From the IMG/VR virus record IMGVR_UViG_3300048917_000597, positions 1 through 52,977 of that record: DNA of 52,977 nt; one strand, 5' to 3'. This stretch comes from a virus. Below the pieces are notes generated by a model, which did no database searches, had not been told where the DNA came from, and worked only from the letters and a program-made list of their open reading frames with translations. This document shows positions 1-52,977 of this stretch, in pieces. Both the position numbers and the translations under genes were made by a program. The number at the start of each line of letters is the position of its first letter. Positions within the stretch are counted from its first letter, which is position 1.

Positions 1-127
1 CCGTTGCCGGCCCGCATCAGCTTCAGCTGGTTCGTCGGCTTCGTGCCGGAGCCGGAGTAGACCGGCGCCACCTTCTTCGAGGTGTTCTCCGGCAGGTAGT
101 AGATCGTCTTCTCCGGGCTGTGCCCGA
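1..127. repeat. Terminal direct repeat, copy 1 (identical to 52851..52977)
   Basis: Read directly: bases 1-127 (ccgttgccggcccgcatcag...ctccgggctgtgcccga) recur base for base as the last 127 bases of the window. This implies a circular or circularly permuted molecule with 52,850 unique bp. Confidence 0.97.
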
Positions 128-353
128 CCAGGCGGCCGCCGGTCAGGTAGAGCCCCGAGCTCTGGACGGCGAAGTCGGTGAGCGCGATCCGCTCCACCGG
201 GTGCAGCTGCTCGAGCAGGCGGTCCACCTCGGTGAGCGCCGCGGTCAGCTTGGCGTTGGCGTCGGTGAGCAGCGCGTCGACCTCGGTGCGCTCGTGCTGC
301 AGTGCGAGCTCGAGCTCGGCGAGGGCGTGGTCGGTGTCGTCTCGTGCGGTCAT
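1..353 (-). CDS. Tail fibre/tailspike-like protein, 5' portion (gene crosses the window break and continues at 52850..52193)
   Basis: ATG at 353 is preceded by AGGAG with a 5-nt spacer, right after the LamG gene stop (362-364). The N-terminus MTARDDTDHALAELELALQHERTEVDALLTDANAKLTAALTEVDRLLEQL looks coiled-coil. The frame runs open to base 1 and matches the frame of ORF 52193..52921 through the 127-bp identity (353+658=1011 nt, divisible by 3). Confidence 0.8.
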   Translation of the reverse strand, partial: MTARDDTDHALAELELALQHERTEVDALLTDANAKLTAALTEVDRLLEQLHPVERIALTDFAVQSSGLYLTGGRLVGHSPEKTIYYLPENTSKKVAPVYSGSGTKPTNQLKLMRAGN

Positions 354-361
354 GCCTGCTC

Positions 362-1060
362 CTAGATGAGCGAGTAGTGGTTGGCTACCTCGGTCGGGGT
401 CAGCACACGGGTCCACAGCGAGACCTCGTCGAGCGTGCCGCTCATGTCCCAGAAGTCCTGGTAGTCGTGAAGGTACACGGCCTGGCCGGAGTTCTTCAGG
501 TCTCCGGTCAGCGTGCCGGTCGCGACGACCGAGCCGTTGACGATGAGCTGCTGGGCTCCCGAGGTGTACGTGGCGATCACGTGGTACTGCGTGCCGATGG
601 CCCACGTCGGGCCGACGAGGTCTGTCGAACCGCCGGAGTCGTTGTACCAGCGCATCGACAGCTTGCCGCCGGTGTCGAACCACAGCAGCCAGTCGGGAGA
701 TCCGCCGAACCTGGCGACGATGCCGGAGTTGTTGGGGTTGCTGGCGTCGGGCTTGACGAGGCACTCGATGCTGAACGAGCTGGCGGCGTCGATCGCGTTG
801 GACATGGGGATGCTGCTACAGGTGACACGGGTGTTCATGCCGCGGCCGCCGATGGTGAGCAGGCCCGCGACGTCGACCTTGCCAGAGGAGTACACCGCGT
901 CGTAGGCGTGGCCGCTCGAGTCGGCACAGACGGTGGCAGCAGCCGACTCCTCGAACCGGAAGTAGGCCAGGGGCCCGTCCGCCAGGATCGTCGCCGGGTA
1001 GTCGAGGATCGGTGCTGAGCGGCGCGAGCTGAAGCCCCGGCGGCGTCGTGGCGTGGTCAC
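362..1060 (-). CDS. LamG / concanavalin-A-like lectin domain protein (probable receptor-binding accessory)
   Basis: The ORF track gives 362..1087. GTG at 1060 forms a GTGA overlap with the upstream stop and is the preferred start. The sequence ...DGPLAYFRFEE...LSMRWYNDSGG...YHVIATYTSGAQQLIVNGSVV...GTLDEVSLWTRVLTPTEVANHY matches the recalled Laminin_G_3 pattern (ending iDEv.lw.r.Lt..Ei..hy). Confidence 0.75.
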   Translation of the reverse strand: MTTPRRRRGFSSRRSAPILDYPATILADGPLAYFRFEESAAATVCADSSGHAYDAVYSSGKVDVAGLLTIGGRGMNTRVTCSSIPMSNAIDAASSFSIECLVKPDASNPNNSGIVARFGGSPDWLLWFDTGGKLSMRWYNDSGGSTDLVGPTWAIGTQYHVIATYTSGAQQLIVNGSVVATGTLTGDLKNSGQAVYLHDYQDFWDMSGTLDEVSLWTRVLTPTEVANHYSLI

Positions 1061-2088
1061 GTGGTCGTGTCTCCGGAGACGACCCACTCATCGGTGCCGA
1101 TCTTCTCGATCTGCACGTAGGTCCACTGGCCGTTGGACTTCAGCCCGTGAGCGCCGTGCACCGTGGTGCCGCCGGCTCCGACGAAGGTGACCTGGCCGGT
1201 GCCCGCGGTGAGCACGTTCAGCACGGTGCCGACCGGGAACGCGACGCTGGCGTTGGTCGGGATCGTGTAGGTCTGCGCCGAGCTGTTGGTCGCACGCACG
1301 CGGCGGTGCTTGTCGTTCATCACGAACGTGTAGGTCGTGCCGGTCTGCGGGTTCTCCGCGACCGGAGCGATGTCGGCGTCGGTCAGGCCGGTGACCGTCA
1401 GAGTGATTGTGTCGGCCCCATCGTTTACGGTGACGGTGAGGTTCGTCGACCCGACGAGGGCAGCACCGATCACGTCGCGGACCTGCTCGTCGGTGTAGCC
1501 GGCGCCGGGACTGGCCGCGATCGTCAGGGTTCCGGCCACGTCGTTGTAGGTGACGGTGACGTTGGTGCCGGCCACGATCATCGCGCCGACGGCGTCCTGC
1601 ACGCCCTCGAGGTCGAGACCGACCGGCAGCACCTTGGTGCCGTCGGCGTCGATGACGTCGCCGTCTCCGTCGAGGAGCGCGAAGCCCCCGGCCTCGCCGA
1701 CCTTGAAGGTGGCGACCTGCTTGGGCAGGAACGTGGAGAGGATGCACTCGCGCAGGTTGATCGGGTCGGCGTCGAACGGGACCTCGAGCACGTAGTTCTC
1801 GGTGGTGCCGTTGTCGAGGTGGACCTCGACGACCAGCTTCCAGCCCTCCTCGCTGATGTCCGGGTCGTTCGTGCTGGGCACGTCGACGGAGAAGGACGGC
1901 AGCAGGGTGTCGGTGATCTGCAGCTCGCCGCGGGCGAAGACCCCGGCGGGGATGATCACGTCGTCGGTGATCGAGGTGACGCGGGTCGGCACGGTCACCT
2001 TGTACTTGCCGCCCATGAGGTCGCCGGCCTGGGTCACCCAGGTTCCGTAGACCGGGACCTTGTCCCAGCTCGTCGGGGGAACGGTCAT
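1057..2088 (-). CDS. Minor tail / tail fibre protein
   Basis: 343 aa, ATG 2088 with GAGGAG 6 nt upstream. Repeated beta-strand modules (GTNVTVTYNDVAGTLTIAA, STNLTVTVNDGADTITLTV) are typical of actinophage minor tail proteins. It sits between the nozzle and the lectin genes. Confidence 0.7.
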   Translation of the reverse strand: MTVPPTSWDKVPVYGTWVTQAGDLMGGKYKVTVPTRVTSITDDVIIPAGVFARGELQITDTLLPSFSVDVPSTNDPDISEEGWKLVVEVHLDNGTTENYVLEVPFDADPINLRECILSTFLPKQVATFKVGEAGGFALLDGDGDVIDADGTKVLPVGLDLEGVQDAVGAMIVAGTNVTVTYNDVAGTLTIAASPGAGYTDEQVRDVIGAALVGSTNLTVTVNDGADTITLTVTGLTDADIAPVAENPQTGTTYTFVMNDKHRRVRATNSSAQTYTIPTNASVAFPVGTVLNVLTAGTGQVTFVGAGGTTVHGAHGLKSNGQWTYVQIEKIGTDEWVVSGDTTT

Positions 2089-2098
2089 CGTCGGCTCC

Positions 2099-5000
2099 TC
2101 ATGGTCGCGCCGTGTCGATCATAGGGACCGGCGTCCCGTTGGTGGTGATGGACTCGTAGCCGTAGGCCGCGCGCTGGTACTCGAAGGTCTCGACCGAGCC
2201 GTACTCGTAGCCCACGTTGACCGTGGTCGGGGTGTAGCGGTACTGGACCAGGTTGATCTGGCCCTGGAAGTGGCGCACGCCGTCGTCGATCTCGGAGGTC
2301 TCGGCGTAGAAGAACCACTCCTTCATGTCCCGCCGGATCTGGAGGTAGTCGTCGAAGTCCCACATCAGGTCGCCCGGCGGGTTGTTGTCGTTCACCAGCT
2401 TGCTGATGTCGACCCGCTTGCCGTGCACGTCAAGGCCGCGGATGCCGTAGCGGAGCTGGCCCTGGAAGTTGCCGAGGACGATGTTCAGCTGCTGCACGTG
2501 AGCCCAGGCGTCATGCGCACGGTTGGCGCCTTGGGTGTTGGTCTCGAGGCGGAACCGGATGTCGCGGGCGAAGAGCGACTCGCCGAGCTGAACGGTGTCG
2601 TCCTGGTAGTAGTACGGGTCGAGGTAGAAGATCCCGTCGGGCCGGATCACGCTCATGTAGATCTGGCCGCCGAACTCGATCTTCCGCAGGCTGTGAGCCT
2701 GGATGGTCCAGCGACTCCACGTCTGCGTGGTGGCGCCGGCATCCATGACCCAGATCTCGTTGCCGTGGCAGCCGGGCTCGACCGGCTCACCGTCAGGGTT
2801 GTTCACGATGTAGTAGAGCCGCTGGTCGTGGACCGAGGAGATGATGTGCTGCTTGGTGGCCAGCCGCTCCCAGACGTTCTGGATCTGGTCGGTCTGGCTC
2901 TTGTGGTTGATGTTGTACATCGTGGCCGTGCTCTTCATCAGCTGCTCGTCGAGCGGGTGGTAGAGCGCGTTGTTGAAGACCTCGACGCCGTACGGCGACG
3001 TGGTGCCGGGTGTGGCCGTGGTCTCCTCGAAGCCCATGACGTTGACGGTCTCGGACTGCGAGCTCACGCTGGCCGGCGCCATGTAGTAGCTGGTCGACAT
3101 CCCGTCGGTGCCGAGGCACAGGATCGTGATGGTGTCGGCGGACTGCGGGTTCTGCCACAGCTTCACCGCAGCGGGGATGAACAGGTTGCCGGACGTCAGG
3201 GTCTTGTAGCCGCCACCCTTGTTGGCGGTGAAGTCGGTGTAGTCGCCCTGGCGGTTCGACGTCCACCGGATCACCGCGGCGTTGTCCTTGTCGTAGACGA
3301 GGATCATCCGGTCGCTGCAGACCATGCCGTTGGCGGCCCGGCTCGGGTCGGAGTAGTTGAAGCGGTTGGCCGAGTTCGGGATGACCGAGACGTCGGAGGC
3401 CGTGTCGTTGACGACCGGCGTCATCCGCAGCCAGGAGTCGGCGCCGATGTCGGAGTCGGCGGCCAGGGACCGCTCGGCGATCTTCACTGCCGTGGTGGGC
3501 ACCGGGTCCTGGTCGGACCACGTGTACATGTACAGCGACCACGACGTGGCGCCGTTGGCCAGCGCGTCGGCGAACACGTCGGCCGGCATGGTGGCGACCA
3601 GCTGGTCGGCAGCGAGGTTCGGGTCGGAGATGTCGTTGCCAGACGGCTCGCCTGCGACGTTGGGTGACTCCCAGCGCCACTGGCTCCAGCCGCGCTGGGC
3701 CCGGATGGCAGTGACCCTGGACGCGGCGGACTCGCCCACCTCGTTGGCGATCGTGTAGAAGAAGGCGAAGTTGTAGACGTTGTCCGCGCTGGTGCTGCTG
3801 ATCAGCGTGTCGGCGGTCTTGGTCTCGGCCGGCGGCACGACCAGGCCGGTGGCGTAGATGACCTGGAGGCTGACGGTGCCGAACCAGGAGTTCACCCGCG
3901 TGCTGGTGTCGGCGGTGTCGCCGTCGAAGTAGGCGCCGGGGGTCGAGACTCCGGCCTCGAGCATGAGCCCGTCGATCAGGTGGTACTCGCCGCGCGGCAC
4001 GGCGGCGATCTGGATGTTGACCAGCACCTGCGTGGTCCCGGCGAAGCCCGTTGCGCCGGAGTCGTAGCGGGTCCACGAGCCGGAGGCGTCGGCACTGGGG
4101 GTCGAGGATCCGGAGCCGAGCAGACCGGCAGAGCCGAAGTACTGCGTCGTCATGGTGACGGTGCGGCCGGTCGCGCTCGAGCGGACGTAGCCGTTGAAGC
4201 TGTACGGCTGGTTGTTGGCCGGGCGGAGCGCACCGATCGCCACGGTCTTCGGCGGGTGGTACACGCTGGCGCTCGCGCCGGAGGTGCCGGTCCAGAAGTA
4301 GTTGGCGCCGCTGGCGCCGGTGAACATCGTGGTCGGCTCGTCGGACTGCGCCACGAGCACGTTGTGGAAGCGCCACTGCTGCGTGCCGGCGTTGTCGGTG
4401 GTGGCGGCGGGATACACCCGGAACTTCACGGCACCGGCAGGAGCCGTCACAGGGCCGGTGCTGCGCCGCCCTGTGCCGCTGCTGAGGGGCTGGTCGGTGT
4501 CAGAGCCCACCTGGGCGCCCGTAGAGCCGTAGAAGCGAAACCGGATCTTGAGCTTGTCGATGCCGCCGGACCGGCTCTGGACGTCGATGGTGGCCCGGTA
4601 GGTCTCACCGGCCACACACTCCATGGTGTCGACCATGTTGACGTAGCCGGTACGGACGGTCGGCCCTGGCGTGATCGTGGCCAGCAGCGCCCCGGAGTCA
4701 GCGATGATGGCGTCGGTGCCGGAGCCTTCGTTCCAGCCAGCGATCGAGGACGTGTGCAACGGCCGCGGCGCGAGGTTGGTGCGCTCGGGCATCGACTCGA
4801 TCCGCAGCGCCTTGGTGCCTGTTCCGGCGATCGCGGACGGCGCGGTGACTCTGGAGCTCTCGCCGTTGATGAGCCAGTCGTCACGGTTGGCCTCGAAGCT
4901 CGGGTTGGGCAGGACGTTGTACCGGTAGCCGGTGATGGTGCCGGAGTTCACCCAGGCAGCGTCCGGGTGTACGACGGTCAGCTTGTCGGCCAGTGTCCAC

Positions 5001-5569
5001 GACGGACGCTCGATCGCGTTGAGACGGCGTGCGCGCTTGTCGTTGCCGACGTAGAACAGGCGCATCGGCTCGCCCGCGTTGGAGAGCGCGAAGATCTTGT
5101 TGTCGATCTGCAGGTACTTCACGTAGGTCGTGGCGCTCGTGAAGTTCAGCAGGGGGTCGACCTCGAAGGCGATGCCCGGTGCGTCGAGCTCGTAGACGAC
5201 GGAGCCCGCGGTGTCGACGCGGAGCACCCGGAAGCCGACGGTGGCGTCGTCCTCGATCACAGCGAACAGGTACGCCTTGGAGCCGTCGTTGAGGTAGAAC
5301 GCCTCGTGCGTGCCGACCACCTGGTTCTGGATCGGCACAGCCCCGAGACCGGCGTCATCCGGTGCGGTGTCGTAGGACATGTAGCGAAGACCGGGACGGA
5401 GCCGCGCGGACCCGTCCCGGTTGATCATCACGTTCTCCATGATCCGGAGCGACGTGGGATCCGAGAGACCGGGCGGGTACGCCGTCGACCAGCCGGAGAA
5501 CTCGCGCAGGTAGGCGCGGCTCAGCGGCCGGTCAATGGGTGCCGGGACCTGGCCCTTCGGGGCGGGCAT
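2099..5569 (-). CDS. Nozzle / tail tubular protein B-like (T7 gp12-like) with carbohydrate-binding-module-like insertions
   Basis: 1156 aa with a TGATG junction to the upstream gene. The N-terminus (..SLRIMENVMINRDGSARLRPGLRY..) resembles the recalled T7 gp12-family start (N...dG...kRPG). The central region has jelly-roll/CBM4_9-like signatures (NVLPNPSFEANRDDWLING..., ...LMLEAGVSTPGAYFDGD). Confidence 0.65.
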   Translation of the reverse strand: MPAPKGQVPAPIDRPLSRAYLREFSGWSTAYPPGLSDPTSLRIMENVMINRDGSARLRPGLRYMSYDTAPDDAGLGAVPIQNQVVGTHEAFYLNDGSKAYLFAVIEDDATVGFRVLRVDTAGSVVYELDAPGIAFEVDPLLNFTSATTYVKYLQIDNKIFALSNAGEPMRLFYVGNDKRARRLNAIERPSWTLADKLTVVHPDAAWVNSGTITGYRYNVLPNPSFEANRDDWLINGESSRVTAPSAIAGTGTKALRIESMPERTNLAPRPLHTSSIAGWNEGSGTDAIIADSGALLATITPGPTVRTGYVNMVDTMECVAGETYRATIDVQSRSGGIDKLKIRFRFYGSTGAQVGSDTDQPLSSGTGRRSTGPVTAPAGAVKFRVYPAATTDNAGTQQWRFHNVLVAQSDEPTTMFTGASGANYFWTGTSGASASVYHPPKTVAIGALRPANNQPYSFNGYVRSSATGRTVTMTTQYFGSAGLLGSGSSTPSADASGSWTRYDSGATGFAGTTQVLVNIQIAAVPRGEYHLIDGLMLEAGVSTPGAYFDGDTADTSTRVNSWFGTVSLQVIYATGLVVPPAETKTADTLISSTSADNVYNFAFFYTIANEVGESAASRVTAIRAQRGWSQWRWESPNVAGEPSGNDISDPNLAADQLVATMPADVFADALANGATSWSLYMYTWSDQDPVPTTAVKIAERSLAADSDIGADSWLRMTPVVNDTASDVSVIPNSANRFNYSDPSRAANGMVCSDRMILVYDKDNAAVIRWTSNRQGDYTDFTANKGGGYKTLTSGNLFIPAAVKLWQNPQSADTITILCLGTDGMSTSYYMAPASVSSQSETVNVMGFEETTATPGTTSPYGVEVFNNALYHPLDEQLMKSTATMYNINHKSQTDQIQNVWERLATKQHIISSVHDQRLYYIVNNPDGEPVEPGCHGNEIWVMDAGATTQTWSRWTIQAHSLRKIEFGGQIYMSVIRPDGIFYLDPYYYQDDTVQLGESLFARDIRFRLETNTQGANRAHDAWAHVQQLNIVLGNFQGQLRYGIRGLDVHGKRVDISKLVNDNNPPGDLMWDFDDYLQIRRDMKEWFFYAETSEIDDGVRHFQGQINLVQYRYTPTTVNVGYEYGSVETFEYQRAAYGYESITTNGTPVPMIDTARP

Positions 5570-6366
5570 CAGCCGGGCCGTCGCTCATCGGCGTGCGGGT
5601 GGCCGTGGTACATGTAGTTGCCCAGGATGCCGTTCTGCACCGGGACGAAGAACTCGTTCTCGTAGGGGCTGTCGGTGTTGCGGTCGTCGCGCTCGATGAT
5701 CTGGTACATGAGGTCCTTGTACTGGGCCTCGAGCGTCTGGACCCTGGGCTGCATGATCGGGTCGGTCTGCGCGTAGAAGTAGGCGGCGCGCAGCACGACG
5801 AGGTCCGGGTAGCTGAAGTCGATCGGCTGGTTCCGCACGTCGTCGGGGATGACCGGCTCGGCGTCGGCCGGGCTCTCCGGTGTCGGGGGCAGCCGGAACT
5901 GCACGGGCTCGCGCATCACCGGCAGCTGGACGTCGAGCCCTGCCTCGAGCTCGGTGAACGGCCGGCTGAACTTCACCGTGGTGCGGGTGACCGCAGCCCA
6001 CAGCGCGCCACGACTGGCGTACTTGTAGATGGCGTCGCGCGGCAGGAAGTACGCCCACTCGACGGTGAAGCCGTCCTCATTGACCAGGCGGACCGCGTCG
6101 TCGTTGATGATGCGCGGACGCACGGTGGCGTCAATGTACATCTCGGAGTGACCCTCGACCGCGGGCCCAAGTGATGCGGTCGAGGAGTAGAAGGACCACT
6201 CGTGCTCGACCGCGAGCGATCGCATCGCGCGGTTCAGCTGGCGCGCAATGATCCGGTAGCGGTCGTACTCGGGGCTGTAGGTCAGGTCGAGTCCGGTGAG
6301 GAGCGCGAGCACCTCACCGACCGCGTCGTCGAGCGTGAACGTCAGCTCGGGGTTGATCTCGGTCAC
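5569..6366 (-). CDS. Probable head-tail adaptor / tail tubular protein A-like
   Basis: The start is taken at GTG 6366 (GTGA overlap with the upstream stop). The track ORF extends to 6516, but that extension is Arg/Pro/Ala-rich and overlaps the upstream gene. The call rests on position directly upstream of the nozzle gene and on size (265 aa). No motif was recognised. Confidence 0.45.
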   Translation of the reverse strand: MTEINPELTFTLDDAVGEVLALLTGLDLTYSPEYDRYRIIARQLNRAMRSLAVEHEWSFYSSTASLGPAVEGHSEMYIDATVRPRIINDDAVRLVNEDGFTVEWAYFLPRDAIYKYASRGALWAAVTRTTVKFSRPFTELEAGLDVQLPVMREPVQFRLPPTPESPADAEPVIPDDVRNQPIDFSYPDLVVLRAAYFYAQTDPIMQPRVQTLEAQYKDLMYQIIERDDRNTDSPYENEFFVPVQNGILGNYMYHGHPHADERRPG

Positions 6367-7397
6367 GTCTCCCACTTTCGCAGCGTGGCGCCCTCGGGCT
6401 TGGCCGGCGCGAGCGTGGTGAGCGTGGCGCCTCTGGAGTTGTCCGAGAGGTAGCCGTCGAACTGGGGTCGGCCTTCCCAGTTCTGGATCTTCGCGGGCGG
6501 GCCCGGGTCGCGCCATGCCTTGCCGGAGCCGACCTTGGCTCCGTGGAACGCCTGCGCGGCACCGGCCGCTGCATCGTGCTGCTTGGCCCGCGTCTTCTTG
6601 CTGGCGATCGCCTCGTTGGCCAGGCCGAGGAACTCAGCCTTCTGGCCGAGGGTGTTGCCGAGCTGGGTGTACGTGTCGTTCTTGCGGTCGTAGTAGTTGG
6701 TCCAGAGCAGGTCGCGGTTGGCCGAGTCCTGGTTGTAGCGGCTCAGCCGGGCATCGGCGGTGTCGCGGTTGAGGTCGGTGAGCGAGGAGTTCACGCTGCG
6801 CTGCGTGTCGAAGAACGAGCGGCTGATCTCGGACTGGTTGGCGTTCCAGTTGTGCAGCGCCATCTGCTGGGCGGCGAGCACGTCGGACTCGCCGGCACCG
6901 TTGGCGAACGCCTCACTGAGAGCGTTGGCTCGCTCGCGGCCCTTGTTGGACAGGTTCGCGTAGGACTGCGCGTCGGCCGACTTCTCGTTGTCGGTGGCCG
7001 CGCCCACGAGCGAGCCGAAGCGAGCGCGGTAGCCCGCCATCAGGTGACGGTCGTCGCGGCGCAGGCTGCGGTCGAGGTTGCCGAGCTTGATCTCGAGCGC
7101 CTGCCGGAAGCCCTCGGAGCTGAGCATCCCGCGCAGCGCGCGGATCTGGCCGTTCAGGTCCTTGGCGTCCTGCAGGTAGCGCTGGCTGGTGGCGACGTCG
7201 TCCTTGTGCTGCTGGGCCTTGGCCTGGGCCTGGGCCTTGGCGTAGGCATTGGCCTGGCTCGTGCCCGAGTTCGTCGAGGAGCTGCCGGTCTGCGTCGAGT
7301 CGCCACCGGTCTTCGTGCCACCAGTGGCCGGCGGCTTGTGGTGGTGACCGTGAGGAGTCTTCGGCGGGGTGTAGACGGTGCCGCTGGGGCTGGCCAT
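6363..7397 (-). CDS. Virion-block protein of unknown function (Gln/Asn/Ala-rich, coiled-coil-like)
   Basis: ATG 7397 lies 9 nt after GGAGG; the alternative is GTG 7403 (GTGA overlap). Composition is realistic, with a His-rich N-terminus (PHGHHHKPP) and AQAQAKAQ helices. Codon bias is consistent with its neighbours. Confidence 0.7.
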   Translation of the reverse strand: MASPSGTVYTPPKTPHGHHHKPPATGGTKTGGDSTQTGSSSTNSGTSQANAYAKAQAQAKAQQHKDDVATSQRYLQDAKDLNGQIRALRGMLSSEGFRQALEIKLGNLDRSLRRDDRHLMAGYRARFGSLVGAATDNEKSADAQSYANLSNKGRERANALSEAFANGAGESDVLAAQQMALHNWNANQSEISRSFFDTQRSVNSSLTDLNRDTADARLSRYNQDSANRDLLWTNYYDRKNDTYTQLGNTLGQKAEFLGLANEAIASKKTRAKQHDAAAGAAQAFHGAKVGSGKAWRDPGPPAKIQNWEGRPQFDGYLSDNSRGATLTTLAPAKPEGATLRKWET

Positions 7398-7399
7398 GC

Positions 7400-8758
7400 T
7401 CACTCGCCTCCAAGGTCGAACAGCTTCCGGACCTGCTGGGCGTTACGGTACTGCGTCGCCGGGTCGGTCCCGAGCGGCGTGCCGTACGTCTGCGCCTGCT
7501 TGGTGCGGGTGTCGATGTAGTTGACGAAGGCGTCGTACTGCTCGGGCGTGAAGGTGTTGGCGGCGTAGGCCAGGCCGACCTTCGGGTCGTTGGCCTTGTT
7601 GACCATGCCGTCGAAGACCTGCTGGAAGTTCGCCGACAGCGGGTCGTCGCCCCAGCCGGGCCGCGTGGGCAGCGAGTCGGACGGGATGCCGCCGAGCCGC
7701 CGCACATTGTCGGAGCCGACGTTCTGCACCGACCGGGCGAAGGTGGCCATCAGCTGGTTGCCCTTGGACAGCGCCTGCTGCAGCCGGGCGGTGTCGTTGG
7801 CCAGCGTGGCGCTGAGCTGGACCTGGTCGTTCTGCGGCTGGGTGATCTGCGCGATCGGGTTGGCCAGCTTGCCGAGGTCGTCAGCGCTGATCGCAGCACG
7901 GAGGTGGAGGAAGTCGTCGAGGTCTGCGTTCTGGTCGGTGAAGCCGATGGAGCGCAGGAGGCTGACGGTCTCGGGCGCGTAGGTCTTGGACCCGCGGCCC
8001 TCGCCGAACATGTTCTTGACCTCGTCCTTGTACTGGGTGCGCATGCCACCCTGCTTGTCGGCCTCGAGGTTCGCGCTGTAGGCCGCCTGGTTGTTCAGGT
8101 CCTTGCGGACGGCGGCGACCAGTGCGCCGTTGAAGTCGACGGCCGATCGCTGCTGCGGGGTGAGTGCGTCGTACTCGGCCTGCGTCATGTGCTGGGTCGA
8201 GCCGGGAGTGGTCGGTGTGCTCGCCTCGTCGGGCGGGCGCAGCATCGCGAGCCGGTCCTTGCGGTCGACCTGGCGCCGGCTGGCCTGGTACTCGTCCTTC
8301 GGCGGAGGAGTCGTGAGCTGCTGGTACTCGGCCATCGTGTGGTCGCTGGGACCGTGAGCGCCCCACGGGTCGGACGGGTGGAGCTGGGCGTACATGTACG
8401 CCTGCATCCGGTCGCCACCCTGCGACGCCGGGAGCGCGGTCATGCCGGTGCCGTGGCCCACGTCCTCGGGCTTCATGCCGAGGTTGGCGGCCGCCGGCAC
8501 AGCCTTGTCGGCTGCCTCACTGAGACCGGGCGTCGGGCTGAAGCGCGCCTGCAGCCAGGCGTTCTGGCCGGGCGTCATGTCCTGGCGGGTCGGAGCCTGC
8601 GGAAGCGGGTGGTTCCACGGGTTCAGACCCTGGGGGGCTGGTGACCCGGACCGGGTCGACGACGGAGCAGGCGTCGTCTCGGCACGGGGGTTTGCCTGAG
8701 CCCGCTGCAGCCGGGGCATGGGGGCCCGCTGCGTGTCCAGGTCACCAGCGCTCTGCAT
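7400..8758 (-). CDS. Virion-block protein of unknown function (452 aa)
   Basis: ATG 8758 has GGAGGAG 5 nt upstream. The track ORF extension to 8992 overlaps the upstream membrane-protein gene and was discarded. No motif was recognised. Confidence 0.7.
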   Translation of the reverse strand: MQSAGDLDTQRAPMPRLQRAQANPRAETTPAPSSTRSGSPAPQGLNPWNHPLPQAPTRQDMTPGQNAWLQARFSPTPGLSEAADKAVPAAANLGMKPEDVGHGTGMTALPASQGGDRMQAYMYAQLHPSDPWGAHGPSDHTMAEYQQLTTPPPKDEYQASRRQVDRKDRLAMLRPPDEASTPTTPGSTQHMTQAEYDALTPQQRSAVDFNGALVAAVRKDLNNQAAYSANLEADKQGGMRTQYKDEVKNMFGEGRGSKTYAPETVSLLRSIGFTDQNADLDDFLHLRAAISADDLGKLANPIAQITQPQNDQVQLSATLANDTARLQQALSKGNQLMATFARSVQNVGSDNVRRLGGIPSDSLPTRPGWGDDPLSANFQQVFDGMVNKANDPKVGLAYAANTFTPEQYDAFVNYIDTRTKQAQTYGTPLGTDPATQYRNAQQVRKLFDLGGE

Positions 8759-8760
8759 GG

Positions 8761-9039
8761 TTACTCCTCCGGGTTGAGCTGGGCGTAGCTCGGTGCCTTG
8801 TTGACCCCGAGCAGCCAACCGAAGCCGGGCCACACGTGCTCGGCCAAGAGGTTCACCACGAGATTGAACAGCCCGACCAGGATGGCGAAGGCGGCACCGG
8901 CGAGCACAAGCTGCGTGTTCTCGTCGATGTTGACCTCGATGCCGTGGTCGAGGAGCCACGAGAGTCCGGCCGTGATGAGCAGCGGCACCCACACCGAGCA
9001 GGCGGTGCGGATCGCTGCCACGATCTTGTCGTGGAGCAT
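8761..9039 (-). CDS. Small membrane protein (2 predicted TM helices); holin candidate
   Basis: 92 aa with hydrophobic stretches SVWVPLLITAGLSWLL and LVLAGAAFAILVGLFNLVVNLL. It is tightly coupled to the upstream gene (3-nt gap). Confidence 0.6.
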   Translation of the reverse strand: MLHDKIVAAIRTACSVWVPLLITAGLSWLLDHGIEVNIDENTQLVLAGAAFAILVGLFNLVVNLLAEHVWPGFGWLLGVNKAPSYAQLNPEE

Positions 9040-9042
9040 GGG

Positions 9043-9285
9043 CTACGCCGGGGTGTGGGTGTCGACACCAGCGGTGTCGTACCAGTGGGACGTGGGCGTG
9101 GCGCCGTTGGCCACGACGACCTTGTTGGTCGTCGAGTTCAGCACCATCTTGCCCTTGGCCTTGTTCTTGACGTTGATGGGATCCGTCGCAGTGGTGAGCT
9201 GCGTCGTGGTCGCCTGCGGCAGAACGAGGCTGGCCGAACCCCGGGACGTGTTGAGCCCCAGGTTCTTGCTGTTGAGGTCAGGCAT
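9043..9285 (-). CDS. Small structural-block protein (80 aa, Thr/Asn-rich)
   Basis: ATG 9285 has AAGGAG 7 nt upstream. The LVLPQATTTQLTTATDP...HWYD segment loosely recalls fibre-type l.lP.gtTaqR repeats. Confidence 0.6.
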   Translation of the reverse strand: MPDLNSKNLGLNTSRGSASLVLPQATTTQLTTATDPINVKNKAKGKMVLNSTTNKVVVANGATPTSHWYDTAGVDTHTPA

Positions 9286-9694
9286 TGTCTTGCTCCTTCT
9301 TCTCGAGGGCGGAGAGCCGCTCGTCTACTTCGGCAAGCGTCTCTTCGAGGCGCTCTCGGATCGGCCCGACCTCGGACAGATGAAGCGTGAGGTCAGTCCG
9401 GATGGAGCGGATGGTCTCAGCGTTCGTGCGCCCCTCGCGCATGTGCTGGGCCATCCACTCGGTGAGCCGGTCAACCGAGTCACCGAGGTTCTTGGAACCG
9501 TGGTTGGTGATGATGTTCGAGCTGATTGCCTGCGTCTCGGACCGGGTGTCCTTGACGACCTTGTTGTTCTCACGTGCGAGCTTGAGCATCTCGCCGCCGT
9601 ACTTCCACAGCAGCACGTAGATGCCGATGAAGAAGATGGCGGTGACTGCCCACACCGAGTCAGCGGCAGCAACCGCGTCGGCCAGATCACCCAT
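9278..9694 (-). CDS. Membrane-anchored coiled-coil protein (138 aa)
   Basis: ATG 9694 has AAGGGGA 7 nt upstream. It has an N-terminal TM helix (VWAVTAIFFIGIYVLLW) and a C-terminal helical region (ERLEETLAEVDERLSALEKKE). Confidence 0.7.
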   Translation of the reverse strand: MGDLADAVAAADSVWAVTAIFFIGIYVLLWKYGGEMLKLARENNKVVKDTRSETQAISSNIITNHGSKNLGDSVDRLTEWMAQHMREGRTNAETIRSIRTDLTLHLSEVGPIRERLEETLAEVDERLSALEKKEQDNA

Positions 9695-9716
9695 GACTGC
9701 GTCCCCTTGCTGTAGA

Positions 9717-9759
9717 GGACGCCAGCACCGATGGCTCCTGACCTACGGTGCTGGCGTCC
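9717..9759 (-). terminator. Hairpin downstream of the Gly/Pro-rich gene
   Basis: GGACGCCAGCACC-17 nt-GGTGCTGGCGTCC, a 13-bp perfect stem in the 9695-9772 gap. Confidence 0.45.
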
Positions 9760-9772
9760 ACGTCCGAGTGTG

Positions 9773-10024
9773 CTACTTGCCGCCCTCGGAGCGCTCCTTC
9801 TCGGGAGACTCCGCGGCCTCCTCCTGAGGTGATCCCTCGGGAGGACCGCCACCAGGCGGCGTGGCGCCCTCCGGCGGCTGCCCGCCACCGGGGTGACCGC
9901 CCGGCGGACCACCGGGGTGGCCACCGCCGCCGTGCTCGCCGCCACCACCAGCACCCTGGAGCGCGTCGATGGCGACACCGGCGAGATCCTGGATCTGCTT
10001 GAGCAGCTCGATGAGCTTGTCCAT
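9773..10024 (-). CDS. Gly/Pro-rich low-complexity small protein (83 aa)
   Basis: ATG 10024 has AGAAGGAG 6 nt upstream. The sequence is MDKLIELLKQIQDLAGVAIDALQGAGGGGEHGGGGHPGGPPGGHPGGGQPPEG... It is bracketed by two GC-rich hairpins just downstream of the capsid gene. Confidence 0.65.
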   Translation of the reverse strand: MDKLIELLKQIQDLAGVAIDALQGAGGGGEHGGGGHPGGPPGGHPGGGQPPEGATPPGGGPPEGSPQEEAAESPEKERSEGGK

Positions 10025-10058
10025 GTCGAACTCCTTCTGGTCGTACGGCCGAGCCTAT

Positions 10059-10089
10059 GCGGCGAGCGCCAGGTTGTGACGCTCGCCGC
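10059..10089 (-). terminator. Hairpin immediately downstream of the capsid gene
   Basis: GCGGCGAGCG-11 nt-CGCTCGCCGC, a 10-bp perfect stem, 7 nt after the capsid stop (10096). There is no U-tract. It may act as a partial terminator or an RNA-stabilising element. Confidence 0.45.
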
Positions 10090-10095
10090 GCGGGC

Positions 10096-11499
10096 TCACT
10101 GGCCGGACGAGTCCGTGGTGTCGTCGCCTGCGAGCAGCGGGTTGCGGTGAGCAACGTCGCCGGTCGCCTGGACGGTCAGCCCGGCGTCGAGAGCGGAGGT
10201 GCTCTCGTACGGGCTGGTGAACCACTCGGGCCGGCTCTTCTTCGTGACGGCGCCGGACAGCGGGTAGGTCACGGGGCTCACGCCGGTCTGGGCGCGGGCC
10301 GCGGCCACCTTGGCGGCGACGTTGGTGAAGGAGTCGGACACGACCTGGAGGCCGGAGATCGACGCCGGGAGGAACAGCGGCACGACGCCCTCGGACATCT
10401 GGTCGATGACCCAGCAGTCGTAGCTGAAGTCCTGCACGTACTCGGTGCCCTTGAAGCGGACACCACCGTCGGCCTGGCGACGCTCGCTGAAGTGCTCGTA
10501 CGTCTGGACCGAGTTCTTGTAGGCGGCGAGCGCGACGACCTGGCGCTTGGTGCGCGAGGCCGTGCCCGAGTCGGCGATCGGGTCGACCACGAGGGACGAG
10601 TCCGTGTAGACGCGGGGCAGGAACTCCGGGTGGATCTTGACCAGCTTCCACGACCCCTTCAGGGTGCCGAGGTAGCCGGCCGCGTTCGCACCGGAGATGT
10701 CGCCGTCCTTCAGCAGCTTGAACGCCGACTCCGTGCCAGCACCGGCGTCGATGAGCGCGTTGATGAACACGAGCTCGAGGGCGCTGGTGATGAGCAGGAA
10801 GCGCTCGTTGTTGCCGAAGTTGCTGTCGAACCAGTTGTCGCTGAACAGCAGGGTGAGGGCGTCGAGCGTGGACAGCGGGTCCGTGTCGTTGAGGTACATC
10901 CCCTTGATCGTGGCGAAGGACGGCTGGATCTGGTTGTCGTAGTCCTCGCCCGGCTCGGCGATCCACTTGTAGTCCTGCGCGTCACCGGTGTTGCTGATCC
11001 GGTAGGCGTCGGCGTTGGAGGGACCAGGCGTGTCGGCAGCGGTGCGGGGCACCAGCTTGCCGGTCATGTGGCCCAGGCACGCCGCGAGCAGGCAGTACTT
11101 GTCGTGGTCGCGGAGCACGGTGGTCTGCATCTTGCGACCGGTGTACTCCTGGACGATGTTCTTGATCGGCGAGTAGCGGAGCTGCTCGTCGAAGACGGTG
11201 AAGCCGAAGCTGCGGTGGCGGCTCATGGAGTAGGTGCGCCACTCGATGGGCGGCACGCCGTTCTTCCACTCGCCGGTGAACTCGCTGCCGGAGTAGTGCT
11301 CGGACCCGATGCGACCGAGCTCAGCGTCGACGATGTAGTCGTCGACCCGGATGTCGGGCACGCGGATCGACCGGGCGTTCGGGTTCGGCTTGATCTCCGA
11401 ACCGGTGAACATGCCGGCCACCGGCGACGTGATGCGAAGGTACGTGGCCAGAGCGACCTGGTAGTCGGTCAGGCTGTCCTTCTGGACTGGTGCGACCAT
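10096..11499 (-). CDS. Major capsid protein (by position and size)
   Basis: 467 aa, ATG 11499 with GAGGAGGGG upstream, 31 nt after the portal stop. A stable hairpin follows the stop. No sequence motif was verified. Confidence 0.6.
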   Translation of the reverse strand: MVAPVQKDSLTDYQVALATYLRITSPVAGMFTGSEIKPNPNARSIRVPDIRVDDYIVDAELGRIGSEHYSGSEFTGEWKNGVPPIEWRTYSMSRHRSFGFTVFDEQLRYSPIKNIVQEYTGRKMQTTVLRDHDKYCLLAACLGHMTGKLVPRTAADTPGPSNADAYRISNTGDAQDYKWIAEPGEDYDNQIQPSFATIKGMYLNDTDPLSTLDALTLLFSDNWFDSNFGNNERFLLITSALELVFINALIDAGAGTESAFKLLKDGDISGANAAGYLGTLKGSWKLVKIHPEFLPRVYTDSSLVVDPIADSGTASRTKRQVVALAAYKNSVQTYEHFSERRQADGGVRFKGTEYVQDFSYDCWVIDQMSEGVVPLFLPASISGLQVVSDSFTNVAAKVAAARAQTGVSPVTYPLSGAVTKKSRPEWFTSPYESTSALDAGLTVQATGDVAHRNPLLAGDDTTDSSGQ

Positions 11500-11530
11500 G
11501 TCGCCCCTCCTCGTGTGTTGGGCCTGAACC

Positions 11531-13537
11531 TCAGGCGCTTGCTGGCAGAACTGTAGGGGCGGCTGCCTCTACAGGTGCAACTGTTGGAGCACTTGTTGGC
11601 GAACCACTATTACTTCCCGGCTCCATCACACCTAGCTTCTGGAGCAACAGGCTCATGTTCTCCGCGAGCTGGGCCTGGCCAGCCTGCAGATGCTGGATCG
11701 CGGCACTGTTCATCTCGAGCTCGAGCTCGTTGCCGGAGGACATTCCCTCGATGCGACCCTCGAGGTCAGCGATGCGCTGGTCACGGGCCGACACCTCCTC
11801 GGTGTCGCCGTTCTTCCAGAGCAGGCCGAGCTCCTTGGCCGAGGCCGAGCCGGACAGCTCGATCTGCTTCTGGACGATGTAGGCCATGGCCCGCACCGCC
11901 TGCTGCATCATCTGCTGGTCACCGCTGTTGGCGATCGCCGGCATGGACTGGCTGAGCGGGATGAACAGCTGGTTCAGGATCCGCAGCTGCTTCTCGTCCT
12001 CGAGCTCGGTCAGGGATCCGGGGACGCAGCGGACGTAGTACTCGGTGGCCATGTCGCTGAAGTCCAGCTTCAGCGTGCCATCGTCGTCGAAGTCCTCCGG
12101 CGCCACTCCGGCCTCGAGCAGCTTCATGCGGGTGTCGCCGCTGGGCTGTACCTTCTGGACGCCCTTGAGCTCCTGGAAGTAGATGGTCAGCGCGTAGGAG
12201 CAGTAGTGGCTGAAGAAGGCTTCGATCGCCTTCTGGTAGTTGTTCGTGGTGATGTCGACCAGGGCGGTCTGAGCGTCCACACCCTGAGGTGTGTTGCTCA
12301 TGCCCTGGGCGTTGCCGGTGCCACCGCCAGCAGCCATCGCCATCTGCGGGTCGGCGCTTCCGACGAGGCCGACCATCGAGCCGAGGTTGTCCCGGCTGAT
12401 CTGGCTGTACTGCATCAGCGTCTGCGTGTTCACCTCGAACGCCTCGACCTTGGCGTTGGGGTTCGAGATCTGCGTGAACTTGCCGGGGCTCAGGTTCGGG
12501 ATCGAGTTGACGGTGCCGTAGCCGATGATGCTCGGGTTGATGTTGCGATACCAGAGCTTCATCGCACCGTTGAGCATCAGGTCCTGGAAGTCCTGGCGGC
12601 CGACGAGCAGCTCGACCTGGGACTTGCCGAGCGGCTGCTGGCTGTCCTTCTCGAGCACGAGGAAGTGGACGGGGTGCTGCTTGAGCGGGTGCTTGTTCTT
12701 CTCGATCCGGAGCAGCACCTTGGTGCTCTCGTGGAAGGTGAGGAACGGCTCGCCGGTGTCGGTGTAGAGGGTGATGATCTCGTAGCCCTCGGGGATCTGG
12801 TGGTGCTTCTTGGTCTGGTGGTCGACCGACTGCTGCTCGCGAGCACGCGGCGGGTTCTTCACCATCAGCCGCAGCGCCGCCGTGTCCCAGCCGGGCGCCT
12901 CGTCACGGATCAGTGCCATCGCCTCACCCTTGGTGAGATAGCGCCGGACGAACACCGAGGTGGCCAGGCGCACGTCCTTGCAGCCGGGCTCGGGGAACAC
13001 GTCGCGGTAGTGGATCGTGTCGTACTTCATGTACCAGGCGCCCTTGGCATCCTCGAGCAGCACCGGCAGCACGCAGTCGAACCCGAGCGTCAGCGCGGTC
13101 TTCGTGCTGGCAAACAGGTTCTGCTGCATGTCGTTGCTGTAGAGGTCGGAGCCGATGACCTTGGTGGTCAGCACGTGCCGGCTGAAGATGCCCTTCAGCG
13201 AGTCGTCGTCGAACTTGGAGACGACCTCGACGTTGGGCGCGTTCTGCACGAGGTTCCGGGCGATGCGCCGCACCAGGCCGGCGGTCTCGCCCGAGCTGAT
13301 GTTGGGCAGGTCCGGCTTCGGGGAGATGACCTCGCCGTCGGCCAGCTTCTCCAACGTCTCGTAGCGGGAGACGCGCATGTCCATCTCGCGCTTGAAGCGG
13401 TTGTACATGTGGTACACGTGGTCAGCGCAGGGCGCCATGGTCCGGAACTCGAGGCTCCCGTCACGCGGGTCGATGGTCCGGGAGTCGTACCACTGATCGA
13501 AGTCAGTGATGGGCTCATGCCCCGTCATTACTGCCAC
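11531..13537 (-). CDS. Portal protein
   Basis: 668 aa. GTG 13537 lies 8 nt after GAGGAAGG (alternative ATG 13528, TAATG junction), overlapping the giant ORF stop. The N-terminal ..NISSGETAGLVRRIARNLVQNAPN.. resembles the recalled T7 gp8-type portal N-terminal segment. The C-terminus is coiled-coil/acidic, and the gene lies directly upstream of the capsid gene. Confidence 0.8.
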   Translation of the reverse strand: MAVMTGHEPITDFDQWYDSRTIDPRDGSLEFRTMAPCADHVYHMYNRFKREMDMRVSRYETLEKLADGEVISPKPDLPNISSGETAGLVRRIARNLVQNAPNVEVVSKFDDDSLKGIFSRHVLTTKVIGSDLYSNDMQQNLFASTKTALTLGFDCVLPVLLEDAKGAWYMKYDTIHYRDVFPEPGCKDVRLATSVFVRRYLTKGEAMALIRDEAPGWDTAALRLMVKNPPRAREQQSVDHQTKKHHQIPEGYEIITLYTDTGEPFLTFHESTKVLLRIEKNKHPLKQHPVHFLVLEKDSQQPLGKSQVELLVGRQDFQDLMLNGAMKLWYRNINPSIIGYGTVNSIPNLSPGKFTQISNPNAKVEAFEVNTQTLMQYSQISRDNLGSMVGLVGSADPQMAMAAGGGTGNAQGMSNTPQGVDAQTALVDITTNNYQKAIEAFFSHYCSYALTIYFQELKGVQKVQPSGDTRMKLLEAGVAPEDFDDDGTLKLDFSDMATEYYVRCVPGSLTELEDEKQLRILNQLFIPLSQSMPAIANSGDQQMMQQAVRAMAYIVQKQIELSGSASAKELGLLWKNGDTEEVSARDQRIADLEGRIEGMSSGNELELEMNSAAIQHLQAGQAQLAENMSLLLQKLGVMEPGSNSGSPTSAPTVAPVEAAAPTVLPASA

Positions 13538-16500
13538 TGCTTCAGCCTTCCTCGCTCAGACCAGACTCTCTCACGCCGGACGTCTGCACGCCGGATGATC
13601 GGGTTCGTCGTGTTGATGAATGGGATGGAGTCGCCGTACGGAGCAATGGCGTGGGGAGGTGCGTACATCTTGTTGTAGTTCGGGTAGCCGCGGCTGGCGT
13701 AGCCACCGCCACCGCCGTAGCTGCGGTGGCCGTAGCCACTGCGGCTGTAACCCGAGGTGCCCTTGTTCTGGTAGGGCGTGTAGGGCGTGTACTGCTGCTT
13801 CGCCGCTTCCTTGATCGCATCCTCGATCGACTTGCCGATCTCGACGTCGGTCGGGGTGTAGCGGCTGTCATCGACGAGCTCGAGAGCTCGCATGCCGGTG
13901 TTGATCCGGTTGATGTAGTCGGTGGTGTTCAGGCGGCTGTCGGTGCCGGTGGAGCCCTTCTGGCCCGGGAAGCCCTGCTCGGAGGTGTAGAGCCGCTTCA
14001 CGGGCTGGATGCCGAGGGCGGTCATCAGGTTGCCGCGGGTGATGCCGGTGGCCCACGGCCGACCGTCAGGGCCCATCACGTAGGTGGTGTTGAGCTGGTT
14101 GTACGTGGCCATCGGCTGGTAGCTGATGTTCTTCGAGAAGAGGATGTCACCGAGGCCCTGGACCGAGGGGTCGGACGTTGGCCCGTACCAGAGCCGCTTC
14201 ATGCGGGCGGTGGCCTTGGTCTGGTCGAGGCCCATGTCGACGCCCTCTTGGATCAGCTCCTTCGTCCACTCCTTCGCGATCTCATCGCGCATGGTCATCG
14301 GGACGTAGATGCCGGCCAGGCTCGGGCTGTCGAGGGTGACGCTGTTCTTCATGATGCCCCAGTACACGGCGCGGGCACCGGCCTTGGTCAGCGCCTCGCG
14401 GCCAGCCTTGTCGATCACCGACAACGGCTCGACCGCGCCCTTCTGCTCCATGTACTTCTCGTGGGCGATCTTGTCGAGGTTGTTGTAGAGGTCCCAGTCC
14501 TTGGTGCGCATGGCCTGGCCCTTGAGGGCGTAGCGAATCTCGTCCTCGGTGATGAGCGGCTGGCCGCCCTGGTCGCCAGAGATCTTGCGGACCAGGCCCT
14601 CGACCTCCTCCTTGGTGGAGGGAGTCTTCGGGACCTCCTGGGTCTTGACCGGCATGTTCTTGCGGTAGTAGTCGTTCTGTCCGCCGGTCAGGCCGGTGAA
14701 CAGCGACATCGCGGTGGCCAGCGTGAAGCGGTTCTCGGTCAGCGCGTGCAACGTGCCGGACGCCGTGGAGCGGCCGAGGTAGCCCATCACGAGCTGGCCG
14801 GTCTCCGGGTCGACGTGCGGGGTCAGCGCAGTGTCCTGGCCGTACGGCTCGCCGACGATGTCCTTCTGGATCGTGCCGTCGCTGTCGGTCTGCGGCAGCT
14901 TGTACGGGTCACGGTCGTAGGCGTCCCAGCTGGTGTAGAGCTGGTTGACGAACGAGTTCTCGAAGAGCATCCGCTCGTACACACCGACGCCGTTGGTCAG
15001 CAGGGCCGCGGCCTTGACCATGTTGTGCGGCCCGCCGAGCGCAGCCTCGTCGTCGGCCATCGAGGCGAACTCGTGGGCGGTCTCGACCGCGTCGGACCAC
15101 ATCATCGTGTTGATCAGCGGGAACGAGCCGACGGCATCCTGGAAGCCCCAGGTGACCTGCTTGAAGTCGCCGGTCTCGTAGAAGCGCTCCATGCCGAGGA
15201 TCGGGCTGACGAACTGCTTGAGCGTCCAGTTCAGCCCGGCCATCGACCGGACGCCACCGGGCGCACTCGGGTCGCCGACCTGGAAGTAGGAGCCGAGACC
15301 GAACGGCAGCGAGTCGAGGAAGATCGAGTCGCTGTTGCGGAAGTCGTTCTCGACGGCGCGCGGGTCGTAGACGAACGGTGCACCCTGCAGCTTCGCCATC
15401 CGCCGGCGCTTCTTGGTCTCGTCGTCCTCACCGGACAGGCCGAGGCCACCGGCCATCATGCCCGCCATGAACAGGCCGGTGTGGGTGAGGCCGCCACGGA
15501 TGAAGGACCGGGACAGGTCGACACCCTCGAGGACGGTCGACATGTCGAAGTTGGCCTCGTCGTCGGGAGTGATCTCCTCGCCGTTGGCCTTGGCCTGCAG
15601 CCGGGACCAGAACGTCACCGGGTGCTTCAGCGCGTTCGTGCGGCCGTGCAGCACGGCGGCGGTGAAGTCGCTCATGCCCTGCATGCCGGTGATGGTGGTC
15701 ATCACGTTGAAGGCGTAGTTGGAGAACAGCAGCGGCATCTTCAGCAGCACGGTGCCGAGGAACGAGGTGGCGCTGTTGGTCGACTCGGACAGCGGCTCGT
15801 AGATCCCGCGCAGCGCCAGTGACAGCGGCGTCGCCTTGAGCGAGCGGAACTGCGCGATCGCGTTGGTGCCGGCCAGGTGGAGCTCGGGCGCGTTCTTCTG
15901 CAGCCACTGAGGATCCATCTGGAGGTTGTCCATCAGTGAGTCGATGGTGAGGTTGTGCTCGCCCGGCGAGAACGCGACCTCGTCCATGACGGCCTCGAAG
16001 TAGCGGCGGGCCAGGGTGTCGGACCGCATGCCCCACGTGGGGTCCTGCATCTTGGCGCCGAACTTGGCGTAGTTCTCGAGCCACTTCTCGACCTTGCCGA
16101 TGCCGTGCATCGACGGGCGCAGGTACATCAGGTCGCGGTAGACCATGGCCTTGAAGTCGTTACGCTGGCCGAGGACGGCGTAGACCTCCTTGGCCCGCTT
16201 GATCTGGTCGGGGCTGTAGCGGGCGGTGATGCCGAACTGCTCGGCGTACTGGCCGAGGCCGGTCTCGCTCAGCTTGGCCTCAGCCATCGCGAGCTTGCCC
16301 TGCGTGCTGTGGCCGACCAGCAGGTTCGCGGCACGGTCGAGGGTGCCGCGAACCCACTGCTCAGGTCCCATGGAGAACCACAGCGCGGGGTTGATCATGG
16401 CGGTGCCGACCCGGAGGTTGATCAGCATCCGCGCCAGGGCGTTGGTGTTCGTCGACATGTCGATGAACTTCTGCCCGTTCTTGCGCAGGTCCTTGACCGT

Positions 16501-19500
16501 GATGTCGAGCGGCATCGGGACGCCGTTCTCCTTGCGCCACTGGCGCATGGCCTCGCGGCGCTTGGCGATCACGGCGGTCGGAGCGTGCTTGGAGGTCTGC
16601 GGACCAGACACCCAGTTCTCGCCGGTGAGGTCGCCCATCGTGGCGCGGGTCGTGTCGAGCACGATCGGGTCACGGGTGAGCCGGTTCATCACATCGGAGA
16701 CCGAGGAGCGCAGCTGGATGTAGTCGTCGTTGGTCTGCGGGTCCAGCAGGAACATGGAGATCCGCGAGTCCATCGAGACCGGCAGGTTCAACAGCGACTC
16801 AGTCGCGGCCTGGTAGGTGTGCATGTGGCCGTCGAGCGCCAGCAGGAAGGCGGAGTCGAAGAGGTTGTCGCTGGTGAGCGCGCCACCGAGCGAGATCTCG
16901 ACGTAGTCGTCCCAGGTCTTGGCGATCTGAGACTTGGCCTCGAGCGAGGTGCGCAGAGCGAACGGCGTCAGCTTGTTCTGGTTCTCGGTGAAGATGATGC
17001 GCAGGTCGTTGACGTGCATCAGCGGGACCATGCCGCTGATCGTCGGCAGGTAGCCGTCCTTGACGTTGGCCAGCATGTCGTCGAGCGCGAGCAGCGCGTT
17101 CTTCTGCGTGATGCCGCGGCTGACCTCTGCGTCGGCGTCCATCGAGCTGGGCTGGCCGAGCAGCTGGCGGACCCAGAAGTCCACCATCGGTGCGTAGGAG
17201 TCGCGCAGGCCGAGCGCATGCACGACCTGGAGCCGCTTCGCCTTGTAGGAGTTGCGGCCGGCCTGGTCCCAGCCGTTGATGTCGTCGACCGGGATCTCCT
17301 GGCGGTACTGCACCATGGCGTCACGACCGTTGTGACGGCGAGCTGCCTCAGCCGGCATGTCGCGGCGCCAGCGGGTGCCGGCGTCGGCGTCGGCCAGGCG
17401 GTTCATCAGCCGCCAGACACCGCCGTCGACGACGTCCTCGTCGAAGCGCTCGAGGCCCTTGCCCTCGGTGAAGACCCTGGTCTTCGCCAGGTCACCGGCG
17501 TACGTGGTCTGAGCGCCGGTGGCGAGGTAGGCGATGGCCGCGCTGTGCGAGCTGACGGCGCCGTCCTGCATCTCGGAGAAGGCCATGCCGTTCTTGACCG
17601 GGTTGTCGCCGGAGGAGTGGACCTCGGCGATCTGCAGCCAGCCGGACAGGTTCTTCGTTGTGTCACCGGTGCCGGGTGTGGACTTGGCCGGCGCCACAGC
17701 GGCAGCGAACGCAGCGCCCTCAGCGGAGAGCACGTCGCTGTGGCGCGGCATCTCATAGCCGCTGTCGGTGGAGAGCGCCTCGGCGTAGCGCATCAGGTCA
17801 CGCGCGATGCCCTGCTTCTTCCACTTGTCGAGGATGTCGACGCTGATGATCTCGCCGTCGTTGGCGTCGTACCAGAAGTGGCCCATCGGCCACCGCTCGC
17901 CTTCCTTGTCGACGCGGAGCTTGACGATGGGGCGCTCGACACCGTCGACCATGTGGGCCTCGGTCGAGACGCCGACGGTCATGCCTCGGTCGGTGAACAG
18001 GCGCTCGGCCTCGTTCAGCGACATGACACCGGACTTGGCCGGCGTGCCCATGCGGATCTCGAGAGTGAAGTCTTCGGCCAGGCTGTAGCCCTCGCCGGGG
18101 TTGAACGGGCTGTTGTTGAACTGCTTGTTGAAGCGGCGGTTCATCTCCTTGCGCAGCTCGGAGCCGTGCGGGGCGAAGTCGAAGACCTGGGTGAACAGCC
18201 GCGGCATGAGGATCGACTGGCTGTCGGGCGTGGCGTTGTTGTCGTTGAAGCCGCCGGACTTCAGCACGTCGTCGACGCGGGCACCGGGCGTCATCAGGTA
18301 GAGCACCAGGGCCCGGGTGATCTGGGCCTCGGGGCTCTGCGGGTCTGCGATCTCGGAGACCCAGTCCTCGGTGGTGAGGTTGGCGCTGGCGTCAGCCACC
18401 GGCTTCAGCATCGCGGAGATCATGGCCGGGAACCGCGAGCTCGTCATCAGCTCGTCAGCGGCCTCGATCGTCAGGCTGTCGCGTCCGGTGGCGATCGCGT
18501 ACAGCAGCGCGCGGGCGTTGGCCGGCGAGGTCTTGAAGACCTTGGCCACGTCGGGCAGGAAGTCAGCACCGAAGATCGCGATGGCGTTGCGGTGGTTGTT
18601 GATGATCCCGTCGAACGCCTCCTTGCTGATCGTGTCGTGCTGGCTGACGATCATGTCGATGCCCCAGCCGGGGAAGAACCCGTGGTCGGGAAGCTTGATG
18701 CGCTCGCCCATCGGCGTGAGCATGTACTTCATCCCGTTCCACTCGACGACCTTCTTGTCGCCGAACTGCTGGAACGGAATGTTCATCTCCATGCTGAGGC
18801 CGTAGCCCGAGCGCGGGTTCACCGAGACGACCGTGCCGGTGTGGACGGTGGCCGCGTCCTCCGGGTCGGTCGGGAAGACCGCGATGTTGTGGGCGTCGGC
18901 CTTGTCCGGCATCGCGATCGACGTGAGCTTCTTGATCACGTCGTCCTTCGGCGCCTTGTAGCCGTGCCGGTACAGCACCACGTTGTGGTGGTTGTCGGTC
19001 AGCGGGATCATGTCGCCGATCTCGAACTGCTCACCCGGTGTCGGCAGCAGCGAGCCGGTGTTGGAGTCGATCCGCGCCATCAGCCGAGTCCAGGCGTGGT
19101 CGAAGTCGTCGTCGGCCTGCTGACGCTGCTTGCCCTTGAGGTGGCCGTTGGCCTGCTCCTTGAGGAGCTTCTGGCCGGCGGCGTCGTCGAGGCCCTTGAG
19201 GTGGGCGGCGACCTTGTCGACCTGGCTGGTGTTGCCGTACGACTCGACCGGCACGTTGAACCGGTAGAGGAAGTTGGACGGGATCAGGTCGACGCTGACA
19301 CCGATGGCGGACAGCCGCTCGTTGTTGGGCCGGACCCAGGCCGAGTTCTCCTCGATGTCCTTGTCGGCCACGTGAAGGATGGCGACCATGCTGCGCTTGG
19401 AGATGCCGCGCATCTCGGTCAGCGTGGAGACTCGGGCCCGCTGGTTCGCGTAGCGGCTGACCGAGGTGTTCGGCTGCATCACGTGGCCGGAGCCGGCCAT

Positions 19501-22500
19501 CCGCGAGTAGCCGAGGCCGTGGCCCTCGAGGTACTGCGAGAGCTCGGCTCGCATGTCACCGGTGCCGTCCGGTGAGGCCAGCACGATGATGGCTCCACGG
19601 TCGGCCAGGTAGTCGAGGCGCTTCTTCGCGGTCTCACGGTTGCCGCTGAAGGAGTCGAGCTCGACGACCACGATGTCGCCTGGGCTGACCCGGAAGCCCT
19701 TGCGGTCGTTGCCGAGGCTGTGCTCGTTGAGCTGGCCCTCGGGCATCTTCGCGTCGGACCAGCCCTCGCGGTAGACCCAGCCGGTACGGAAGCCATCGGC
19801 CTCGAGCATCGCGTCGACGTTCTGGATCATCATGCGACCGAGCATCGTCTCCTGCGGGTCGCGCATCCCGATGAAGGGGATGCCGGCGGCGATCCAGTCG
19901 AAGGCGATGTCCTCGGCGTGCAGGGCGTCCTCGCCCCGGGCGACGGCGGCCTGCAGGTTGCGCGACGGGTCGAAGCCGCCAGTGCCACGCTGCATCATCT
20001 CCGAGCGGTCGAGGTCGGACTGGATCCGTGCCTCGGCGTAGAACTTGATCCGGGCGTCGAACCGGTTGCGCTCGGCCTCCGACATCTGGCCGCGGACGGT
20101 GAGCATCGACTGCCGGGCGCGGTTGGCGATCCGGGTCTCGTCGAGGGTCTTCGTCTCACCGCTGACGCCCTTGATGAACCGGCCCAGCATGTCGGGCGTG
20201 ACGCCCCGGTAGCGCTTGACCTGAGTGATATCGGGCGTCAGCTGGTCGCCGAACAGGCGCTTGACGCCCTGGTCGCCGGTCTCACCGAGCATCGAGCGGA
20301 GCACGTCGTCGGACGGGATCCAGAGTGCGGCGTCGTTGAACGGCAGCGGCGCGCGGTTGCCGTCGGCGTCGGGCGGGTTGTTCCGCTGGAACTCCATGAC
20401 CTGCTCCGCCGACCACAGCACCGGGCTGCCGTTGGCGTCGGTGCCTCGCACGAAGTGCCGGATCTTCAGGCCCTTCAGGTGTGCGTTGTAGTACTCCGGG
20501 TCGAGCGTGCCGAAGCCGAGGTCGGTCTCGGTGAGGATGCGAGCCTTGGCCCGGAGCATGCCGGCGAAGTCGTCGGCCCACGTGCGCTCGATGGACTCGA
20601 CGGTCGCCTTGTCGGGGCCGGTGAAGTTCTGCAGCGCGGGCATGCCCAGCTTGCTGGCGTCCAGCGCCTGAGCCTGCGCGGTGGGGCTGATGCCGCCCGG
20701 CCGGAACCACAGCGTCTCGAGGAGGCCGTTGGCCGAGTCACCCGGCAGCTTGAAGCTGGTGCCCTCGAAGAAGAGGTTGTTCGCGAACTCGCCGTCGCTG
20801 GGCTGCGACTCGGGGTGGAAGAACTCCACCATGACACCGATGGAGTCCGGCTTCACCTTCTTGGCGTCGGCCAGGAACTCGACCGTGCGCTGGATGCGGG
20901 ACAGGTGCACAGCCTGGTAGCCGGTGGTCGACGCCTCCTCGACCGACCAGAACGGCACGCCGAGGTTCTGGTCGTACTTGAACAGGTCCTCCTGCGTCAC
21001 CTCGCCGGTCTCCGGGTCGACGAAGGTGGCGACCACACTGCGGGCGAAGCGGTTGTTCAGCATCGCCCGCGGCGTCGGGTTGTTCGTGCCGTCGGGCATC
21101 GTGACGTCGACCTCGTCGAAGTCGGAGCCGTTGGTCAGGTTGAACCAGGTGAGGCTGGTCTTCGACAGGTACGCCTCACCGGGATCGGTGTAGGACCGGC
21201 GCATCGCTGCAGCGATCGTGGCCTGGAGCTTCGGGCTGACACCGGCCTGGCTGATGGCCGGCTCGGCGGCGGCGGAGTCGAGGCGAGTGTTCGCCTCCAT
21301 CGACGCACGCGCCGTGTCCGGAGTCCAGCTGCCGAGGCTGTGCTCCTTGAACAGCGTCCGCCCCAGCACCTCGACGACCTGCTGGGGCACCTCGGTGTTC
21401 GTGCGCCCGGCACGAGCAGCGATCTCCATGCCTGCCTGGATCAGCGGGGAAGTCTGGTCCAGCAGAGGGTCTGCGATGTAGGAGAACGATGCGTCGAAGT
21501 AGCGCGCGTCGTACACGCCCTGGCTGGTGGAGACGTCGGGGAACGGCGGCGTGCTGATCCCCGGCGCCGTCATCGTGGTCGCGTCGGTGATGTAGACCGC
21601 GATCACCGCGCGACTGAGCTCGGCCCACTCGTCGTCGGACAGGTCCGGCTGGCCGGTGCGGGCCGAGTCGAGGATCTGGTAGGTGTACTTGTCGAGGGTC
21701 TTCTTGGACGCCATCATCGAGTCGACCCAGGCCAGGTGGCTCTGGATGAACGAGTGGATCGCGTCCTTCTTGGCCGCCGACTGGTCGGCCTCGCCCTTCT
21801 TGATGTTGAACATCGAGATCGCCCGGCCAGCCACACCGTCGGACTTGAGCAGGTCGACCCGCTCGACGAACCGGTCGTAGTCGGCCTGGAGTGCAGCGTG
21901 CTCCTTCTGGAGCTGGGCGACGGTGGCCGGGTCGCCAGCCAGCGCCGGGTCGATGCTCTCCGCTGCCTCGCGCTTCGCGTCCTCGAGCTGGATGGCCCGG
22001 GTGTCCAGCAGGTCCTGGATCATCGGGCCGAGCAGCGCCCGGTCCTCGGCCTTGATGCCGAGGTTGTCGGCGACCAGCATGTTGCGCTGCTGCAGTCCGA
22101 CGAGCCGGTGAACCGCGCGGAGCGGGTCGACGCCTGCGGTGGTGGGCGTCATCGCCAGCGAGGAGGCCGACTGCAGCGCGACCGCGAAGTCGTAGTAGGC
22201 GTCGCGGGTGAGCTGCTCGATCTCGTAGTTGGTGAGCTGGTGGTCGGCAGCCGAGGTGCGGGCGATCACCAGGTCGTTGACCGCGCGCTGCACTCCGAAG
22301 TGCGCCAGGTTGCCGCCGAACTTGCTGGCGCTGGACTCGACCAGCATCAGGTAGCGCATGGCCGCGTCGTACGACAGCCGGTCGTTCTTCGGGAACAGCT
22401 CCTTGTGGGAGTTGCCGTTGAGCAGGGACTTCAGGTCCTTGCCGACCAGGAGCTGGTTCGACAGGTAGCCGGCGGCGTTGGCCTCGAGGACCTGCGGGAA

Positions 22501-25500
22501 CAGGATGGCCCGGGCCAGCGGCCGGGTGTCGGCGTTCTTCAGCAGCTTGATCATCTGCTTGGCGTCGGGCTGCGTCCACTCCACGGTGCGACCCTCGTCG
22601 TCCATGGTGCGGACGCCGTCCTTCGCCAGCAGCGCCATGTTGCCCGACACGGCGTCGAGGTTGCTGGACGTCATCATCGCCATCAGCCGCTCGTAGTTCA
22701 CGGTGTAGCCGCGGGCGTCGCGCAGCGCGTCGAACATCCCGTTGAGCCGGACGTTCTCAGCGGTCTTGCCCTTGGTGTGGGACTGGGCGTTGAGCCCGCG
22801 CACCGCACCGATCGTCTGCAGGAGCATCTGCTGGCTGCCGACACCGACGATGTAGTCGTTGCTGTGCTCGATCGCCAGCACGAACTGCCGGTGGAGCTCC
22901 TCGTCACCGGCGTCGACCGCGACACTCGGGTCGTCGAGGTGGGCCAGCCACCGCTCGACCGCGCTGATCACCTGGAAGTCGGAGGCGATCGACGCCTTCT
23001 CGGTCGCCAGGTCGGAGACCAGGTTGTCGGCGGCCACTCGGAGACTGGAGATCGCCTCACGGAGCTCGGCCCCGTCGAGTGCGGTGGTCCAGCCGCCGTG
23101 GGCCTTGTCCTGGTCGAACTCCGCGACGTCGTCGACCCAGGCGGTCAGCGGCGCCTGGTTGCCCCGGACGCCCGGCGTCATGTTGACCCAGCGCATGAAC
23201 TCGCTCAGGTCGGTGGACTTCTCCATCTGCATGATGAACTGCTCGAGCATGAGGCCCTTGTCAGGGCTGGAGGACAGCGCGGAGACGATCCGGTGGATCC
23301 GGCGCGGCAGCCGGATGTTGTTGCGGCTGGCCTCACCCTCGGAGCCTTCGGACTTGCCCTGGTTGATGCCGAGGTAGTTGATCTCCGCACGCAGGATGTT
23401 GCGCCAGTAGTACATCTCCGCGTGCTTGGAGTCGGAGATCGCGAACATGTCGTAGACCCAGTTGGCGATGTGGAGGTTGTTCTCCTCGTCGACCCGGTAG
23501 ACCGAGTTGACCGCGGCGTCCGGGATCAGATCCAGCAGCTTGCGGGCGAAGTCGGGGTTCGCATCGAGCATCCGCTCGACGGTCTCGGCCGCGGTCTCGC
23601 CGTGCTTGCGCGGGGAGATCGCGATGAACTTGTTGAGCGCCGTCACGATCCGCTCGTGCGCGTTCTGGAACGAGTCGGAGATCCGGTCGCTGCGCTCGGC
23701 GAACTCGCCGGTCAGCTTGCCGGCCTTGTCGATCGTGAGCCGGTGGTGGCCGACCGCGAGGATCGAGTCGACCACCGCGCGGTAGGCGGTGATCTCTCCG
23801 GCCCGCATCTCCTCGAGACCGTAGGGGATGTTCTTGCTGCGCTTGCGACCGAGGTACTCGGCCTCACCCCGCAGCTCGGAGTCCATCAGGTAGCGGGTCT
23901 GCTCGGACGCACCGACGTAGGCGCGGGTGAACTGCTCGACGGTGAGCTGGGGGCCGAACACGTTGGCCGCCTCACCGAGCAGCGCGAACATCTGCTGGCT
24001 GCCGACGACCTCGACGAACGCGCGCTCAGCGTTGACCGGGTGGTCGGACCCACCGGGCCGGGTCATCGACTCGAGCGTGGCGTACCGGGCCTGCAGCTCC
24101 GGGCTCACCGCCAGGATGCTGGCCTTCTCGACACGGTCCTCGGCGATCGAGCGCTTCAGCAGCATCTGTGCCAGCGTGATCGTCTTCTTGCCGCCGACGA
24201 TGTTGCCCTTCGAGTCGTAGTCCCAGTCCGTGACGGCGGTGTTCGCCAGCACGGCCAGGGTCTCGGAGGCGTTGACGGTGTAGCCGAGCTTCGCGCTGAT
24301 CTGCTCGGCGCTGGACTCCGACAGCGCCAGGAGCTGGGCGTAGACCCGGGTGGTGATGTCGTCCTTGCCGCGGATGTCGTCGAGCGCGCTACGGGTGAGG
24401 CGCTGGCCCCACTCCTCGTAGATCGCGGCGAGCTCGGACAGCCGCTCCTGCGTGGGAGCCTGGTCGGCGCTGAGCACCGAAGCGAGCTGGCTGGCGTAGT
24501 GGAGCTTCTGGTCCTTGCGGAACATCGTGTCGCCCGCAGTGATCAGCCCGACCTCCTGGCCGATCGTGGCCGACCTGGCAGCGCGGCGCTCGCGCACCTC
24601 GTTGCTCTGCTGGTTCGGTGCCACGACGTCGGAGTTGGGCTGGGGGCTGATCATCGGGCGGTTGGCGGCGTAGTTGCCCTGGAACTCCTGGAAGCTGGTG
24701 CGCACCAGCTGGTCGATCCAGAGCCACTCGTTGCTGAGGTTGCCGTGGGCGAACTCGGTGATCTGTGTGCCGGCCTCGGACGCGAGCCCATCGAGCAGCG
24801 CGCTGCGTGCGCTCTTGACGTTGGACTCGACCGCGTCGTTGAAGTTGCGGAGGATCCGGTCGAGCACGACCTGGTCCACGACGTTGGCGTAGCGCCGGCG
24901 GATGCTCGCACCGATCTGCGTCAGCGTGGCGCTCGCGTACTTCTGGATCGCCTGGTTGCGACCAGTGAGCGCCTCGGACATGTAGTCGGTGATGAACTCC
25001 TCGTACTTGGGAGCGCCGACGTTCACGTGCTCACCGGCGCCGACGAAGTTCTGGCCGCTACGCCCGTTGGCGTACGACGCATCGTCGAGCACGAGCTGGG
25101 CGAGCTGGCGCACCTTGTCGCCGTCGTAGTCGCCACGCAGTGCAGGCAGCAGCGCGTGGGAGATCTGCACCACGTTGTCGCTTGAGTAGAGCGTGAGCTG
25201 CTCGGACGCCTGCGGCACGAGGATGTGGTAGGAGCCCGAGTCGGCGTGCGGGTCGCGGGCGAACACCAGGGACACGGCCTTGGCCAGATCGAGCTTGTCC
25301 TGGTCCGACATCGGCTCGGCCACGCCCTCGATGTCGACGCGGTCGAAGGCGTCCTGCAGGAACTGGTTCATGCTGCGGACCTCGGCGACGATCTCGGCCG
25401 GTGTCACACCGTCGGCGTGGATCCGCTGCAGCCGCTGCTCGATGTCGTCGTTGACGCGCTGGCTCCACACCAGCACGCGCTCGGTGTTGTCGAGCAGCAC

Positions 25501-27846
25501 CTGGGCCCGCGCGCCCTTGTCGATCAGGTCCTGGTTCGTCGGGTCGGTGGCCAGCGCCTTGGTGGCCTCGTCGACCTGGGCCTTGAGGTAGTCGCGCTGG
25601 ATGGCCAGACCGCGACCGTGGTTCAGGAGGTTGATCGCCAGCTGGCGGGCGCTGCTCCCCACGGCATCACCGCGCCAGCTGGCGTCCTCGAGCTGGATCA
25701 TCGCGAACGCACCATCGGTACGGCGGGTTCCGTGCTCGAGGTCTGCGGCCAGCTTGTTCTGGTAGGCGTCGTGCACCTTCTCGATGTGGACGACCGAGCC
25801 GGTCTGCCGCATCGCCATGTCGGAGCTGGCCTGCTTGTAGGCCGCCTTGAGACTCGAGGTCTCGATGGCGGAGAGCGCCGAGAGGGAGCGCTGCTGCACC
25901 TCGGTCATCGCGTTCCACTCGTCACGGCTGAGCTTCGCGCCACCGGTGCGCATCTCGTAGGCCGCGGCAGCCTGGCTGTAGGCCTGGGTCGCCGGGTCGA
26001 CCGCGTGGGCCTGGAACCCCAGCCCCATGCCGGCACCGGCCGCGAACCCGTAGAGCGCGCTGGTCCCGATGTCGGACAGGGAGATCGACTGGTTGTGGCT
26101 CAGGTTGTCGAAGACCGACTGCAGGCCCTCCTCGTAGCCCTCACCCATCGCGTTCACCACGATGGAGGTGAGGCGGCTGTCGCCCTGTGCCATGGACCGG
26201 GCCGCGCGGTAGAAGTCGTCGGCGCTGTAGGCACCGCCACGCTTGGCGGCCATCCGCATCCCGATGATCCGCGCGCTCACGTTGCCGAGCTGCTCGGACG
26301 GCGCCAGCAGCGCGAGGGTGGCCTTCTTGCCGGTGACGTTGCCCGCCTCGTCCAACGTCCACCGGACACCGACGTGCTCGAACTCGCGACCGGCCTCGGC
26401 ACCGGTGGCGTTCGCAGCGCCCTTGCGGAACATGTTCAGCTTGTTGCCGAACCGGCCGACGGCACCAAGGCCACCCTCGTAGACGGTCTGCTCGCCAGCA
26501 GCCCGCAGGCCGGAGTCGACCTTGCCGGCCAGGCCGTGGACCATCCCGAGCTGGACCGCGTCGATGCCGACCTTGCCGATGCCCGCAGCACCGGAGACCA
26601 GGTCGACGTGACCCTTGTCGTCGCGGAAGATGTTGTCGAACCCGCCGCGTGTGTAGTCGAAGGACTTGCCACCGGTGGCCGCGAGCTCGGTGACCTCGCC
26701 ACCGATCGTGCCCGCCATCTGCGTGGTGTAGAGCAGACGACCGACCGGGCTGCCGAACTGCAGCACGGAGTCGGCGACCGTGGCCCCGACGTCGGCCACC
26801 TGGAGCCACTTGCTCACCGTCCGGTCGCCCTTGTCGTCGAGCCGGTAGAACTCGGACTGACCGTCACCGGCATGCCCGAGATCCGCGACGCCCTGCGTCA
26901 CGTTGGAGATCGGGGACAGCAGCCGTCCACCGAAGCCGGACCACTGCTGCACCGCCGTGCCGACACCGGCGAGTGTGGAGTTCTCCTTGAAGCTCATGGA
27001 CGTGATCTCGGCAGCACGCGCGGCCTGCTGGTCGAGGGTGTCGCGGTTCAGCCAGGCACCGACGCCACCGACCGCGGAGCCGCCGAGGAACGCGACGCTG
27101 GTGGGGATCGCGTCCAGCGGCCCGAGCCAGGCGCCACCGACCGCGGTCACACCAGCAGCCAGCGTGCCGCCGGCCAGCGCGCCACCACCGACGATCGCAG
27201 CCTGGGACTTGCCCTCGGCGATCTCACCAGTGCGCCGGTCGACGTTCTCGTTGAACTCCTTGCTGGCCAGCATCTTGGGCACCTCGACGTTGTTCGTCTC
27301 GTGTGCCTGCTGGACCGCCGAGCTCAGAGCGGTGGTGGGATCGGAGTCGGCGTAGATGTGGGCCTTGGTCTTCGCGTCGAAGAGGATGTCGGCCATCATC
27401 AGGTTCGCAGTGGCCGGCTGGTTCTTGAACTCGTGGAAGACGTTGCCGACCTTCTTGCCGTTGTCGTAGATGTCTCCGAAGTGGAAGTCCTGGCCACTGC
27501 CGTCCGTCGCGGTGTGGTCCCAGGTCACGACACCCGTGGCGAACTGCGGCGTCTGGAACTGCTCGTTCAGCTTGCCCGCTTCGCCGGCCGCCTTGTTCGC
27601 CTCCATGGCGCGGGCCCAGAAGTCGGAGTCCCAGCCGTTGTTGGTGCCCTCGCGGTTCTGGCCGGTGTACCAGCTCTTCGCGGTGTAGGTCGTGGGATCG
27701 CCCGGATCGCTGCTCTGTCCGGGCGGCGCGTACGGGTCGTAGAGCCCGGAGTCCTGACGAGCCTTCGCGTCCTGCTGCAGACCGCTGGGGTTGGCGGGGT
27801 TGTTCGCCTGCTGGTTCGCGTACGGATCGTGCAGCTGCTGGGGCAC
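13528..27846 (-). CDS. Giant multidomain virion/ejection protein (4772 aa from GTG 27846; ORF open to 27951) with RNA-polymerase-like double-psi beta-barrel signatures
   Basis: This is a single uninterrupted ORF. GTG 27846 lies 7 nt after GAGGAGG. The N-terminus has Gly-zipper hydrophobic segments. GDYDGDKV is at ORF residues 940-947 (DYDGD = 941-945), preceded by RVDIEG and ARDP. GDKKVVEWNGMKYML starts at residue 3064. A GNAT-like stretch lies near residue 3378. A second hydrophobic Gly-rich segment lies near residue 4160. The C-terminal tail is Gly/Tyr/Ser/Arg-rich. Amino-acid composition is realistic, unlike the antisense shadow ORFs. Confidence 0.9.
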   Translation of the reverse strand: MPQQLHDPYANQQANNPANPSGLQQDAKARQDSGLYDPYAPPGQSSDPGDPTTYTAKSWYTGQNREGTNNGWDSDFWARAMEANKAAGEAGKLNEQFQTPQFATGVVTWDHTATDGSGQDFHFGDIYDNGKKVGNVFHEFKNQPATANLMMADILFDAKTKAHIYADSDPTTALSSAVQQAHETNNVEVPKMLASKEFNENVDRRTGEIAEGKSQAAIVGGGALAGGTLAAGVTAVGGAWLGPLDAIPTSVAFLGGSAVGGVGAWLNRDTLDQQAARAAEITSMSFKENSTLAGVGTAVQQWSGFGGRLLSPISNVTQGVADLGHAGDGQSEFYRLDDKGDRTVSKWLQVADVGATVADSVLQFGSPVGRLLYTTQMAGTIGGEVTELAATGGKSFDYTRGGFDNIFRDDKGHVDLVSGAAGIGKVGIDAVQLGMVHGLAGKVDSGLRAAGEQTVYEGGLGAVGRFGNKLNMFRKGAANATGAEAGREFEHVGVRWTLDEAGNVTGKKATLALLAPSEQLGNVSARIIGMRMAAKRGGAYSADDFYRAARSMAQGDSRLTSIVVNAMGEGYEEGLQSVFDNLSHNQSISLSDIGTSALYGFAAGAGMGLGFQAHAVDPATQAYSQAAAAYEMRTGGAKLSRDEWNAMTEVQQRSLSALSAIETSSLKAAYKQASSDMAMRQTGSVVHIEKVHDAYQNKLAADLEHGTRRTDGAFAMIQLEDASWRGDAVGSSARQLAINLLNHGRGLAIQRDYLKAQVDEATKALATDPTNQDLIDKGARAQVLLDNTERVLVWSQRVNDDIEQRLQRIHADGVTPAEIVAEVRSMNQFLQDAFDRVDIEGVAEPMSDQDKLDLAKAVSLVFARDPHADSGSYHILVPQASEQLTLYSSDNVVQISHALLPALRGDYDGDKVRQLAQLVLDDASYANGRSGQNFVGAGEHVNVGAPKYEEFITDYMSEALTGRNQAIQKYASATLTQIGASIRRRYANVVDQVVLDRILRNFNDAVESNVKSARSALLDGLASEAGTQITEFAHGNLSNEWLWIDQLVRTSFQEFQGNYAANRPMISPQPNSDVVAPNQQSNEVRERRAARSATIGQEVGLITAGDTMFRKDQKLHYASQLASVLSADQAPTQERLSELAAIYEEWGQRLTRSALDDIRGKDDITTRVYAQLLALSESSAEQISAKLGYTVNASETLAVLANTAVTDWDYDSKGNIVGGKKTITLAQMLLKRSIAEDRVEKASILAVSPELQARYATLESMTRPGGSDHPVNAERAFVEVVGSQQMFALLGEAANVFGPQLTVEQFTRAYVGASEQTRYLMDSELRGEAEYLGRKRSKNIPYGLEEMRAGEITAYRAVVDSILAVGHHRLTIDKAGKLTGEFAERSDRISDSFQNAHERIVTALNKFIAISPRKHGETAAETVERMLDANPDFARKLLDLIPDAAVNSVYRVDEENNLHIANWVYDMFAISDSKHAEMYYWRNILRAEINYLGINQGKSEGSEGEASRNNIRLPRRIHRIVSALSSSPDKGLMLEQFIMQMEKSTDLSEFMRWVNMTPGVRGNQAPLTAWVDDVAEFDQDKAHGGWTTALDGAELREAISSLRVAADNLVSDLATEKASIASDFQVISAVERWLAHLDDPSVAVDAGDEELHRQFVLAIEHSNDYIVGVGSQQMLLQTIGAVRGLNAQSHTKGKTAENVRLNGMFDALRDARGYTVNYERLMAMMTSSNLDAVSGNMALLAKDGVRTMDDEGRTVEWTQPDAKQMIKLLKNADTRPLARAILFPQVLEANAAGYLSNQLLVGKDLKSLLNGNSHKELFPKNDRLSYDAAMRYLMLVESSASKFGGNLAHFGVQRAVNDLVIARTSAADHQLTNYEIEQLTRDAYYDFAVALQSASSLAMTPTTAGVDPLRAVHRLVGLQQRNMLVADNLGIKAEDRALLGPMIQDLLDTRAIQLEDAKREAAESIDPALAGDPATVAQLQKEHAALQADYDRFVERVDLLKSDGVAGRAISMFNIKKGEADQSAAKKDAIHSFIQSHLAWVDSMMASKKTLDKYTYQILDSARTGQPDLSDDEWAELSRAVIAVYITDATTMTAPGISTPPFPDVSTSQGVYDARYFDASFSYIADPLLDQTSPLIQAGMEIAARAGRTNTEVPQQVVEVLGRTLFKEHSLGSWTPDTARASMEANTRLDSAAAEPAISQAGVSPKLQATIAAAMRRSYTDPGEAYLSKTSLTWFNLTNGSDFDEVDVTMPDGTNNPTPRAMLNNRFARSVVATFVDPETGEVTQEDLFKYDQNLGVPFWSVEEASTTGYQAVHLSRIQRTVEFLADAKKVKPDSIGVMVEFFHPESQPSDGEFANNLFFEGTSFKLPGDSANGLLETLWFRPGGISPTAQAQALDASKLGMPALQNFTGPDKATVESIERTWADDFAGMLRAKARILTETDLGFGTLDPEYYNAHLKGLKIRHFVRGTDANGSPVLWSAEQVMEFQRNNPPDADGNRAPLPFNDAALWIPSDDVLRSMLGETGDQGVKRLFGDQLTPDITQVKRYRGVTPDMLGRFIKGVSGETKTLDETRIANRARQSMLTVRGQMSEAERNRFDARIKFYAEARIQSDLDRSEMMQRGTGGFDPSRNLQAAVARGEDALHAEDIAFDWIAAGIPFIGMRDPQETMLGRMMIQNVDAMLEADGFRTGWVYREGWSDAKMPEGQLNEHSLGNDRKGFRVSPGDIVVVELDSFSGNRETAKKRLDYLADRGAIIVLASPDGTGDMRAELSQYLEGHGLGYSRMAGSGHVMQPNTSVSRYANQRARVSTLTEMRGISKRSMVAILHVADKDIEENSAWVRPNNERLSAIGVSVDLIPSNFLYRFNVPVESYGNTSQVDKVAAHLKGLDDAAGQKLLKEQANGHLKGKQRQQADDDFDHAWTRLMARIDSNTGSLLPTPGEQFEIGDMIPLTDNHHNVVLYRHGYKAPKDDVIKKLTSIAMPDKADAHNIAVFPTDPEDAATVHTGTVVSVNPRSGYGLSMEMNIPFQQFGDKKVVEWNGMKYMLTPMGERIKLPDHGFFPGWGIDMIVSQHDTISKEAFDGIINNHRNAIAIFGADFLPDVAKVFKTSPANARALLYAIATGRDSLTIEAADELMTSSRFPAMISAMLKPVADASANLTTEDWVSEIADPQSPEAQITRALVLYLMTPGARVDDVLKSGGFNDNNATPDSQSILMPRLFTQVFDFAPHGSELRKEMNRRFNKQFNNSPFNPGEGYSLAEDFTLEIRMGTPAKSGVMSLNEAERLFTDRGMTVGVSTEAHMVDGVERPIVKLRVDKEGERWPMGHFWYDANDGEIISVDILDKWKKQGIARDLMRYAEALSTDSGYEMPRHSDVLSAEGAAFAAAVAPAKSTPGTGDTTKNLSGWLQIAEVHSSGDNPVKNGMAFSEMQDGAVSSHSAAIAYLATGAQTTYAGDLAKTRVFTEGKGLERFDEDVVDGGVWRLMNRLADADAGTRWRRDMPAEAARRHNGRDAMVQYRQEIPVDDINGWDQAGRNSYKAKRLQVVHALGLRDSYAPMVDFWVRQLLGQPSSMDADAEVSRGITQKNALLALDDMLANVKDGYLPTISGMVPLMHVNDLRIIFTENQNKLTPFALRTSLEAKSQIAKTWDDYVEISLGGALTSDNLFDSAFLLALDGHMHTYQAATESLLNLPVSMDSRISMFLLDPQTNDDYIQLRSSVSDVMNRLTRDPIVLDTTRATMGDLTGENWVSGPQTSKHAPTAVIAKRREAMRQWRKENGVPMPLDITVKDLRKNGQKFIDMSTNTNALARMLINLRVGTAMINPALWFSMGPEQWVRGTLDRAANLLVGHSTQGKLAMAEAKLSETGLGQYAEQFGITARYSPDQIKRAKEVYAVLGQRNDFKAMVYRDLMYLRPSMHGIGKVEKWLENYAKFGAKMQDPTWGMRSDTLARRYFEAVMDEVAFSPGEHNLTIDSLMDNLQMDPQWLQKNAPELHLAGTNAIAQFRSLKATPLSLALRGIYEPLSESTNSATSFLGTVLLKMPLLFSNYAFNVMTTITGMQGMSDFTAAVLHGRTNALKHPVTFWSRLQAKANGEEITPDDEANFDMSTVLEGVDLSRSFIRGGLTHTGLFMAGMMAGGLGLSGEDDETKKRRRMAKLQGAPFVYDPRAVENDFRNSDSIFLDSLPFGLGSYFQVGDPSAPGGVRSMAGLNWTLKQFVSPILGMERFYETGDFKQVTWGFQDAVGSFPLINTMMWSDAVETAHEFASMADDEAALGGPHNMVKAAALLTNGVGVYERMLFENSFVNQLYTSWDAYDRDPYKLPQTDSDGTIQKDIVGEPYGQDTALTPHVDPETGQLVMGYLGRSTASGTLHALTENRFTLATAMSLFTGLTGGQNDYYRKNMPVKTQEVPKTPSTKEEVEGLVRKISGDQGGQPLITEDEIRYALKGQAMRTKDWDLYNNLDKIAHEKYMEQKGAVEPLSVIDKAGREALTKAGARAVYWGIMKNSVTLDSPSLAGIYVPMTMRDEIAKEWTKELIQEGVDMGLDQTKATARMKRLWYGPTSDPSVQGLGDILFSKNISYQPMATYNQLNTTYVMGPDGRPWATGITRGNLMTALGIQPVKRLYTSEQGFPGQKGSTGTDSRLNTTDYINRINTGMRALELVDDSRYTPTDVEIGKSIEDAIKEAAKQQYTPYTPYQNKGTSGYSRSGYGHRSYGGGGGYASRGYPNYNKMYAPPHAIAPYGDSIPFINTTNPIIRRADVRRERVWSERGRLKQWQ

Positions 27847-28089
27847 CGCTCTACCTCCTCGACCGGAGCAGTGGCGGCTCCTGAGGCGTGAGCGTACACA
27901 CACTTCGCGCCAACCGGTGCCACGACCCGGCGGGTCGTCACGTCCTTCCACCTAGCTTCTGGTGGCGCTTCTCGAAGCGTCAGCCAAACGGGGGTGCCCG
28001 ATTGGCGCTTTCCCCTCGGTCGGCATCGTCTGGAAGACCGAACCGAGTGCTTCAGACCAATCGAGTGCTTCGTTTGGCACGGATGTTGG

Positions 28090-28260
28090 GATAAGCAAAA
28101 AAGTTTCCGTCCAGTACGAATATATACATATAAAACAAACAACACATACTATACCCCCTATACATATATATGTATGGTATATAGGATCCATATTCGATAT
28201 GTAATAGGGATAACGTTGTGGAGTTTGTGTCAATCTGATTTTTGGATTGGTATGTGGATA
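28090..28260. promoter_or_regulatory. AT-rich island (candidate origin/DNA-unwinding element, early promoter cluster or genome-end region)
   Basis: There is an abrupt local drop in GC in an otherwise GC-rich genome (..gcaaaaaagtttccgtccagtacgaatatatacatataaaacaaacaacacatactata..). It contains the perfect palindrome ATACATATATATGTAT at 28160-28175 and lies between the divergent giant gene and the first plus-strand gene. Confidence 0.6.
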
Positions 28261-28304
28261 TCGGTCTAGCCGTAGCAGGCTTAGGACGTAAGGAGATGGT
28301 GGCC

Positions 28305-28547
28305 ATGGCCAACAGCTGGGTTGAGCAGCTCATGCTGCAGACGATCAGTGAGGATTCGGCGGAGACCAAGGTCGCGCTGAAGACTCTCGAGGATCGTCAC
28401 CTGGAGAAGCAGCAGGACTTGCGTGATCGCAAGGCACAGAGCATCGCTCTCTACGAGAAGATGCTCATGGAGGCTCAACGTCGTAAGGCGCGGCCGTCTG
28501 TGATCAACGCCTATGAGGCGTTGCTGGCACAGACGACGGCGGTCTGA
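28305..28547 (+). CDS. Small early protein, coiled-coil-like (80 aa)
   Basis: ATG 28305 lies 9 nt after AAGGAG. The track ORF starts at 28242, inside the AT-rich island. The protein is helical and charged (EDRHLEKQQDLRDRKAQSIALYEKMLMEAQRRKA). A canonical terminator follows. Confidence 0.6.
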   Translation: MANSWVEQLMLQTISEDSAETKVALKTLEDRHLEKQQDLRDRKAQSIALYEKMLMEAQRRKARPSVINAYEALLAQTTAV

Positions 28548-28553
28548 TTGCGG

Positions 28554-28598
28554 AGCTGTCATTAGTGCGTAAGCGCTAATGGCAGCTACTGCTTTTTT
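28554..28598 (+). terminator. Rho-independent terminator
   Basis: A roughly 15-bp stem (AGCTGTCATTAGTGC / GCGCTAATGGCAGCT with G-U pairs, GTAA-type loop) is followed by TTTTTT at 28593-28598, 7 nt after the stop at 28545-28547. Confidence 0.8.
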
Positions 28599-28794
28599 AC
28601 ATGCATGCATGCGGTGATGAGCAACAAAGAATAAAACAACCAGACACCTTCGCCTAGTCGCTCGACGCTTGCACCGCTGCTAAGCGGTGGCTAATCGTCA
28701 TAGGCCAAGGTGCGCATGCGTGCATGATTGTTTTAGCAGTAGCTGTCCATTGCGCTTGCGCAGTAGACAGCGAGCTGGCGCATAGCCTTATCTC

Positions 28795-28830
28795 GCTAGC
28801 GTCAGCTAGCGTTTTGCTAGCACAGCTAGC
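28795..28830. repeat. Phased array of four GCTAGC palindromes
   Basis: GCTAGC occurs at 28795, 28805, 28816 and 28825 (spacing 10, 11, 9 bp), in non-coding DNA. A fifth copy is at 29190. Confidence 0.7.
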
Positions 28831-28833
28831 ATT

Positions 28834-28886
28834 GTCCACTGGAACAGTGGACTACCGATGTGACAGTCGGTGACGAGCTGTCACAT
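28834..28886. promoter_or_regulatory. Two adjacent inverted repeats (8-bp stem/3-nt loop hairpin; 9-bp arms/11-nt spacer)
   Basis: GTCCACTG-gaa-CAGTGGAC at 28834-28852. ATGTGACAG(28858-28866)...CTGTCACAT(28878-28886). Confidence 0.6.
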
Positions 28887-28902
28887 ATGTGGGGTCAGCG
28901 CT

Positions 28903-29162
28903 GGTGTAGACACCTGCCAGGGTGTCTACACATAACCGCAGGTCAGCGCGCACTTAGGGGTGCTGTAGACATGTAGACACCCCTAAGTTTGAAACCTTTC
29001 TACCCAGCGAAGCGACAGATGAAGTAGGCACCCATGTGGGTGACTACACTTTTTTGCCCTGTCTACGTGTCTACATCCACCAGAACAGGCCTCTGACCTG
29101 GGCTTATGTGTAGACACGTGGGGGGTGACTACACCCTGTCTACATCAACGGGGGTGACTACC
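28903..29162. repeat. Motif array A: about 8 exact plus 3 variant copies of GTCTACA/TGTAGAC (extended GTGTCTACAC); paralogous to array B
   Basis: Contains GGTGTAGACACC-tgccag-GGTGTCTACAC (28903-28931), TGTAGACATGTAGACACCCC (28964-), TGTCTACGTGTCTACA (29060-29075), GGCCTCTGACCTG.G.TTATGTGTAGACACGTGGGGGGTGACTACAC (29088-29134), CTGTCTACA and GGGGGTGACTACC. It is collinear block by block with 51699-51927. Confidence 0.9.
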
Positions 29163-29276
29163 ATCTATGTGTGGCAAACCAGGCTGCTTGCTAGCAGGAG
29201 AAGCACGTCTGCTTCGGTCGTACGCTCACGACGTGGCTACGCTTAGCCACAAAGATTAGTGACTCTTTAGGGAATA

Positions 29277-29341
29277 GGGAGTGAGAGATTGGATTCCAAT
29301 GCATAAGCATTGGGAGTGAGAGAGATTAGGGAGTGAGTGTT
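29277..29341 (+). repeat. Three direct repeats of GGGAGTGAG(AGA)...TT (Shine-Dalgarno-like) flanking a 7-bp hairpin
   Basis: GGGAGTGAGAGATT at 29277-29290, GGGAGTGAGAGAGATT at 29312-29327, GGGAGTGAGTGTT at 29329-29341 (the last serves as the RBS for ATG 29342). Hairpin CCAATGC-ataa-GCATTGG at 29296-29313. Confidence 0.75.
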
Positions 29342-29776
29342 ATGACGCTAGTACTCACGAGTGTTGCGGTCGTTGTGATCGCAGCGTTCTTCATCGTCAC
29401 GCTGGTTCAGCGTGCGACGATCAAGCGGCAGGAGCGTGAGCTCATGTGCGAGCGCAGCCTGATCGACAACTGTGGCATCGCCTTGCAACAGGCCAGCCAC
29501 ACGATCGACGTGATGGTCGAGGACCACCACATGCTGATCAACCAGCGGCGCCGGCTCAGTGCGGACAACCTCGCGTTGACCGCGCAGAACAGGAACCTCG
29601 AGCGTTCCGTCGTGCTGCTGAGCAACGAGCTCGACAACATCAACGTGGACTACGCGAAGCAGGTCCTCGCTGCCACCTTGCTCGAGACGCAGCAGCCGCT
29701 GCTGCCGAGACATCGTGACGGCGAGACGCAGCAGCAGCAGCCGCTGCTGCCTCGCACGCCTTGGGACGGCGAGTGA
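29342..29776 (+). CDS. Early membrane-anchored coiled-coil protein (144 aa)
   Basis: ATG 29342 lies 8 nt after GGGAG. It has an N-terminal TM helix (TLVLTSVAVVVIAAFFIVTLV) followed by a helical region, and a duplicated QQPLLPR segment near the C-terminus. Confidence 0.7.
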   Translation: MTLVLTSVAVVVIAAFFIVTLVQRATIKRQERELMCERSLIDNCGIALQQASHTIDVMVEDHHMLINQRRRLSADNLALTAQNRNLERSVVLLSNELDNINVDYAKQVLAATLLETQQPLLPRHRDGETQQQQPLLPRTPWDGE

Positions 29777-30123
29777 TGTACGACTGGCTCGTGGCGTTGG
29801 CCATGCTCTGCTTCGTGTGGGCGCTGTGCGCCACCTGGGTTGCGATTGGCAACGCGCGTGAGCTGCGTTCACTCGAGGACGACTGGGCCAAGTACGTCAC
29901 GTTGGTCGCCGAGTTCTTCGGGCCCGACGAGGCCGCTGCGCTGGCGTTCGATCAGCACGTCTACGACGCGCTGCACCATGTGCAGCCGAAGCGGGCGCCG
30001 GACTACTCGATCAAGCTCGAGGATGCGCCGGCTCTGGCGCAGATCCTCCAGCTTGCGCTGGACAGTGACGGACCTGTGTCCGGCACGGTCGATGCGGACG
30101 GCAACGTCCACGTCGACAAGTAA
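29776..30123 (+). CDS. Early small membrane protein (115 aa)
   Basis: TGATG junction with the upstream gene. The hydrophobic N-terminus is MYDWLVALAMLCFVWALCATWVAIG. Confidence 0.65.
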   Translation: MYDWLVALAMLCFVWALCATWVAIGNARELRSLEDDWAKYVTLVAEFFGPDEAAALAFDQHVYDALHHVQPKRAPDYSIKLEDAPALAQILQLALDSDGPVSGTVDADGNVHVDK

Positions 30124-30160
30124 CGAGCGGACCAGCCGCTCACCTACATGGAGGTTTTCC

Positions 30161-30346
30161 ATGACGCATGACCAGCAGGCCCTGATGGCGCAGCTCCGCA
30201 CTTCTCACGACGCCTGGGCGTTGTACAAGAAGTTGCAGCTGCTCCATGGCACAGGGCATGTGGGGCAGGAGACCGTTGACGAGGCGCGCGACTTCGCGCG
30301 TCAGGTCAAGGTCGACCTGCTCAAGATGCTCGGGCTTCCAGGCTGA
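30161..30346 (+). CDS. Hypothetical small protein (61 aa)
   Basis: ATG 30161 lies 6 nt after GGAGG. The longer track ORF (29840..) overlaps the previous gene in another frame. Confidence 0.6.
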   Translation: MTHDQQALMAQLRTSHDAWALYKKLQLLHGTGHVGQETVDEARDFARQVKVDLLKMLGLPG

Positions 30347-30433
30347 GCGTCACCCGTGCTGCCGGAGAGACAACCGGCATGTGCGCTGCCGTCGACCACC
30401 ACTGGGGGGTGTGGTCGGCGGCGGCGCACTCTT

Positions 30434-30459
30434 CACTGCCAGCCTCGGGGCTGGCAGTG
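30434..30459 (+). terminator. GC-rich intergenic hairpin (no U-tract)
   Basis: CACTGCCAGC-ctcggg-GCTGGCAGTG, a 10-bp perfect stem in the 30347-30492 gap. Confidence 0.4.
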
Positions 30460-30492
30460 TGACCACCCACCAACAACCTGAAGGGTTGCAAC

Positions 30493-30801
30493 ATGAAGGA
30501 CACCACGAAGACGGTGACGCCCACGGGCAAGCTCGAGAAGCCCGAGAAGAAGACGCGCACCGTGCTCACGCCCGCGCAGCGGGTGGCCAAGATCGAGGCG
30601 GACCTGGCGGCAGCCAGGGCCAAGCTCGAGAGCAAGGACCGCTCGGCTCACGCCGACCTGCTCGGCAAGCGTGCCAAGCTGGTCGAGCGGCAGACCAAGA
30701 TCAACGGTGAGCTCTCGGCCATCAACGCCGAGATCGCCGCGATCGAGGAGCGTGTCGAGGACCTGTCCTCGACCGAGCCGTCGGCTCCGACCGACAGCTG
30801 A
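30493..30801 (+). CDS. Hypothetical Lys/Ala-rich coiled-coil protein (102 aa)
   Basis: It is the only long ORF in this interval with a realistic helical sequence (AQRVAKIEADLAAARAKLESKD...INAEIAAIEERVEDL). The RBS is weak (GAAGGG). Confidence 0.6.
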   Translation: MKDTTKTVTPTGKLEKPEKKTRTVLTPAQRVAKIEADLAAARAKLESKDRSAHADLLGKRAKLVERQTKINGELSAINAEIAAIEERVEDLSSTEPSAPTDS

Positions 30802-31598
30802 TGAACAGCGCGGCGACGCGCTGGACCATCGACGAGATCCGCAAGCAGCTGCGTGGGGAGCCGGTCTTCTTGGCCGGCTCCCTCGTGGCCGCGGATGTGC
30901 ACGGCCTCGCCGGTGCTTTCAGCGACGTTGACCTGTTCTGTCCGACAGGCAACGTGCTCATCTCCACAGGACAGAAGCTGCTCGGCCTGGGCTACAAGTT
31001 CGACGATCGCTTCGATCGTGTGTGGCACAGGTGGTTGCGCTACGGCTTCAAGACGTGGCACACCAACAGCCTGCGACTGACGTCGCCTGCTGGCATCGAG
31101 ACCAACCTGGTCTACAAGCTGACCGACGGGCACGCGACCACCTCGCTTGCGCAGGTGATCGAGTCGTTCGACTTCGGTCTGCTCGGAGCAGGCTGGGACC
31201 TGGAGTCCGACACGTTCCGTGACATGCGGCCGTACCTGTTCCCACAGTGGACAGGGTTGGACCCGATGGCTGCGTTGCCCATGATGCCGAACAAGGCGGA
31301 CAGCTGGGCGGGGGGATTCATCAGCCAGTACAACGGTCTCCGTGAGATCGGGCGCTACGCCAAGTACGTCGGCTACGGGTACGACATGTCGCTGGTGAAG
31401 AACCAGCTGGTGCAGGGCTACCGGATGGCGGACCTGTACCTGTCGAACCACTTCGACACCGAGAAGCAGCAGCTCGGCCAGATCTACTCGGCCATCGCTG
31501 CGCACATGGAGCTCGACCACGTCGATGAGCTGCGCCTTGCGGCGAAGACCATCGACTACAAGGACGGGCTCGACGTGATCATGGAGGCTCTCGAATGA
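30801..31598 (+). CDS. Pol-beta-superfamily nucleotidyltransferase (predicted)
   Basis: TGATG junction. The N-terminal VFLAGSLVAADVHGLAGAFSDVDLFCP fits the hG[GS]-x(9-13)-DhDh minimal NTase signature. A candidate third acidic residue lies in GIETNLVY or ESFDFGLL. Confidence 0.55.
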   Translation: MNSAATRWTIDEIRKQLRGEPVFLAGSLVAADVHGLAGAFSDVDLFCPTGNVLISTGQKLLGLGYKFDDRFDRVWHRWLRYGFKTWHTNSLRLTSPAGIETNLVYKLTDGHATTSLAQVIESFDFGLLGAGWDLESDTFRDMRPYLFPQWTGLDPMAALPMMPNKADSWAGGFISQYNGLREIGRYAKYVGYGYDMSLVKNQLVQGYRMADLYLSNHFDTEKQQLGQIYSAIAAHMELDHVDELRLAAKTIDYKDGLDVIMEALE

Positions 31599-31762
31599 AG
31601 CTGCTGCTGATCATCGAGGTGGACGACAACGTCGTCTACCCGCAGGAGGACGACCAGGTCGCAGTGGTCGTGTCTCCCGACTTCGTCGGGGACTGCGCGG
31701 CCGCAGGCGACACGGTCTTCATGGGCGAGGTCCTGCTCGGGACGGAGGTCGAGCCAACGTGA
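31595..31762 (+). CDS. Mini-protein (55 aa), paralogue of the next gene
   Basis: ATGA overlap with the NTase stop. It is below the ORF-track length cut-off. The sequence is MKLLLIIEVDDNVVYPQEDDQVAVVVSPDF... Confidence 0.5.
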   Translation: MKLLLIIEVDDNVVYPQEDDQVAVVVSPDFVGDCAAAGDTVFMGEVLLGTEVEPT

Positions 31763-31941
31763 GACTCCTGCTCAGCGTCGAGGTGACGCCCAACAACGGT
31801 GACGAGGACGCAGTCCTTCAGGAGCTGGTGCTCGCGAAGGGTGGCTTCGTCACCCTGATCATGAGCCACGGGATCCAGTGTGATCTCGAGGTGCATGACG
31901 TCGAGCGGGTTGGCCTGCCAACCCAGGAAGACGGTGAGTGA
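31759..31941 (+). CDS. Mini-protein (60 aa), paralogue of the previous gene
   Basis: GTGA overlap. The N-terminus (V/M)RLLLSVEVTPNNGDEDAVLQELVLAKG parallels MKLLLIIEVDDNVVYPQEDD. Confidence 0.5.
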   Translation: MRLLLSVEVTPNNGDEDAVLQELVLAKGGFVTLIMSHGIQCDLEVHDVERVGLPTQEDGE

Positions 31942-32135
31942 TGCAGTGTCCTGACTGCAAGGGCCGCGTCGTCGGCACGAACTGCTCCGCTTGCGGGGCA
32001 GTTGTGTCGGTGGCCGACGATACGCTGGACTCCATGGTCCAGGCGGGATCGGTCCCGAACTTGGCGGCTCTGTTCGCCAAGGCCAAGAAGAGCGGCGCTC
32101 TGGGCGCCGTGTCCGTGTACGGCGAGGGCGCGTAG
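31941..32135 (+). CDS. Zinc-ribbon mini-protein (64 aa)
   Basis: TGATG junction. The N-terminus MQCPDCKGRVVGTNCSACG carries CxxC-x9-CxxC. Confidence 0.55.
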   Translation: MQCPDCKGRVVGTNCSACGAVVSVADDTLDSMVQAGSVPNLAALFAKAKKSGALGAVSVYGEGA

Positions 32136-32180
32136 CCCTCGTACCACCATGCAACACCGAGGTTCTAGGAAGGAACCAAC

Positions 32181-32594
32181 ATGTCGTTCACCACTCAGAA
32201 GCTGGTCGGCCACCGTGTGCTCGTCACCGGGGCGGACATCCTCGGCAACGAGGGCAGCATGGTCCTCGACTCCACGCAGTGGGACGAGGTCAACGACCGC
32301 AAGGAGTTCAGCCAGGCGGAGGCTGACTTCGACGCCGCGGTCGAGGCGTTCTTCGCTCCGCTGAACGAGGCGGCCGACGCCGTCAAGGCAAAGCTGGAGA
32401 AGCCCGAGGACCCGACGTCCTACGTCGTGCTGTCCGAGGGCACCGAGGGCGTCAAGCCCGAGCCGGCCGTGCTCGTGCGGCTCAGCCCCGACAGCGTGGT
32501 GCTCCGCATCATCGAGTCGGGCAACACCGATCGCCTGGTGTGGGTGCTCGACCGTCTCGAGGTCCTCGAGACCGTCGCCGTCCAGGCGCCGTAG
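32181..32594 (+). CDS. Hypothetical acidic protein (137 aa)
   Basis: ATG 32181 with AGGAAGGAA upstream. A 12-bp hairpin follows. Confidence 0.65.
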   Translation: MSFTTQKLVGHRVLVTGADILGNEGSMVLDSTQWDEVNDRKEFSQAEADFDAAVEAFFAPLNEAADAVKAKLEKPEDPTSYVVLSEGTEGVKPEPAVLVRLSPDSVVLRIIESGNTDRLVWVLDRLEVLETVAVQAP

Positions 32595-32618
32595 CCGCCG
32601 CTGCGGTACAGCACCAGC

Positions 32619-32650
32619 GAGGGCGCCGGCCCACAACAGCCGGCGCCCTC
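32619..32650 (+). terminator. GC-rich intergenic hairpin (no U-tract)
   Basis: GAGGGCGCCGGC-ccacaaca-GCCGGCGCCCTC, a 12-bp perfect stem. Confidence 0.45.
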
Positions 32651-32685
32651 GTATCAGGCACTTCACACGAGACGAGGGTACATCC

Positions 32686-33648
32686 ATGCTCGAGCTGATT
32701 CTCAAGCTCTACACCATGGCAATGGTGGGTGACGTGAGGTCACCGATGCCGCACCTGTTCGGTCCGCCGGGGTGTGGCAAGTCCAGCGTGGTGCAGGAGG
32801 CTGCCGATCTGATCGGCTGCAAACTGCACATCATCAACGTGAGTCGGCTGTCACCACTCGAGCTCGAGGGTGTGCAGATGCCGACCACCAACGAGGACGT
32901 GCAGAAGCTACAGCTGCTGCTCGCTACGTTCTGGTCCAGCTTGGAAGATGGTGACATCGTCCTGCTGGATGAGTTCCTCCGTGGTTTCCCGGAGGTGTAC
33001 AACGGGCTGCTCGACATCCTCACCAGCCGTCAGGTTGGTGGGTTCGTGCTGCCCAAGGTCTTCATCATCGGTGCGTCCAACAGCACCGTGTCGTACGACA
33101 AGGCGCTCGAGGATCGGCTGCTGCATCTGCCGGTCCCGGACCCGCGCGTGAAGAAGCGCGTGAAGAAGGACTTGGCCAAGCGCATCGTCGATGCACTGGG
33201 CCTGCTGCCGGAGATGGTGGACAGCTACGAGATGACGAGCTTGCTCGACACCGAGGTGCTGCCCATGTACGAGATCCTCGACAGCTTGAAGAACAAGGCC
33301 AGCTCGCCGGCCATGCTCAAGGGCACCAGCCTGCGCAACCTGATCGGGCAGGCGCAGCTCCGCGAGGTGCAGGTTCCTGCACTCGCAGAGGTGCTGCAGA
33401 TGAACAACCAGAAGGCGATCACTGCAGCCAAGTGGCAGTACGTCTTCCTCACCACGGGTAAGAACGCTGACCCGAGGTACACCAAGGTGGCAGAGTCGCT
33501 CGTTGGTAACGAGAAGCTCACGCCAGTGCAGGCTCAGAACCTGAGCCTCAACCTTCAGCTCATCGAGATGGAGGCTATCCGCCATGCACGGGAAGGGAAT
33601 GAAGATGACGCAGTCAGCGACATCGTCGACGACGATGTCTTCAGCTGA
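32686..33648 (+). CDS. AAA+ ATPase, MoxR-like
   Basis: Walker A LFGPPGCGKSSV, Walker B DIVLLDEFLRG, followed by ..IIGASN.. (sensor-1-like). 320 aa, immediately followed by a vWA gene. Confidence 0.8.
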   Translation: MLELILKLYTMAMVGDVRSPMPHLFGPPGCGKSSVVQEAADLIGCKLHIINVSRLSPLELEGVQMPTTNEDVQKLQLLLATFWSSLEDGDIVLLDEFLRGFPEVYNGLLDILTSRQVGGFVLPKVFIIGASNSTVSYDKALEDRLLHLPVPDPRVKKRVKKDLAKRIVDALGLLPEMVDSYEMTSLLDTEVLPMYEILDSLKNKASSPAMLKGTSLRNLIGQAQLREVQVPALAEVLQMNNQKAITAAKWQYVFLTTGKNADPRYTKVAESLVGNEKLTPVQAQNLSLNLQLIEMEAIRHAREGNEDDAVSDIVDDDVFS

Positions 33649-34582
33649 GCTGAGCCGGTCGCTCGATCTCCTCGAGATCAAGCCCGGCAAGAAGTTCAGC
33701 GTGCAGGTTCTCAAGGACCTGCTGCCGGACGTCGAGACGGTGCTGTTCTTCGGCAAGGTCTACGAGCTGGACCACGTCCAGCTCAGCAACCTGTTGGCCA
33801 AGGTGGTCAACTCGCCGCTGACCAACGCGCTGTTCGGTGGGTCGCACAGCGAGGACCTGCAGGACTACCTGCTCGACATCGCCTACGACGCTGGCGTTCT
33901 CAACGCCGAGCCGTTGGCGTTCGACGCTGGCGTCGAGCCGCACGGCGAGATCCTCCCGCAGATGTGGGAGCAGCTCGAGGTCGAGGTCGCGACCAGCATC
34001 AAGGCTGTGGCCGAGAAGCTGGACAACGTGATCGGCATGCTGCCCGGGAAGCAGGGCAACATGGTGTTCAAGTCGATGATGCAGATGAACGCCAAGCGCC
34101 CGACCATGGGCGTGCACAAGGCGGCCATCGAGCACGCACCGCAGAAGCGGAACCTCGTGGTCCTCGACGTGTCGGGGTCCATGACCGCGAACACGGTGCG
34201 CGCGATCATCGAGGACGTGGTGGCCATGAGCTACAAGGCCGACGCTGCGTTCGCGTGTGTCAGCAACAACACGCACTACTGGGAGCCGGGCTCGTACTCG
34301 GTCGACGACATCCTGGCGAAGAGCCAGTTCGGCGGCACGCACTACGAGACGCTCGAGCCCCTGTTCGACAGGGACTGGGGCACGGTGATCACCGTCGCGG
34401 ACTACGACTCGTCGCTGTCCGCGAAGCAGCACCTGGCACGGACGTGTGTCGGCAAGATCGACACGCTGCTGGACATCAGCCTGGTCAACCAGACGACGTT
34501 CCTGGCCGAGTGCCTCGGTCAGTTCGCGTCGGAGGTGCGGCCGCTGTTGATCGGCAACAGCTCAGCGGTTCTGAACCGCTGA
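33584..34582 (+). CDS. von Willebrand factor A (vWA) domain protein
   Basis: MIDAS-type motif NLVVLDVSGSMT, then ..FACVSNNTH.. and ..GGTHYE.. The start is uncertain (ATG 33584 lies 9 nt after GGAGG; alternatives 33599, 33605, 33635). The gene overlaps the end of the ATPase gene. Confidence 0.75.
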   Translation: MHGKGMKMTQSATSSTTMSSAELSRSLDLLEIKPGKKFSVQVLKDLLPDVETVLFFGKVYELDHVQLSNLLAKVVNSPLTNALFGGSHSEDLQDYLLDIAYDAGVLNAEPLAFDAGVEPHGEILPQMWEQLEVEVATSIKAVAEKLDNVIGMLPGKQGNMVFKSMMQMNAKRPTMGVHKAAIEHAPQKRNLVVLDVSGSMTANTVRAIIEDVVAMSYKADAAFACVSNNTHYWEPGSYSVDDILAKSQFGGTHYETLEPLFDRDWGTVITVADYDSSLSAKQHLARTCVGKIDTLLDISLVNQTTFLAECLGQFASEVRPLLIGNSSAVLNR

Positions 34583-34592
34583 TCGGGGGAGT

Positions 34593-34626
34593 GCTCGGCT
34601 GCTGGTTGCAAGACCAGCAGCCGAGC
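34593..34626 (+). terminator. GC-rich hairpin (14-bp stem), preceded by a second hairpin at 34563-34581
   Basis: GCTCGGCTGCTGGT-tgcaag-ACCAGCAGCCGAGC. Upstream is CAGCGGTT-ctg-AACCGCTG, which spans the vWA stop codon. There is no U-tract. Confidence 0.5.
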
Positions 34627-34681
34627 TCCAGCCCCCGAGCTGAAGGTAGCGCCTCAGCATGAGACTTGCCTGGGTTTCAGA

Positions 34682-34702
34682 GAAAAACTTTTCGCGAATC
34701 CA
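34682..34702 (+). promoter_or_regulatory. Conserved intergenic motif GAAAAACTTTTCGCGAATCCA (copy 1)
   Basis: Nearly identical to 38932-38953 (GGAAAAACTTTCGCGACATCCA). It lies 44 nt upstream of the SSB start. A weaker relative occurs at 28096-28113. Confidence 0.55.
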
Positions 34703-34745
34703 GGCACGTAAGAAACCGAGACCCATCAAGTGAAAGGGGCCCACC

Positions 34746-35429
34746 GTGGCTCAGCCCAAGGAGAAGAACCCGAAGCTCGTGACGATCTACGGTCGTCTGA
34801 GCTTCCCGGTGTGGACCGCGCAGGCGGCCTACGACCGGAGCCAGAAGGGGAAGTACCCGGCAGCGGACGTCGCATCCGCGGCGCCGGACTTCAACCTGCT
34901 CGTCGAGCAGCCCCAGCTGGACAAGCTGACGAACCACATCAGCAGCGTGTTCCTGCCCTACTGCGTGGAGCAGGAGAAGGCGGGCGAGAAGCGCGACGCG
35001 CTGTCGGCCAAGGAGGCGAAGGACCTCGAGTCCCAGCTGAACGAGGCTGACTTCAGCGGGGTGTACAACATCCCGGTGAAGCCGGTGCCCGAGAAGACGG
35101 TGCCGCTGGCGCCAGAGGCCGTGGCTTCGGTCAAGGTCATCGGCAACAAGGGCGTCGACATCGAGCTGAAGGCGATCGTCAACGGCGAGGACGAGCTCCT
35201 CGTGCCGGACCCGGACCAGCTCACCTGGCCCGTGCTCAAGCCCATCGGGCAGACCGTGCACCAGATGTACGCGGGCTGCTACGTGGCGGTGACGATCAAC
35301 CTGTACGCCTACCACAACGGCAAGCTGCCCGGCTTCAGTGCCGGCGGCGCGGTTGCCGTGTTCAAGGCTGACGGTGACCGCATCGGCGGCGGCGTCAGCA
35401 TCGACGAGGACGAGATCTTCCTCGACTGA
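34746..35429 (+). CDS. Single-stranded DNA-binding protein, T7 gp2.5-like / DUF2815-like
   Basis: GTG 34746 lies 6 nt after GAAAGGGG. The N-terminal VTIYGRLSFPVW and the acidic C-terminal tail ending SIDEDEIFLD (acidic run plus aromatic residue) match the recalled gp2.5-type SSB architecture. Confidence 0.6.
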   Translation: MAQPKEKNPKLVTIYGRLSFPVWTAQAAYDRSQKGKYPAADVASAAPDFNLLVEQPQLDKLTNHISSVFLPYCVEQEKAGEKRDALSAKEAKDLESQLNEADFSGVYNIPVKPVPEKTVPLAPEAVASVKVIGNKGVDIELKAIVNGEDELLVPDPDQLTWPVLKPIGQTVHQMYAGCYVAVTINLYAYHNGKLPGFSAGGAVAVFKADGDRIGGGVSIDEDEIFLD

Positions 35430-35480
35430 GTCGGCCAGCGCTCCTCAGCCTTCGGGCTGATACAAGTCTGGCGCTCAACC

Positions 35481-35521
35481 GGTGGCCCCACCTCGGACTG
35501 CGTCCCCGGGGTGGGGCCACC
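35481..35521 (+). terminator. GC-rich intergenic hairpin (12-bp stem, 17-nt loop)
   Basis: GGTGGCCCCACC...GGTGGGGCCACC. It is preceded by TCAGCC-ttcg-GGCTGA at 35448-35463. Confidence 0.4.
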
Positions 35522-35549
35522 TTCATCCACCAACGTGAGGAAGAGACAG

Positions 35550-36263
35550 ATGCCTGAACGGTTCAGCGCCAGCGTTGCTGGCCGGCACATGGCGTGCCAC
35601 GCAAGCGCCAACCTGGAGCTGGCGATCCCGAACTACGTGCCGCCGGTCGAGGACCGGACGGTGGACAACGCGGCCAACCGCGGCACCAACATGCACGAGA
35701 TCCTGGCGAAAGCCGGTGAGCTCAGCACCCGTGACATGAACATGCTCGTCGAGGCGATGGCGTACGTCGCCATCCTGCGACGGGACCGCAGGTTCAAGGT
35801 GCTCAACGAGGTGAGCATGGTCGCCGACTGGCTGGCCACCAAGCCTCAGACCACGGCTGACGTGGTGCTCTACACGCAGGACGAGATCCACTTGATCGAC
35901 TACAAGACCGGGAAGATTCCGGTCGAGGTCAAGGAGAACGAGCAGCTGATGTACGGCGCCGTGACCTACGGTCACCTGGCACCGAAGGCCAAGGGCGTGA
36001 TGCTGCACATCGTGCAGCCGTGGGCCGACAACTGTGAGTCGTGGTTCGCGGACGCGACCAGGCTCAAGGTGTTCATGGACGACGCTCTCGCAGCAGAGGC
36101 TGCGATCGCAGCGGGTGATACGACCTTCGGGCCGAGTGACCACTGCAAGTTCTGCCCGGCCAACCCGCACAGCCGTGGGCTGAAGGGCAGGCCGTTGTGC
36201 CCAGCACTGATGGGCATGCTCTATCCGGACAAGACCGACGAAGCTGAGATCTTCAGCCTGTGA
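35550..36263 (+). CDS. PD-(D/E)XK nuclease, Cas4/RecB-like with probable Fe-S cluster
   Basis: ATG 35550 follows GAGGAAGAG. Motifs are ..DVVLYTQDEIHLIDYKTGK.. (D..D/ExK), QLMYGAV (QhxxY), a Cys in the N-terminal MACHAS, and the C-terminal CKFCPANPHSRGLKGRPLCP. Confidence 0.7.
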   Translation: MPERFSASVAGRHMACHASANLELAIPNYVPPVEDRTVDNAANRGTNMHEILAKAGELSTRDMNMLVEAMAYVAILRRDRRFKVLNEVSMVADWLATKPQTTADVVLYTQDEIHLIDYKTGKIPVEVKENEQLMYGAVTYGHLAPKAKGVMLHIVQPWADNCESWFADATRLKVFMDDALAAEAAIAAGDTTFGPSDHCKFCPANPHSRGLKGRPLCPALMGMLYPDKTDEAEIFSL

Positions 36264-36273
36264 AGGAGATGCA

Positions 36274-38385
36274 ATGCCGAACATGATCGGTCTTGACTTC
36301 GAGACCTACGGCGCGGTGAACCTGCCGCGGCACGGGCTCGCTCGCTACGTGAGCGACCCGTCGTTTCAAGCGCTGATCGGTAGCGTGAAGTTCCGCAACC
36401 AGCACGGGTTGCTGGACGGTGAACGGTTCAACTTCGTGCACTACAAAGACCAGCACACCGAGCTGCTGCAGAGGTACATCGGTGACAAGGTGATCGTGGC
36501 GCACAACGCCGGCTTCGAGCAGGCGGTGCTGCACTGGCTCGGGTTGGACTACCCGAGCTCGAGGTTCATCGACTCTGCAGTCGTGGCTCGTGGCGCGGGC
36601 TTCGGCAGCGGGCTCGAGGCTGCTGCTCCGCAGATCCTCGGCATGGACAAGATGGCTGCGGGCAAGGACCTGATCAAGTTGTTCTCGATCCCGGGTCCGT
36701 ACCAGGTGGCAAGCGGGTGCACCGACTTCGACCCGCAGATCATCGAGGATCATCCAGCAGAGTGGGCTCAGTTCGCTAACTACTGCGAGCTGGATGCGGA
36801 CCAGGGTCTGCTGATTGCCGAGGATCGGCTGTCGTTCCTGGGCCCGCAGGAGATGGCTTACCAGGCAGTGACGATGGACATGAACCGGCAGGGCTGGGTC
36901 GTGGACATCGAGAAGGTCGAGGAGATGCAGCGCCGCTACCACGAGAACATGGATGCGGCGCTGGCCAAGTTCCACCTGACCTGGCTTGGGCCTGGCGAGG
37001 AGCTCAACCTCAACAGCCTGAAGCAGATGAAGGAGTGGTGTGCCGAGCGGGGTGTGAAGTGCACGAGCTTCGACGAGAAGCACGTGGCCAAGTACCTGCG
37101 CCTGGTGGACCAGAAGCTGTTCGACGTGACTCTGTCGGAGGACCAGCGCATCGCCTACCTGGGTGTGTACGACCTGCTCGAGACCAAGCAGATCCTGGGT
37201 GGCAGCAGCTTGAAGAAGCTGCAGGTCATCCTCGACACGGTGGTCGAAGAGGATGGCGTGTACCGGTTGAAGGACCAGTACGTCCACGTGGGTGCTGGCC
37301 AGTCGGCACGCACCACGGGCCGGTCGGTTCAGATGCAGAACCTGAAGCGGCTGGCTCAGCCTGCTGACATGGACGAGCTCGACGATCTCGAGAGCGAGTG
37401 GAGCAACGGCAAGCTGGCGGAGAACATGCGCCAGGTCTTCACGGCCAGCGAGGTGACCGGCGAGTTGATCGTCGGTGACTTCAAGTCCGTGGAGTCCCGT
37501 GGCCTGGGCTGGCTGGCGAGCGAGACCTACAAGCTCGCGGCCTACGAGCGTGGCCAGGATCTGTACAAGGTGCTGGCGTCCACGATCTACAGCGTGGACT
37601 ACGACGACGTGACCAAGGAACAGCGGCAGACCGGCAAGGTCGGTGAGCTGAGCTGTGGTTACGGCGCCGGCGCTGGTGCGGTGGTGTCGTTCGCCGAGGG
37701 CATGGGTGTGAAGATGACCGAGGCCGAGGCAGCGAAGCTGGTGGCGGACTGGCGGTACGCCAACCCGAAGATCGTGGAGCTGTGGGACTGGCTCAACGAT
37801 GCGCTGCACCGATGCATCAGCAGCGGTGGGGTGCCGGAGACGCTCCTCGTTCGTGACGGCTACAAGGTCGTGATCGAGGGCTCGCCTACGCCTGCGTCGT
37901 TGGGCAAGCAGCACCCTGGTTCGATGTCCATCCGGTTGAGCATGATCGACAAGAACAACCGCGCGCTCCTCAAGCGGTACTTCCACGGGTGCTACCGCCG
38001 TGGCGGGAACATCGGCTACTACAAGCCGAGCGACCGCAAGACCGGGGATCTGTGGAAGAACCACTTCACGGATCCGAAGACCAAGCAGCTCAGGTTCTAC
38101 GAGCTGTACGGCGGCAAGCTGGCCGGCATCCTGACGCAGTCGTTGTGCCGGGAGATCTTCATGCGAGTGCTGCTGCAGACGCAGCATGCCTTCGCCGGCC
38201 GCTCGGAGGTCAACCTCGTCGGTCAGTTCCACGACGAGATCGTGCTGGACTGGAAGCCCAGCACGCTGGGCTCCGGGTTGAGCAACACGATGGCCCGGCT
38301 CGACGAGCTGATGTCGGACCGCGGCGATATGGTCAGCTTCCCGCTGGAGGCTGACATCAAGCACGACTACCGCTACACGAAGTGA
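36274..38385 (+). CDS. DNA polymerase, family A (Pol I-like) with 3'-5' exonuclease domain
   Basis: ATG 36274 follows GAAGGAG. Exo I IGLDFETYG, Exo II VAHNAGFEQAVL, Exo III YCELDAD. Pol motif A IVGDFKSVESR, motif B RQTGKVGELSCGYGAG, motif C GQFHDEIVLD. Confidence 0.9.
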   Translation: MPNMIGLDFETYGAVNLPRHGLARYVSDPSFQALIGSVKFRNQHGLLDGERFNFVHYKDQHTELLQRYIGDKVIVAHNAGFEQAVLHWLGLDYPSSRFIDSAVVARGAGFGSGLEAAAPQILGMDKMAAGKDLIKLFSIPGPYQVASGCTDFDPQIIEDHPAEWAQFANYCELDADQGLLIAEDRLSFLGPQEMAYQAVTMDMNRQGWVVDIEKVEEMQRRYHENMDAALAKFHLTWLGPGEELNLNSLKQMKEWCAERGVKCTSFDEKHVAKYLRLVDQKLFDVTLSEDQRIAYLGVYDLLETKQILGGSSLKKLQVILDTVVEEDGVYRLKDQYVHVGAGQSARTTGRSVQMQNLKRLAQPADMDELDDLESEWSNGKLAENMRQVFTASEVTGELIVGDFKSVESRGLGWLASETYKLAAYERGQDLYKVLASTIYSVDYDDVTKEQRQTGKVGELSCGYGAGAGAVVSFAEGMGVKMTEAEAAKLVADWRYANPKIVELWDWLNDALHRCISSGGVPETLLVRDGYKVVIEGSPTPASLGKQHPGSMSIRLSMIDKNNRALLKRYFHGCYRRGGNIGYYKPSDRKTGDLWKNHFTDPKTKQLRFYELYGGKLAGILTQSLCREIFMRVLLQTQHAFAGRSEVNLVGQFHDEIVLDWKPSTLGSGLSNTMARLDELMSDRGDMVSFPLEADIKHDYRYTK

Positions 38386-38388
38386 GAG

Positions 38389-38423
38389 GAGCCGGGCCCG
38401 TCACGGGGTAACGGGCCCGGCTC
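38389..38423 (+). terminator. GC-rich intergenic hairpin (13-bp stem)
   Basis: GAGCCGGGCCCGT-cacggggta-ACGGGCCCGGCTC, immediately after the polymerase stop. There is no U-tract. Confidence 0.5.
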
Positions 38424-38449
38424 TGATCTCCCACCAAGGAAGGAACACC

Positions 38450-38929
38450 ATGCAGGATACACAGGTGGTCGGGATCGACCCCGGATTGGTGCACACCGGG
38501 CTGGTGTCGATGACGTTCCAGCCGGCACTGCGTGAGATTCATCTGATGGACCGAGTCATCCTCGGGCCCGATGGTCCGGCAACCCAGGCAGCGATCCCGC
38601 TGAGTGGGCTGCAGCCCCACAAGTTCATCGAGGGCTACCGCCCGAGGTCGAACTTCCAGGGCGACAACCGCATGGTCAAGGCGGTTGATCACATCAAGGT
38701 GGCGACGCACGGGACCGTGCTGCTCAACACCGGTGTGAAGAAGGTGGTGCGGCAGCCCTTGATGGAGCTGCTGGGCGTGTGGCGATTCGCCACGAAGACA
38801 CACCACGACGACCTACGATCGGCTGCACGCATCGCGATCTTCGGGATGCTGAAGGACGAGCAGCTCAACAGCCTGGTGGCCCAGGTGGTCAGCGACCACC
38901 TCGAGGGCAACACCTGGGCTGTGCACTGA
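38450..38929 (+). CDS. RuvC-like Holliday junction resolvase
   Basis: The N-terminal VVGIDPGLVHTGLVSM is a RuvC-type first catalytic Asp motif. The C-terminal THHDDLRSAARIAIFG is D..DA-like. Confidence 0.7.
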   Translation: MQDTQVVGIDPGLVHTGLVSMTFQPALREIHLMDRVILGPDGPATQAAIPLSGLQPHKFIEGYRPRSNFQGDNRMVKAVDHIKVATHGTVLLNTGVKKVVRQPLMELLGVWRFATKTHHDDLRSAARIAIFGMLKDEQLNSLVAQVVSDHLEGNTWAVH

Positions 38930-38931
38930 CA

Positions 38932-38953
38932 GGAAAAACTTTCGCGACATCCA
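38932..38953 (+). promoter_or_regulatory. Conserved intergenic motif GGAAAAACTTTCGCGACATCCA (copy 2)
   Basis: Matches 34682-34702 apart from one deleted T and one inserted C. It starts 3 nt after the RuvC stop, 18 nt before ATG 38971. Confidence 0.55.
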
Positions 38954-38970
38954 CCAAGGAAGCAGGAGCT

Positions 38971-39282
38971 ATGGCAGAGCACAGAGATGGGACCGTCGGT
39001 GAGGTCATCGACGGGAGGCGCGGTGTCTACGGTGAACCGACCAACACCTTCCCGCGGATCGCGGAGGTGTGGTCCGGGATCATCGGCCACCACGTCAACG
39101 CGGTCGACGTACCGCTCATGCTGATGGGACTGAAGATCGTGCGCACCCAGGTGTGCCCGGACTACAGCGACAACAGCGACGACATCGAGGGGTTCCTCGA
39201 CATCTTCCGTGAGCTCGTGGGTGAGGACATGGTCCACGCCCGCCTGGTCTCGGAGTATCTCGAGATCAAGGCGGCCCGCTGA
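38971..39282 (+). CDS. Hypothetical protein (103 aa), DUF6378-like pattern
   Basis: ATG 38971 follows AGCAGGAG. RRGVYGEPTNTFPRIAEVWSGI...DVPLMLMGLKIVR...PDYSDNSDDIEGF resembles a recalled conserved phage family pattern. The track ORF start (38779) overlaps the RuvC gene. Confidence 0.6.
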   Translation: MAEHRDGTVGEVIDGRRGVYGEPTNTFPRIAEVWSGIIGHHVNAVDVPLMLMGLKIVRTQVCPDYSDNSDDIEGFLDIFRELVGEDMVHARLVSEYLEIKAAR

Positions 39283-39575
39283 TGAACGAGAGGGCGGAGC
39301 ACTGGTACACCGCCGAGTTCCTCGAGGAAGTACTGCGTGATCGACTGCTGTTTGCCGAAGACCGGCAGCGGATGTTCCACCGTCGGGCAACCGACGAGTA
39401 CTGCATCCCGCGTGACGTGGTGAAGAGGCTGGGTCTGCCTGTGGGCAGGGTCGAGCCGTACCACACGGACTCGCCTGAGGGACAGCGGCTCATCTCGCGA
39501 ACGCTGAAGAAGCCCAACGACCGTGGCGTCGTCACGTACCTGGCGGGCGTTGCTCGTCAGGCGGTGCCGGCATGA
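39282..39575 (+). CDS. Hypothetical protein (97 aa)
   Basis: TGATG junction, consistent codon bias, no motif. Confidence 0.6.
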   Translation: MNERAEHWYTAEFLEEVLRDRLLFAEDRQRMFHRRATDEYCIPRDVVKRLGLPVGRVEPYHTDSPEGQRLISRTLKKPNDRGVVTYLAGVARQAVPA

Positions 39576-39775
39576 GTGGCAGCCACGAGTCGATCAAGCT
39601 GAAGCGTCGACTCGAGAAGGCCGGCTTCACCGTGGAGCGCACGGGCGGCGGGAACTGGAAGGCGAGCAAGCCGGGTCGTACCGGCTTCGTCATCTTCGGG
39701 TTCACCGACTCCGGGCACAACACGTGGGCCAAGACCATCAAGCGCCTGCGGGCGCTCGGATACAAGGGGGACTGA
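39572..39775 (+). CDS. Small basic protein, HicA-like fold suspected (67 aa)
   Basis: ATGA overlap. LKRRLEKAGFTVERTGGGNWKASKP resembles the recalled HicA/YcfA pattern (L...Gf.......gsH....). No partner antitoxin gene is evident. Confidence 0.35.
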   Translation: MSGSHESIKLKRRLEKAGFTVERTGGGNWKASKPGRTGFVIFGFTDSGHNTWAKTIKRLRALGYKGD

Positions 39776-39776
39776 G

Positions 39777-39866
39777 ATGCACAAGTGCTACCTGTGTGGC
39801 TACCGGTTCGAGGACCGGCAGAGTCTCCTCGCTCACGAGGAGGCGTGCGATGGAGACGGTGCGTGA
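39777..39866 (+). CDS. C2HC zinc-finger mini-protein (29 aa)
   Basis: Below the ORF-track cut-off. The sequence is MHKCYLCGYRFEDRQSLLAHEEACDGDGA (CxxC-x12-H-x4-C). It starts 1 nt after the upstream stop. Confidence 0.4.
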   Translation: MHKCYLCGYRFEDRQSLLAHEEACDGDGA

Positions 39867-40155
39867 GCCGGCGTGGCTCGTGGCCATGGCGGATCAGCGC
39901 CTGGCTCTCATGGCGGAGAAGGTCTCGGCTTCGTCGCTGAAGCTCTACGGTCCGGAGATCATCATGACTCCGCTGACCGAGCCTGCGGAGAACGCGAGCA
40001 ACATGGAGCGCACCCGGTGGGAGCGGTCGTGCGACAACTGCGGCCGCTACTGCAAGAAGGGCACGTTCATCACCGGGCACGTGATGCGTCAGCTCCACGG
40101 CCACGCCGTGCTGATGACGTTCGGCATGTGCCCCGAGTGCAAGGAGCTGATATGA
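39850..40155 (+). CDS. Zinc-ribbon protein (about 101 aa)
   Basis: ATG 39850 (alternative 39886). Contains CDNCGRYC...CPEC. The upstream part of the track ORF (from 39523) overlaps other genes. Confidence 0.55.
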   Translation: METVREPAWLVAMADQRLALMAEKVSASSLKLYGPEIIMTPLTEPAENASNMERTRWERSCDNCGRYCKKGTFITGHVMRQLHGHAVLMTFGMCPECKELI

Positions 40156-40376
40156 GCAGGCACACCGCCGAGAAAGAAGCACCCGGCAAGGTCGTCCTGT
40201 GGTGGCGGCGCTTCTGGGATCGACACGACGACGGAACCAAGCACCACTGGTCGAAGATCGAGCAGACCGTCAACGCTCACTGGTGCGAGTGGGACTACTG
40301 CCGGTGCTTCTGGCAGCGGTGCGGCGTCTGCGGTGAGCGGCGTATCTACAGCGCCGGGTCCGAGGAAGTCCGATGA
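40152..40376 (+). CDS. Cys/Trp/His-rich small protein (74 aa)
   Basis: ATGA overlap. HWCEWDYCRCFWQRCGVCGERR suggests metal binding. Confidence 0.55.
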   Translation: MSRHTAEKEAPGKVVLWWRRFWDRHDDGTKHHWSKIEQTVNAHWCEWDYCRCFWQRCGVCGERRIYSAGSEEVR

Positions 40377-40422
40377 CCACCCGCGTCATTCCGCCCGGTT
40401 TGACTGACACTGAGGAGCTGCC

Positions 40423-41610
40423 ATGAACGAGCTCCTCAACACGTTGCAGGCCAGGGCTGGTGTCAGGTTCTTCGACTACCAGCTCGAGGCGCTGGCTCGT
40501 GCTGCACAGCAGACGGGTGATCTACGGCGCTGCCTGTTCTACAAGACCGGCGCCGGCAAGAGCCTGACCGGGCTGAGCATGATGGCCCAGTGGGGGGTGA
40601 ACGACGTCGTGGTGATCACGCCGCCGTCCACGTTCGAGCAGTGGGTGGTGCTGGGTCTGCGGCTCGGTGTCAAGGTGACGCCGATGTCGCATGCCAAGTA
40701 CCGCATGAAGGACACGCGGCTCAGCCGCAGCCAGGCTGTGATCGTCGACGAGTTCCATCTGCTCGGCGGTCACGGCAAGCAGGGCTGGAAGAAGCTGGAC
40801 ACCATGGCACGGCACCTGAAGGCACCGCTCCTGGTGATGTCGGCGACGCCGAACTACAACGACGCGGAGCGGGTGTACTGCATCCAGCACGTGATCGCGC
40901 CGCACACGGCGAAGGGCGGCTACCTCGAGTTCCTCTACAAGCACTGCGAGACAGAGGCCAGCGCCTTCGGCGTGGAGCCGATCGTGCTGGGCTTCAGGCA
41001 GTACCCGGACGCCGCGGCGTACCTCGCTGCGCTGGACAACGTGGACTACCTGCCCGACGACTTGGTCTATCAGATCAAGGACATCGACATTCCGGTGGTG
41101 AACCCGCCGGAGTTCAGCAGGTACGGGCTCAACCGGAGGACCGGTCGCATCATCGCTTCTCAGATCGAGGAGCGGCACGCGATCGTCAACCTGTCGTTGA
41201 TCGGTGACGACGGCTACATCCGGCAGGACGTGTACGACCTGCTGGCTCAGCTGATCGGTGAGGCAACGACACCAGTCCTGGTGTTCGCTGCACACTCGAC
41301 GGTGGCTGACGCCCTGGACAAGATGCTCGCGTTCATGGGTGTGAAGTCAGCAACGGTGACCGGCAGCACGCCGGCCAAGAAGAAGCAGGCACGCATCGAA
41401 GCCTTCAAGGATGGAGTGCTCGACGTGCTCGTTGGTACAGCAACGCTGGCCACCGGCACGGACGGGCTCGACAAGATGTGTGACTACCTACTGATCCTCG
41501 ATGACACCGACGACGCAAGCCTGCGCCGTCAGCTCATCGGTCGCATCATGCCGCGCGGTGAAGACACCGACGCCAGCGGCAAGCATGTGTTCCGCCTTCT
41601 GCTCACGTGA
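40423..41610 (+). CDS. Superfamily 2 helicase (DEAD/DEAH-box-like)
   Basis: Motif I FYKTGAGKSLTG, motif II VIVDEFHLLG, motif III VMSATPN. The C-terminal domain has VGTATLATGTDG. Confidence 0.8.
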   Translation: MNELLNTLQARAGVRFFDYQLEALARAAQQTGDLRRCLFYKTGAGKSLTGLSMMAQWGVNDVVVITPPSTFEQWVVLGLRLGVKVTPMSHAKYRMKDTRLSRSQAVIVDEFHLLGGHGKQGWKKLDTMARHLKAPLLVMSATPNYNDAERVYCIQHVIAPHTAKGGYLEFLYKHCETEASAFGVEPIVLGFRQYPDAAAYLAALDNVDYLPDDLVYQIKDIDIPVVNPPEFSRYGLNRRTGRIIASQIEERHAIVNLSLIGDDGYIRQDVYDLLAQLIGEATTPVLVFAAHSTVADALDKMLAFMGVKSATVTGSTPAKKKQARIEAFKDGVLDVLVGTATLATGTDGLDKMCDYLLILDDTDDASLRRQLIGRIMPRGEDTDASGKHVFRLLLT

Positions 41611-41618
41611 CCTGGGGG

Positions 41619-41639
41619 GATCGGGTGCAACACCCGATC
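41619..41639 (+). terminator. Intergenic hairpin, 9-bp stem with 3-nt loop
   Basis: GATCGGGTG-caa-CACCCGATC, 9 nt after the helicase stop. There is no U-tract. Confidence 0.4.
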
Positions 41640-41657
41640 ACGAGAGAAGGAGGACCG

Positions 41658-41783
41658 ATGGCTGACGCTATCGAGGGACGCATCGAGCGACTGCTGGATC
41701 AGCTAGAACGACCGGACCTGAACGACTCGGAGATCGAGCAGATCAAGGAGAAGATCAGGTTCTTGCGGGAGCAGCAGTCGTGA
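41658..41783 (+). CDS. Helical mini-protein (41 aa)
   Basis: Below the track cut-off. There is a strong RBS GAAGGAGG 6 nt upstream. The sequence is MADAIEGRIERLLDQLERPDLNDSEIEQIKEKIRFLREQQS. Confidence 0.55.
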   Translation: MADAIEGRIERLLDQLERPDLNDSEIEQIKEKIRFLREQQS

Positions 41784-41793
41784 CCAACGTGGG

Positions 41794-41822
41794 GGCGGTG
41801 CCGGTTATTAGCCGGCGCCGCC
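41794..41822 (+). terminator. GC-rich intergenic hairpin (11-bp stem with one G-U pair)
   Basis: GGCGGTGCCGG-ttattag-CCGGCGCCGCC. Confidence 0.4.
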
Positions 41823-41847
41823 TCCACCCACCAAGGAAGAGGAGCTC

Positions 41848-43239
41848 ATGCTTGAGCTGAAGACCAAGAAGGAGCTGGCCACCGAAGCCTTCAAGCTGGG
41901 GCAAGGGCACCAGCTCGTGCGGTATCGCAGCGTGACCTACATCCCTGCGGACTTCGAGACCAGAGACGCATCCGTGACACCGGACGCCGACCGTACGATC
42001 TGGCTGCCGCTCACGCGGAAGCAGATCCAGCGGCTGGCGGCTGATCAGTTCAACACGCTCTTCGGCAGTGACGGGGAGCTGAGTGCGTTCGACTTCATGG
42101 TGGCGCAGACAGCCACCAACATCGACACCGACATCACCTCGCTGCTCGTGCGCACCGAGCAAGGGCTGATGGAGCTGGACGACACCGGCACGCTGGTGCC
42201 GAACAGCGGGGAGTTCAGACCCAACACTCTGGTGCCGATGCTCAACCCGGACCCGGTCGAGAAGGACCGGGTCTTTGCTGTGATCAGCGGCTGGCTCGAC
42301 TCCGACGAGGAGGCCGAGTCGTTGCTGGCTCACCTGGCCTCGGCGCTGGCGCCTGGCTGGTCGGCAGTGAAGTACGTGCTGCTGCTGGGTGAGGGGCGCA
42401 ACGGCAAGAGCCTGCTGCTGAAGATGCTGCACGGTGTGTTCGGCGCCCACAACGTGAGCGACGTGACCCGGCAGGACATCAGCGAGGGCAGCGCCGTGGT
42501 GACCGAGCTCAATGGCAAGCTGCTGAACATCGTCTTCGACGGGCAGGCCGTGTACCTGAAGGACAGTGGCCGGGAGAAGTCGCTGATCGCTGGCGAGCCG
42601 GCGCCCATCCGTCGTCTCTACGAGTCGACGGCGACGACGGTGCAGACCAACGCACTGTTCATCGAGGGTCTGCAGCGGGAGCCGAAGACCAGCGACAAGT
42701 CGACCGCCTTGCAGAAGCGGTTGGTGAGGTTCCAGTTCCCGAACGTCTACGCGCTGAGCCACAAGTTCGAGCGCGAGATGCTGACCGAGGCCAGCCTCGG
42801 TGCGTTCCTGTCCCTGCTTGTCGACAGGTACGTGCTCGAGGATCACGTGGCCGAGAGGCTGGCGCCGACACACAAGGCGATCGAGCTTCAGCTGGAGCAG
42901 ATGTTCGTCAACAGCATGGGTCTGCAGTTCATCAAGTTCAGCGAGGAGACCGAGCCCATGGGTGTGGGCGCGTACCTCGGCAAGCCAGTGGGCGAGCTCG
43001 TCAAGGCGTTCCAGTCCTGGCGGCTGAAGGAGATGGACATGAGCAACTGGGCGGAGCCGGATGTGCTGGCGCTGTTCGGTCCGCTGATCAACACCGACCG
43101 GAAGTCCGAGAGGGCGGCCGGCAAGGTGCGCAAGGTTCGCGTCGTGACCTCGTTCAAGCAAGAGGCCACGGCTTTCATCGACACACTGAAGGGAGATCCA
43201 GATGACGCCGAGCTCCTCGCTGCCTTGGTGGAGGACTGA
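41848..43239 (+). CDS. D5/P4-family primase-helicase (SF3 NTPase)
   Basis: ATG follows AAGGAAGAGGAG. Walker A LLLGEGRNGKSLLLKML, then LNIVFDG, then ..ALQKRLVRFQFPN.. as in the recalled phage/plasmid primase P4-family C-terminal domain. Confidence 0.75.
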   Translation: MLELKTKKELATEAFKLGQGHQLVRYRSVTYIPADFETRDASVTPDADRTIWLPLTRKQIQRLAADQFNTLFGSDGELSAFDFMVAQTATNIDTDITSLLVRTEQGLMELDDTGTLVPNSGEFRPNTLVPMLNPDPVEKDRVFAVISGWLDSDEEAESLLAHLASALAPGWSAVKYVLLLGEGRNGKSLLLKMLHGVFGAHNVSDVTRQDISEGSAVVTELNGKLLNIVFDGQAVYLKDSGREKSLIAGEPAPIRRLYESTATTVQTNALFIEGLQREPKTSDKSTALQKRLVRFQFPNVYALSHKFEREMLTEASLGAFLSLLVDRYVLEDHVAERLAPTHKAIELQLEQMFVNSMGLQFIKFSEETEPMGVGAYLGKPVGELVKAFQSWRLKEMDMSNWAEPDVLALFGPLINTDRKSERAAGKVRKVRVVTSFKQEATAFIDTLKGDPDDAELLAALVED

Positions 43240-44065
43240 CGACTACGACGGCGCCACCCGTGACGCAACGATTGCGTCGTTCGCCGGGCCCAAGGGAATG
43301 GCTCTGGTGAGGGCGTGGCCTGATGGTCGCACCGATCCAGGCTGGGGCCTTACGTCACCGAGTGGCGACGGCTTCATGCTGCGCTACATGCGTGGCGAGT
43401 TCAATGAGCGGCGCGTGCTGTACGGCTACGTCCGTGACAAGTGGGCGTTCGCCTACGTGATGCGCTCGCTGAAGCTGGTGGTCGTCGACATCGACGGCAA
43501 GAACGGTGGGCTCGAGCACGCCAAGAAGCTCGGCATGCTGCCGCCCACCATGGCGGAGACGTCCAAGAGCGGGAACGGGTATCACCTGTTCTACGAGCAC
43601 GACGAGCCCTGGGACAACGACAAGGGCTTCGGTGCCCTGAGCGACCGCATTGGGATCGAGCAGGGGGTGGACATCCGGGCGACCGGCTGTGTCTACCACC
43701 ACAAGCAGCAGCGCTGGAACGACCGTCGGGTGGCGAAGCTGCCCGAGTTCCTGCGTGACCTGTTGTCGCACCGTGAGCAGAAGCTCGCGGCCACACATGC
43801 CAGGATCGACACGATCCTGGCTGACCATGATGAGCTGGAGGTTCTCATGCTGCACGACGAGATCATGACGGAGCTGAAGAAGCCGATCCCCTCGGGGAAG
43901 CGGAACGTGACGCTCTTCGCGATCGGCAACCAGATGCGCCAGGCGCAGATCCCGGGCTGGGAGCAGTTGGTCACCGACCGGGCCACGGCCGTGGGGCTGC
44001 CGGCGGACGAGACGCTGAAGCTGATCAGCAACATCAATCACTACGGCTCGCCGGTCACGCCGTGA
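43202..44065 (+). CDS. Bifunctional primase-polymerase (prim-pol) domain protein
   Basis: ATG 43202 lies 6 nt after GGGAG, with a 38-nt overlap on the upstream gene. Contains LKLVVVDIDGKNGG (DxD) and SGNGYHLFY (sGxGxHhyf). Confidence 0.7.
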   Translation: MTPSSSLPWWRTDDYDGATRDATIASFAGPKGMALVRAWPDGRTDPGWGLTSPSGDGFMLRYMRGEFNERRVLYGYVRDKWAFAYVMRSLKLVVVDIDGKNGGLEHAKKLGMLPPTMAETSKSGNGYHLFYEHDEPWDNDKGFGALSDRIGIEQGVDIRATGCVYHHKQQRWNDRRVAKLPEFLRDLLSHREQKLAATHARIDTILADHDELEVLMLHDEIMTELKKPIPSGKRNVTLFAIGNQMRQAQIPGWEQLVTDRATAVGLPADETLKLISNINHYGSPVTP

Positions 44066-44367
44066 CGACGCGGCTGGTCACCGTCGAGTTCGTGCCCGGG
44101 TTCGAGGGCATCGGTGAGCGCGTCACCACCGACGACGGCTACAAGCGTGGCGGCTGGCGCTACCAGTGCGACGGCATGCCGAGCCTTGCCGGTTGCCACA
44201 GCGAGATCGTAGTGCCCCGGCGCTACGTGCGGTTCGGCATCAAGCCCTCGGGCTGGTGGGTGACGTGGGGTGAGGACGAGGACTGGAAGCCGGACAAGGA
44301 CCTGGTCCTGACCTTCTGCCCGCGATGCACCGCGATCATCCGGGGCGAGAAGATCCCGGTGCGTTGA
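44062..44367 (+). CDS. Hypothetical protein (101 aa) with Cys pairs
   Basis: GTGA overlap. YQCDGMPSLAGCH...FCPRC suggests a zinc ribbon. Confidence 0.55.
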   Translation: MTTRLVTVEFVPGFEGIGERVTTDDGYKRGGWRYQCDGMPSLAGCHSEIVVPRRYVRFGIKPSGWWVTWGEDEDWKPDKDLVLTFCPRCTAIIRGEKIPVR

Positions 44368-44368
44368 G

Positions 44369-44413
44369 AGAGCAGGGCTCGCGACCTTCGGGTTGCGGGT
44401 CCTGCTCTTTTTT
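44369..44413 (+). terminator. Rho-independent terminator
   Basis: 18-bp stem AGAGCAGGGCTCGCGACC-ttcg-GGTTGCGGGTCCTGCTCT (3 G-U pairs, TTCG tetraloop) running into TTTTTT (44408-44413). It starts 2 nt after the stop. Confidence 0.85.
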
Positions 44414-44419
44414 CCGGGT

Positions 44420-44425
44420 TAGGAT
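44420..44425 (+). promoter_or_regulatory. Candidate -10 element (TAGGAT) for a leaderless transcript starting at ATG 44432
   Basis: TAnnnT hexamer, then 6 nt, then the A of the ATG. There is no Shine-Dalgarno sequence between the terminator and the ATG. This pattern is known for actinobacterial leaderless mRNAs. Confidence 0.35.
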
Positions 44426-44431
44426 GCGCTC

Positions 44432-44977
44432 ATGGCCAAGGACCTGAGCGCGGGGGAGAGCTTGCTCTCCGAGGTGGAGATTCTGCTGAGGAAGAGGTTC
44501 GAGGCGGGGGAAGTGTCTCGGTCGCGCCTGCCGTCGCACGCGCGACCGGCCGCCGGGTCCGAGCGGATCGACCAGCTGACTCTCCCGGATTCGGAGAGAA
44601 GCAAGATGCCCTTCACCAAGGACAAGTTCCTGGTGCGCGAGAACCCTCACCTGGTCCAGTGGGAGCGTGAGGTCCGCAAGTTCCTGCGCAACCTGTCACC
44701 GACGCACGGGCACCGTGTCGCCGCGGTGATGATCTACGAGTGGGCCACCGGGATCCGGGTAGCGGACCTGATGGCCGAGGGCGGGTCGGCACAGGCTGAC
44801 CTCCGCAAGATCAACCAGGTGCTGCGGTTCTACTTCGACAAGCCGTACATGACCTACATCGCGGGTCGCAAGATCCCGAAGGCTTATCGGGTGCGGCCGG
44901 GGTACTACATCCGCCGGCACCGGCCGCTCACGCTCACGCTCTACGCGGAGTACTGCGAGGGCACGCTGTACCCGTGA
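44432..44977 (+). CDS. Hypothetical basic protein (181 aa), possible DNA-binding regulator
   Basis: It is the first ORF after the strong terminator. The basic C-terminal half (RKINQVLRFYFDKPYMTYIAGRKIPKAYRVRPGYYIRRHR) carries no verified motif. Confidence 0.5.
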   Translation: MAKDLSAGESLLSEVEILLRKRFEAGEVSRSRLPSHARPAAGSERIDQLTLPDSERSKMPFTKDKFLVRENPHLVQWEREVRKFLRNLSPTHGHRVAAVMIYEWATGIRVADLMAEGGSAQADLRKINQVLRFYFDKPYMTYIAGRKIPKAYRVRPGYYIRRHRPLTLTLYAEYCEGTLYP

Positions 44978-45324
44978 GCACCAACGGCAAGTTCCGGGTC
45001 GAGCCGGACGGGACGCACGTCTACAAGGACTACCACCGCTACAAGCCGGTGCCCTTGGAGGATCGGAAGTACGCCGTGAGGCGTCCGGACGACCCCCGGG
45101 CGGTCAGGTTCCACGGTCAGTGGTTCCTACCCCTGGACGTGCTGCCCGACGAGAGGCGCTGTATGCCCCTCACAGCGCCTGACAGCGAGACGCTGACACA
45201 TCGGGCCAGGTGCACCTGTGAAGTCTGCCGTAGGCCCGCTGCTGCGGCGCTGTGGGCCCGGAAAGCCCGGCAGCTCGAGCCGGTCACACGTGCAGGGTTC
45301 GTTCCTGGACCTGCTCGTCGCTGA
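44974..45324 (+). CDS. Hypothetical protein (116 aa)
   Basis: GTGA overlap. Its 3' end overlaps the convergent minus-strand gene by 41 nt. Confidence 0.45.
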   Translation: MSTNGKFRVEPDGTHVYKDYHRYKPVPLEDRKYAVRRPDDPRAVRFHGQWFLPLDVLPDERRCMPLTAPDSETLTHRARCTCEVCRRPAAAALWARKARQLEPVTRAGFVPGPARR

Positions 45325-45565
45325 TCGCACCGCCCTCGAGGCGCTGAAAGATCAGCGAGATCGACTCGAGGTCCTTGGCCAAGATCGCCTGGAGGAACAG
45401 CGTTGCGGCGGTGTGGTCCAGCACGTCAGGGCTGTCCTTCCAGATCATCTGGATGGTTCCAAACCGCTGGTTCCACAGCCACAGGATGCGCGTGTCGAGG
45501 CTGCCTCGGTGTGAGTCGGGGATCTGCGAGCGGAACTTCCGCTGGACCGGGACTAGGGCTCCCAT
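45284..45565 (-). CDS. Hypothetical protein (93 aa)
   Basis: ATG 45565 lies 6 nt after GGAGG. The track ORF N-terminal extension (to 45631) is Arg-rich and overlaps the upstream gene. Confidence 0.5.
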   Translation of the reverse strand: MGALVPVQRKFRSQIPDSHRGSLDTRILWLWNQRFGTIQMIWKDSPDVLDHTAATLFLQAILAKDLESISLIFQRLEGGAISDEQVQERTLHV

Positions 45566-45774
45566 AGCTGGCCTCCGCCTGCTCCGAAGAAGATGACGCT
45601 GCCGAAGAGGTAGAGCACGTAGCCCAGGCACACGGAAGCGATGAAGAGGGCGATGCCCATGGTGATGTAGCGCAGCCAGTCGACCCGTCGGATCTTCTCG
45701 CTCGACAGGTAGATGGCGGTGCCGGCCACGATGGTCAGGGCCATGGCGATCTGGATGATCTGGGACCAGTTCAT
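45553..45774 (-). CDS. Small membrane protein (2 TM); holin candidate
   Basis: ATGA overlap at 45774. Hydrophobic stretches are IIQIAMALTIVAGTAIYL and ITMGIALFIASVCLGYVLYLFGSVIFF. Confidence 0.6.
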   Translation of the reverse strand: MNWSQIIQIAMALTIVAGTAIYLSSEKIRRVDWLRYITMGIALFIASVCLGYVLYLFGSVIFFGAGGGQLWEP

Positions 45775-45950
45775 CCGATCCACCTCTGCAGCTTCACAGC
45801 GGCCGGGCCCTCGACGAAGACGATGAGGCTCTCGTCTCGGCCGGAGGCCATGAAGTCGCCGAGCTGGAGGAGCTGGTCGAGATCCTCGGTCGGTAGCCCG
45901 AGGTCGACTGTCTCATCCAGCAGCTGGCTGTACGCCTTCAGCTGGCTCAT
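45771..45950 (-). CDS. Hypothetical acidic mini-protein (59 aa)
   Basis: ATG 45950 lies 8 nt after GGAGG (the track starts at GTG 45959). Confidence 0.5.
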   Translation of the reverse strand: MSQLKAYSQLLDETVDLGLPTEDLDQLLQLGDFMASGRDESLIVFVEGPAAVKLQRWIG

Positions 45951-46233
45951 CGAGCTCACCTCCTGTCAGATCTACGAAGTCCACCTGGATGTCGTTGCGT
46001 GTGGCCGGGTGGCTGCCGGCACGGCGCCGGCCGACGAGCCGGTCCATGATCATTCTGCGCGCCTTGTTCGCACGGACCAGGCTGCCACGCACGTTCTGAT
46101 CGGGGCGGTTGGCGATGTCGAACAGCGCGCGGGCGACCAGCTCGTGGGCCGGGTGCTGGATCACCTCGTCGTCGACGGGCCGCGGGTAGTCGGCCACGTT
46201 CTGCAACGCGGCTCGGATGCTGACGGGCTTCAT
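45913..46233 (-). CDS. Hypothetical protein (106 aa) translationally coupled to the large terminase
   Basis: ATGA overlap with the terminase stop. The track ORF extension to 46449 lies inside the terminase gene. The helix ..RGSLVRANKARRMIMDRLVGRR.. loosely recalls small-terminase/HTH helices; no call is made on that basis. Confidence 0.55.
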   Translation of the reverse strand: MKPVSIRAALQNVADYPRPVDDEVIQHPAHELVARALFDIANRPDQNVRGSLVRANKARRMIMDRLVGRRRAGSHPATRNDIQVDFVDLTGGELDEPAEGVQPAAG

Positions 46234-47693
46234 CTGGCCCACACTCCTGAGTAGTCCTGCACGTAGTCGGTGCTGGTGTTGGTCACGCCCGGCTGCTCGA
46301 AGAAGACACCGCCGAAGAACTGCAGCTCCTTGACCGCCTGGTCCGCGTAGCGCAGGGCGTCCATCATGTGGCTGAAGCGATCGTGCAGGGGCTTGTCGGT
46401 CCACTGCTGCAGCTTGTGGCTGAACTCGTACTTGTAGTTCTCGAGGCACTCGAGGATCCAGTCGCAGTTCTCGCTGTGGATCACCGTGTTGTAGAGCTCC
46501 ATGCGGGTCTGCTGGATGTCGGTCACGATGTCGTAGTCACCCTGGCGGGAGCCAGGGATCTTGAACGCCTTGTTCGACTTGGCCAGCACCGAGACGTTGG
46601 GGAACTTGGTGCGCATCATGTCGGCCGGCGTGGTGTTCACGGCCTTCTCGTGGTGGTCACCGTCCCAGGGCAGGATGATCTGGGCGATCTTGTTGAACCA
46701 GGGCTTCTCCCGCAGCACGTCGACGTACTCGGGCAGGGCCTTGCCGTGGCCCTCGCCGCAGTCGTAGAGGAACTTCCGGCCGTTGATCCACTGGAAGGCG
46801 ATCCACGCTGTGGCATCGGAGTGCATGCCGGAGGAGCCGATGTCGAAGACCACGTAGATCGGGTGCGCGGTGTTGATGTTGAAGATGTGTGACCGGCCCT
46901 CGGCCAGCAGCTTCATGTACGCCTCGCCGTAGACGGCGGCGGCATCCATCTCCTCGAACGAGCAGTAGTACTCCTGCTCGAACATCCGGTCGTTGCCGAA
47001 CCGCTTGCGGTAGGAGTCGCGGTCCTCCTCGAGCGTGGCCTCGCTGCGGACGAGCGGCAGGCCCTCGCGCCGCATCATCTCGTTCAGGTCGTCGATCGTG
47101 CGGATGATGACCTGGAAGTTGTCGTTGCCCTTCTGGGCTTCCATCAGCTGCCACAGTGGGTTCTTCCGCTTACCACGTGGCGTGCTCACGACCATGAGCC
47201 GCTTGTCCTCGGCCTCGTTGCTGATGATCGGCATGAGCCGGGGCAGCGGGTCCTCGCGTGTGAACAGCGCAAGCTCGGTGAAGGCGTAGTCCTGGAAGGA
47301 CGTGCCGACACCGTTGTTGTCCTTGCCGGACTGGAAGTAACCCTGCAGCTTGAGCCGGCTCTTGTTGGTGAACCGGCCCTCCATGACCGTGTCCTTCCAA
47401 GCGACCAGCTCGGACGGCACGTTGTCCTGCAGGGCCTGGATGTAGTGGCCGCTGTCAGGGTCGTAGTAGGTCTTGTCCCACAGGATGTCGCGGATGACGG
47501 GGTTGTTCAGGGAGACGTAGACACCGGTGGTCTTCGGTGTGCGCAGCCGGCGGCCGCACATCTCCATGCTCATGGCCACGTCCTTGCCCGACTGCCGGGG
47601 AAGGACGGCGACGCCGATGCGGCGCCGAGCCCACATCTTGTGGAGCTCCTCTTGGTAGGGCCGTGGTCGGTAGTGGACAGGGAACGTGGCCAT
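46230..47693 (-). CDS. terL: Terminase large subunit
   Basis: 487 aa. Walker A-like VLPRQSGKDV, then MVVSTPRG, then a nuclease-domain Asp in YVVFDIGSSG. Confidence 0.85.
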   Translation of the reverse strand: MATFPVHYRPRPYQEELHKMWARRRIGVAVLPRQSGKDVAMSMEMCGRRLRTPKTTGVYVSLNNPVIRDILWDKTYYDPDSGHYIQALQDNVPSELVAWKDTVMEGRFTNKSRLKLQGYFQSGKDNNGVGTSFQDYAFTELALFTREDPLPRLMPIISNEAEDKRLMVVSTPRGKRKNPLWQLMEAQKGNDNFQVIIRTIDDLNEMMRREGLPLVRSEATLEEDRDSYRKRFGNDRMFEQEYYCSFEEMDAAAVYGEAYMKLLAEGRSHIFNINTAHPIYVVFDIGSSGMHSDATAWIAFQWINGRKFLYDCGEGHGKALPEYVDVLREKPWFNKIAQIILPWDGDHHEKAVNTTPADMMRTKFPNVSVLAKSNKAFKIPGSRQGDYDIVTDIQQTRMELYNTVIHSENCDWILECLENYKYEFSHKLQQWTDKPLHDRFSHMMDALRYADQAVKELQFFGGVFFEQPGVTNTSTDYVQDYSGVWAR

Positions 47694-47702
47694 GAGCAGG
47701 AG

Positions 47703-47864
47703 TCACTTACCGCTCTTGGCGGTGGTCTTCTTGGCCGCCGTCTTCTTGGCGGCAGGCTTGGACTCGGACTTCGACTTCGACTTGGACGAGCCGTCGTCGT
47801 CGACGTGGCCGAGCTCGATCCCCGCGTACTCGCGGAACTGCTCGGCAGCGCTGTCGGTGGGCAT
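47703..47864 (-). CDS. Small Lys-rich protein (53 aa)
   Basis: Below the track cut-off. ATG 47864 lies 5 nt after GAGAGGAGG. The sequence is MPTDSAAEQFREYAGIELGHVDDDGSSKSKSKSESKPAAKKTAAKKTTAKSGK. It ends 9 nt before the terminase start. Confidence 0.55.
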   Translation of the reverse strand: MPTDSAAEQFREYAGIELGHVDDDGSSKSKSKSESKPAAKKTAAKKTTAKSGK

Positions 47865-47875
47865 GGATCCTCCTC

Positions 47876-48448
47876 TCAGCTGTAGCGCTTCTTGGACTTG
47901 AGGAAGGCCCGGCGGGTCTTCGCCGCTGCGATCTTCTCACGCCAGGTCTTGATCCGGGCGTTGATGCCCTTGACCTTCGTGTCGAGGACCTGGTCGTTCA
48001 GGTACGCCTTGTAGCTGAACGGGTCGGGGATCGGCTTGGGCCGCCAGGGGTCGATGTCCCGACCGTGGTCGGACAGGCCGTCCTTGCCCACGAGCCAGTC
48101 CTCGGTCTGGCGCTGGGCCTCCGGGTCGAGGCCGTGGCCGGTGCCACGCAGGATCGCGTGGATGTGCTCGGGCCACACGCCCGGCCGGGCACGACGGTGG
48201 TAGGCGGAGAAGCCGAGCTCGTCGAGCACGCGCACCTTGCGCTTGGCGTCGAACGGCGACAGGTCGACGACGCCGGTGCCCTTGTGGGTGTTGGAGCTGA
48301 CGCTGCTCTCGCCGGGGTCGTGACCCTTGATCACCGTGAGGTTGTAGCCCAGCCGCTGCTCGGCGACGTGCAGAGCAGCGGCTGTGCGGCGGTCGACGGT
48401 CGCGCCGCCCGGCCAGGTGATGTACTCGCTCGGGTCGTTGATGGTCAT
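47876..48448 (-). CDS. Endolysin, zinc peptidase M15/VanY-like
   Basis: ATG 48448 (ATGA overlap, GGAGGAAG upstream). The track ORF extension to 49096 lies inside the upstream gene. Motifs are SSNTHKGTGVVDLS (H-x6-D) and WPEHIHAIL (HxH). Confidence 0.7.
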   Translation of the reverse strand: MTINDPSEYITWPGGATVDRRTAAALHVAEQRLGYNLTVIKGHDPGESSVSSNTHKGTGVVDLSPFDAKRKVRVLDELGFSAYHRRARPGVWPEHIHAILRGTGHGLDPEAQRQTEDWLVGKDGLSDHGRDIDPWRPKPIPDPFSYKAYLNDQVLDTKVKGINARIKTWREKIAAAKTRRAFLKSKKRYS

Positions 48449-49215
48449 GGCTTCCTCCGCTTGATGCTGAACTCGCCTTCGACGAGGTAGTGGTCGCTGT
48501 TGAGAGAGAACTCCGAGTCGTCGAACGCCTGGATCCGCAGGCCCTTGACTCGGTGGTCGTGGTCGTACGACGCGATCACGTCGATGTTGCCGTGACCGGT
48601 GTTCTCGTAGTGGCCGAGCTCGTCCCACAGCGAGGTGAACGGCTCGCCGAGGAACGTGTCCTCCTTGCGGTCGATGATGTTCTGGTCGCCGCCGTAGAAC
48701 ACCAGCCGGGAGCCGAGACCGTGGAGCCGGCCGAGGCGCCCGATCGCACGGGCGATCTTCTGGTTGGCCAGCTGGCGCTCGTCGGCTCGCTTGTTGAGCG
48801 GACCGGGAGCACCGTGGGTGACGTAGTGCGCGGCGAGGATCGTCAGGTCCGCACCGACCATCGGGCAGTGGCCGGTGACGCGCAGCACGCCGCGCGGCTC
48901 CCACTTCTTGGCCTGGCCCGGGACGACCTCGACCCACTCGGTGTCGACCGGGCCGTCGAAGAGGTCCTGTCGGTGGACGATCCACACGTCGCTGCCCTGG
49001 TGGAAGGACAGGCCGTTGACCTTGGCCCGGTCCTTCCACGCGGCAGCGAGGTGGGACTGGCTGTTGACCGCCTCGGTCCCGGTGAGCCAGCGCCACTGGC
49101 GCTTCTTCATCCGGGTGATCAGACGCATCACGTCGTACGTCTGCTGAGCGGTCGTGTCCGTCCGCTGCCCGCTGCTGTGGGCACAGCGGACAACGACCCC
49201 CTTGGTGTTGAACAT
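48445..49215 (-). CDS. Endonuclease/exonuclease/phosphatase (EEP, DNase I-like) family protein
   Basis: Ordered EEP signatures: WLTGTEAV (catalytic Glu), ILAAHYV, LVFYGGDQNI (GDxN), NIDVIASY, NSDHYLVEGEF (SDH). Confidence 0.7.
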   Translation of the reverse strand: MFNTKGVVVRCAHSSGQRTDTTAQQTYDVMRLITRMKKRQWRWLTGTEAVNSQSHLAAAWKDRAKVNGLSFHQGSDVWIVHRQDLFDGPVDTEWVEVVPGQAKKWEPRGVLRVTGHCPMVGADLTILAAHYVTHGAPGPLNKRADERQLANQKIARAIGRLGRLHGLGSRLVFYGGDQNIIDRKEDTFLGEPFTSLWDELGHYENTGHGNIDVIASYDHDHRVKGLRIQAFDDSEFSLNSDHYLVEGEFSIKRRKP

Positions 49216-49218
49216 GGC

Positions 49219-50244
49219 TCAGATCCTCAGGTTGGGCAGGCCGATGGTGCCGAACAGGGTCGAGAAGTCCTCGGCCTGGTCGCCGCTGCCGGCCTTGCTC
49301 TGGATGCCCGCCTGCGGTGGGTCGGCGGGAGGAGCAGCCGCAGCAGGAGCGGCGGGGGTCGAAGCCGCCTCCCCCGCTGCGGGCGTCGCGCGCTCGGCCA
49401 CGAGCTGGGCTCGGAGCTGAGCGATGATCGGCTGCACGGGGATCGAGTAGCCCTGCAGCTTGCCCTCGACGCGGAGCTCGTACGGCTCGGCCAGTGTGGC
49501 GAACCGGTCGGCGAGGTCCTTGTCGAAGCCGGGTGCGTTGGGCACCAGGTCCGGGTTGTTCTGGAACAGCTCGATCGAGGCGTGGACGGTGGAGAGGAAG
49601 TCGCTGTTGTCGTCCATGGCACGTGACGCACGGTCACGGACCTCGGCCGCCAGCAGGGACTTCACGGCGTCCTGCCACTCACGGGCGTCGTCGGTGTCGC
49701 GCAGGACCTCCATGCCCTCGCGGCCGATGGCCGGCACCTCCTGGCCGACCAGCAGCCGCGGGTGCTGCTCGAGGGCCTGGAAGTACTGGGCGTGCTCGGT
49801 CTTCACCTCGTCGATCGCGGCCTGCTGGTAGGCTCCGGCGACCTTCTCCTCGAGTGCGGTGCTCAGTGCTCCGAAGTCGGGAACGTCCCCAGCAGGGACT
49901 TGAGCTGATCCTCCGCCGGTGGCAGGGGCTCCAGCTCCTCCGGCGTCGGCGGCGGCAGCTCGGTCACCGGCCGATTCTCCGGCAACAGGAGTCGCTGCTG
50001 CAGCTCCAGCTCCGGATCCGGCATCACCTGGGGTGGCTGGAGCAGCGGGTGTAGCGACTGCTCCGCCCTCACCAGGTGCAGGCGCTGCTGGTGCGCCAGC
50101 TCCAGCAGCATCTCCAGCTTCCGAGCCGACCGCAGCACCTTCCGCTGCTTCCGGCTCTGGCGCAAGAGCATCCATGAGTGACGAAAACGCAGAGTCGCCA
50201 CGTGGAAGCTCGATCGACTCCGGCTCAGCAGGCTGCTCACTCAT
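49219..50244 (-). CDS. Ala/Gly/Pro-rich protein, scaffold-like (341 aa)
   Basis: ATGA overlap at 50244. The N-terminal third is low-complexity (AEGAAVGSEAGDAAGAGAPAAPAPGEGG...). The middle is helical, the C-terminus is again low-complexity, and the protein ends GTIGLPNLRI. The function is inferred only from composition and from the lack of a scaffold gene between portal and capsid. Confidence 0.4.
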   Translation of the reverse strand: MSEQPAEPESIELPRGDSAFSSLMDALAPEPEAAEGAAVGSEAGDAAGAGAPAAPAPGEGGAVATPAAPATPGDAGSGAGAAAATPVAGESAGDRAAAADAGGAGAPATGGGSAQVPAGDVPDFGALSTALEEKVAGAYQQAAIDEVKTEHAQYFQALEQHPRLLVGQEVPAIGREGMEVLRDTDDAREWQDAVKSLLAAEVRDRASRAMDDNSDFLSTVHASIELFQNNPDLVPNAPGFDKDLADRFATLAEPYELRVEGKLQGYSIPVQPIIAQLRAQLVAERATPAAGEAASTPAAPAAAAPPADPPQAGIQSKAGSGDQAEDFSTLFGTIGLPNLRI

Positions 50245-50825
50245 CGGCCCGCCTCATCGCGTACGGCCTCGAGGGCTTCCGCGAGGTTCGCCTGGTCCTG
50301 GTCGGTGAACTCGAACTTGATGTTGTCCAGGAACGTGGCGATGCCCGTCTGGCTGAAGAACATCCGGTGGACCTCGGACGTGGCGGCGAGCTCGACGGCG
50401 GCGAGCGGGTCCTGGCAGTCCCAGGCCATCTCCCACCGGAGGAACTGGATCTGCCAGTCGCGCAGGAGGTTGAGGTAGTGGCCGCTGTTCTCCTCGACGT
50501 CCTCCTCCGGCGTGGTGTACGACAGGCAGTCGTCGTCGGTGGCGATCTCGTCGAGGAGGATCTGCTCGAGCTTGGCGAGCTTGCCGAAGAACAGCTCACG
50601 GAAGTCGAGCATGTCCTTGAACGTCAGGTGGAGGTGGCCGCCGATGATGCGGGTGGCCCACTGCGGCGTGATCGGCGCGTTGAGCTCCGCCTGTGCGGGC
50701 TTGAGCACCTCGCGCCACACCTGAAGGATCGGGTGGAAGTCCGGCTGCTGGCCGTCGGGCGCGATGCCCATGCCGGCCAGGTCGGCGACGTCCTGCTCGG
50801 ACAGCTCGATCTCGGGGACGCTCAT
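50241..50825 (-). CDS. Hypothetical acidic protein (194 aa)
   Basis: ATG 50825 lies 1 nt after the upstream stop. The track extension to 50900 overlaps the upstream gene. Confidence 0.6.
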   Translation of the reverse strand: MSVPEIELSEQDVADLAGMGIAPDGQQPDFHPILQVWREVLKPAQAELNAPITPQWATRIIGGHLHLTFKDMLDFRELFFGKLAKLEQILLDEIATDDDCLSYTTPEEDVEENSGHYLNLLRDWQIQFLRWEMAWDCQDPLAAVELAATSEVHRMFFSQTGIATFLDNIKFEFTDQDQANLAEALEAVRDEAGR

Positions 50826-50826
50826 G

Positions 50827-51615
50827 TCAGTCGACCTTTCCTGCCAGCTGCAGCTGGCGGTACTCCGCTTGGATGGCGCGCACGGTCGTGCGCATGTCAT
50901 AGGCCAGCACGTTCTCGATGTAGACGCGCTTGACCTCGTCGGGCACCAGCTCGGGCCCGCCGTAGTACTCCTGCACCTCGAACAGATCGAAGGCGGCCTG
51001 TCCGTTGTAGGTGTGGATCTTGAAGGGGAAGCGCGGGTCGCGGTAGATGCCGACCTGGTAGGACGGCAGGGTGATCTTCACCTCGGCCGGGCGTGCCGGC
51101 TGGTCACCGGAGACCTCGAAGGTCTCGGTGTACTCGCCGGACTTCACCGTCTGCTCCTTGACTCCGGTCTCGAGGTAGGTCAGCACGCGGCGTGCCCGCG
51201 GCTTGGGGAACGCGGGCTTGAGGATCTCCTCCTGCAGCCAGGCTCGACCTTCGTCGTCGATGCGGATGATCTCGTCGTCGGCCTTCTGGTTCAGCCGCTG
51301 GCCGGCGAACTCGTTGGGGTCGCGCGGCTGGCGTACAGGCGCCGGGTGGGCCGCGGCCTCGGCCTGGTCGGCGAGCGTGGCCATGTCGAACGGCGGGATC
51401 ACCGGCGCCTGCTGCACCGGCGGGTCGTACGGAGGAGGAGCGGGCGGCTCGGACTGCGGCGTGGGCTCCTCGAAGACCAGCGGCGGGGCGTCGTCGCCGA
51501 GGCCCTCGTACGCCTTGCGCAAGTCCTCGGTGCTGTACTCGCGGTAGTGGTGATCGAAGGTCACCCCCGCCGTCTTCAGCGCCTGGTAGTAGACGCTCTT
51601 CTCCGACTGGCTCAT
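50827..51615 (-). CDS. Hypothetical protein (262 aa), first gene of the minus-strand block next to motif array B
   Basis: ATG 51615 lies 4 nt after GGAG. It has a Pro-rich linker (EPTPQSEPPAPPPYDPPVQQAP). No motif was recognised. Confidence 0.65.
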   Translation of the reverse strand: MSQSEKSVYYQALKTAGVTFDHHYREYSTEDLRKAYEGLGDDAPPLVFEEPTPQSEPPAPPPYDPPVQQAPVIPPFDMATLADQAEAAAHPAPVRQPRDPNEFAGQRLNQKADDEIIRIDDEGRAWLQEEILKPAFPKPRARRVLTYLETGVKEQTVKSGEYTETFEVSGDQPARPAEVKITLPSYQVGIYRDPRFPFKIHTYNGQAAFDLFEVQEYYGGPELVPDEVKRVYIENVLAYDMRTTVRAIQAEYRQLQLAGKVD

Positions 51616-51698
51616 AACGCTCCGTAGGTAGGTTGGCTAGAGGATCGAGCGAACAGTAGCACCAGCATGGCGCCCTGGCGCCTAACCCCGGCTCGTGG

Positions 51699-51927
51699 CG
51701 TGTAGACACCTTGCGGGTGTCTACAGGGTGTCTACACGTTTGCCCAGGTCAGAGGCGGTTTTCAGCCGATGTAGACATGTAGACACCCCCTTCTTTGAAA
51801 CCGGTAACAGGATGTGAACAGCGGTTGAAAAGTTTGGGGGTGTCTACGTGTCTACAACGGACGAAAAGGGCCTCTGACCTGCGGTTATGTGTAGACACCT
51901 GGGGGGTGTCTACAGGGGTGACTACAC
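51699..51927. repeat. Motif array B: about 9 exact plus 1 variant copies of GTCTACA/TGTAGAC; paralogous to array A
   Basis: Contains GTGTAGACACC-ttgcg-GGTGTCTACAGGGTGTCTACAC (51700-51737), TGTAGACATGTAGACACCCCC..TTTGAAACC (51770-51802), GGGGGTGTCTACGTGTCTACA (51836-51856) and GGCCTCTGACCTGCGGTTATGTGTAGACACCTGGGGGGTGTCTACAGGGGTGACTACAC (51869-51927). Confidence 0.9.
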
Positions 51928-52025
51928 ATCGGGACGTCCGGCGGTGTTTCGACACGCCGATCGGGGGTAACCTGGAGAGGGTCTCGGACCCGTAACGGCT
52001 GGCTGCCCCTGGCCGTTGGAAGGTG

Positions 52026-52196
52026 GTGACCACCACCGTGCACGTTCTCTATCTCGTCCTGCTCGTGCTCTCAGCCGCGTGCTTCCTGATCGCGGCGTGT
52101 GGCTGCGTGCGCCATCCGGAGCGGATCCACCTGATCCCGCTCGGTCTGTTCTTCGGCGTGATGGTGCCGCTGATCCAGCACTGGCGCGGCCTCTAG
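52026..52196 (+). CDS. Small membrane protein (56 aa, 2 TM), isolated plus-strand gene
   Basis: Below the track cut-off. GTG 52026 directly follows GGAAGGTG; an in-frame alternative is GTG 52038, 9 nt further downstream. The sequence is VTTTVHVLYLVLLVLSAACFLIAACGCVRHPERIHLIPLGLFFGVMVPLIQHWRGL. GC3 bias is strong. The stop shares the palindrome CTAG with the convergent fibre gene stop. Confidence 0.5.
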   Translation: MTTTVHVLYLVLLVLSAACFLIAACGCVRHPERIHLIPLGLFFGVMVPLIQHWRGL

Positions 52197-52977
52197 CCGG
52201 TGTGCACGACCTGGAGCTTGGTCGGGTCGGCGCTGACATCCTTGCCCTCGAGGTACAGGCGGATGTCGGTGTCGCGCATCGTGTTGGTCTTGCCCGGGTA
52301 GGTCCGAACCTTCAGCGGCCAGCTGTCGACGATCGGGTCCTTGAAGGTCAGCCACGGTGTGGCGCCGGTTCCGATCGCAGAGACCTGCGCGACGTACGGC
52401 GCCTTGGTGCCGCGGAAGTCACAGCGGTCGAAGAGGTAGTCGGCCTGCAGCGACTGCTCGATGTTGACCGCCTTGCGGCTGTTGACGTAGGAGCAGCCGG
52501 TGAACTTGTACGTGCCGGCGCACTGGAACATCGCGAGCGCGAAGCCGAACACGGCACCGTCGTAGACCGAGTCGAGGTCGGTGTGGTCACCAGTGGTGTA
52601 GTTGTAGCCGAGCAGCGTGGCGGCCACGCCACCGCCGGTGAGCTTGAGCCGCTCGAGGCGCGCGCTGATGCAGCGCAGCAGCGCAGCGGAGAACGTCTCT
52701 CCCGGCGGGCCCGAGTCGTTGCCGGGGATCGAGTCGGCCCACATGTCATGGACGTAATGGCCGGTGCCGGCGCCCAGGCCGAGACCGCCGTAGTACGGCG
52801 TCGGCTGCTTGGTGCCCTGCAGGGTGAAGTTGCCGAGCTCGACGGGCTGGCCGTTGCCGGCCCGCATCAGCTTCAGCTGGTTCGTCGGCTTCGTGCCGGA
52901 GCCGGAGTAGACCGGCGCCACCTTCTTCGAGGTGTTCTCCGGCAGGTAGTAGATCGTCTTCTCCGGGCTGTGCCCGA
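52193..52977 (-). CDS. Tail fibre/tailspike-like protein, 3' portion (continuation of 353..1 across the window break; 52851..52977 duplicates 1..127)
   Basis: The frame is open from the window end to stop 52193. The joined gene is 336 aa. The C-terminal part (..LKLTGGGVAATLLGYNYTTGDHTDLDSVYDGAVFGFALAMFQCAGTYKFTGCSYVNSRKAVNIEQS..) suggests a short right-handed beta-helix/pectate-lyase-like fold (inference). Confidence 0.75.
   Translation of the reverse strand, partial: GHSPEKTIYYLPENTSKKVAPVYSGSGTKPTNQLKLMRAGNGQPVELGNFTLQGTKQPTPYYGGLGLGAGTGHYVHDMWADSIPGNDSGPPGETFSAALLRCISARLERLKLTGGGVAATLLGYNYTTGDHTDLDSVYDGAVFGFALAMFQCAGTYKFTGCSYVNSRKAVNIEQSLQADYLFDRCDFRGTKAPYVAQVSAIGTGATPWLTFKDPIVDSWPLKVRTYPGKTNTMRDTDIRLYLEGKDVSADPTKLQVVHTG
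52851..52977. repeat. Terminal direct repeat, copy 2 (identical to 1..127)
   Basis: Same 127-base string as the window start. It lies inside a coding region, so it is most simply an assembly overlap of a circular contig rather than a biological terminal repeat. Confidence 0.97.

Follow-up and report, generated by a model that had tools for sequence, protein, structure and literature searches.

The gene considered here belongs to a family of giant genes described from the phages of cluster EK and from Burro, where the giant gene was called the phages' most striking feature and held to be probably virion-associated, with its role given as unclear (Jacobs-Sera et al. 2020, PMC7302621). The same study describes the genomes of these phages as circularly permuted, gives a transmembrane prediction for the Burro protein and reports from Burro virions a band of ~250 kDa, which exceeds in size every other protein predicted from the Burro genes (PMC7302621). 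The window, by which is meant the whole 52,977-nucleotide stretch of viral DNA that was analysed, carries a member of this family, which is found in Microbacterium phages of clusters EK and EM and in Arthrobacter podoviruses; the original prediction had pointed to giant genes with no assigned function in actinobacterial podoviruses, which matches the published account. An exhaustive search gave 187 clusters of the family at 50% identity, over 100 of which have 4,370-4,898 aa, and in 58 phage records the homologue ends at the portal gene. Whilst the gene family itself is already known, the function proposed for it here, that of the two halves of an RNA polymerase (RNAP), is a new result.

On the minus strand, positions 13528-27951 form a single unbroken open reading frame with a maximal length of 4,807 aa. 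The likely start of the gene is GTG 27846, near which the N-termini of homologues align, and the protein made from it would have a mass of 522.8 kDa and a pI of 5.3, with the gene taking up 27% of the window (Table 1). The three codon positions have a GC of 0.63, 0.44 and 0.94 in that order, with GC3 at 0.86-0.96 in every complete 300-aa tile and falling to 0.75 solely in the last 8-codon remainder, and when the 14.4 kb of the gene were shuffled 200 times the longest stop-free run had a mean of 308 codons and a maximum of 479. The antisense ORFs that overlap the gene (723-1,821 aa) have a GC1 of 0.91-0.95 and ~0% K/N/I/F and are therefore shadow ORFs. The stop codon overlaps the portal start (GTG 13537, which GGAAGG precedes by 8 nt), the two genes sharing 10 nt exactly as they do in Araxxi, Burro and MissAmericana. 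It had been predicted that the frame is uninterrupted, that it probably starts at the GTG behind GAGGAGG, that its TAA overlaps the portal start and that its composition is protein-like where that of the antisense frames is not, and all of this holds.

Table 1. Positions of the giant gene, its neighbour and the features of its protein in the window
Feature	Residues (aa)	Position	Strand	Basis or content
Portal gene		11531..13537	(-)	Homology to annotated portal genes of relatives
Giant CDS	4,772 in all	13528..27846	(-)	GTG 27846 to TAA 13528-13530; full-length homologues
Shine-Dalgarno-like GAGGAGG		27854..27860	(-)	7 nt 5' of GTG 27846
Gly-zipper hydrophobic hairpin	215-265	27052..27204	(-)	Two TM-like segments (hydropathy), conserved G/A pattern
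Conserved block	510-610	26017..26319	(-)	LAPSE, NxxGEGxEExxQ, GxxxGxGM
RNAP beta'-like module	~720-1610	23017..25689	(-)	AlphaFold model and Foldseek
beta'-type double-psi beta-barrel core	858-915	25102..25275	(-)	R864-x-P866...G871-S872...P878 to DxDGD loop; hhalign, strand pattern
DYDGD	906-910	25117..25131	(-)	Candidate Mg2+-binding catalytic triad (DxDGD)
AATxGQT...G...F-R1110-x-F-Q-K-L-H-Y motif	1092-1118	24493..24573	(-)	Conserved, low-confidence loop
RNAP beta/Rpb2-like module	~2410-3280	18007..20619	(-)	AlphaFold model and Foldseek
beta-type barrel core	2940-3080	18607..19029	(-)	Conserved G2944-D, R2960, G2962, G3016, K3031, G3038, K3040, P3053, K3075
Window-protein-only insert	3262-3400	17647..18063	(-)	Holds GNAT motif-A-like VDILDKWKKQGIARDLMRYAEA
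C-terminal domain	4100-4772	13531..15549	(-)	Conservation profile; many invariant residues
Hydrophobic Gly-rich segment, then acidic, Arg-rich cluster	4112-4150	15397..15513	(-)	Hydropathy, alignment
Gly/Tyr/Arg-rich low-complexity stretch	4693-4725	13672..13770	(-)	Sequence composition
Basic tail at extreme C terminus	4745-4772	13531..13614	(-)	NPIIRRAxIRRERxxSERGRLKQWQ

The first of the two RNAP-like regions resembles the beta' subunit. An AlphaFold model of aa 420-1610, built on a shallow alignment of 33 sequences, has a pLDDT of 77, with aa ~720-1060 mostly at least 90 (80-95), and its best 50 PDB matches in Foldseek are all bacterial RNAP beta' (probability 0.8-1.0, best E=4.9e-4). In a viral structure library the same model finds family members first and then mainly the large subunits of RNAPs from giant viruses and poxviruses. 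With hhalign the barrel core falls on E. coli beta' 416-469 (NRAPTLHR...NADFDGD; P=2.6e-4, where the beta control gave 0.4) and also on the DFDGD region of P23-45 gp96 (P=1.6e-3). Conservation was counted in 42 aligned sequences, the window protein and 41 relatives with identity down to 23%, and all 42 carry D906, D908, G909, D910, R864 and P866. The motif at aa 1092-1118 keeps R1110 in 42/42, Y1117 in 38/42 and H1116 in 31/42 and lies largely in a stretch (aa ~1099-1125) with a pLDDT below 50; it is a candidate trigger-loop-like element, which we take to resemble beta' GEPGTQLTMRTFH. Ahead of the module, the block at aa 510-610 is mostly helical in the model, with a small beta-sheet before it at aa ~487-509, and P516 and S517 of LAPSE and E569, E572 and E573 of NxxGEGxEExxQ are invariant.

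The second region has the character of the beta subunit. The model of aa 2300-3430, built on a shallow alignment of 19 sequences, reaches a pLDDT of mostly ~70-90 over aa ~2410-3280, with short low-confidence loops, and its best 20 PDB matches belong without exception to the second-largest subunit of RNAPs (bacterial beta, Rpb2, NRPD2), the lowest E-value being 2e-3 and the highest probability 0.98. Below these 20 nearly all matches have a probability of 0.1 or less, one more being a plastid RNAP chain at 0.10. Within the barrel core K3040 and K3075 are shared by all 42 sequences and K3031 by all but one of them (41/42), and in the model K3031 and K3040 each begin a beta-strand, the two strands being adjacent. 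No signal to rpoB was obtained from this region at the sequence level with hhalign.

Foldseek gives modest E-values (5e-4 to 1e-2) and low TM-scores (0.10-0.16), and the match between these models and RNAP is one of local fold and topology rather than global superposition; with sequence profiles alone no match to PDB sequences was significant. Both RNAP-like barrel signatures of the original prediction, which had also proposed a domain-wise Foldseek search, are borne out in models that match beta' and beta/Rpb2 respectively and in the invariance of the catalytic-site residues. Because the matches are to beta' only and to beta/Rpb2 only, and because of these invariant residues, the giant protein is probably a virion-carried, single-chain, two-barrel DNA-dependent RNAP of the cellular type, joined in one chain to modules that serve capsid incorporation and ejection. 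With both halves of a cellular-type RNAP in the giant gene, the phage therefore probably delivers a transcription enzyme of its own to the host. A Pfam search found no other RNAP among the remaining genes of the window, and the annotation of Araxxi lists none.

It might be argued that the protein is purely structural, an ejection or internal-core protein like those of T7 (gp14/15/16) or P22, in which the RNAP modules are dead relics and the host RNAP transcribes the early genes. The hydrophobic segments, the portal-adjacent position, the size and the avoidance of cysteine would all fit an ejected channel-former, and neither a candidate promoter for the giant-gene RNAP nor a phage-specific promoter motif common to the relatives was found. 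Catalytically dead relics usually lose their catalytic residues, however, whereas here the DxDGD triad and the two fully conserved barrel lysines persist whilst the remainder drifts, an invariance typical of retained catalysis, and a sigma70-like consensus occurs 0 times in the divergent intergenic region against 1.0 expected, which is weak evidence; a purely structural role is thus considered unlikely. A two-barrel polymerase of other activity (an RNA-dependent RNA polymerase, primase-like, or a PolD-like DNA polymerase) with a role in replication or anti-defence could also be envisaged, as PolD is a member of the superfamily and so is QDE-1, an enzyme that works both as RdRP and as DdRP. This is quite improbable given that the structural matches are all to beta' and beta of DNA-dependent RNAP, that the motif is the RNAP-type DxDGD and that the gene is part of the virion operon in a phage that already has a family A DNA polymerase and a primase-polymerase (Pfam).

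Homologues in Araxxi, Arete and MissAmericana are labelled tail tape measure protein (TMP) in RefSeq/GenBank, and great length, helical regions and hydrophobic segments are common in TMPs, with that of P23-45 carrying an RNAP. As a general rule a TMP specifies ~0.15 nm of tail per residue, and one of 4,772 aa would mean a tail of ~0.7 um, but the characterised relatives (Burro, ArMaWen, Akoni and further phages of EK/EM) are podoviruses in which the tail is shorter than 10 nm. The gene also stands upstream of portal and capsid and not between tail-tube/chaperone and distal tail genes, and the authors who described such relatives say explicitly that they could identify no tape measure gene. The claim that the genome lacks a TMP is thus reasonable, the database labels being at odds with the podoviral form of the relatives, and there is very little chance that they are right. 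Lastly, GC-rich genomes yield long spurious ORFs, and in one related metagenomic contig (L010) the giant gene is in pieces, so that genes fused by sequencing errors or a shadow ORF might be suspected. The portal gene of L010 is fragmented too, which suggests indel errors in that contig, whilst the high GC3 over the full frame, the mirror-image composition of the antisense ORFs and over 100 independent homologues that are full-length at 4.4-4.9 kaa, including dozens from finished phage genomes, leave an artefact of assembly or annotation a negligible likelihood.

Not all of the protein is common to the family. The segment bearing the insert at aa 3262-3400 has 181 aa in the window protein against 46-79 aa in the 41 relatives, and the insert, at a pLDDT of ~24, is in effect unmodelled. 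The GNAT-like stretch that had been noticed here does give a match to Pfam Acetyltransf_1, but this is sub-threshold (E=0.013, 16.2 bits, cutoff 20.7), searches of PDB, phage and NCBIfam gave no match to the insert, and a GNAT domain in this insert of the window protein is only putative.

The predicted Gly-zipper segments are present at aa 215-265 and aa ~4112-4137 (nt ~15400-15513), as is the Gly/Tyr-rich tail. By hydropathy the segment at aa 215-265 is kept in 10/10 phage homologues and may serve to insert into the membrane or to form a channel, and after the one at aa ~4112-4137 comes a GLxGEDEExRRRRR cluster that is nearly invariant. This cluster belongs to the C-terminal domain, which is the most conserved part of the family and for which metagenomes hold 31 relatives at 29-61% identity; no other 30 residues of the protein are as well conserved as its extreme C-terminal tail (conservation 0.82). 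The C-terminal domain may serve capsid or portal incorporation, or ejection.

Virion association has been reported for Burro only among the relatives, as the ~250 kDa band, which may be a product of the giant gene. The computed mass of aa 1-~2300 of the window protein is 249 kDa and that of the beta-like remainder 273 kDa. The protein has no cysteine at all (P~9e-15 against 0.68% Cys in the other proteins of the window), as is true of 32/42 family members. With its hydrophobic segments, its cysteine avoidance and a gene that heads the virion operon and overlaps portal, a role in ejection or at the membrane is plausible by analogy. As to the fused ejection polyprotein carrying enzymes that had been proposed, its enzymatic part is supported by folds and invariant residues and its ejection is plausible, but for processing the hint is the Burro band alone.

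We infer RNA synthesis, packaging in the window phage and ejection, which may take place as follows. Late in infection the giant gene, at the head of the virion operon, would be translated in coupling with portal, as their arrangement suggests, and the protein would join the procapsid near the portal, probably via the C-terminal domain and basic tail. It may be cleaved approximately in half, as judged from the Burro band size, into beta'-like and beta-like parts. Exit through portal and short tail would be in an extended, partly unfolded form, by analogy with N4 gp50, the cargo proteins of crAss-like phages and T7 gp14-16, and the near-total absence of cysteine in the family is consistent with this; in crAss001 cargo partly unfolds during ejection. 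The N-terminal hairpin, and possibly aa ~4115-4137, could insert in the host membrane and form or anchor a DNA conduit. In the host cytoplasm a single active centre would form from the beta'-like barrel, with its DxDGD at aa 906-910, and the beta-like barrel, with K3031, K3040 and K3075, and could transcribe the early plus-strand block 29333->44977, which codes for replication proteins and holds no other RNAP; the catalysis, template and promoters are all presumed. As the relatives are circularly permuted, a T7-like scheme in which early genes enter first and RNAP pulls the DNA in is not automatic.

The barrels lie in the order beta' then beta, ~2,100 residues apart, and to our knowledge the order is the opposite in every characterised single-chain two-barrel RNAP. 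There are precedents for the packaging of a giant two-barrel RNAP in the virion, namely gp66 of the crAss-like phage phi14:2 and gp96 of the Thermus phage P23-45, the latter an experimentally proven virion RNAP.

The open reading frame on the minus strand at 13528..27951 is a real coding frame, running for 4,807 codons without interruption as the original prediction had it, and this is confirmed by the ORF listing, the GC3 profile and shuffling. GC at codon positions 1/2/3 is 0.63/0.44/0.94, with GC3 between 0.86 and 0.96 in each complete 300-codon tile and 0.75 only in the last 8-codon remainder, and shuffling the same 14.4 kb 200 times gave longest stop-free runs with a mean of 308 codons and a maximum of 479. 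Long ORFs of 723-1,821 aa on the opposite strand have a GC1 of 0.91-0.95 and are essentially without K, N, I and F, a mirror-image composition that makes them shadow ORFs, and so the earlier reading of them as shadows is borne out. The most plausible start, judged from the sequence, is the GTG at 27846 (see table), and homologues align from about this codon onward. From here the product is 4,772 aa with a mass of 522.8 kDa and a pI of 5.3, the 14.3-kb gene taking up 27% of the 52,977-bp window. The gene is the first of the virion operon, lying immediately upstream of the portal gene and coupled to it, with a 10-nt overlap between its stop and the portal start that is also found in Araxxi, Burro and MissAmericana. 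It is divergent from the plus-strand replication block, with a 1.4-kb intergenic region between them, and the layout in relatives is alike, with the giant gene before the portal and divergent from the replication block.

Coordinates of features in and around the giant gene (amino acids numbered from the GTG start)
Feature	Position	Strand	Remark
Start of giant gene, GTG (most plausible)	27846	-	7 nt downstream of GAGGAGG 27854-27860
Stop of giant gene, TAA	13528-13530	-	within start region of portal gene
Portal start, GTG	13537	-	GGAAGG 8 nt upstream
Insert, ~125 aa	17647-18063 (aa ~3262-3400)	-	only in window protein among 42 aligned
Small ORF, up to 101 aa, helical-looking	28242-28547	+	positional equivalent of Araxxi gene 26
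Hairpin, 15-bp stem, then T-run	28554-28597		directly 3' of small ORF

The window's giant gene belongs to the EK/EM-type family of giant virion genes that actinobacterial podoviruses carry. The existence of such a gene is already known and is not new. Jacobs-Sera et al. (PMC7302621) described a highly divergent gene of >13 kbp that encodes >4,400 residues and makes up almost 25% of the genome, with few informative domains and no similarity or shared motifs with the N4 virion RNAP, which agrees with the mention in the original prediction of giant genes without an assigned function in actinobacterial podoviruses. Later genome announcements still give the giant gene as 'unknown function'. At the DNA level no close record for the window was found in the phage collection, the sole match being 66 nt. 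With tblastn both halves of the protein find full-length counterparts in 58 phage records (57 Microbacterium, 1 Arthrobacter), and in every one of them the match terminates at the portal gene. Against the cluster EM phages (Burro, Araxxi, Arete, Casino and others) and Arthrobacter phage MissAmericana 94-98% of both halves is covered at 29-36% identity, with E=0 for the EM phages, and identity goes down to 22% for the homologues of clusters EK2 (Akoni) and EK1 (TinyTimothy). Akoni gp31, TinyTimothy gp28, Burro gp27, Araxxi gp27 and MissAmericana gp30 are full-length true homologues at 22-36% identity; the EK1/EK2 (Eekayvirinae), EM (Burrovirus) and MissAmericana proteins are 4,434-4,494 aa, the window protein being longer. 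The EK/EM homologues have a hydrophobic hairpin, invariant motifs, the portal overlap and the divergent layout in common with the window protein, but do not have its insert of ~125 aa. An alignment of the giant proteins (A1) has 200+ invariant columns.

Most of this large family is metagenomic, and its members vary little in length. When aa 420-1610 were used for an exhaustive HMMER scan, 187 clusters (50% identity) came back at E<=1e-3, with >100 of these being full-length proteins of 4,370-4,898 aa, and the median length in a 42-sequence sample of the family is 4,629 aa. The nearest relatives of the window protein are metagenomic, at 46-49% identity over the searched region of aa 420-1610. 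A word-seeded protein database search with aa 701-1400 gave no match, the same type of search with a 10-sequence profile gave only two N-terminal fragments, and an exact look-up of the window's giant protein in public assemblies returned no identical record.

A beta'-like module of the giant protein lies at aa ~720-1610. It carries the motif DYDGD at aa 906-910, a candidate Mg2+-binding triad, of which D906, D908, G909 and D910 are invariant (42/42) in an alignment that reaches down to 23% identity, as are R864 and P866 ~40 residues upstream of DxDGD. The pattern R-x-P...G-S...P-Q...DxDGD fits that of the beta' double-psi barrel (NRAPTLHRLGIQAFEP...NADFDGD), and with hhalign aa 855-915 of the family fall exactly onto E. 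coli beta' 416-469 (P=2.6e-4, against P=0.4 for a beta control). The same block aligns with the DFDGD region of gp96 from Thermus phage P23-45, a virion RNAP that has been validated by experiment (P=1.6e-3), and this weak but specific local match comes only from the short DxDGD block, with long family blocks giving nothing significant against gp96. An AlphaFold model of aa 420-1610, made with the family alignment, has a mean pLDDT of 77, with aa ~720-1060 mostly >=90 (80-95), and its best 50 Foldseek matches in the PDB are all bacterial RNAP beta' chains (probability 0.8-1.0, E from 4.9e-4, 450-1,138 aligned columns). Among predicted viral structures it matches uncharacterised members of the family and then mostly the large RNAP subunits of giant viruses and poxviruses. 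Long helices are also present downstream of the DxDGD barrel in the model, and a conserved stretch in a low-confidence loop, AATxGQT...G...F-R1110-x-F-Q-K-L-H-Y, in which R1110 is invariant, lies ~200 residues beyond DxDGD. In gp66 of the crAss-like phage phi14:2 the bridge helix lies at ~+170 and the trigger loop at ~+240 residues from its DFDID motif, and the R1110 loop is a possible candidate for a trigger loop. Other fused RNAPs have a beta-like barrel before DxDGD, and aa 480-620 were considered for this role; the idea was rejected, and a beta-like module further downstream preferred, because the model has only a small sheet and helices there and the matches of the N-terminal fragment are all beta'.

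The beta-like module is found much further along the chain, at aa ~2410-3280. Within it the block aa 2940-3080 is constrained at G2944-D, R2960, G2962, G3016, K3031, G3038, K3040 and K3075, with K3040 and K3075 present in 42/42 sequences and K3031 in 41/42. In an AlphaFold model of aa 2300-3430 pLDDT is mostly ~70-90 over aa ~2410-3280, with short low-confidence loops, and each of the best 20 Foldseek matches in the PDB is to the second-largest RNAP subunit (probability up to 0.98), including Streptomyces and Mycobacterium beta, yeast and human Rpb2 and plant NRPD2; below these 20 nearly all matches have a probability <=0.1. K3031, K3040 and K3075 would lie in the active site, judging from strand positions in the model rather than from a superposition. 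No sequence-level support was obtained for the beta-like part. Both AlphaFold models rest on shallow alignments and the Foldseek E-values are modest, and the TM-scores for both modules are low (0.10-0.16), as is expected because the models are multi-domain and the identity is ~10%; it is the specificity of the match lists together with the invariant catalytic signatures that was weighed, and no single score.

On this evidence the giant protein is predicted to hold both halves of the two-barrel RNA polymerase active centre. The RNAP-like barrel signatures that had been noticed in the original prediction are matched by structure, with aa 420-1610 leading to beta' and aa 2300-3430 to beta/Rpb2/NRPD2. 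Unusually, of the two barrels the beta'-like one (aa 858-915) comes first, with the beta-like one (aa 2940-3080) ~2,100 residues further on. The characterised single-chain enzymes QDE-1 and phi14:2 gp66 are arranged as beta-like and then beta'-like, as are the other fused beta-beta' enzymes that are known. Profile searches with the full giant protein (Pfam and PHROGs) and with all ten phage homologues (Pfam) gave nothing significant, NCBIfam gave no match for either folded fragment, and the sequences of the entire PDB, searched with profiles built from each of the two motif regions or from the family as a whole, likewise yielded nothing significant, the best RNAP-related match being AR9 beta' at E~0.5. 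Pfam, run on 20 further proteins of the window, found no second RNA polymerase, and Araxxi has none annotated. A full-text literature search, in which journal coverage is partial and which took in the 23-family compilation of two-barrel RNAPs (supplement of the P23-45 paper), found no RNAP or other function assigned to the EK/EM giant genes.

Other explanations of such a gene have to be considered. The coding statistics and the >100 full-length homologues rule out an assembly artefact. In one metagenomic contig (L010; ENA ERZ25039462 contig_52595, 56 kb) the giant and portal genes are in overlapping pieces of 941/844/1494/481/442 aa, a pattern typical of long-read assembly indel errors and not of natural gene splits, and the portal gene being chopped too indicates such errors. 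The use of metagenomic gene splits as markers of domain boundaries was tried and rejected, since P0014 is cut by the end of its contig and L010 has indel errors. Some RefSeq/GenBank records label homologues as a tape measure protein, yet the gene is upstream of the portal and not between the tail-tube/chaperone and distal tail genes, and the relatives, for which alone a morphology is described (PMC7302621 and PMC8281081), are podoviruses that have tails of <10 nm and for which the authors state that no TMP is identifiable; this explanation is rejected on gene position and on the morphology of these relatives. The homologues in NC_048801 (Araxxi), NC_048860 (Arete) and PQ184795 (MissAmericana) are labelled 'tail length tape measure protein' or 'tape measure protein', which is probably a mistaken annotation that will propagate.

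Against a solely structural ejection protein that carries dead relics of an RNAP stands the fact that the catalytic residues do not vary. A two-barrel enzyme with another activity, such as an RdRP or a PolD-like polymerase, is less likely given the matches obtained and given that separate replication machinery is encoded, the plus-strand block having genes for an AAA ATPase, an SSB-like protein, a PD-(D/E)XK nuclease, a family A DNA polymerase, helicases and a primase-polymerase. A DNA-dependent RNA polymerase of the cellular two-barrel type is therefore the reading preferred here.

Outside the two modules the giant protein has further conserved parts. A Gly-zipper hydrophobic hairpin at aa ~215-265 is present in all ten phage homologues, and in a conserved block at aa 510-610 the residues P516, S517, E569, E572 and E573 are invariant. 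After a further hydrophobic segment at aa ~4115-4137 comes a nearly invariant cluster, acidic at first and then rich in arginine. The best-conserved part is the C-terminal ~670 residues, which end in a Gly/Tyr-rich stretch and then a near-invariant tail, NPIIRRAxIRRERxxSERGRLKQWQ; Gly-zipper segments and a Gly/Tyr-rich tail had been part of the original prediction and are found where it had placed them. The giant protein of the window has no cysteine at all (P~9e-15), and zero cysteines are found in 32/42 family giants of ~4,600 aa (alignment A5), against 0.68% Cys in the other proteins of the window. The insert lies in a segment of 181 aa in the window protein and of 46-79 aa in the other aligned members. 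The GNAT-like stretch of the original prediction falls within this insert. Pfam Acetyltransf_1 gives a sub-threshold match to it at E=0.013 with 16.2 bits against a cutoff of 20.7, which spans only a motif-A-like KKQGIA, and there is no match to it in the PDB, in phages (tblastn) or in NCBIfam. Its AlphaFold pLDDT of ~24 is low because there are no homologues. A GNAT acetyltransferase is thereby a possible reading of the stretch, and the insert may be a recently acquired accessory domain that rides on the ejected protein.

The remainder of the virion operon is also poorly recognised. At E<=1e-3 there is no PHROG match for the portal (11531-13537), the putative capsid protein and most of the tail genes, 10096-11499 being among the virion-operon genes concerned; the only parts that are recognised are the terminase large subunit (46230-47693) and a minor-tail-like C-terminus (1057-2088), with weak matches to unannotated PHROGs at 362-1087. 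With so few matches it is apparent that the virion module of this phage group is very poorly covered by current profile libraries.

The divergent intergenic region that separates the giant gene from the replication block (27952-29332) has features of its own. The 28-30 kb tile that holds it is 55.5% GC, against ~66% in the rest of the window, and the region itself contains 7 terminator-like hairpins where 1.1 are expected, no sigma70-like consensus (0 against 1.0 expected) and no Rfam match. The first early gene is probably the small ORF on the plus strand, which would then have a terminator of its own. At the equivalent place all fetched relatives likewise have ~0.6-1.0 kb that is free of genes. 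Two homologous intergenic elements of ~250 bp are present in the window, at 28897-29165 and 51690-51935 and so 22.8 kb apart, both of which are packed with TGTAGACA(C) units in both orientations. The sequence GTGTAGACA has 6 copies where 0.22 are expected, all of them inside the two elements, and the blocks GTAGACATGTAGACACCCC...TTTGAAACC and GGCCTCTGACCTG..TTATGTGTAGACAC are common to both. The TGTAGACA array motif is absent from the fetched relatives except for one copy in contig L010, and the equivalent gap in the Araxxi record (L001 18512-18778) has an analogous array with a different unit, GGTAACG/CGTTACC. The TGTAGACA arrays are candidate iterons, operators or phage-specific promoters.

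How such a protein would be used can be proposed by analogy with N4 gp50, the crAss-like gp66 with its cargo proteins, and P23-45 gp96. The giant protein would enter the capsid, probably by means of its conserved C-terminal domain, and would later pass out partly unfolded by way of the portal and the short tail, a state in which a chain free of cysteine would be an advantage. The hydrophobic hairpin might then help to form or anchor a membrane conduit, and the refolded enzyme would transcribe the early genes in the cytoplasm. The genomes of relatives are circularly permuted (PMC7302621), thus a T7-like entry of DNA driven by transcription does not follow. A protein of ~250 kDa was found in purified virions of the relative Burro and attributed to gp27 or a processed part of it (PMC7302621), which is about half of the giant protein, and in the window protein aa 1-2300 amount to 249 kDa and the remainder to 273 kDa. 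From this one gel band it is suggested that the protein may be cut, at a point between the modules, into two 'subunits', one beta'-like and one beta-like, and such cleavage would make the reversed order of the barrels irrelevant. It is tentatively proposed, at rather less than an even chance, that the family is an unrecognised lineage of virion-delivered RNAP with a fold nearer to cellular beta'/beta than to the crAss/QDE-1 clade and a permuted beta'-then-beta order, that it may be a polyprotein cut in the capsid into two ~250-kDa 'subunits', and that the same molecule forms or anchors the membrane conduit and transcribes the incoming genome. On this proposal the easily cultured SEA-PHAGES actinophages would provide a system of early transcription in Actinobacteria that is independent of the host RNAP.

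The giant gene has been without an assigned function since 2020, and the two-barrel RNAP reading offers a testable one for a gene that takes up a quarter of the genome in each of at least 58 phage records, applying equally to the metagenomic family of 187 clusters. If true, virion-packaged RNAPs of the cellular type, so far found in crAss-like phages of Bacteroidetes and a Thermus siphovirus, would reach the actinobacterial podoviruses. The occurrence of beta' and then beta in one chain or polyprotein would bear on the evolution of two-barrel polymerases and on exchange between cells and viruses. As the phages and their hosts are cultivable and widely spread in teaching laboratories, tests by rifampicin resistance, proteomics and cryo-EM are straightforward, and a self-contained actinobacterial transcription enzyme could become a tool.

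Among known virion RNAPs, gp50 of N4 (3,500 aa) is packaged in the capsid of a podovirus, injected with the genome and transcribes the early genes, with an N-terminal region for injection, a central polymerase and a C-terminal region for encapsidation. It is a T7-like single-subunit enzyme with a right-hand fold, whereas the giant protein is predicted to be two-barrel and would be a functional analogue; no T7-type RNAP domain was matched in it by Pfam or PHROGs, and it is not N4-like. The 5,002-aa gp96 of P23-45 (Chaban et al., Nat Commun 2024) is a virion RNAP fused to a tape measure, for which the proposed model has the RNAP tethered at the DNA conduit. It is alike in its ~5,000-aa scale, in joining a two-barrel RNAP, predicted in the giant protein, to hydrophobic parts, which in gp96 are membrane-active, and in its FRNPxxxxGG...(x33)...DFDGD, which resembles SR(S/D)Pxxxx GS...DxDGD in the giant protein. 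It differs in being the tape measure of an 800-nm siphovirus tail, the giant protein's relatives being podoviral, and in having its RNAP, 'flat' and clamp-less, within the N-terminal ~1,100 aa, whereas the barrels of the giant protein are far apart; P23-45 also encodes a second, non-virion RNAP, and none is seen in the giant-protein family.

A further known virion RNAP is the 2,180-aa two-barrel gp66 of phi14:2, a crAss-like Cellulophaga phage (Drobysheva et al., Nature 2021), with which the RNAP-associated cargo proteins gp47/49/50 of crAss001 are grouped. Like the giant protein with its predicted barrels, gp66 is very large, has barrels of the beta'-type with DxDxD and of the beta-type, and most of its sequence is without recognisable homologues; it is carried in the virion of a podovirus, ejected with the DNA and transcribes early genes. 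However, gp66 is beta-like and then beta'-like with a ~140-aa connector and DFDID, in contrast to beta' then beta ~2,100 aa apart and DxDGD, there is no detectable sequence similarity, and the hosts are Bacteroidetes and Actinobacteria respectively. Neither a gp66 nor a QDE-1 chain is among the top Foldseek matches listed, canonical multisubunit beta' and beta being the best, and with this, the order and spacing of the barrels and the canonical DxDGD, the giant protein is not in the crAss gp66/QDE-1 clade. Cellular RNAP has separate subunits, whereas here a single chain in reversed order, at ~10% identity in structural alignments and without alpha, omega and sigma partners, has its modules set amid ~2,500 further residues. 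It is nevertheless the cellular beta' and beta subunits that are the best structural matches, with R-x-P...DxDGD common to one barrel and conserved lysines to the other.

Follow-up and report, generated by a model that had tools for sequence, protein, structure and literature searches.

Does the largest gene of this phage encode an RNA polymerase (RNAP), and where in its product would the two catalytic barrels of such an enzyme lie? The DNA analysed here (the window) is a 52,977-nucleotide stretch from a short-tailed, Microbacterium-type phage. Its minus strand contains a giant gene (13531..27846), whose reading frame is open from 27951 to 13528 (4,807 codons). Translation probably begins at the GTG at 27846 (residue 36 of the frame), which is preceded by GAGGAGG and yields a virion protein of 4,772 residues (4,772 codons). 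A preliminary description of this sequence had suggested that two polymerase barrels are both present in the frame but unusually far apart; its ORF numbering, counted from the opening at 27951, is used throughout.

The giant gene is homologous, at 25-35% identity, to genes of more than 13 kb in the Microbacterium phages Burro, Araxxi and Akoni and in Arthrobacter phage MissAmericana. This gene makes up a quarter of the genomes of these relatives, and its function "remains elusive" (PMC13069448, March 2026). In the literature searched, we found no reported function for the family, and no RNA synthesis or other biochemical data for any of its members. In RefSeq/GenBank, the homologues of Araxxi, Arete and MissAmericana are labelled as tail tape measure proteins. 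We rejected this reading, as the relatives are short-tailed (PMC7302621, PMC13069448), and as the gene immediately precedes the portal gene, with an overlap, both in Burro and in the window, where the 3' end of the giant gene runs into the start of the portal gene (11531-13537).

Searches of the whole giant protein against Pfam, PHROGs and PDB sequences returned no match, including to T7-type polymerases, and phmmer against the PDB found no beta subunit. A protein-homologue search with a 401-residue region and with an 8-sequence alignment was likewise empty; the database apparently lacks this family. An exhaustive HMMER search of representatives retrieved 93 full-length homologues, on which all conservation counts are based. 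These representatives are at most 50% identical overall and mostly 25-50% identical in the region of the second barrel. At least 89 diverged full-length homologues derive from metagenomes.

A beta-prime-like module around DYDGD

The region around the DYDGD motif is beta-prime-like in both fold and catalytic motif. An AF2 model of residues 525-1440 (23632..26379, minus strand) reached a pLDDT of 76.6 and a pTM of 0.47, with several segments below a pLDDT of 50. When this model was compared with the PDB using Foldseek, all of the top 50 matches were RNAP beta-prime chains, with a best E-value of 8e-4 and probabilities of up to 1.0. They include the chains of Thermus thermophilus (9uko_D; E 8e-4), the cyanobacterial gamma subunit (9dvs_D; probability 1.0), the AR9 non-virion RNAP (7s01_d) and vaccinia Rpo147.

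The catalytic motif lies in a barrel, barrel A, formed by residues 895-949 (25105..25269, minus strand). It comprises R899-x-P901 and the metal-binding loop D941-Y-D-G-D945 (25117-25131, minus strand). R899, P901, D941, D943, G944 and D945 are conserved in all 93 homologues. Profile comparisons matched barrel A to the phiKZ beta-prime piece in the PDB (7ogp_A; E 0.003) and, with hhalign, to residues 419-470 of E. coli beta-prime (E 7e-4). When hhalign was run in sliding windows along the whole family, with E. coli beta and beta-prime as targets, barrel A was the only part that scored.

The remainder of the 525-1440 model is mostly helical. Upstream of barrel A, residues 525-894 are helical except for two short hairpins, and the conserved block at 540-650 (PSE, GEGxEExxQ and a glycine zipper) is also modelled as helix. 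The barrel around DYDGD is the sole one in the model; no second barrel is predicted from 370 residues upstream to 500 residues downstream of the motif. The enzyme would therefore need its partner barrel from elsewhere.

A conserved barrel two thousand residues downstream

The preliminary description had placed a beta-like signature about 2,100 residues past DYDGD. Its motifs are indeed present on the minus strand, within residues 2973-3104 of the giant ORF: GEQFEIGDMIPLTD at residues 2973-2986, HGYKAPKDD at 2996-3004, HTGTVVSVNP at 3037-3046 and FQQFGDKK...IDMIVSQ at 3060-3104 (window 18640-18774). The distance from D941 to K3066 is 2,125 residues. The E. coli beta string that it had given for comparison agrees with the real rpoB at E813, D814, K1065, K1073 and R1106.

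Whether these motifs amount to more than coincidence depends on their conservation. Two of the proposed register matches did not survive the comparison: the proline 12-13 residues after the lysine (P3080) is kept in only 54 of the 93 homologues, and the aspartate of the hydrophobic strand IDMIV (D3099) in only 40, in a segment that is modelled as coil. Both matches are thus probably fortuitous. In addition, shuffling the residues of the giant protein yields GDK-x(6-9)-K in 15% of cases (0.17 expected per shuffle), so the bare motif is not beyond chance. These are the grounds on which the resemblance might be read as accidental, in a region that serves no particular function. Against this stand an invariant lysine, near-invariant arginine and glycine residues and a fold predicted at a pLDDT of around 90. 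Conservation over 93 representatives that are no more than 50% identical effectively refutes this reading, which we find scarcely credible.

The two lysines themselves are well kept. The GDK lysine, K3066 (codon 18754..18756, minus strand), is a lysine in 90 homologues and an arginine in the other three, and would correspond to E. coli beta K1065 and Rpb2 K979. K3075 (codon 18727..18729, minus strand) is a lysine in 93 of 93 and is proposed as the equivalent of beta K1073 and Rpb2 K987. The claim of a GDK followed by a second lysine hence stands as regards the residues, but not as regards the distance of 7-8 residues given for them: in 87 of 93 homologues the spacing is 9, whereas it is 8 in cellular enzymes and 5 in QDE-1. 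A close basic pair on barrel B is one of the defining traits of two-barrel RNAPs (PMC2919709, PMC4996933), examples being K979/K987 of Rpb2 and R738/K743 of QDE-1. Among the columns of the whole giant protein with at least 85% lysine or arginine, K3066/K3075 form the only closely spaced pair, aside from the KKRR flank of a membrane segment and a C-terminal arginine cluster.

Further conserved positions include R2995 and G2997 (each in 92 of 93), and the region as a whole belongs to the better conserved ones in the central part of the giant protein. K3110 (codon 18622..18624, minus strand; lysine in 91 of 93) lies 35 residues past K3075 and may, judging by spacing, correspond to beta R1106 and Rpb2 R1020, which follow the second lysine by 33 residues. 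Where the first barrel strand begins, G2979-D2980 (19012..19017, minus strand) is conserved as glycine in 92 and aspartate in 80 of 93. It is tempting to speculate that this pair represents beta E813-D814, and with it the acid at Rpb2 D837. The Mg-B acid of barrel B (Rpb2 D837, QDE-1 D709) has been reported to be invariant (PMC2919709); across residues 2950-3257 no column reaches 90% aspartate or glutamate in the 93 homologues, and D2980 is the sole acid candidate.

The preliminary description had also considered that the region might have no barrel fold, that its lysines might vary or that it might match an unrelated fold with confidence. An AF2 model of residues 2950-3335, built from a 53-sequence alignment, predicts a barrel with high confidence (mean pLDDT 88.6, pTM 0.76; around 90 in the barrel). 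This barrel, the candidate barrel B, spans residues 2975-3078 (18718..19029, minus strand), and it is real and conserved. Its strands (2981-2985, 2991-2995, 3023-3025, 3039-3047, 3051-3057, 3065-3069 and 3074-3078) and helices (3003-3010 and 3060-3063) follow the order b-b-a-b-b-b-a-b(-b), that is, bb-a-b twice. Two b-b-a-b units are the order of a double-psi barrel. In the model, the second helix leads straight into GDK, and the two lysines, K3066 and K3075, are situated on consecutive strands of one hairpin. In barrel A, the DxD loop is located between the alpha-helix and the sixth strand (PMC4996933), and the modelled position of GDK would be the equivalent site. An all-helical domain (residues 3104-3280; 18112..18642, minus strand), mostly with a pLDDT above 90, packs after the barrel.

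Double-psi barrels also occur in wall-acting proteins of the RlpA, MltA and expansin kind, and wall-degrading domains are frequent in the ejection proteins of short-tailed phages. The barrel might accordingly be lytic transglycosylase-like, helping the phage to cross the Gram-positive wall with no relation to transcription. Membrane segments have been predicted in the giant protein (PMC7302621) and are predicted in the present sequence too, which would suit such a role. We nevertheless regard it as quite improbable. The top 50 PDB matches of the barrel model include no RlpA, MltA, expansin or barwin structure, and Pfam gives no match. Moreover, its invariant residues are lysine, arginine and glycine rather than the catalytic aspartate of such enzymes, and the relatives carry separate lysin and hydrolase genes.

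Weighing a beta-like identity

Sequence profiles did not link barrel B to the beta subunit. Searches of the PDB with 8- and 53-sequence profiles (hmmsearch) found no beta match, and hhalign detected no similarity to E. coli beta or to a 62-sequence alignment of proteobacterial beta C-termini, which was assembled from a genome scan and comprises close relatives only. Pfam assigned no Rpb2-type domain to the 53 alignment members. Comparison by hhalign of barrel B with the family's own barrel A, and of the core with crAss-like gp66, also gave nothing.

Structural searches gave a weak signal. Among the top 50 PDB matches of the barrel model (Foldseek), 14 are RNAP beta or Rpb2 chains, all of them non-significant (E 1.6-6, probability 0.04-0.08, query-normalised TM score 0.12-0.14, rmsd 9-18 Å and in most cases about 14 Å), and they could fall on the barrel or on the helical part of the model. 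Beta/Rpb2, a family named in advance, is the most frequent among these weak matches. The best E-value for any fold in the PDB is 0.9, and significant matches in the BFVD come solely from the giant protein's own family. An unrelated fold was thus not matched with confidence.

This absence of significance makes room for another reading, in which the barrel, though conserved, is a small accessory beta-barrel of an SH3-, OB- or tudor-like kind outside the active site that binds nucleic acid or cell-envelope polymers during ejection, with the true barrel B elsewhere in the protein or the enzyme being atypical. The match list also contains OB-fold and ribosomal small barrels (PrgE, TSST-1 and a ribosomal chain of 75-77 residues), profile similarity to beta is lacking and D2980 is not invariant. 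Besides, our structure models cover residues 525-1440 and 2950-3335, and the roughly 2,000 residues outside them (36-525 and 1440-2950) might harbour another barrel. We still consider an accessory barrel rather unlikely, since a closely spaced conserved basic pair is found in no other region, the order of strands and helices fits two b-b-a-b units rather than SH3 or OB folds, beta/Rpb2 is the commonest family among the weak matches and the position in the chain fits a beta-prime/beta tandem.

That barrel 2975-3078 is the beta-like catalytic partner of barrel A is thus not proven, but we consider it fairly probable. In its favour we count the bb-a-b order, the conserved lysines, the unique basic pair and the 14 weak matches out of 50, together with the beta-prime-like module upstream, the spacing, the block lengths (see below) and the lack of another beta ORF. 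Against it count the non-significant Foldseek scores, the missing profile similarity, the lysine spacing of 9 and the conservation of D2980 in 80 of 93. The earlier proposal that both catalytic barrels are present therefore holds for a conserved barrel with its lysines, whereas the beta-type double-psi identity is statistically not established. We found no other good candidate with the signature expected of the missing second catalytic barrel.

A possible beta-prime-beta fusion and its relation to known polymerases

Conservation divides the giant protein into two large blocks, residues 536-1935 (1,400 residues) and 2086-3285 (1,200 residues), close in length to E. coli beta-prime and beta (1,407 and 1,342). 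On either side lie further blocks, an N-terminal one of about 450 residues that is membrane-associated and a C-terminal one of about 1,370. The large separation of the barrels had been ascribed to large insertions. Instead, it fits a beta-prime-then-beta fusion of roughly full-length modules: in E. coli, the stretch from beta-prime D460 to its end plus that from beta residue 1 to K1065 adds up to 2,012 residues, compared to 2,125 here. No other large ORF in the window could supply a beta subunit; a 1,156-residue ORF was considered for this role and turned out to be a nozzle-protein homologue.

Between the two blocks, residues 1936-2085 (21697..22146, minus strand) are poorly conserved (mean column conservation 0.14-0.24) and may act as an inter-module linker or cleavage region. 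In a search for natural gene fission at this putative linker, the shorter representatives P0006 and P0037 proved to be contig-edge truncations. A virion band of about 250 kDa has been described for phage Burro (PMC7302621), which suggests that the giant protein may be processed into subunits. A window-specific insertion at residues ~3336-3435 had given a GNAT-like impression, which we set aside as it had no Pfam support.

We propose a model in which the giant gene encodes a cellular-type two-barrel RNAP that is packaged in the virion and ejected, as a single chain with the beta-prime-like part first. Here, residues ~536-1935 would form the beta-prime-like part, with barrel A providing R899-x-P901 and the Mg-binding D941-x-D-G-D945, and residues ~2086-3285 the beta-like part, with barrel 2975-3078 as barrel B. 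The two barrels would then lie opposite each other, whether in the intact folded chain or in a complex assembled from its cleavage products, and K3066 and K3075 would come close to the incoming NTP and to the 3' end of the RNA, in the manner of K1065 and K1073 of beta. By analogy with N4, crAss-like phages and P23-45, the enzyme may transcribe early genes after ejection. Repeated motifs occur in the window at 28900-29340 and are candidate promoters. We infer the catalytic partnership of barrel B, the correspondence of the blocks to whole beta-prime and beta modules, the cleavage and the early transcription. In its fullest form, to which we give slightly less than an even chance, the proposal states that in short-tailed phages of Actinobacteria the largest gene specifies a complete RNAP core of the cellular type, with near full-length modules fused in reverse order within one ejected virion protein, which is perhaps cut at the 1936-2085 linker into two reassembling halves of ~250 kDa. 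This would be a so far unrecognised family of two-barrel RNAPs, diverged to the point where sequence comparison picks up nothing but the DxDGD barrel, and the first virion RNAP to be described in phages of Gram-positive Actinobacteria.

The proposed enzyme shares the barrel A signature R-x-P...DxDGD with multisubunit RNAPs (beta-prime/beta, Rpb1/Rpb2) and the split RNAPs of jumbo phages, and the non-virion RNAPs of phiKZ (7OGP) and AR9 (7S00/7S01) are the best sequence matches of its beta-prime-like module. As in multisubunit RNAPs, the candidate barrel B has a hairpin that follows a GDK-like turn and bears two conserved lysines. In contrast to these enzymes, both modules are contained in one chain of 4,772 residues, beta-prime before beta, no alpha or omega counterparts are evident and sequence similarity to beta is not detectable.

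QDE-1, YonO, crAss-like phi14:2 gp66 (6VR4) and P23-45 gp96/gp64 are single-chain two-barrel enzymes. P23-45 gp96 is a tape-measure-fused virion RNAP, and with the phage members of this class our candidate would share a two-barrel enzyme that forms part of a giant virion protein and is presumably ejected so that the first genes can be transcribed (P23-45: PMC10770324). In this class, barrel B precedes barrel A with a clamp connector between them, as illustrated by QDE-1, where D709, R738 and K743 precede D1007 (PMC10770324, PMC2919709). Here, however, no barrel lies within 370 residues upstream of barrel A, and the candidate is found 2,125 residues downstream. None of these enzymes is among the top 50 Foldseek matches of the 525-1440 model, all of which are of beta-prime type.

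The virion RNAPs of N4 (gp50) and other schitoviruses are likewise giant (~3,500 residues), packaged in the capsids of short-tailed phages and ejected along with the DNA (PMC13434306). The analogy is one of function: N4 gp50 is a T7-like single-subunit polymerase rather than a two-barrel enzyme, and no sequence similarity was found (see also PMC7302621). Orf6 of yeast killer plasmids also unites both large-subunit cores in one polypeptide; it is a much reduced Rpb2::Rpb1 fusion of 982 residues (PMC2919709), whereas here beta-prime comes first and both modules are almost of full length.

If true, the presence of both barrels of a two-barrel polymerase would account for the start of infection in short-tailed actinobacterial phages, and beta-prime followed by beta in one giant ejected chain would be a new architecture to consider in RNAP evolution. 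The system would also be tractable, as Burro and its relatives are in culture and diverged homologues are available.

The giant gene and its relatives

The 52,977-bp window has a G+C content of about 66% and appears to be a complete phage genome, in which leftward structural genes and rightward replication genes (a family A DNA polymerase and a helicase) are separated by a low-GC divergent region. One minus-strand ORF (27951 to 13528; 4,807 codons, residues numbered from 27951) encloses both barrel regions. All peptides quoted in the preliminary description were found in it: DYDGD at residues 941–945, GEQFEIGDMIPLTD at 2973–2986, HGYKAPKDD at 2996–3004, HTGTVVSVNP at 3037–3046 and FQQFGDKK...IDMIVSQ at 3060–3104 (window 18640–18774). 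The start is probably the GTG at 27846, which has GAGGAGG ahead of it and would give a product of 4,772 residues.

The giant protein has no match in Pfam or PHROGs. Its only relatives in phage genomes (tblastn; 25–35% identity over the full length) are the >13 kb genes of short-tailed Microbacterium phages (Burro, Araxxi, Arete and members of cluster EK such as Akoni) and of Arthrobacter phage MissAmericana. Jacobs-Sera et al. described this gene as the largest of actinobacteriophages, found neither informative domains nor similarity to N4 vRNAP, and observed a ~250 kDa protein in the Burro virion, which suggests processing (PMC7302621). A genome note of March 2026 states that its function 'remains elusive' (PMC13069448). 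Some records (NC_048801, NC_048860, PQ184795) label homologues 'tail length tape measure protein' or 'tape measure protein'; the label is ill-suited, since the relatives are short-tailed phages, and was probably assigned from size alone. The putative capsid gene (10133–11521) shares ~81% DNA identity with Burro gp29, whereas the product of the giant gene (13531–27846), which adjoins it, is only ~35% identical at the protein level. The giant gene thus evolves much faster, and divergence within this one structural operon is very uneven.

A word-indexed protein search returned no homologues of the second barrel region. An exhaustive HMMER search with residues 2930–3330 yielded 117 representative proteins, nearly all of 4,400–4,850 residues. 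The match always falls near position 2,800–3,050, and every full-length representative carries DxDGD near position 800–1,000. The shorter representatives that we checked were truncated at contig edges, and thus gave no case of natural gene splitting. Conservation was scored over 93 sequences (89 full-length representatives, the window protein and three phage proteins).

The beta-prime-like module around DYDGD

In every described single-chain two-barrel RNAP, barrel B comes first, followed by a connector and barrel A (PMC10770324); in QDE-1, D709, R738 and K743 precede D1007 (PMC2919709). As a control for whether barrel A of the giant protein already has a partner nearby, residues 525–1440 were modelled with AlphaFold2 (27 sequences; pLDDT 76.6, pTM 0.47). 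The model is helical almost throughout. Its sole barrel spans residues 895–949 and bears R899-x-P901 and DYDGD, and no partner barrel was found from 370 residues before to 500 residues after it. The giant protein therefore differs from the single-chain enzymes, in which barrel B lies upstream. The conserved block at 540–650 is predicted to be helical and contains P551-S-E553, G603-E-G-x-E-E-x-x-Q611 and a glycine zipper (G635/G639/G641). These motifs (residues 551–642, window 26034–26298) are invariant, and the acidic helix equals the catalytic aspartates in conservation.

In Foldseek, the 50 top PDB matches of this model are without exception chains of the RNAP beta-prime type, among them T. 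thermophilus (E 8e-4), cyanobacterial gamma (probability 1.0), beta-prime of the AR9 non-virion RNAP, and vaccinia Rpo147; none is a QDE-1/gp66/gp96-type enzyme. The sequence profile of barrel A matches phiKZ 7ogp_A (E 0.003) and E. coli beta-prime 419–470 (E 7e-4). Taken together, model, structural search and profiles identify the N-terminal third as a beta-prime-like module.

A candidate beta-like barrel

Residues 2950–3335 were modelled confidently by AlphaFold2 (53-sequence alignment; mean pLDDT 88.6, pTM 0.76). Strands 2981–2985 and 2991–2995 are followed by a helix (3003–3010), strands 3023–3025, 3039–3047 and 3051–3057, and a short helix (3060–3063). The GDK opens strand 3065–3069, and a turn leads to strand 3074–3078, which bears K3075. 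A long ordered coil then precedes an all-helical domain (3104–3280). The element order of the modelled barrel, b-b-a-b, b-b-a-b, is that of a double-psi barrel; a wall-acting double-psi barrel is a reading that we regard as improbable. The GDK turn lies past the second helix and ahead of the next strand, the same site as the catalytic DxD loop in barrel A of two-barrel RNAPs, which comes after an alpha-helix and is placed between the fifth and sixth strands (PMC4996933).

The barrel expected from the preliminary description is predicted, but no significant structural match ties it to beta. Foldseek against the PDB gave nothing significant (best E 0.9), and BFVD matches came only from the giant protein's own family. 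RNAP beta or Rpb2, the family named beforehand, is the most frequent in the non-significant PDB list, with 14 of the 50 top matches (8r3m_C, 5vi5_C, 9kdq_B, 7pp4_c, 5d4d_C and others; E 1.6–6, about 180 aligned columns, range 118–285, query-length-normalised TM 0.12–0.14). The output lists no alignment coordinates, so these matches may fall on the barrel or elsewhere in the model. Because these chains are mutually homologous, they count as one event. An accessory small barrel is an alternative that we consider unlikely.

Profile methods did not link the region to beta subunits, and GDK-x(6-9)-K arises in 15% of shuffles of the protein, so that in a single sequence the motif does not exceed chance. 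As a conserved feature the region does exceed it: K3075 is present in 93/93 sequences, K3066 in 90 (Arg in the other three), G2979, R2995 and G2997 in 92 each, and K3110 in 91. A purely fortuitous resemblance is hardly credible. The proposed pair of lysines, GDK and a second Lys, was borne out by conservation, but their separation is 9 residues (87/93) and not 7–8. The register matches claimed for a hydrophobic residue followed by Pro (P3080, 54/93) and for the IDMIV strand (D3099, 40/93) are probably fortuitous. Further weak points of a beta-like reading are this spacing and the barrel-B acid, which is reported to be invariant across all two-barrel RNAPs (PMC2919709) and for which D2980, the only candidate, is present in 80/93. 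On spacing alone, K3110, 35 residues past K3075, may mirror beta R1106/Rpb2 R1020 (33 residues past the second lysine), with Lys in place of Arg. On balance, we favour a beta-like catalytic barrel as the somewhat probable identity of this region.

Module spacing and a proposed mechanism

Conserved basic columns (at least 85% Lys/Arg over the 93 sequences) upstream of barrel A are R312 and K543 only, and those between 950 and 2950 are all isolated (R964, R1145, R1353, R1551, R1631, K1727, K2434, R2649). K3066/K3075 form the only closely spaced pair apart from the KKRR membrane flank (4180–4183) and the C-terminal arginine cluster. No other ORF in the window makes a credible beta subunit. An ORF of 1,156 aa (2099–5569, minus; no Pfam match) was rejected, as its homologues (~55% identity), which lack annotation in Microbacterium phages, are labelled 'nozzle protein' in Arthrobacter phage MissAmericana.

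The ~2,100-residue gap had been taken as unusual and as suggesting large insertions or processing into separate subunits. From D941 to K3066 there are 2,125 residues. In E. coli, the stretch from beta-prime D460 to the C-terminus (1,407) and that from the first residue of beta to K1065 add up to 2,012. Variable stretches divide the protein into four conserved blocks (36–485; 536–1935, 1,400 aa; 2086–3285, 1,200 aa; 3436–4807), of which the second and third are near beta-prime and beta in size. Within block two, DxDGD sits at a relative position of 0.29 (0.33 in beta-prime), and within block three GDK sits at 0.82 (0.79 in beta). Spacing, block sizes and relative motif positions point to nearly full-length modules, beta-prime-like and beta-like, arranged in tandem, and not to insertions; folds are predicted for 525–1440 and 2950–3335, and residues 1440–2950 lack sequence similarity to either RNAP subunit. 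At the boundary of blocks three and four, nearly all of the other 92 sequences in the alignment lack ~100 residues that the window protein has (~3336–3435, window 17647–17946; column conservation ~0); a GNAT-like impression of this stretch found no Pfam support (sole weak match DUF6930, E 0.049).

We propose that the giant protein is packaged in the capsid, as the Burro virion band suggests (PMC7302621), and ejected along with the DNA. The two modules would form a two-barrel active site, either as a single chain or after cleavage, perhaps near the variable stretch 1936–2085. D941/D943/D945 would serve as Mg ligands, and K3066/K3075 would touch the 3' end of the RNA and the phosphates of the NTP. 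By analogy with N4, crAss-like phages and P23-45, the ejected enzyme would handle transcription of the first phage genes, ahead of any phage protein synthesis. Hydrophobic, Gly-rich segments and an Arg-rich tail that is invariant mark the N- and C-terminal blocks, which may have roles in crossing the envelope and in packaging. In the literature searched, the product is nowhere called an RNA polymerase; relative to it, both a two-barrel RNAP identity for this family and a beta-prime-then-beta order in a single chain would be new. If true, this would solve the conspicuous puzzle posed by the largest gene of actinophages and contribute an unusual architecture.

The last ~20 residues (RRADVRRERVWSERGRLKQWQ; 13531–13593) are almost invariant among the 93 diverged homologues and are the best conserved part of the entire protein. 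A conserved KKRR (15403–15414) stands behind a hydrophobic Gly-rich segment (together residues ~4155–4183). Tail and KKRR may act as signals for packaging or ejection and for membrane topology.

The low-GC (0.555) intergenic region from which the giant gene and the rightward genes diverge (28900–29340) holds three repeat sets: TGTAGACA/TGTCTACA 8-mers clustered in both orientations at 28904–29150, with a 58-nt imperfect inverted repeat (28922–28979/29060–29117) as part of the cluster; three copies of GGGTGACTACAC; and three of ATAGGGAGTGAGAGA just upstream of the first rightward ORF. They could serve as an origin, as regulator sites or as promoters used by the virion enzyme.

Follow-up and report, generated by a model that had tools for sequence, protein, structure and literature searches.

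Two RNA polymerases (RNAPs) embedded in giant virion proteins provide precedents for the locus described here, namely gp66 of phage phi14:2 (10.1101/2020.03.07.982082) and gp96 of the Thermus phage P23-45 (PMC10770324). Gp66 (PDB 6VR4) is a large virion protein of a podophage, and a conserved DxDxD motif gave the first hint that it is an RNAP; recognisable homologues are lacking for most of its length, and the protein is injected and transcribes the early genes (10.1101/2020.03.07.982082). In gp96 the giant tail tape measure protein and a virion RNAP form one fusion, whose synthesis is late and which, once packaged, serves pre-early transcription from a promoter rich in A+T (PMC10770324). Both virion two-barrel RNAPs, that of phi14:2, a crAss-like phage, and that of P23-45, were demonstrated experimentally and reshaped views of RNAP evolution and of the onset of infection. 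YonO of SPbeta and QDE-1 are compact non-virion proteins of ~100-150 kDa, and their homology to multisubunit RNAPs is minimal, being confined to the barrels and eight catalytic residues (PMC5467207, PMC2919709). These eight residues are said to define all two-barrel RNAPs (PMC2919709). A different polymerase is used by coliphage N4, a podovirus whose gp50 is a late-encoded, injected virion RNAP of 3,500 aa serving early transcription.

We analyzed a viral DNA of 52,977 nucleotides (IMG/VR record IMGVR_UViG_3300048917_000597, positions 1 to 52,977), hereafter the window. A sequence-only reading had noticed a DYDGD motif between positions 25110 and 25345 and had proposed a beta-prime-type RNAP barrel in a virion protein. 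Folds, motif conservation, gene context and family size were computed here, and the virion association of the homologue from Microbacterium phage Burro was taken from the literature.

A giant gene at the head of the structural operon

The peptide quoted in that reading was found exactly on the minus-strand translation of a giant ORF. Translation of 25110-25345 on the plus strand was meaningless, and the feature was thus assigned to the minus strand. The gene and its surroundings comprise the following features:

13528-27951, minus strand: giant ORF, 4,807 codons counted from GTG 27951
11531-13537, minus strand: portal gene, following directly downstream of the giant gene; 55% identity to gp28, the portal of Burro
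27139-27201, minus strand: Gly/Ala-rich transmembrane-like segment (aa 251-271), from a Kyte-Doolittle scan

Residue numbers are counted from GTG 27951 throughout. The probable start is GTG 27846 (aa 36), which is accompanied by a GGAGG Shine-Dalgarno sequence and gives a protein of 4,772 aa. The giant ORF opens the structural operon directly upstream of the portal gene and is collinear with Burro gp27, Araxxi gp27, Akoni gp31 and MissAmericana gp30. Its adjacency to the portal gene ties it to the virion module. No record was found in an exact-sequence look-up of the capsid protein encoded in the window. In the Burro/EK phages the giant gene makes up 25% of each genome; a 2020 study reported its product to be associated with the virion but left its role unclear (PMC7302621). 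CsCl-purified Burro virions contain a protein of ~250 kDa, exceeding every other gene product, that was attributed to gp27 (PMC7302621). Two N-terminal transmembrane domains were reported for Burro gp27 (PMC7302621); in the protein studied here, the Kyte-Doolittle scan gave aa 251-271 as the sole strongly hydrophobic segment.

In the phage records retrieved, dated up to 2025, the giant gene is called either "hypothetical" or "tape measure", the latter label being used for MissAmericana in GenBank and for Arete and Araxxi in their RefSeq copies. We dropped the tape measure reading because the relatives are podoviruses by electron microscopy (PMC7302621) and because the gene lies in the wrong position, upstream of the portal and capsid genes and away from the tail genes. 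Moreover, a Pfam scan of the giant ORF returned no tape measure domain. This whole-ORF Pfam scan, run up to an E value of 1, gave two irrelevant sub-threshold matches only and no RNA_pol_Rpb1 or RNA_pol_Rpb2 domain. The NCBIfam scan of the whole ORF gave no match, the PHROGs scan nothing useful and phmmer against the PDB nothing significant, and no T7-like RNA_pol domain was matched in the giant ORF by Pfam or PHROGs. Most of the protein's 4,800 residues are thus without an enzymatic domain recognisable in Pfam, PHROGs, NCBIfam and PDB searches.

The gene context also bears on whether such an enzyme would act from the virion. A two-barrel RNAP can be made in the infected cell for middle or late transcription, as exemplified by P23-45 gp64 and YonO, which work outside the virion (PMC5467207, PMC10770324). 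We consider this very improbable for the giant protein, since its gene heads the portal/capsid operon, its Burro homologue was found in CsCl-purified virions (PMC7302621), and its membrane-type segment and very long non-enzymatic regions are typical of ejection proteins.

A predicted beta-prime-type barrel and its conservation

The structure of the region around the motif was modelled with AlphaFold2 and compared with known folds using Foldseek. The features relevant to this part of the protein are:

23902-26544, minus strand: beta-prime-like module as modelled (aa 470-1350), from AlphaFold2 and Foldseek
25117-25131, minus strand: D941-Y-D943-G-D945, predicted Mg-binding Asp triad of the Rpb1 D481/D483/D485 type, conserved and aligned to NADFDGD of beta-prime and of phiKZ gp55
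25249-25257, minus strand: R899-D-P901, counterpart of beta-prime N-R-A-P (Rpb1 R446/P448), aligned by hhalign to NRAPTLH

The model of aa 470-1350 had a mean pLDDT of 76, with a core above 90, and its confident beta-prime-like part extended over ~aa 750-1100 (roughly window 24650-25700). The best 50 matches of this model in the PDB were without exception beta-prime or largest subunits of RNAPs (lowest E 1e-4, probability 1.0), and the viral library (BFVD) returned RNAP subunits of giant viruses (NCLDV). The fold expected from the sequence-only reading was therefore recovered, but two relatives that it had named, QDE-1 and gp66, were absent from the best 50 PDB matches; redundancy of the PDB could explain this absence. 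Strands were seen at ~aa 747-766, before a long helical insertion, and we tentatively read them in the model as the barrel's first half.

At the sequence level, the giant ORF carries FDRVDIEG at aa 869 (window 25347-25324) and ARDPHAD at aa 898, upstream of the Asp triad. Given the length and composition of the protein, a D.DGD motif is expected 0.16 times by chance, so that a lone occurrence is not significant by itself, and its significance comes from conservation in the family. An exhaustive HMMER search was required for the family and returned 186 cluster representatives, ~120 of them full-length (4,300-4,900 aa); a word-indexed homologue search gave just 2 fragments, even when started from an alignment. 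The full-length representatives were ~20-48% identical to the query across the 1,200 residues compared. D-x-D-G-D was present at the homologous position in every full-length representative returned, as DFDGD (63), DYDGD (35), DHDGD (30) and other variants, and the triad was thus kept across a large and very divergent family. R899, P901, D941, D943, G944 and D945 were invariant columns in a 43-sequence alignment, and in a larger one of 122 sequences their conservation was 90% or more.

The R-x-P element lies ~42 residues before the triad in the homologue contexts printed. The spacing from the Arg to the first Asp was correctly given beforehand as 42 in the giant ORF and 35 in E. coli beta-prime; in Qde1 it is 45. 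Both the R-x-P and the DxDGD landmarks singled out in the sequence-only reading thus hold in the family, and the DYDGD motif that it named for QDE-1 is identical there. Its third landmark, which equated RVDIEG with KRVDYSGRSV of beta-prime, did not hold, since this stretch is variable and unalignable among the homologues.

The same register was recovered by profile comparison. In hhalign, R.P...DxDGD of the family fell on NRAPTLH...NADFDGD of E. coli beta-prime with a pairwise E value of 4.5e-4, and a proteobacterial beta-prime profile gave this register with an E value of 1.3e-3. A search of the PDB with the family profiles (hmmsearch) returned nothing significant; it gave just a coiled-coil artefact and one biologically meaningful, sub-threshold match, in which the family motif fell on that of gp55, an RNAP subunit of phiKZ (E 0.2). 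Together, the structural matches of the model, the conservation of the triad and of R-x-P, and the hhalign results support the proposal of a beta-prime-type RNAP barrel. As modelled, aa ~745-1100 is a beta-prime-type double-psi barrel of the two-barrel RNAP superfamily that carries both the DxDGD and the R/P residues.

A candidate beta-like partner module

A second candidate barrel, absent from the sequence-only reading, lies ~2,100 residues downstream of the beta-prime-like barrel. Its features are:

17992-21354, minus strand: beta/Rpb2-like module as modelled (aa 2200-3320), AlphaFold2 pLDDT 77
18727-18756, minus strand: K3066-KVVEWNG-M-K3075, candidate "basic loop", to be compared with beta K1065/K1073 and Rpb2 K979/K987
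19348-19350, minus strand: E2868 in E-N-S-A-W-V, candidate acidic ligand of barrel B, to be compared with E-D-S-I-L-V of beta
19675-19677, minus strand: D2759, alternative candidate acidic ligand, D in 117 and E in 5 of 122 sequences

The core of the module, rich in beta-strands, spans ~aa 2975-3135 (window 18547-19029). Among the best 50 Foldseek matches of aa 2200-3320 in the PDB, 48 were second-largest RNAP subunits, including bacterial beta, Rpb2 of Pol II, and the subunits of ASFV and vaccinia. The scores of these matches were weak (E 0.011-0.7, probability up to 0.93, rmsd 9-16 A), and together they amount to a single fold-family match. hhalign returned nothing for the module against E. 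coli beta or against a profile of 30 beta sequences; this profile consists of Proteobacteria throughout and is not very diverse, since the contig scan from which it came gave only Proteobacteria.

The candidate catalytic residues of the module were strongly conserved. K3066 is Lys in 119 and Arg in 3 of 122 sequences, K3075 is Lys in 121 and Arg in 1, and G3073, two residues before K3075, is Gly in 111 of the 122. Compared by eye, "GDK...G.K...P" of the giant ORF parallels the basic-loop stretch of E. coli beta that ends in "...MP", with a spacing of 9 between the two lysines as against 8 in beta. We infer from this resemblance that K3066 and K3075 may be equivalent to K1065 and K1073 of beta. 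The acid of barrel B would be either E2868, which is Glu in 116 of 122 sequences, or D2759. A "KDD" after the LYRHG hairpin was also considered for this role and rejected, as no conserved acid occupies that position. The barrel-B acid is thus mostly Glu or ambiguous, as opposed to the Asp reported as invariant elsewhere (Rpb2 D837; Qde1 D709). Five of the eight defining residues are present outright in the giant ORF, and there are candidates for the remaining three.

The weakness of these beta-like statistics lends some weight to the notion that the barrel is an exapted or inactive relic within a purely structural ejection or internal-core protein, with all transcription left to the host RNAP. 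The DxDGD loop would then bind a metal for folding or virion stability, and the beta-like match would be spurious. DxDGD-like loops are found in calcium-binding proteins too. This view is also in line with the "tape measure" labels of Arete, Araxxi and MissAmericana and with the preponderance of residues outside any recognisable enzymatic domain. However, the Arg, the Pro and the three Asp are fixed across ~120 divergent full-length representatives, which is unexpected of a relic, and the distant, near-invariant K-x8-K pair is kept as well. The podoviruses concerned have no tape measure (PMC7302621), and a scan of the divergent control region, not tuned to actinobacteria, gave no consensus promoter of the sigma-70 type. 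We therefore regard a relic as distinctly unlikely.

Proposed function and comparison with known RNAPs

In agreement with the sequence-only reading, no other RNAP gene is evident elsewhere in the genome. Just two further coding-strand ORFs reach 700 aa, namely PolA and a 1,156-aa protein of the structural module, the latter being the sole unassigned ORF large enough for a T7-type RNAP. The early module contains an AAA ATPase, SSB, a nuclease, PolA, a helicase and a primase only. Early transcription is therefore what an injected RNAP would most simply be needed for. The following features lie at the first early ORF and upstream of it:

28106-28190, plus strand: unique A+T-rich non-coding element of ~85 nt with a ATACCCCC core, pointing towards the first early ORF
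28305-28547, plus strand: small first early ORF, 80 aa
28554-28597, plus strand: strong terminator-like hairpin with a T-run, after the small first early ORF

The A+T-rich element occurs once in the genome, and members of the giant-gene family share both its sequence and its position. It may be a promoter used by the phage RNAP or, alternatively, the unwinding element of an origin. Iteron-like arrays adjoin the element and resemble a replication origin. The small ORF sits where gene 26 does in Burro; homology to Burro gp26 was considered and rejected, as BLASTP gave no similarity.

The single copy of the element and the strong terminator after the small ORF fit poorly with transcription of the whole early region. 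They are more easily accommodated if an active two-barrel polymerase has a job other than general early transcription: it could be a transcription motor that pulls in the genome, make a single short pre-early transcript, or synthesise primer RNA at the A+T-rich, iteron-flanked region. The origin-like arrays beside the element speak for such another job as well. Moreover, the genomes of the Burro group were reported to be circularly permuted (PMC7302621), as this one probably is too, so that no fixed "early end" would enter first, unlike in N4 or the crAss-like phages. The activity itself could also differ, being RNA-dependent as in QDE-1, which has both DNA- and RNA-dependent activities (PMC9508822), or DNA-synthesising as in archaeal PolD, which has the two barrels too (PMC10770324). 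Nevertheless, the best 50 structural matches were subunits of DNA-dependent multisubunit RNAPs, with neither PolD nor QDE-1 among them, PolA, a primase-helicase and a Prim-Pol are already encoded for replication, and early transcription remains the simplest need. Such another role thus appears unlikely, if worth keeping in mind.

We favour, with a probability of roughly 0.7, the interpretation that the giant protein is a polyvalent ejection-type virion protein with a two-barrel RNAP core of multisubunit type that is injected for early transcription. By analogy with the virion RNAPs above and in view of the Burro homologue, the enzyme probably enters the cell together with the DNA and initiates phage transcription there. 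We infer that the protein is catalytically active, that its two modules pair, that it is injected and which promoters it uses, and these steps could be combined as follows. Late in infection, the giant protein would be produced from the gene that opens the portal/capsid operon, and the capsid would take it up. On ejection it would accompany the DNA, with its N-terminal membrane segment perhaps serving as an anchor, and transcription of the first phage genes would then proceed independently of the host enzyme. In the active site, R899 and P901 would position the NTP and D941, D943 and D945 would hold the catalytic Mg-A, while the module at aa ~2750-3130 would supply the second half through K3066, K3075 and either E2868 or D2759. 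The two halves might meet within the intact chain or after proteolysis into separate chains.

A bolder version of this proposal is offered tentatively, as a possibility that we would not bet on. In it, a complete RNAP core of multisubunit type, written as a single polyprotein of 4,800 residues and ordered beta-prime then beta, would be cleaved or folded in the capsid into a two-barrel enzyme, be ejected via its own membrane segments and start from the single, family-wide conserved ~85-nt promoter at 28106-28190. Such virion two-barrel RNAPs would make up a third lineage of independent descent, nearer to the cellular enzymes than gp66 and gp96 and common in the soil actinophages of teaching-lab collections.

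The best reading of the giant-gene family is that it constitutes an unrecognised lineage of virion-packaged two-barrel RNAPs with beta-prime preceding beta. Our search of the available literature found no publication assigning an RNAP to the EK/Burro giant gene, and the supplements of Chaban et al. contain no Microbacterium or Arthrobacter entry. If correct, this reading would explain what a gene among the largest known in viruses does, extend that function to 186 protein clusters or more, and supply a candidate cognate promoter. A lineage with widely separated barrels in this order would also bear on the fusion and splitting of barrels in RNAP evolution. The prediction is directly testable, since the isolates Burro, Akoni, ArMaWen and MissAmericana and their hosts are available.

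Compared with known systems, the giant protein is unrelated in its structural matches to N4 gp50, which has the T7-like single-subunit right-hand fold; consistent with this, the N4 virion RNAP was stated to lack similarity to the Burro/EK giant proteins by Jacobs-Sera et al. 2020 (PMC7302621). Like P23-45 gp96, in which the motif reads DFDGD, it carries DxDGD within a virion protein of ~5,000 residues with membrane segments, and beyond the DxDGD region its sequence hardly resembles that of known RNAPs. In contrast to P23-45, the phage is an actinobacterial podovirus of 53 kb with neither a tape measure nor a second, non-virion RNAP gene. Moreover, the RNAP of gp96 is compact (aa 327-1124), is a member of the QDE-1/phage single-subunit clade and has DPBB-B preceding DPBB-A, whereas the beta-prime-like barrel comes first in the giant ORF. 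Phi14:2 gp66 (2,180 aa) has DFDID and a connector of ~140 residues between its barrels, with QDE-1 as the closest structure; compared with gp66, the giant ORF keeps the canonical DxDGD and has the reverse barrel order. The order is likewise reversed relative to QDE-1, in which D709, R738 and K743 of barrel B precede R962, P964 and D1007-1011 of barrel A.

The compact unit of QDE-1, gp66 and gp96 (DPBB-B, a short connector and DPBB-A within ~800 residues) was considered as a template and does not describe the giant ORF. In the model, aa 470-745, the 275 residues that precede barrel A, consist mostly of helices and a single small sheet of three strands, and the two modules lie ~2,100 residues apart in the order beta-prime then beta, unlike the arrangement described for QDE-1, gp66 and gp96. 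This helical region, the distant beta-like module and the presence of multisubunit RNAPs only among the best 50 matches weaken the case for membership in the clade of these three proteins; the claim that the giant protein works in a similar way is left intact. For both modules, multisubunit beta-prime and beta are the best structural matches. The jumbo phages phiKZ and AR9, which have virion and non-virion RNAPs, package one of multisubunit type, from genomes of more than 200 kb as against 53 kb here. Relative to the multisubunit enzymes, the giant ORF holds both modules in one reading frame, beta-prime then beta, embedded in ~3,000 further residues, and it has the RxP...DxDGD register in common with beta-prime and with phiKZ gp55.

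The DYDGD region of the giant ORF

The sequence-only reading had proposed a beta-prime-type double-psi barrel with a DYDGD motif, as part of a candidate virion RNA polymerase (RNAP). The peptide that it quoted exists: FDRVDIEG begins at aa 869, ARDPHAD at aa 898, and DYDGD lies at aa 941-945 (window 25131-25117, minus strand). It is a minus-strand product, the plus-strand translation of the same interval being meaningless, and belongs to one ORF of 4,807 codons by translation (27951 to 13528, minus strand; residues are counted from GTG 27951). No ribosome-binding site precedes GTG 27951. Since GTG 27846 (residue 36) is preceded by GGAGG and homologues begin there, the product is probably 4,772 aa long.

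Given the size and composition of the protein, D.DGD would turn up 0.16 times by chance, and its occurrence in a single sequence therefore carries little weight; the weight lies in its conservation. When residues 500-1700 were run exhaustively with HMMER against 1.84 billion cluster representatives, 186 homologues were returned, about 120 of them full-length (4,300-4,900 aa, 23-48% identical to the query). D-x-D-G-D was present at the homologous site in every full-length representative returned, its second position being free to vary (F 63, Y 35, H 30, also N, W and others). Four seeming exceptions arose because the regular expression matched without overlap on 'DGDxDGD'. The R-x-P landmark, about 42 residues before the triad, was invariant as well (R899 and P901) in a 43-sequence alignment. 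The remaining invariant columns of the 881-residue fragment were P551, E604, E607, E608, Q611, G635, G639, G641, D941, D943, G944 and D945, a pattern with which a 122-sequence alignment agreed. The RVDIEG landmark falls in a variable, gappy stretch among the homologues and is not conserved.

Some 300-390 residues before DYDGD, a helical region contains two conserved stretches: 'GEGYEEGLQ' (aa 602-611, window 26119-26148, minus strand), with its four invariant residues E604, E607, E608 and Q611, and 'APSE' (aa 550-553, window 26293-26304, minus strand), in which S552 and E553 are at least 90% conserved beside the invariant P551. They are conserved as strictly as the catalytic triad and might form a second acidic site or an interface.

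Searches of Pfam, PHROGs, NCBIfam and the PDB by phmmer or hmmsearch recognised nothing in the giant protein. An AlphaFold2 model of aa 470-1350, computed from a 29-row alignment of the family (the Burro gp27-like giant-gene homologues), had a mean pLDDT of 76, with 85-97 for aa ~750-1100. Around the motif, the predicted strands and short helix resemble those in the second half of the barrel of beta-prime, as follows.

Strand LVFARD: like VLLNRAP of beta-prime
Strand HILVPQA: like IQAFEPV of beta-prime
Strand VVQIS: like AIQLH of beta-prime
Short helix HALLPAL: like PLVCAAY of beta-prime
DYDGD, then strand KVRQ: like QMAVH of beta-prime

Two more strands (aa 747-766), which may be read as the first half of the barrel, precede a helical insertion of ~125 residues in the model. 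When the PDB was searched with Foldseek, the best 50 matches were all RNAP largest subunits, namely bacterial beta-prime (Thermus, E. coli, Mycobacterium, Streptomyces, Bacillus) and poxvirus Rpo147, with a best E of 1e-4, a probability of 1.0 and ~600 or more columns aligned. The best matches among predicted viral structures were the uncharacterised homologues in Burro, Truong and TinyTimothy, followed by giant-virus RNAP subunits. In an hhalign comparison with E. coli beta-prime, the family's R.P...DxDGD fell on NRAPTLH...NADFDGD (pairwise E 4.5e-4), and a proteobacterial beta-prime profile gave E 1.3e-3. In the PDB, the full-length family profile had just one meaningful match, weak (E 0.2) and located at this motif, to the phiKZ RNAP subunit gp55. 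Thus, model, fold search and independent profile comparison agree on the central claim of the sequence-only reading, and aa ~745-1100 are predicted with high confidence to form a beta-prime-type catalytic barrel (barrel A).

A candidate partner barrel

In two-barrel polymerases, the beta/Rpb2 barrel (barrel B) supplies three invariant residues, namely an Asp (Rpb2 D837) and two basic ones (Rpb2 K979 and K987) (PMC2919709). The 275 residues before barrel A are mostly helical in the model, with one small three-stranded sheet. The family conservation profile shows K3066, G3073, K3075 and K3110 as near-invariant residues of 'FGDKKVVEWNGMKYMLTP....LP', which by eye resembles the beta motif with one extra residue between the lysines. 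A second model, of aa 2200-3320 (pLDDT 77), has a beta-strand-rich core at ~aa 2975-3135, and 48 of its 50 best Foldseek matches in the PDB were second-largest RNAP subunits (bacterial beta, Pol II Rpb2, ASFV, vaccinia). These matches are weak, with E values of 0.011-0.7, probabilities of up to 0.93 and an rmsd of 9-16 A, and, since all beta chains are related, they count as one fold-family match. Comparison of the family with beta by hhalign found nothing. E2868 (in 'ENSAWV', cf. 'EDSILV' of beta) and D2759 are candidates for the acid of barrel B; family conservation revealed no conserved acid after the 'LYRHG' hairpin. Partly because the conserved beta-prime half of an active site requires a partner, we consider aa 2200-3320 likely to be a beta-like partner module.

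The catalytic motifs of barrel A and of candidate barrel B are ~2,100 residues apart. If the beta-like assignment is right, the order would be beta-prime then beta, and such an order with such a gap suggests long-range folding or cleavage into subunits. Cleavage would be consistent with the virion species of ~250 kDa reported for Burro. In one metagenomic relative (ENA ERZ25039534 contig_63338, 6910-12004), gene calling breaks the giant gene into several pieces in a row (1,151 aa, 551 aa and more); frameshifts of the assembly are a likelier cause than a truly split gene, and a natural split, if real, would bear on the subunit question. In the giant ORF, aa 3317-3416 (window 17704-18003, minus strand) form an insertion of ~100 residues without counterpart in seven isolate homologues, in which aa 3348-3399 gave weak, sub-threshold Pfam matches (GNAT acetyltransferase, E 0.13; DUF6930, E 0.05).

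Gene context and control region

The window (66% G+C) is made up of two divergent gene blocks, minus-strand below ~28,000 and above 46,000 and plus-strand between. DNA and protein searches of the phage collection matched actinobacterial podophages only: the Microbacterium phages Burro, Araxxi, Arete and DoTi (Burrovirus), cluster EK phages including Akoni, Mazun and Fede (Eekayvirinae), and Arthrobacter phage MissAmericana. In all of them, a ~13.4-kb gene heads a rightward operon, followed by portal and capsid genes, and diverges from a replication block with PolA, nuclease and AAA ATPase. The window's portal is 55% identical to that of Burro, the giant protein only ~31% identical to its Burro homologue (800 residues compared). 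No RNAP gene was found in the plus-strand block, whose products are an AAA ATPase, an Enc34-type SSB, a PD-(D/E)XK nuclease, PolA, a helicase, a DUF5906 primase-helicase and a Prim-Pol. Besides the giant ORF, the only coding-strand ORFs of at least 700 aa are PolA and a 1,156-aa structural-module protein, so the window has no room for a T7- or N4-type RNAP.

Ten structural-module proteins (window 10096-13537, 1057-8992 and 46230-50244, minus strand) gave nothing in Pfam at E up to 0.01 except one chance-level match. They include the presumed capsid protein and the portal, the latter recognisable only via its Burro homologue, and the virion module is very divergent.

The giant gene of Burro and EK phages exceeds 13 kbp (~25% of the genome, >4,400 residues); its product was described as lacking similarity to N4 virion RNAP, with an unclear role (Jacobs-Sera et al., PMC7302621). 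Since Burro virions contain a ~250 kDa protein attributed to this gene (PMC7302621), the Burro protein is virion-associated and probably processed. In GenBank the gene is named 'hypothetical protein'; 'tape measure protein' or 'tail length tape measure protein' is its name in RefSeq Arete (NC_048860) and Araxxi (NC_048801) and in GenBank MissAmericana. This label is probably a misannotation, because the relatives are podoviruses and the gene lies upstream of portal and capsid.

The giant protein has a single strong hydrophobic segment (aa 251-271). Conservation is highest over its last 650 residues, which finish with a Gly-rich stretch and '...RRERxxSERGRLKQWQ'. This block (aa 4160-4807, window 13531-15474, minus strand) starts with a hydrophobic stretch followed by 'EDDETKKRRR' and closes with a stretch rich in Gly and Tyr and with a basic tail that is nearly invariant, '...RRADVRRERVWSERGRLKQWQ'; it might serve as a packaging or portal-docking signal, or in nucleic-acid binding.

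The DNA that separates the giant gene from the first plus-strand ORF includes 28091-28217 (plus strand), which is the window's only stretch of at least 40 nt with an A+T content of 70% or more. The features of this region, with a distant second array, are listed here.

28106-28190, plus strand: core of the A+T-rich element, ~85 nt, '...GAATATATACATATAAAACAAACAACACATACT-ATACCCCC-TATACATATATATGTATGGTATATAGG', with ATACCCCC central
28305-28547, plus strand: small first early ORF, 80 aa, good SD
28554-28597, plus strand: strong terminator-like hairpin, 15-bp stem and T-run, directly after the small ORF
28880-29180 and 51680-51940: paralogous arrays, ~250 bp, 77% identical, with GTGTAGACAC / GGGTGTCTACA palindromes and GGGTGACTAC repeats

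The A+T-rich element lies upstream of the first early ORF, directed away from the giant gene, and is kept in sequence, orientation and position in seven isolates (Burro, Araxxi, MissAmericana, Akoni, Mazun, Atraxi and Fede) and in six metagenomic relatives, and the giant proteins of some of these phages are only ~25-30% identical to that of the window. A pattern scan of IMG/VR gave 37 matches, 10 of which sit a few hundred to ~900 bases upstream of a giant-gene homologue and point away from it; the other 27, without such a neighbour, are about the chance expectation. Five of the 10 match isolates or near-isolates. The remaining five come from metagenomic relatives; their giant proteins are 36-59% identical (one nearly identical) to family members that are themselves only ~25-30% identical to the window's giant protein. 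The element may act as cognate promoter for the phage RNAP; alternatively, it may be where a replication origin is unwound. That it drives the whole early region alone is argued against by its single copy in the window and by the terminator just downstream.

Because the SD-bearing ORF is directly followed by a hairpin and T-run, 28305-28597 would form a short, self-contained transcription unit. The small ORF occupies the position of Burro gene 26, though BLASTP found no similarity to Burro gp26. No sigma-70-type consensus promoter was found in 27900-30300 by a scan not tuned to actinobacteria. Beyond the terminator lie iteron-like arrays, with GTCTACA palindromes present in 22 copies in the window where 2.8 would be expected. 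The divergent control region contains one array, and a second intergenic gap ~23 kb away contains its paralogue. Since Burro has GGTAACG/CGTTACC arrays at the equivalent place, the arrays resemble iterons that a phage-specific DNA-binding protein would recognise in origin function, partition or regulation.

Function and comparison with known systems

That the giant protein is an active RNAP seems likely to us, and for the overall explanation, a virion-delivered early-transcription enzyme, we estimate a probability of about 0.7. We infer its steps, in which the protein would be packaged in this phage, injected, active and directed to its promoter. The hydrophobic segment, conserved C-terminus, late-operon position and Burro virion data together fit an ejection or internal-core protein with an embedded RNAP. 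The earlier observation is thus confirmed and its interpretation supported, with RVDIEG dropped and a probable beta-like module and a candidate cis element added.

Our literature search found no paper assigning an RNAP to the Burro/EK giant gene, and a 2026 genome announcement for EK2 phages leaves such an assignment unmentioned. N4/T7-type polymerases are unrelated to the family, N4 gp50 being a functional analogy. In function, the family comes closest to two-barrel RNAPs packaged in virions, namely P23-45 gp96, in which an RNAP is joined to a membrane-active tape measure (PMC10770324), and gp66 of crAss-like phages (10.1101/2020.03.07.982082). In QDE-1, gp66 and gp96, however, barrel B stands shortly before barrel A in a compact unit (their papers), whereas candidate barrel B of the giant protein follows ~2,100 residues after A, and the family does not share the architecture of that clade. 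Its best structural matches are beta-prime and beta of multisubunit RNAP. It falls below the Pfam thresholds of canonical RNAP subunit models. Within the two-barrel superfamily, the family has the barrel A features outright and plausible candidates for those of barrel B.

Follow-up and report, generated by a model that had tools for sequence, protein, structure and literature searches.

Two stretches of non-coding DNA in this phage genome, separated by 22.8 kb, are crowded with copies of one short word in both orientations, which raises the question of what reads them and for what purpose. The window (the whole stretch of DNA that was analysed, 52,977 nt) is a complete circular metagenome contig of a soil phage, with a circle of 52.85 kb. 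Its distant kin, recognizable at the protein level only, are the Microbacterium cluster EK / Burro podophages and the Arthrobacter phage MissAmericana. A blastn search with both arrays against 50,697 phage records gave no DNA similarity to known phages, a scan of bacterial genomes found no prophage relatives, and searches of the window for tRNAs and Rfam families were negative.

Anatomy of the two arrays

The word GTCTACA/TGTAGAC has 22 exact matches in the window, compared with 2.84 ± 1.54 in dinucleotide-preserving shuffles (n = 100; maximum 8 matches, with 0/100 reaching 22), so that the enrichment over shuffled sequence on which the original prediction depended is borne out. Fifteen of the 22 copies fall inside two non-coding arrays of ~230–260 bp: seven at 28905–29144 (array A) and eight at 51701–51914 (array B), where ~0.013 per array would be expected. 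The earlier description of array A as holding about eight exact copies and three variants was correct as to the cluster but not as to the exact count, which is seven; the variants are GACTACA at 29042 and 29127, GTCTACG at 29061 and a degenerate GTGACTACC at ~29154. The consensus site, (G)GGTG[T/a]CTACA, is longer than the 7-mer and is present in 10–11 copies per array, on both strands, with a T at position −1 in 20/20 array copies and a G at −2 in 16/20. This full site, GGTG[T/A]CTACA, is confined to the arrays and is absent from all 45 loose matches elsewhere in the window.

Both arrays follow the same plan, in which an outer cluster, a second type of conserved site (box 2, ATAACCGCAGGTCAGAGGC in both arrays), an inner tandem pair and a less G+C-rich centre are followed by the mirror image of these elements. 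Each array is thus a long imperfect palindrome, a feature that had been missed previously. The elements of array A are:

28893–29163, no strand assigned: array A as a whole, with ~11 copies of GGTG[T/A]CTACA on both strands and two box 2 elements
28904–28931, no strand assigned: left outer cluster, a perfect inverted pair of GTGTAGACACC and GGTGTCTACAC separated by 6 nt
28932–28949, plus strand: left box 2, ATAACCGCAGGTCAGCGC, with its mirror copy at 29088–29107
28964–28979, minus strand: left inner tandem pair, TGTAGACATGTAGACA, the sites 8 bp apart and directed outward from the centre
28980–29059, no strand assigned: centre, 80 bp, 50% G+C compared with 65% for the genome
29060–29075, plus strand: right inner tandem pair, TGTCTACGTGTCTACA, inverted with respect to the left pair
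29088–29107, minus strand: right box 2, GGCCTCTGACCTGGGCTTAT, the reverse complement of the left box
29108–29162, no strand assigned: right outer cluster, made up of GTGTAGACAC, GGGGGGTGACTACA, CCCTGTCTACA and GGGGGTGACTACC

The 11-bp inverted repeat with a 6-nt spacer that was first noticed here is exact (28904–28914 and 28921–28931, 100% complementary), and the GGTCAGCGC direct repeats said to flank it were found at 28893–28901 and 28941–28949. The palindrome arms of array A, 28922–28979 and 29060–29117, are 58 nt long and 78% complementary. Its centre, a putative unwinding and loading region, carries AAGTTTGAAACC and one GACTACA variant. The corresponding elements of array B are:

51699–51927, no strand assigned: array B as a whole, a clade-specific paralogue of array A
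51745–51756, plus strand: left box 2 core, CAGGTCAGAGGC, with an exact inverted partner, GCCTCTGACCTG, at 51870–51881
51770–51785, minus strand: left inner tandem pair, TGTAGACATGTAGACA
51786–51840, no strand assigned: centre, 55 bp, 51% G+C, containing TTTGAAACC and, further on, GAAAAGTTTG
51841–51856, plus strand: right inner tandem pair, TGTCTACGTGTCTACA

The blocks of array A do recur at array B as proposed: the two arrays align collinearly, with order and orientation preserved and a column identity of 76%. The single-strand fold z-scores are −13.0 for array B and −5.2 for array A.

Array A sits in a 1.4-kb control region between a leftward block of virion genes and a rightward block of replication genes. 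Each array precedes a plus-strand gene for a small protein with one or two hydrophobic segments, in agreement with the original prediction, and a promoter-like element lies close to array B:

29333–29776, plus strand: ORF after array A, 171 nt away, with an N-terminal hydrophobic segment
52023–52196, plus strand: ORF after array B, 96 nt away, with two hydrophobic segments
51653–51663, minus strand: extended −10-like element, GGTGCTACTGT, ~45 nt before the start codon of gene 51615–50827

The −10-like element is outside array B, at a distance of 42 nt, is kept in 12 relatives, and is probably the host-RNAP promoter of the operon that ends in the terminase gene. No sigma-70-type promoter was found inside either array by a promoter scan, a method that captures actinobacterial promoters poorly. 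The GC skew is positive throughout the window, with no switch of polarity at either array and no compositional trace of bidirectional replication from them, which makes it uninformative as a marker of the origin.

A lineage-specific word and its candidate reader

Arrays of relatives were located by de novo scans for the densest 7-mer and by reading of the sequences. Every one of the relatives examined, which comprise five isolates and 12 uncultivated contigs, carries an array of the same plan at the position of array A. The word itself differs by lineage, and is switched in all the copies of an array together:

GTAGACA: the window and contigs L007, L010, L013, L021 and L026
GTAGTCA: contigs L023–L025
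GTAACGA: MissAmericana and contigs L027 and L028
GGTAACG: Araxxi, Burro and Arete
CGTAACC(GG): Akoni and Atraxi

The same is seen at array B, where GTAGACA is kept in L043 (75% amino acid identity) and every copy reads GTAGTCA in L044 (73%). Arrays of the B type were seen only in the GTAG[A/T]CA clade (L003, L004, L006, L009, L012, L014, L032–L037, L043 and L044), and none is present in the cultured relatives checked, i.e. Akoni, MissAmericana and Araxxi; array B is therefore not universally required. The expectation that the arrays would be conserved in relatives thus held for array A in every relative examined and failed for array B in these three phages. Array A is the putative primary origin of the whole family.

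The plan is conserved in some detail. In 24 arrays the inner tandem pairs are inverted across centres of 44–80 bp, and the G+C content of the centre is 0.32–0.61 as against 0.58–0.69 for the locus; the centre is 54–57 bp long in 9/10 B arrays of divergent relatives. Across all motif classes, the centres are enriched for an AACTT/AAGTT element (20 matches vs 3.5 ± 1.8), and box 2 is also found in L012, L043, L009 and L044.

Since the lineage-specific word changes in all copies together, a co-evolving, phage-encoded reader is needed, rather than a host factor. A host factor is also rejected because the Microbacterium foliorum phages Akoni (CGTAACC) and Araxxi (GGTAACG) use different words, and the sites do not qualify as host DnaA boxes, GTGTCTACA differing from the actinobacterial TTGTCCACA at two positions. 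The same plan and place in every relative, with a word that changes in concert, thus support the original suggestion that the sites serve one phage-specified protein.

The replication genes found in the window encode an SF3 helicase, a Prim-Pol, a PolA, an SNF2-like helicase, an Enc34-type SSB and a DUF2800 nuclease; among them no DnaB or loader domains were found, nor any gp38 homologue. The genes referred to below are:

35511–36263: DUF2800 nuclease
36274–38385: family-A DNA polymerase
41848–43239, plus strand: SF3 (D5 / DUF5906-type) primase-helicase, 463 aa (Pfam DUF5906; AF2 model pLDDT 84)
42868–43203, plus strand: C-terminal domain of the helicase, residues 341–452, helices followed by a basic beta-hairpin
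43202–44065, plus strand: Prim-Pol (AEP) primase, 287 aa (Pfam Prim-Pol, 4.1e-6), directly after the helicase gene and its probable priming partner
46230–47693: large terminase, the last gene of the operon that array B opens

The SF3 helicase has a predicted N-terminal domain (residues 1–135), an ATPase domain (136–340) and a C-terminal domain (341–452). The top Foldseek match of the AF2 model is PriRep5 of SaPI5 (7OLA; E 2.5e-15, TM 0.60/0.62, 416 columns), at a sequence identity of only ~13%, followed by ASFV PrimPol and the poxvirus D5/E5 proteins. A fold search with the isolated model of the C-terminal domain was non-significant (best E 0.048, TM 0.34–0.37), with winged-helix DNA binders as the top matches; from the model, this domain may tentatively be regarded as a winged helix. 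A very large uncultivated soil clade is represented by more than 760 homologues of the helicase in metagenomes.

The C-terminal domain is proposed to be the iteron-recognition domain. The identities between helicases, given in per cent for the N-terminal, ATPase and C-terminal domains in turn, are as follows:

L007, same motif as the window, vs window: 40 / 58 / 45
MissAmericana vs window: 40 / 63 / 30
Araxxi vs window: 39 / 57 / 23
Akoni vs window: 30 / 54 / 20
MissAmericana vs Araxxi, both GTAACG: 48 / 68 / 50

The ratio of C-terminal to ATPase identity is 0.70–0.84 for pairs with the same motif and 0.37–0.54 for pairs with different motifs. The divergence of the C-terminal domain thus tracks the motif class while that of the ATPase and N-terminal domains does not, over about three independent motif switches in which kinship may be a confounding factor.

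Other candidate readers were rejected. The protein encoded at 44432–44977, the most conserved of the early proteins, is 63–71% identical across motif classes and so cannot set the specificity. The window lacks homologues of Araxxi gp23 (annotated as 'DNA binding protein' and encoded beside the array) and of Araxxi gp8 (RHH), whereas the helicase is universal among relatives; and the small ORF beside the array, 28305–28547, is not conserved in sequence among relatives.

Two further observations concern the genes and words discussed here. The identity of the DUF2800 nuclease is also class-dependent, at 62.5% to L007 vs 34% to MissAmericana; this protein belongs to an enzyme family, and the MissAmericana protein has an insertion. 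In L015 and in L017/L018, primase-helicase genes are followed immediately, on their 3' side, by arrays of TGTAGACA. These primase-helicases are unrelated to each other and to that of the window, and the TGTAGACA word is also found in unrelated bacterial contexts; the resemblance was treated as convergence and used as an analogy only.

Possible functions of the arrays

Replication-origin iterons, one of the functions put forward in the original prediction, are the best-supported reading of the arrays, with an anatomy like that of SaPI, P4 and SPP1 origins, a PriRep5-like helicase, and a C-terminal domain that co-varies with the motif. The balance tips, if modestly, towards array A being an iteron origin of the SaPI / P4 type and array B a second origin or a cis element resembling P4 crr or SPP1 oriR. 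In such a mechanism, the SF3 primase-helicase would bind the 10–11 copies of GGTG[T/A]CTACA through its C-terminal domain, and two helicase rings would assemble on the inverted inner tandem pairs, face to face across the centre of 55–80 bp. The less G+C-rich centre would then melt, allowing the Prim-Pol (43202–44065) and the family-A polymerase (36274–38385) to begin synthesis. Box 2 (ATAACCGCAGGTCAGAGGC) would probably be bound by a second factor or by another surface of the same complex. Array B would be a later duplicate within the GTAG[A/T]CA clade, bound by the same protein as array A; it is putatively a second origin, a partner that acts in cis with array A in the manner of P4 crr, or a fork barrier formed by bound initiator that could aid the switch from circle-to-circle replication to concatemers, as proposed for SPP1 oriR.

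Several features do not sit easily with an origin. Neither array adjoins the helicase gene, array A being 12.7 kb upstream and array B 8.5 kb downstream of it; the centres in the window are only moderately A+T-enriched (50–51% G+C); box 2 is without a counterpart in the SaPI or P4 models; and the conserved −10-like element just downstream of array B would suit a role in transcription too. A bolder version, which we consider improbable, is that the helicase-initiator, bound at both arrays, bridges or blocks the genome and so times the switch from circle to concatemer, coupled to firing of the nearby late (terminase) promoter, with box 2 binding a second factor, possibly a fragment of the giant, injected 4807-aa protein. 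If true, the two sites would constitute a checkpoint for replication, transcription and packaging made from one repeated word.

The main competitor, unlikely but to be taken seriously, is that the arrays are operators or enhancer-like platforms for a phage-encoded transcription regulator, with an early/late switch at array A and a late promoter at array B, after the model of p4 at the phi29 central control region; the helicase might even be that regulator, in an autoregulatory role. The position of array A within the control region between divergent gene blocks, the GGTGCTACTGT element 42 nt from array B, and a lineage-specific motif that shows a phage-encoded binder would all fit, and since the P4 ori overlaps a promoter region as well, both roles can coexist. 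However, there is no sigma-70-type promoter within the arrays, and the link between array B and the −10-like element is loose: the spacing differs between relatives, from 42 to ~115 nt, L039 has the element but no array within the 500 nt inspected upstream of the gene that follows it, the polarity of array B to the downstream late gene is reversed in the L013/L014 lineage, and the isolates share the late operon yet are without a B array. No universal regulator gene was found, the Pfam and PHROG scans of the early proteins being empty, and 10–11 sites in a 230-bp palindrome with a spacer of conserved length would be an atypical layout for an operator. That the arrays are pac sites, at which a small terminase subunit would start headful packaging, appears very improbable. 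The small terminases of some phages bind repeated boxes (SPP1 pacL/pacR), array B heads the operon that ends with the large terminase gene, and the circularly permuted genomes of relatives imply headful packaging (PMC8281081, Table 1). Against this, the terminase gene is 17 kb away from array A, the one that is universal, while array B, next to the terminase operon, is missing from all cultured relatives checked; two sites as far apart as 22.8 kb would not be predicted for a single pac site, it is the C-terminal domain of the helicase that co-varies with the motif, and no small terminase subunit was found.

The arrays had also been considered as promoters or recognition sites of a virion RNA polymerase within the 4807-aa virion protein, in the manner of N4 and perhaps as extruded hairpins. 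A giant virion-associated protein is indeed present in relatives (PMC7302621, section 20), and the arrays can extrude long hairpins, as the fold z-scores given above indicate, although such potential follows automatically from inverted protein-binding sites. This proposal was not sustained and now has very little in its favour: the 4807-aa protein has no Pfam, PHROG or PDB-sequence match, its homologues are without reported N4 vRNAP motifs (PMC7302621, section 20), and the sites, 10–11 per array on both strands and at variable distances from genes, are not arranged as one per transcription unit. A sequence-level search, which remote homologues could escape, found no RNAP domain in the other window proteins scanned. 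Least probable of all is a centromere-like partition site (parC/parS type) or a site for a genome-organising protein. The arrays do resemble R1 parC, in which iterated short repeats flank a core, and an unrelated contig, L050, has a TGTAGACA pair ahead of a ParA-like gene, but no ParA, ParM or ParB-like gene was found among the window proteins scanned, and the relatives are lytic phages that have neither an integrase nor a repressor (PMC7302621, section 20).

The arrays are thus most likely an iteron-type origin, a familiar kind of element, in a phage group where it was previously undescribed; the literature searched describes no origin, promoter or regulatory site for this group. If the origin reading is true, the replication origin would be located for the cluster EK / Burro phages, MissAmericana and a large uncultivated soil clade. 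At least five iteron words, paired with co-varying C-terminal domains, would form a natural series on how self-loading SF3 helicases read DNA, and plasmid tools for Actinobacteria could draw on the orthogonal ori/Rep pairs. The clade-only array B would be a natural experiment on a second origin-like array in a headful-packaging phage. The arrays shed no light on the giant virion protein.

Comparison with known origins

The assembly envisaged above has precedents in SV40 large T antigen and papillomavirus E1, where two SF3 hexamers are placed on inverted pairs of short sites beside an A+T-rich tract. In these initiators, however, the origin is bound by a domain of a different fold, placed N-terminally of the helicase, and the core origins are far more compact, at ~30–60 bp in all.

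SPP1 is a lytic, headful-packaging phage with two paralogous arrays, each consisting of repeats and an AT-rich unwinding element, and one origin-binding protein. Its oriL and oriR have the same organisation and are both bound by gp38 (PMC6316719, sections 3.5 and 3.7). The run of late genes is broken by oriR and accompanying moron genes (PMC6316719), much as array B and the small ORF at 52023–52196 break into late structural genes here, and a fork stalled by gp38 at oriR is the proposed trigger of concatemer synthesis (PMC6316719; PMC3485210). SPP1 differs from the scheme proposed here in dividing the work between a dedicated origin-binding protein and a DnaB-type helicase with its loader, and its repeats are direct whereas those of the window form dyads.

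In P4 (record NC_001609), type-1 octamer repeats occur on both strands at ori and again at crr, 4.8 kb apart. The window resembles P4 in that one and the same octamer-sized iteron recurs, on both strands, at two places well apart in the genome; the P4 octamers are partly in tandem pairs 9–11 bp apart, and both loci are bound by one primase-helicase (alpha) and are required in cis. According to the GenBank annotation, P4 ori lies in a divergent early/late control region, as array A does, where it overlaps a promoter region. The two differ in that P4 crr, a pair of 120-bp direct repeats, adjoins the alpha gene, and in that P4 ori is not a long palindrome.

SaPI origins have 6–12 short iterons, half on each side of an AT-rich centre, with at least two iterons per side that are oppositely oriented, and each side is thought to receive one hexamer; the iterons are read by a C-terminal winged-helix domain of Rep, with element-specific specificity (PMC9371898). 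The SaPI ori is immediately 3' of rep, unlike the window arrays, which are 8–13 kb from the helicase gene. The sites of the window are also longer (9–11 bp), an extra box 2 is present, there are two arrays per genome, and primase and helicase are encoded by separate genes, in contrast with PriRep. The likeness lies in the 10–11 copies of one element-specific iteron per array, in the two sets of iterons that flank an A+T-richer centre with their inner pairs inverted, and in the SF3 helicase encoded by the window, which has PriRep5 as its closest structural match.

Genome organization

The first 127 bases of the window (1-127) are identical to the last 127 (52851-52977), indicating that it is a complete circular assembly of 52,850 unique bases. 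The gene map was derived from GC3-based ORF calling, Pfam and PHROG scans, and tblastn against phage records.

Main features of the window
2099-5569, leftward: nozzle, virion block
10096-11499, leftward: capsid-like protein, virion block
11531-13537, leftward: portal, virion block
13528-27951, leftward (-): 4807-aa ORF, virion block
28893-29163: array A, inside a 1.4 kb control region between the virion and replication blocks
29333-45324, +: rightward replication block, with AAA ATPase, Enc34-type SSB, DUF2800 nuclease, PolA, SNF2-like helicase, primase-helicase and Prim-Pol
36274-38385, +: PolA
41848-43239, +: DUF5906 primase-helicase
43202-44065, +: Prim-Pol
51615-45284, leftward: block ending with the large terminase (46230-47693)
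51653-51663, -: extended -10-like element GGTGCTACTGT, ~45 nt before the start codon of gene 51615-50827
51699-51927: array B, beyond the leftward 51615-45284 block
52023-52196, +: small ORF following array B

Among cultured phages, the window is closest to Arthrobacter phage MissAmericana and the Microbacterium cluster EK and Burro podophages, whose proteins show 30-84% identity to its own. These phages have a lytic lifestyle and circularly permuted genomes, and their giant protein is virion-associated and lacks N4 vRNAP motifs (PMC7302621, section 20; PMC8281081); repeat arrays are mentioned in neither PMC7302621 nor PMC8281081. A full-text literature search for the motif returned unrelated primer sequences only, and none of the bacterial genomes scanned carries a relative. 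The host is probably an actinobacterium, as suggested by a G+C content of 65% and by the hosts of the related phages.

The 4807-aa ORF makes up 27% of the genome, and Pfam, PHROG and PDB-sequence searches gave no match for it; its C-terminal third alone aligns with MissAmericana gp30 (34% over 1416 aa). The DUF2800/PD-(D/E)XK nuclease (35511-36263, +) is 62.5% identical to its homologue in the related contig L007 and 34% identical to that of MissAmericana, a class-dependent drop exceeding that of neighbouring replication proteins, for which gene replacement in the lineage of the isolates is a possible cause.

GC skew on the plus strand is positive in nearly every 1-kb window, across leftward and rightward blocks alike, whereas AT skew flips with gene orientation; the G/C asymmetry is therefore not driven by the coding strand. 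The GC skew of the whole circle contains no origin signal and is at most consistent with synthesis that is mainly unidirectional or of the rolling-circle type.

Sites, architecture and flanks of the arrays

Both regions have the sequence described in the original prediction. In the window, 22 copies of the 7-mer GTCTACA/TGTAGAC are present, compared with 2.84 +/- 1.54 (maximum 8) in dinucleotide-preserving shuffles, and a 9-mer with one mismatch allowed gives 29 matches where 8.1 +/- 2.7 are expected. Seven exact 7-mers lie within 28905-29144 and eight within 51701-51914, against an expectation of ~0.013 each. Array A contains the perfect 11-bp inverted repeat with a 6-nt spacer, the direct repeats GGTCAGCGC, the tandem unit TGTAGACATGTAGACACCCC..TTTGAAACC, and the units TGTCTACGTGTCTACA and GGCCTCTGACCTG..GTGTAGACAC; the recurrence of these blocks in the same order at the second locus is borne out by a collinear alignment of A and B, in one orientation, with 76% column identity.

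The proposed 7-mer core stands, although the true site is longer. When the array copies are oriented and stacked, T precedes the core at -1 in 20/20 and G at -2 in 16/20, which extends the site to (G)GGTG[T/a]CTACA. In the rest of the genome, none of 45 loose matches has this full form. A larger symmetry had also been missed: each array is a single long imperfect palindrome, the arms of array A being 58 nt long and 78% complementary. The single-strand fold z-score is -13.0 for array B and -5.2 for array A. In order, each array consists of an outer cluster of three sites, a second conserved site type termed box 2 (ATAACCGCAGGTCAGAGGC), an inner tandem pair, the centre, the inverted inner tandem pair, the inverted box 2, and an outer cluster.

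To the left of array A, a very A+T-rich element (ATATATACATATAAAACAAACAACAC..ACCCCCTATACATATATATGTATGGTATATA, 28095-28200) separates the start of the giant gene from a small rightward ORF. It shares 72% column identity with Akoni (17650-17775) and MissAmericana (18640-18765), where proteins are 30-60% identical. No sigma-70 consensus was found within it; its possible roles are those of an immediate-early promoter or of an unwinding element. The small ORF (28305-28547, +; 80 aa) has the RBS aaggaga, and a strong intrinsic terminator lies behind it (28554-28598; 15-bp stem and T-run). MissAmericana (gp29), Akoni (gp30) and Atraxi (gp28) each have a small ORF at this position, the protein sequences not being recognisably similar. 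Short G+C-rich hairpins without T-runs, such as GCTAGCGTCAGCTAGC, TTGTCCACTGGAACAGTGGAC and GTGACAGTCGGTGACGAGCTGTCAC, are dense on both sides of array A (28600-28900 and 29165-29260), and comparable runs are present in relatives and 3' of array B (51930-52010). Three copies of (A/T)T(A/T)GGGAGTGAG(A/T)G(A/T) at 29274-29340 directly precede ORF 29333 and reach into its start; in relatives, this position is taken by purine-rich (GA)n or GGAGAAG-type leaders.

On the left of array B, the -10-like element is conserved in 12 relatives, including the contig L039, and is followed by a conserved leader, CCACCTACGGAG. Directly to the right, ORF 52023-52196, on the other strand from every neighbouring gene, encodes a small two-helix membrane protein. 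It is conserved, with a …VPL[IL]Q… motif, in the metagenome relative L043 (19322-19474; helicase 75% identical), and looks like a moron carried with array B.

Lineage-specific words and the primase-helicase

An exact array 17-mer retrieved 16 viral contigs, and protein-anchored searches with the genes adjoining A and B added 21 loci; two closer metagenome relatives were obtained via their helicase, and five isolates (L029-L031 included) were read directly. In almost every locus, the densest repeated 7-mer in a de novo scan marks the equivalent intergenic region. The finding is real, and conservation reaches well beyond the window genome. The array plan is shared by all the relatives' sequences, while the repeated word differs by lineage.

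Repeated word by lineage (L numbers are compared loci or contigs)
GTAGACA: window, L007, L010, L013, L021, L026, L032, L033, L043 and others
GTAGTCA: L023-L025, L034-L036, L044
GTAGACA and GTAGTCA mixed: L037
GTAACGA: MissAmericana, L027, L028
GGTAACG: Araxxi, Burro, Arete
CGTAACC(GG): Akoni, Atraxi

Every copy differs between L043 and L044, whose helicases are 73-75% identical to that of the window. Box 2 is also lineage-dependent, the GTAAC clade having the palindrome CCATGTCTCGCATGG instead. The geometry is constant in all lineages, with inner pairs inverted across a less G+C-rich centre (G+C 0.32-0.61 compared with 0.58-0.69 for the genome or locus; 24 arrays). The centre is 54-57 bp long in 9/10 B arrays, and AACTT/AAGTT is enriched in the centres (20 matches in 14/24 centres, 3.5 +/- 1.8 in shuffles). 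Array A is present in all relatives examined. Array B was found in the GTAG[A/T]CA clade only and is absent from MissAmericana, Akoni and Araxxi.

Since phages infecting one and the same host strain have different words, and a change of word affects every copy in the genome, whatever reads the sites must be phage-encoded and co-evolving with them, in agreement with the original prediction of a phage-specified protein. A host factor such as DnaA is excluded by the lineage specificity of the words.

Pfam and PHROG scans of the window revealed no DNA-binding domain among the early proteins, and the Araxxi proteins annotated as DNA-binding have no homologue in the window. In Atraxi gp24 (L070 15056-15475), which carries the annotation 'DNA binding protein', a C-terminal stretch (SIAELDLPVRLHNALGYQGIRTIGDL...) resembles the RNA polymerase alpha subunit C-terminal domain; gp24 too has no homologue in the window.

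The primase-helicase is common to the whole family. Its AlphaFold2 model (pLDDT 84, pTM 0.78) comprises an N-terminal domain (NTD), an SF3 ATPase, and a C-terminal domain (CTD) of helices followed by a basic beta-hairpin. The top Foldseek match in the PDB is SaPI5 PriRep5 (7OLA; E 2.5e-15, TM 0.60/0.62, 416 columns), followed by ASFV PrimPol and poxvirus D5/E5. Identities were compared domain by domain for ten family members.

Identity (%) to the window primase-helicase, NTD / ATPase / CTD
L007, motif as in window: 40 / 58 / 45
MissAmericana, different motif: 40 / 63 / 30
Araxxi, different motif: 39 / 57 / 23
Burro, different motif: 37 / 56 / 24
Akoni, different motif: 30 / 54 / 20

At equal divergence of the NTD and ATPase, the CTD of L007 is much better kept than those of the different-motif phages; MissAmericana and Araxxi, which have GTAACG in common, are 48 / 68 / 50% identical to each other. 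The CTD/ATPase identity ratio is 0.70-0.84 for same-motif pairs and 0.37-0.54 for different-motif pairs, with about three independent motif switches sampled. Modelled alone, the CTD gives weak fold matches (best E 0.048), the top ones being the winged-helix DNA binders RTP, PadR, TcpK-oriT and ORC/Cdc6/MCM.

Proposed origin function and comparison with known systems

The arrays, their plan and constant position, a word that differs by lineage, the fold of the helicase and the co-variation of one of its domains are observations best explained, with moderate confidence, by iteron origins of the SaPI, P4 or SPP1 kind. The helicase would bind the sites through its CTD, two rings would form on the inverted inner pairs, the centre would melt, and Prim-Pol and PolA would begin synthesis. 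Array A would be the origin of the family, and array B a later copy bound by the same protein.

It is possible that the arrays act instead as a transcriptional operator or enhancer, as array A lies within the control region and array B is 42 nt from the conserved GGTGCTACTGT. However, the arrays themselves contain no promoter consensus, the distance to GGTGCTACTGT varies from 42 to ~115 nt among relatives, and L039 retains the -10-like element where the 500 nt shown upstream contain no array; array B of the L013/L014 lineage has the opposite polarity towards the gene downstream, and the isolates have the same late operon without array B. That dispensable array is the one beside the terminase operon, and the universal array A is distant from the terminase gene, making a pac site unlikely. 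Nothing supports promoters for a candidate virion RNAP, as originally suggested: no polymerase can be recognised, and the sites are present in many copies on both strands. For partition sites, no partner genes were found among the proteins scanned.

The iteron origin reading draws on several known systems. SaPI Reps are self-loading initiator-helicases whose C-terminal winged-helix domain recognises short iterons; their origins have 6-12 iterons in two sets around an AT-rich centre, with at least two iterons in opposite directions on each side, where one hexamer per side is thought to load (PMC9371898). This is the anatomy of the arrays described here. The P4 record annotates one octamer at both ori and crr, and P4 ori, like array A, lies in a divergent early/late region.

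Dyad arrays of the window's word, TGTAGACA, are also present in unrelated mobile elements of 38-61% G+C (L015 1-320; L017 2560-2920; L018 10830-11170; L016 2400-2900; L049, L052, L061, L064) and in unrelated bacterial contigs. In L015 and L017/L018 the array immediately follows the 3' end of an unrelated primase-helicase gene (Prim-Pol+DUF3987; VapE/DUF5906), matching the position of P4 crr. Use of this 8-mer as an iteron is apparently convergent, and serves as an analogy only.

In SPP1, oriL and oriR have the same organisation and are both bound by gp38; oriR, with moron genes, interrupts the late genes, and bound gp38 is proposed to stall forks, leading to concatemer synthesis (PMC6316719, sections 3.5 and 3.7; PMC3485210). 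Array B similarly interrupts late genes, and by analogy the two-locus systems of P4 and SPP1 suggest possible roles for it. Compared with known iteron origins, the arrays are distinctive in their 230-260 bp dyad, second box, fixed 55-bp centre and clade-specific second copy.
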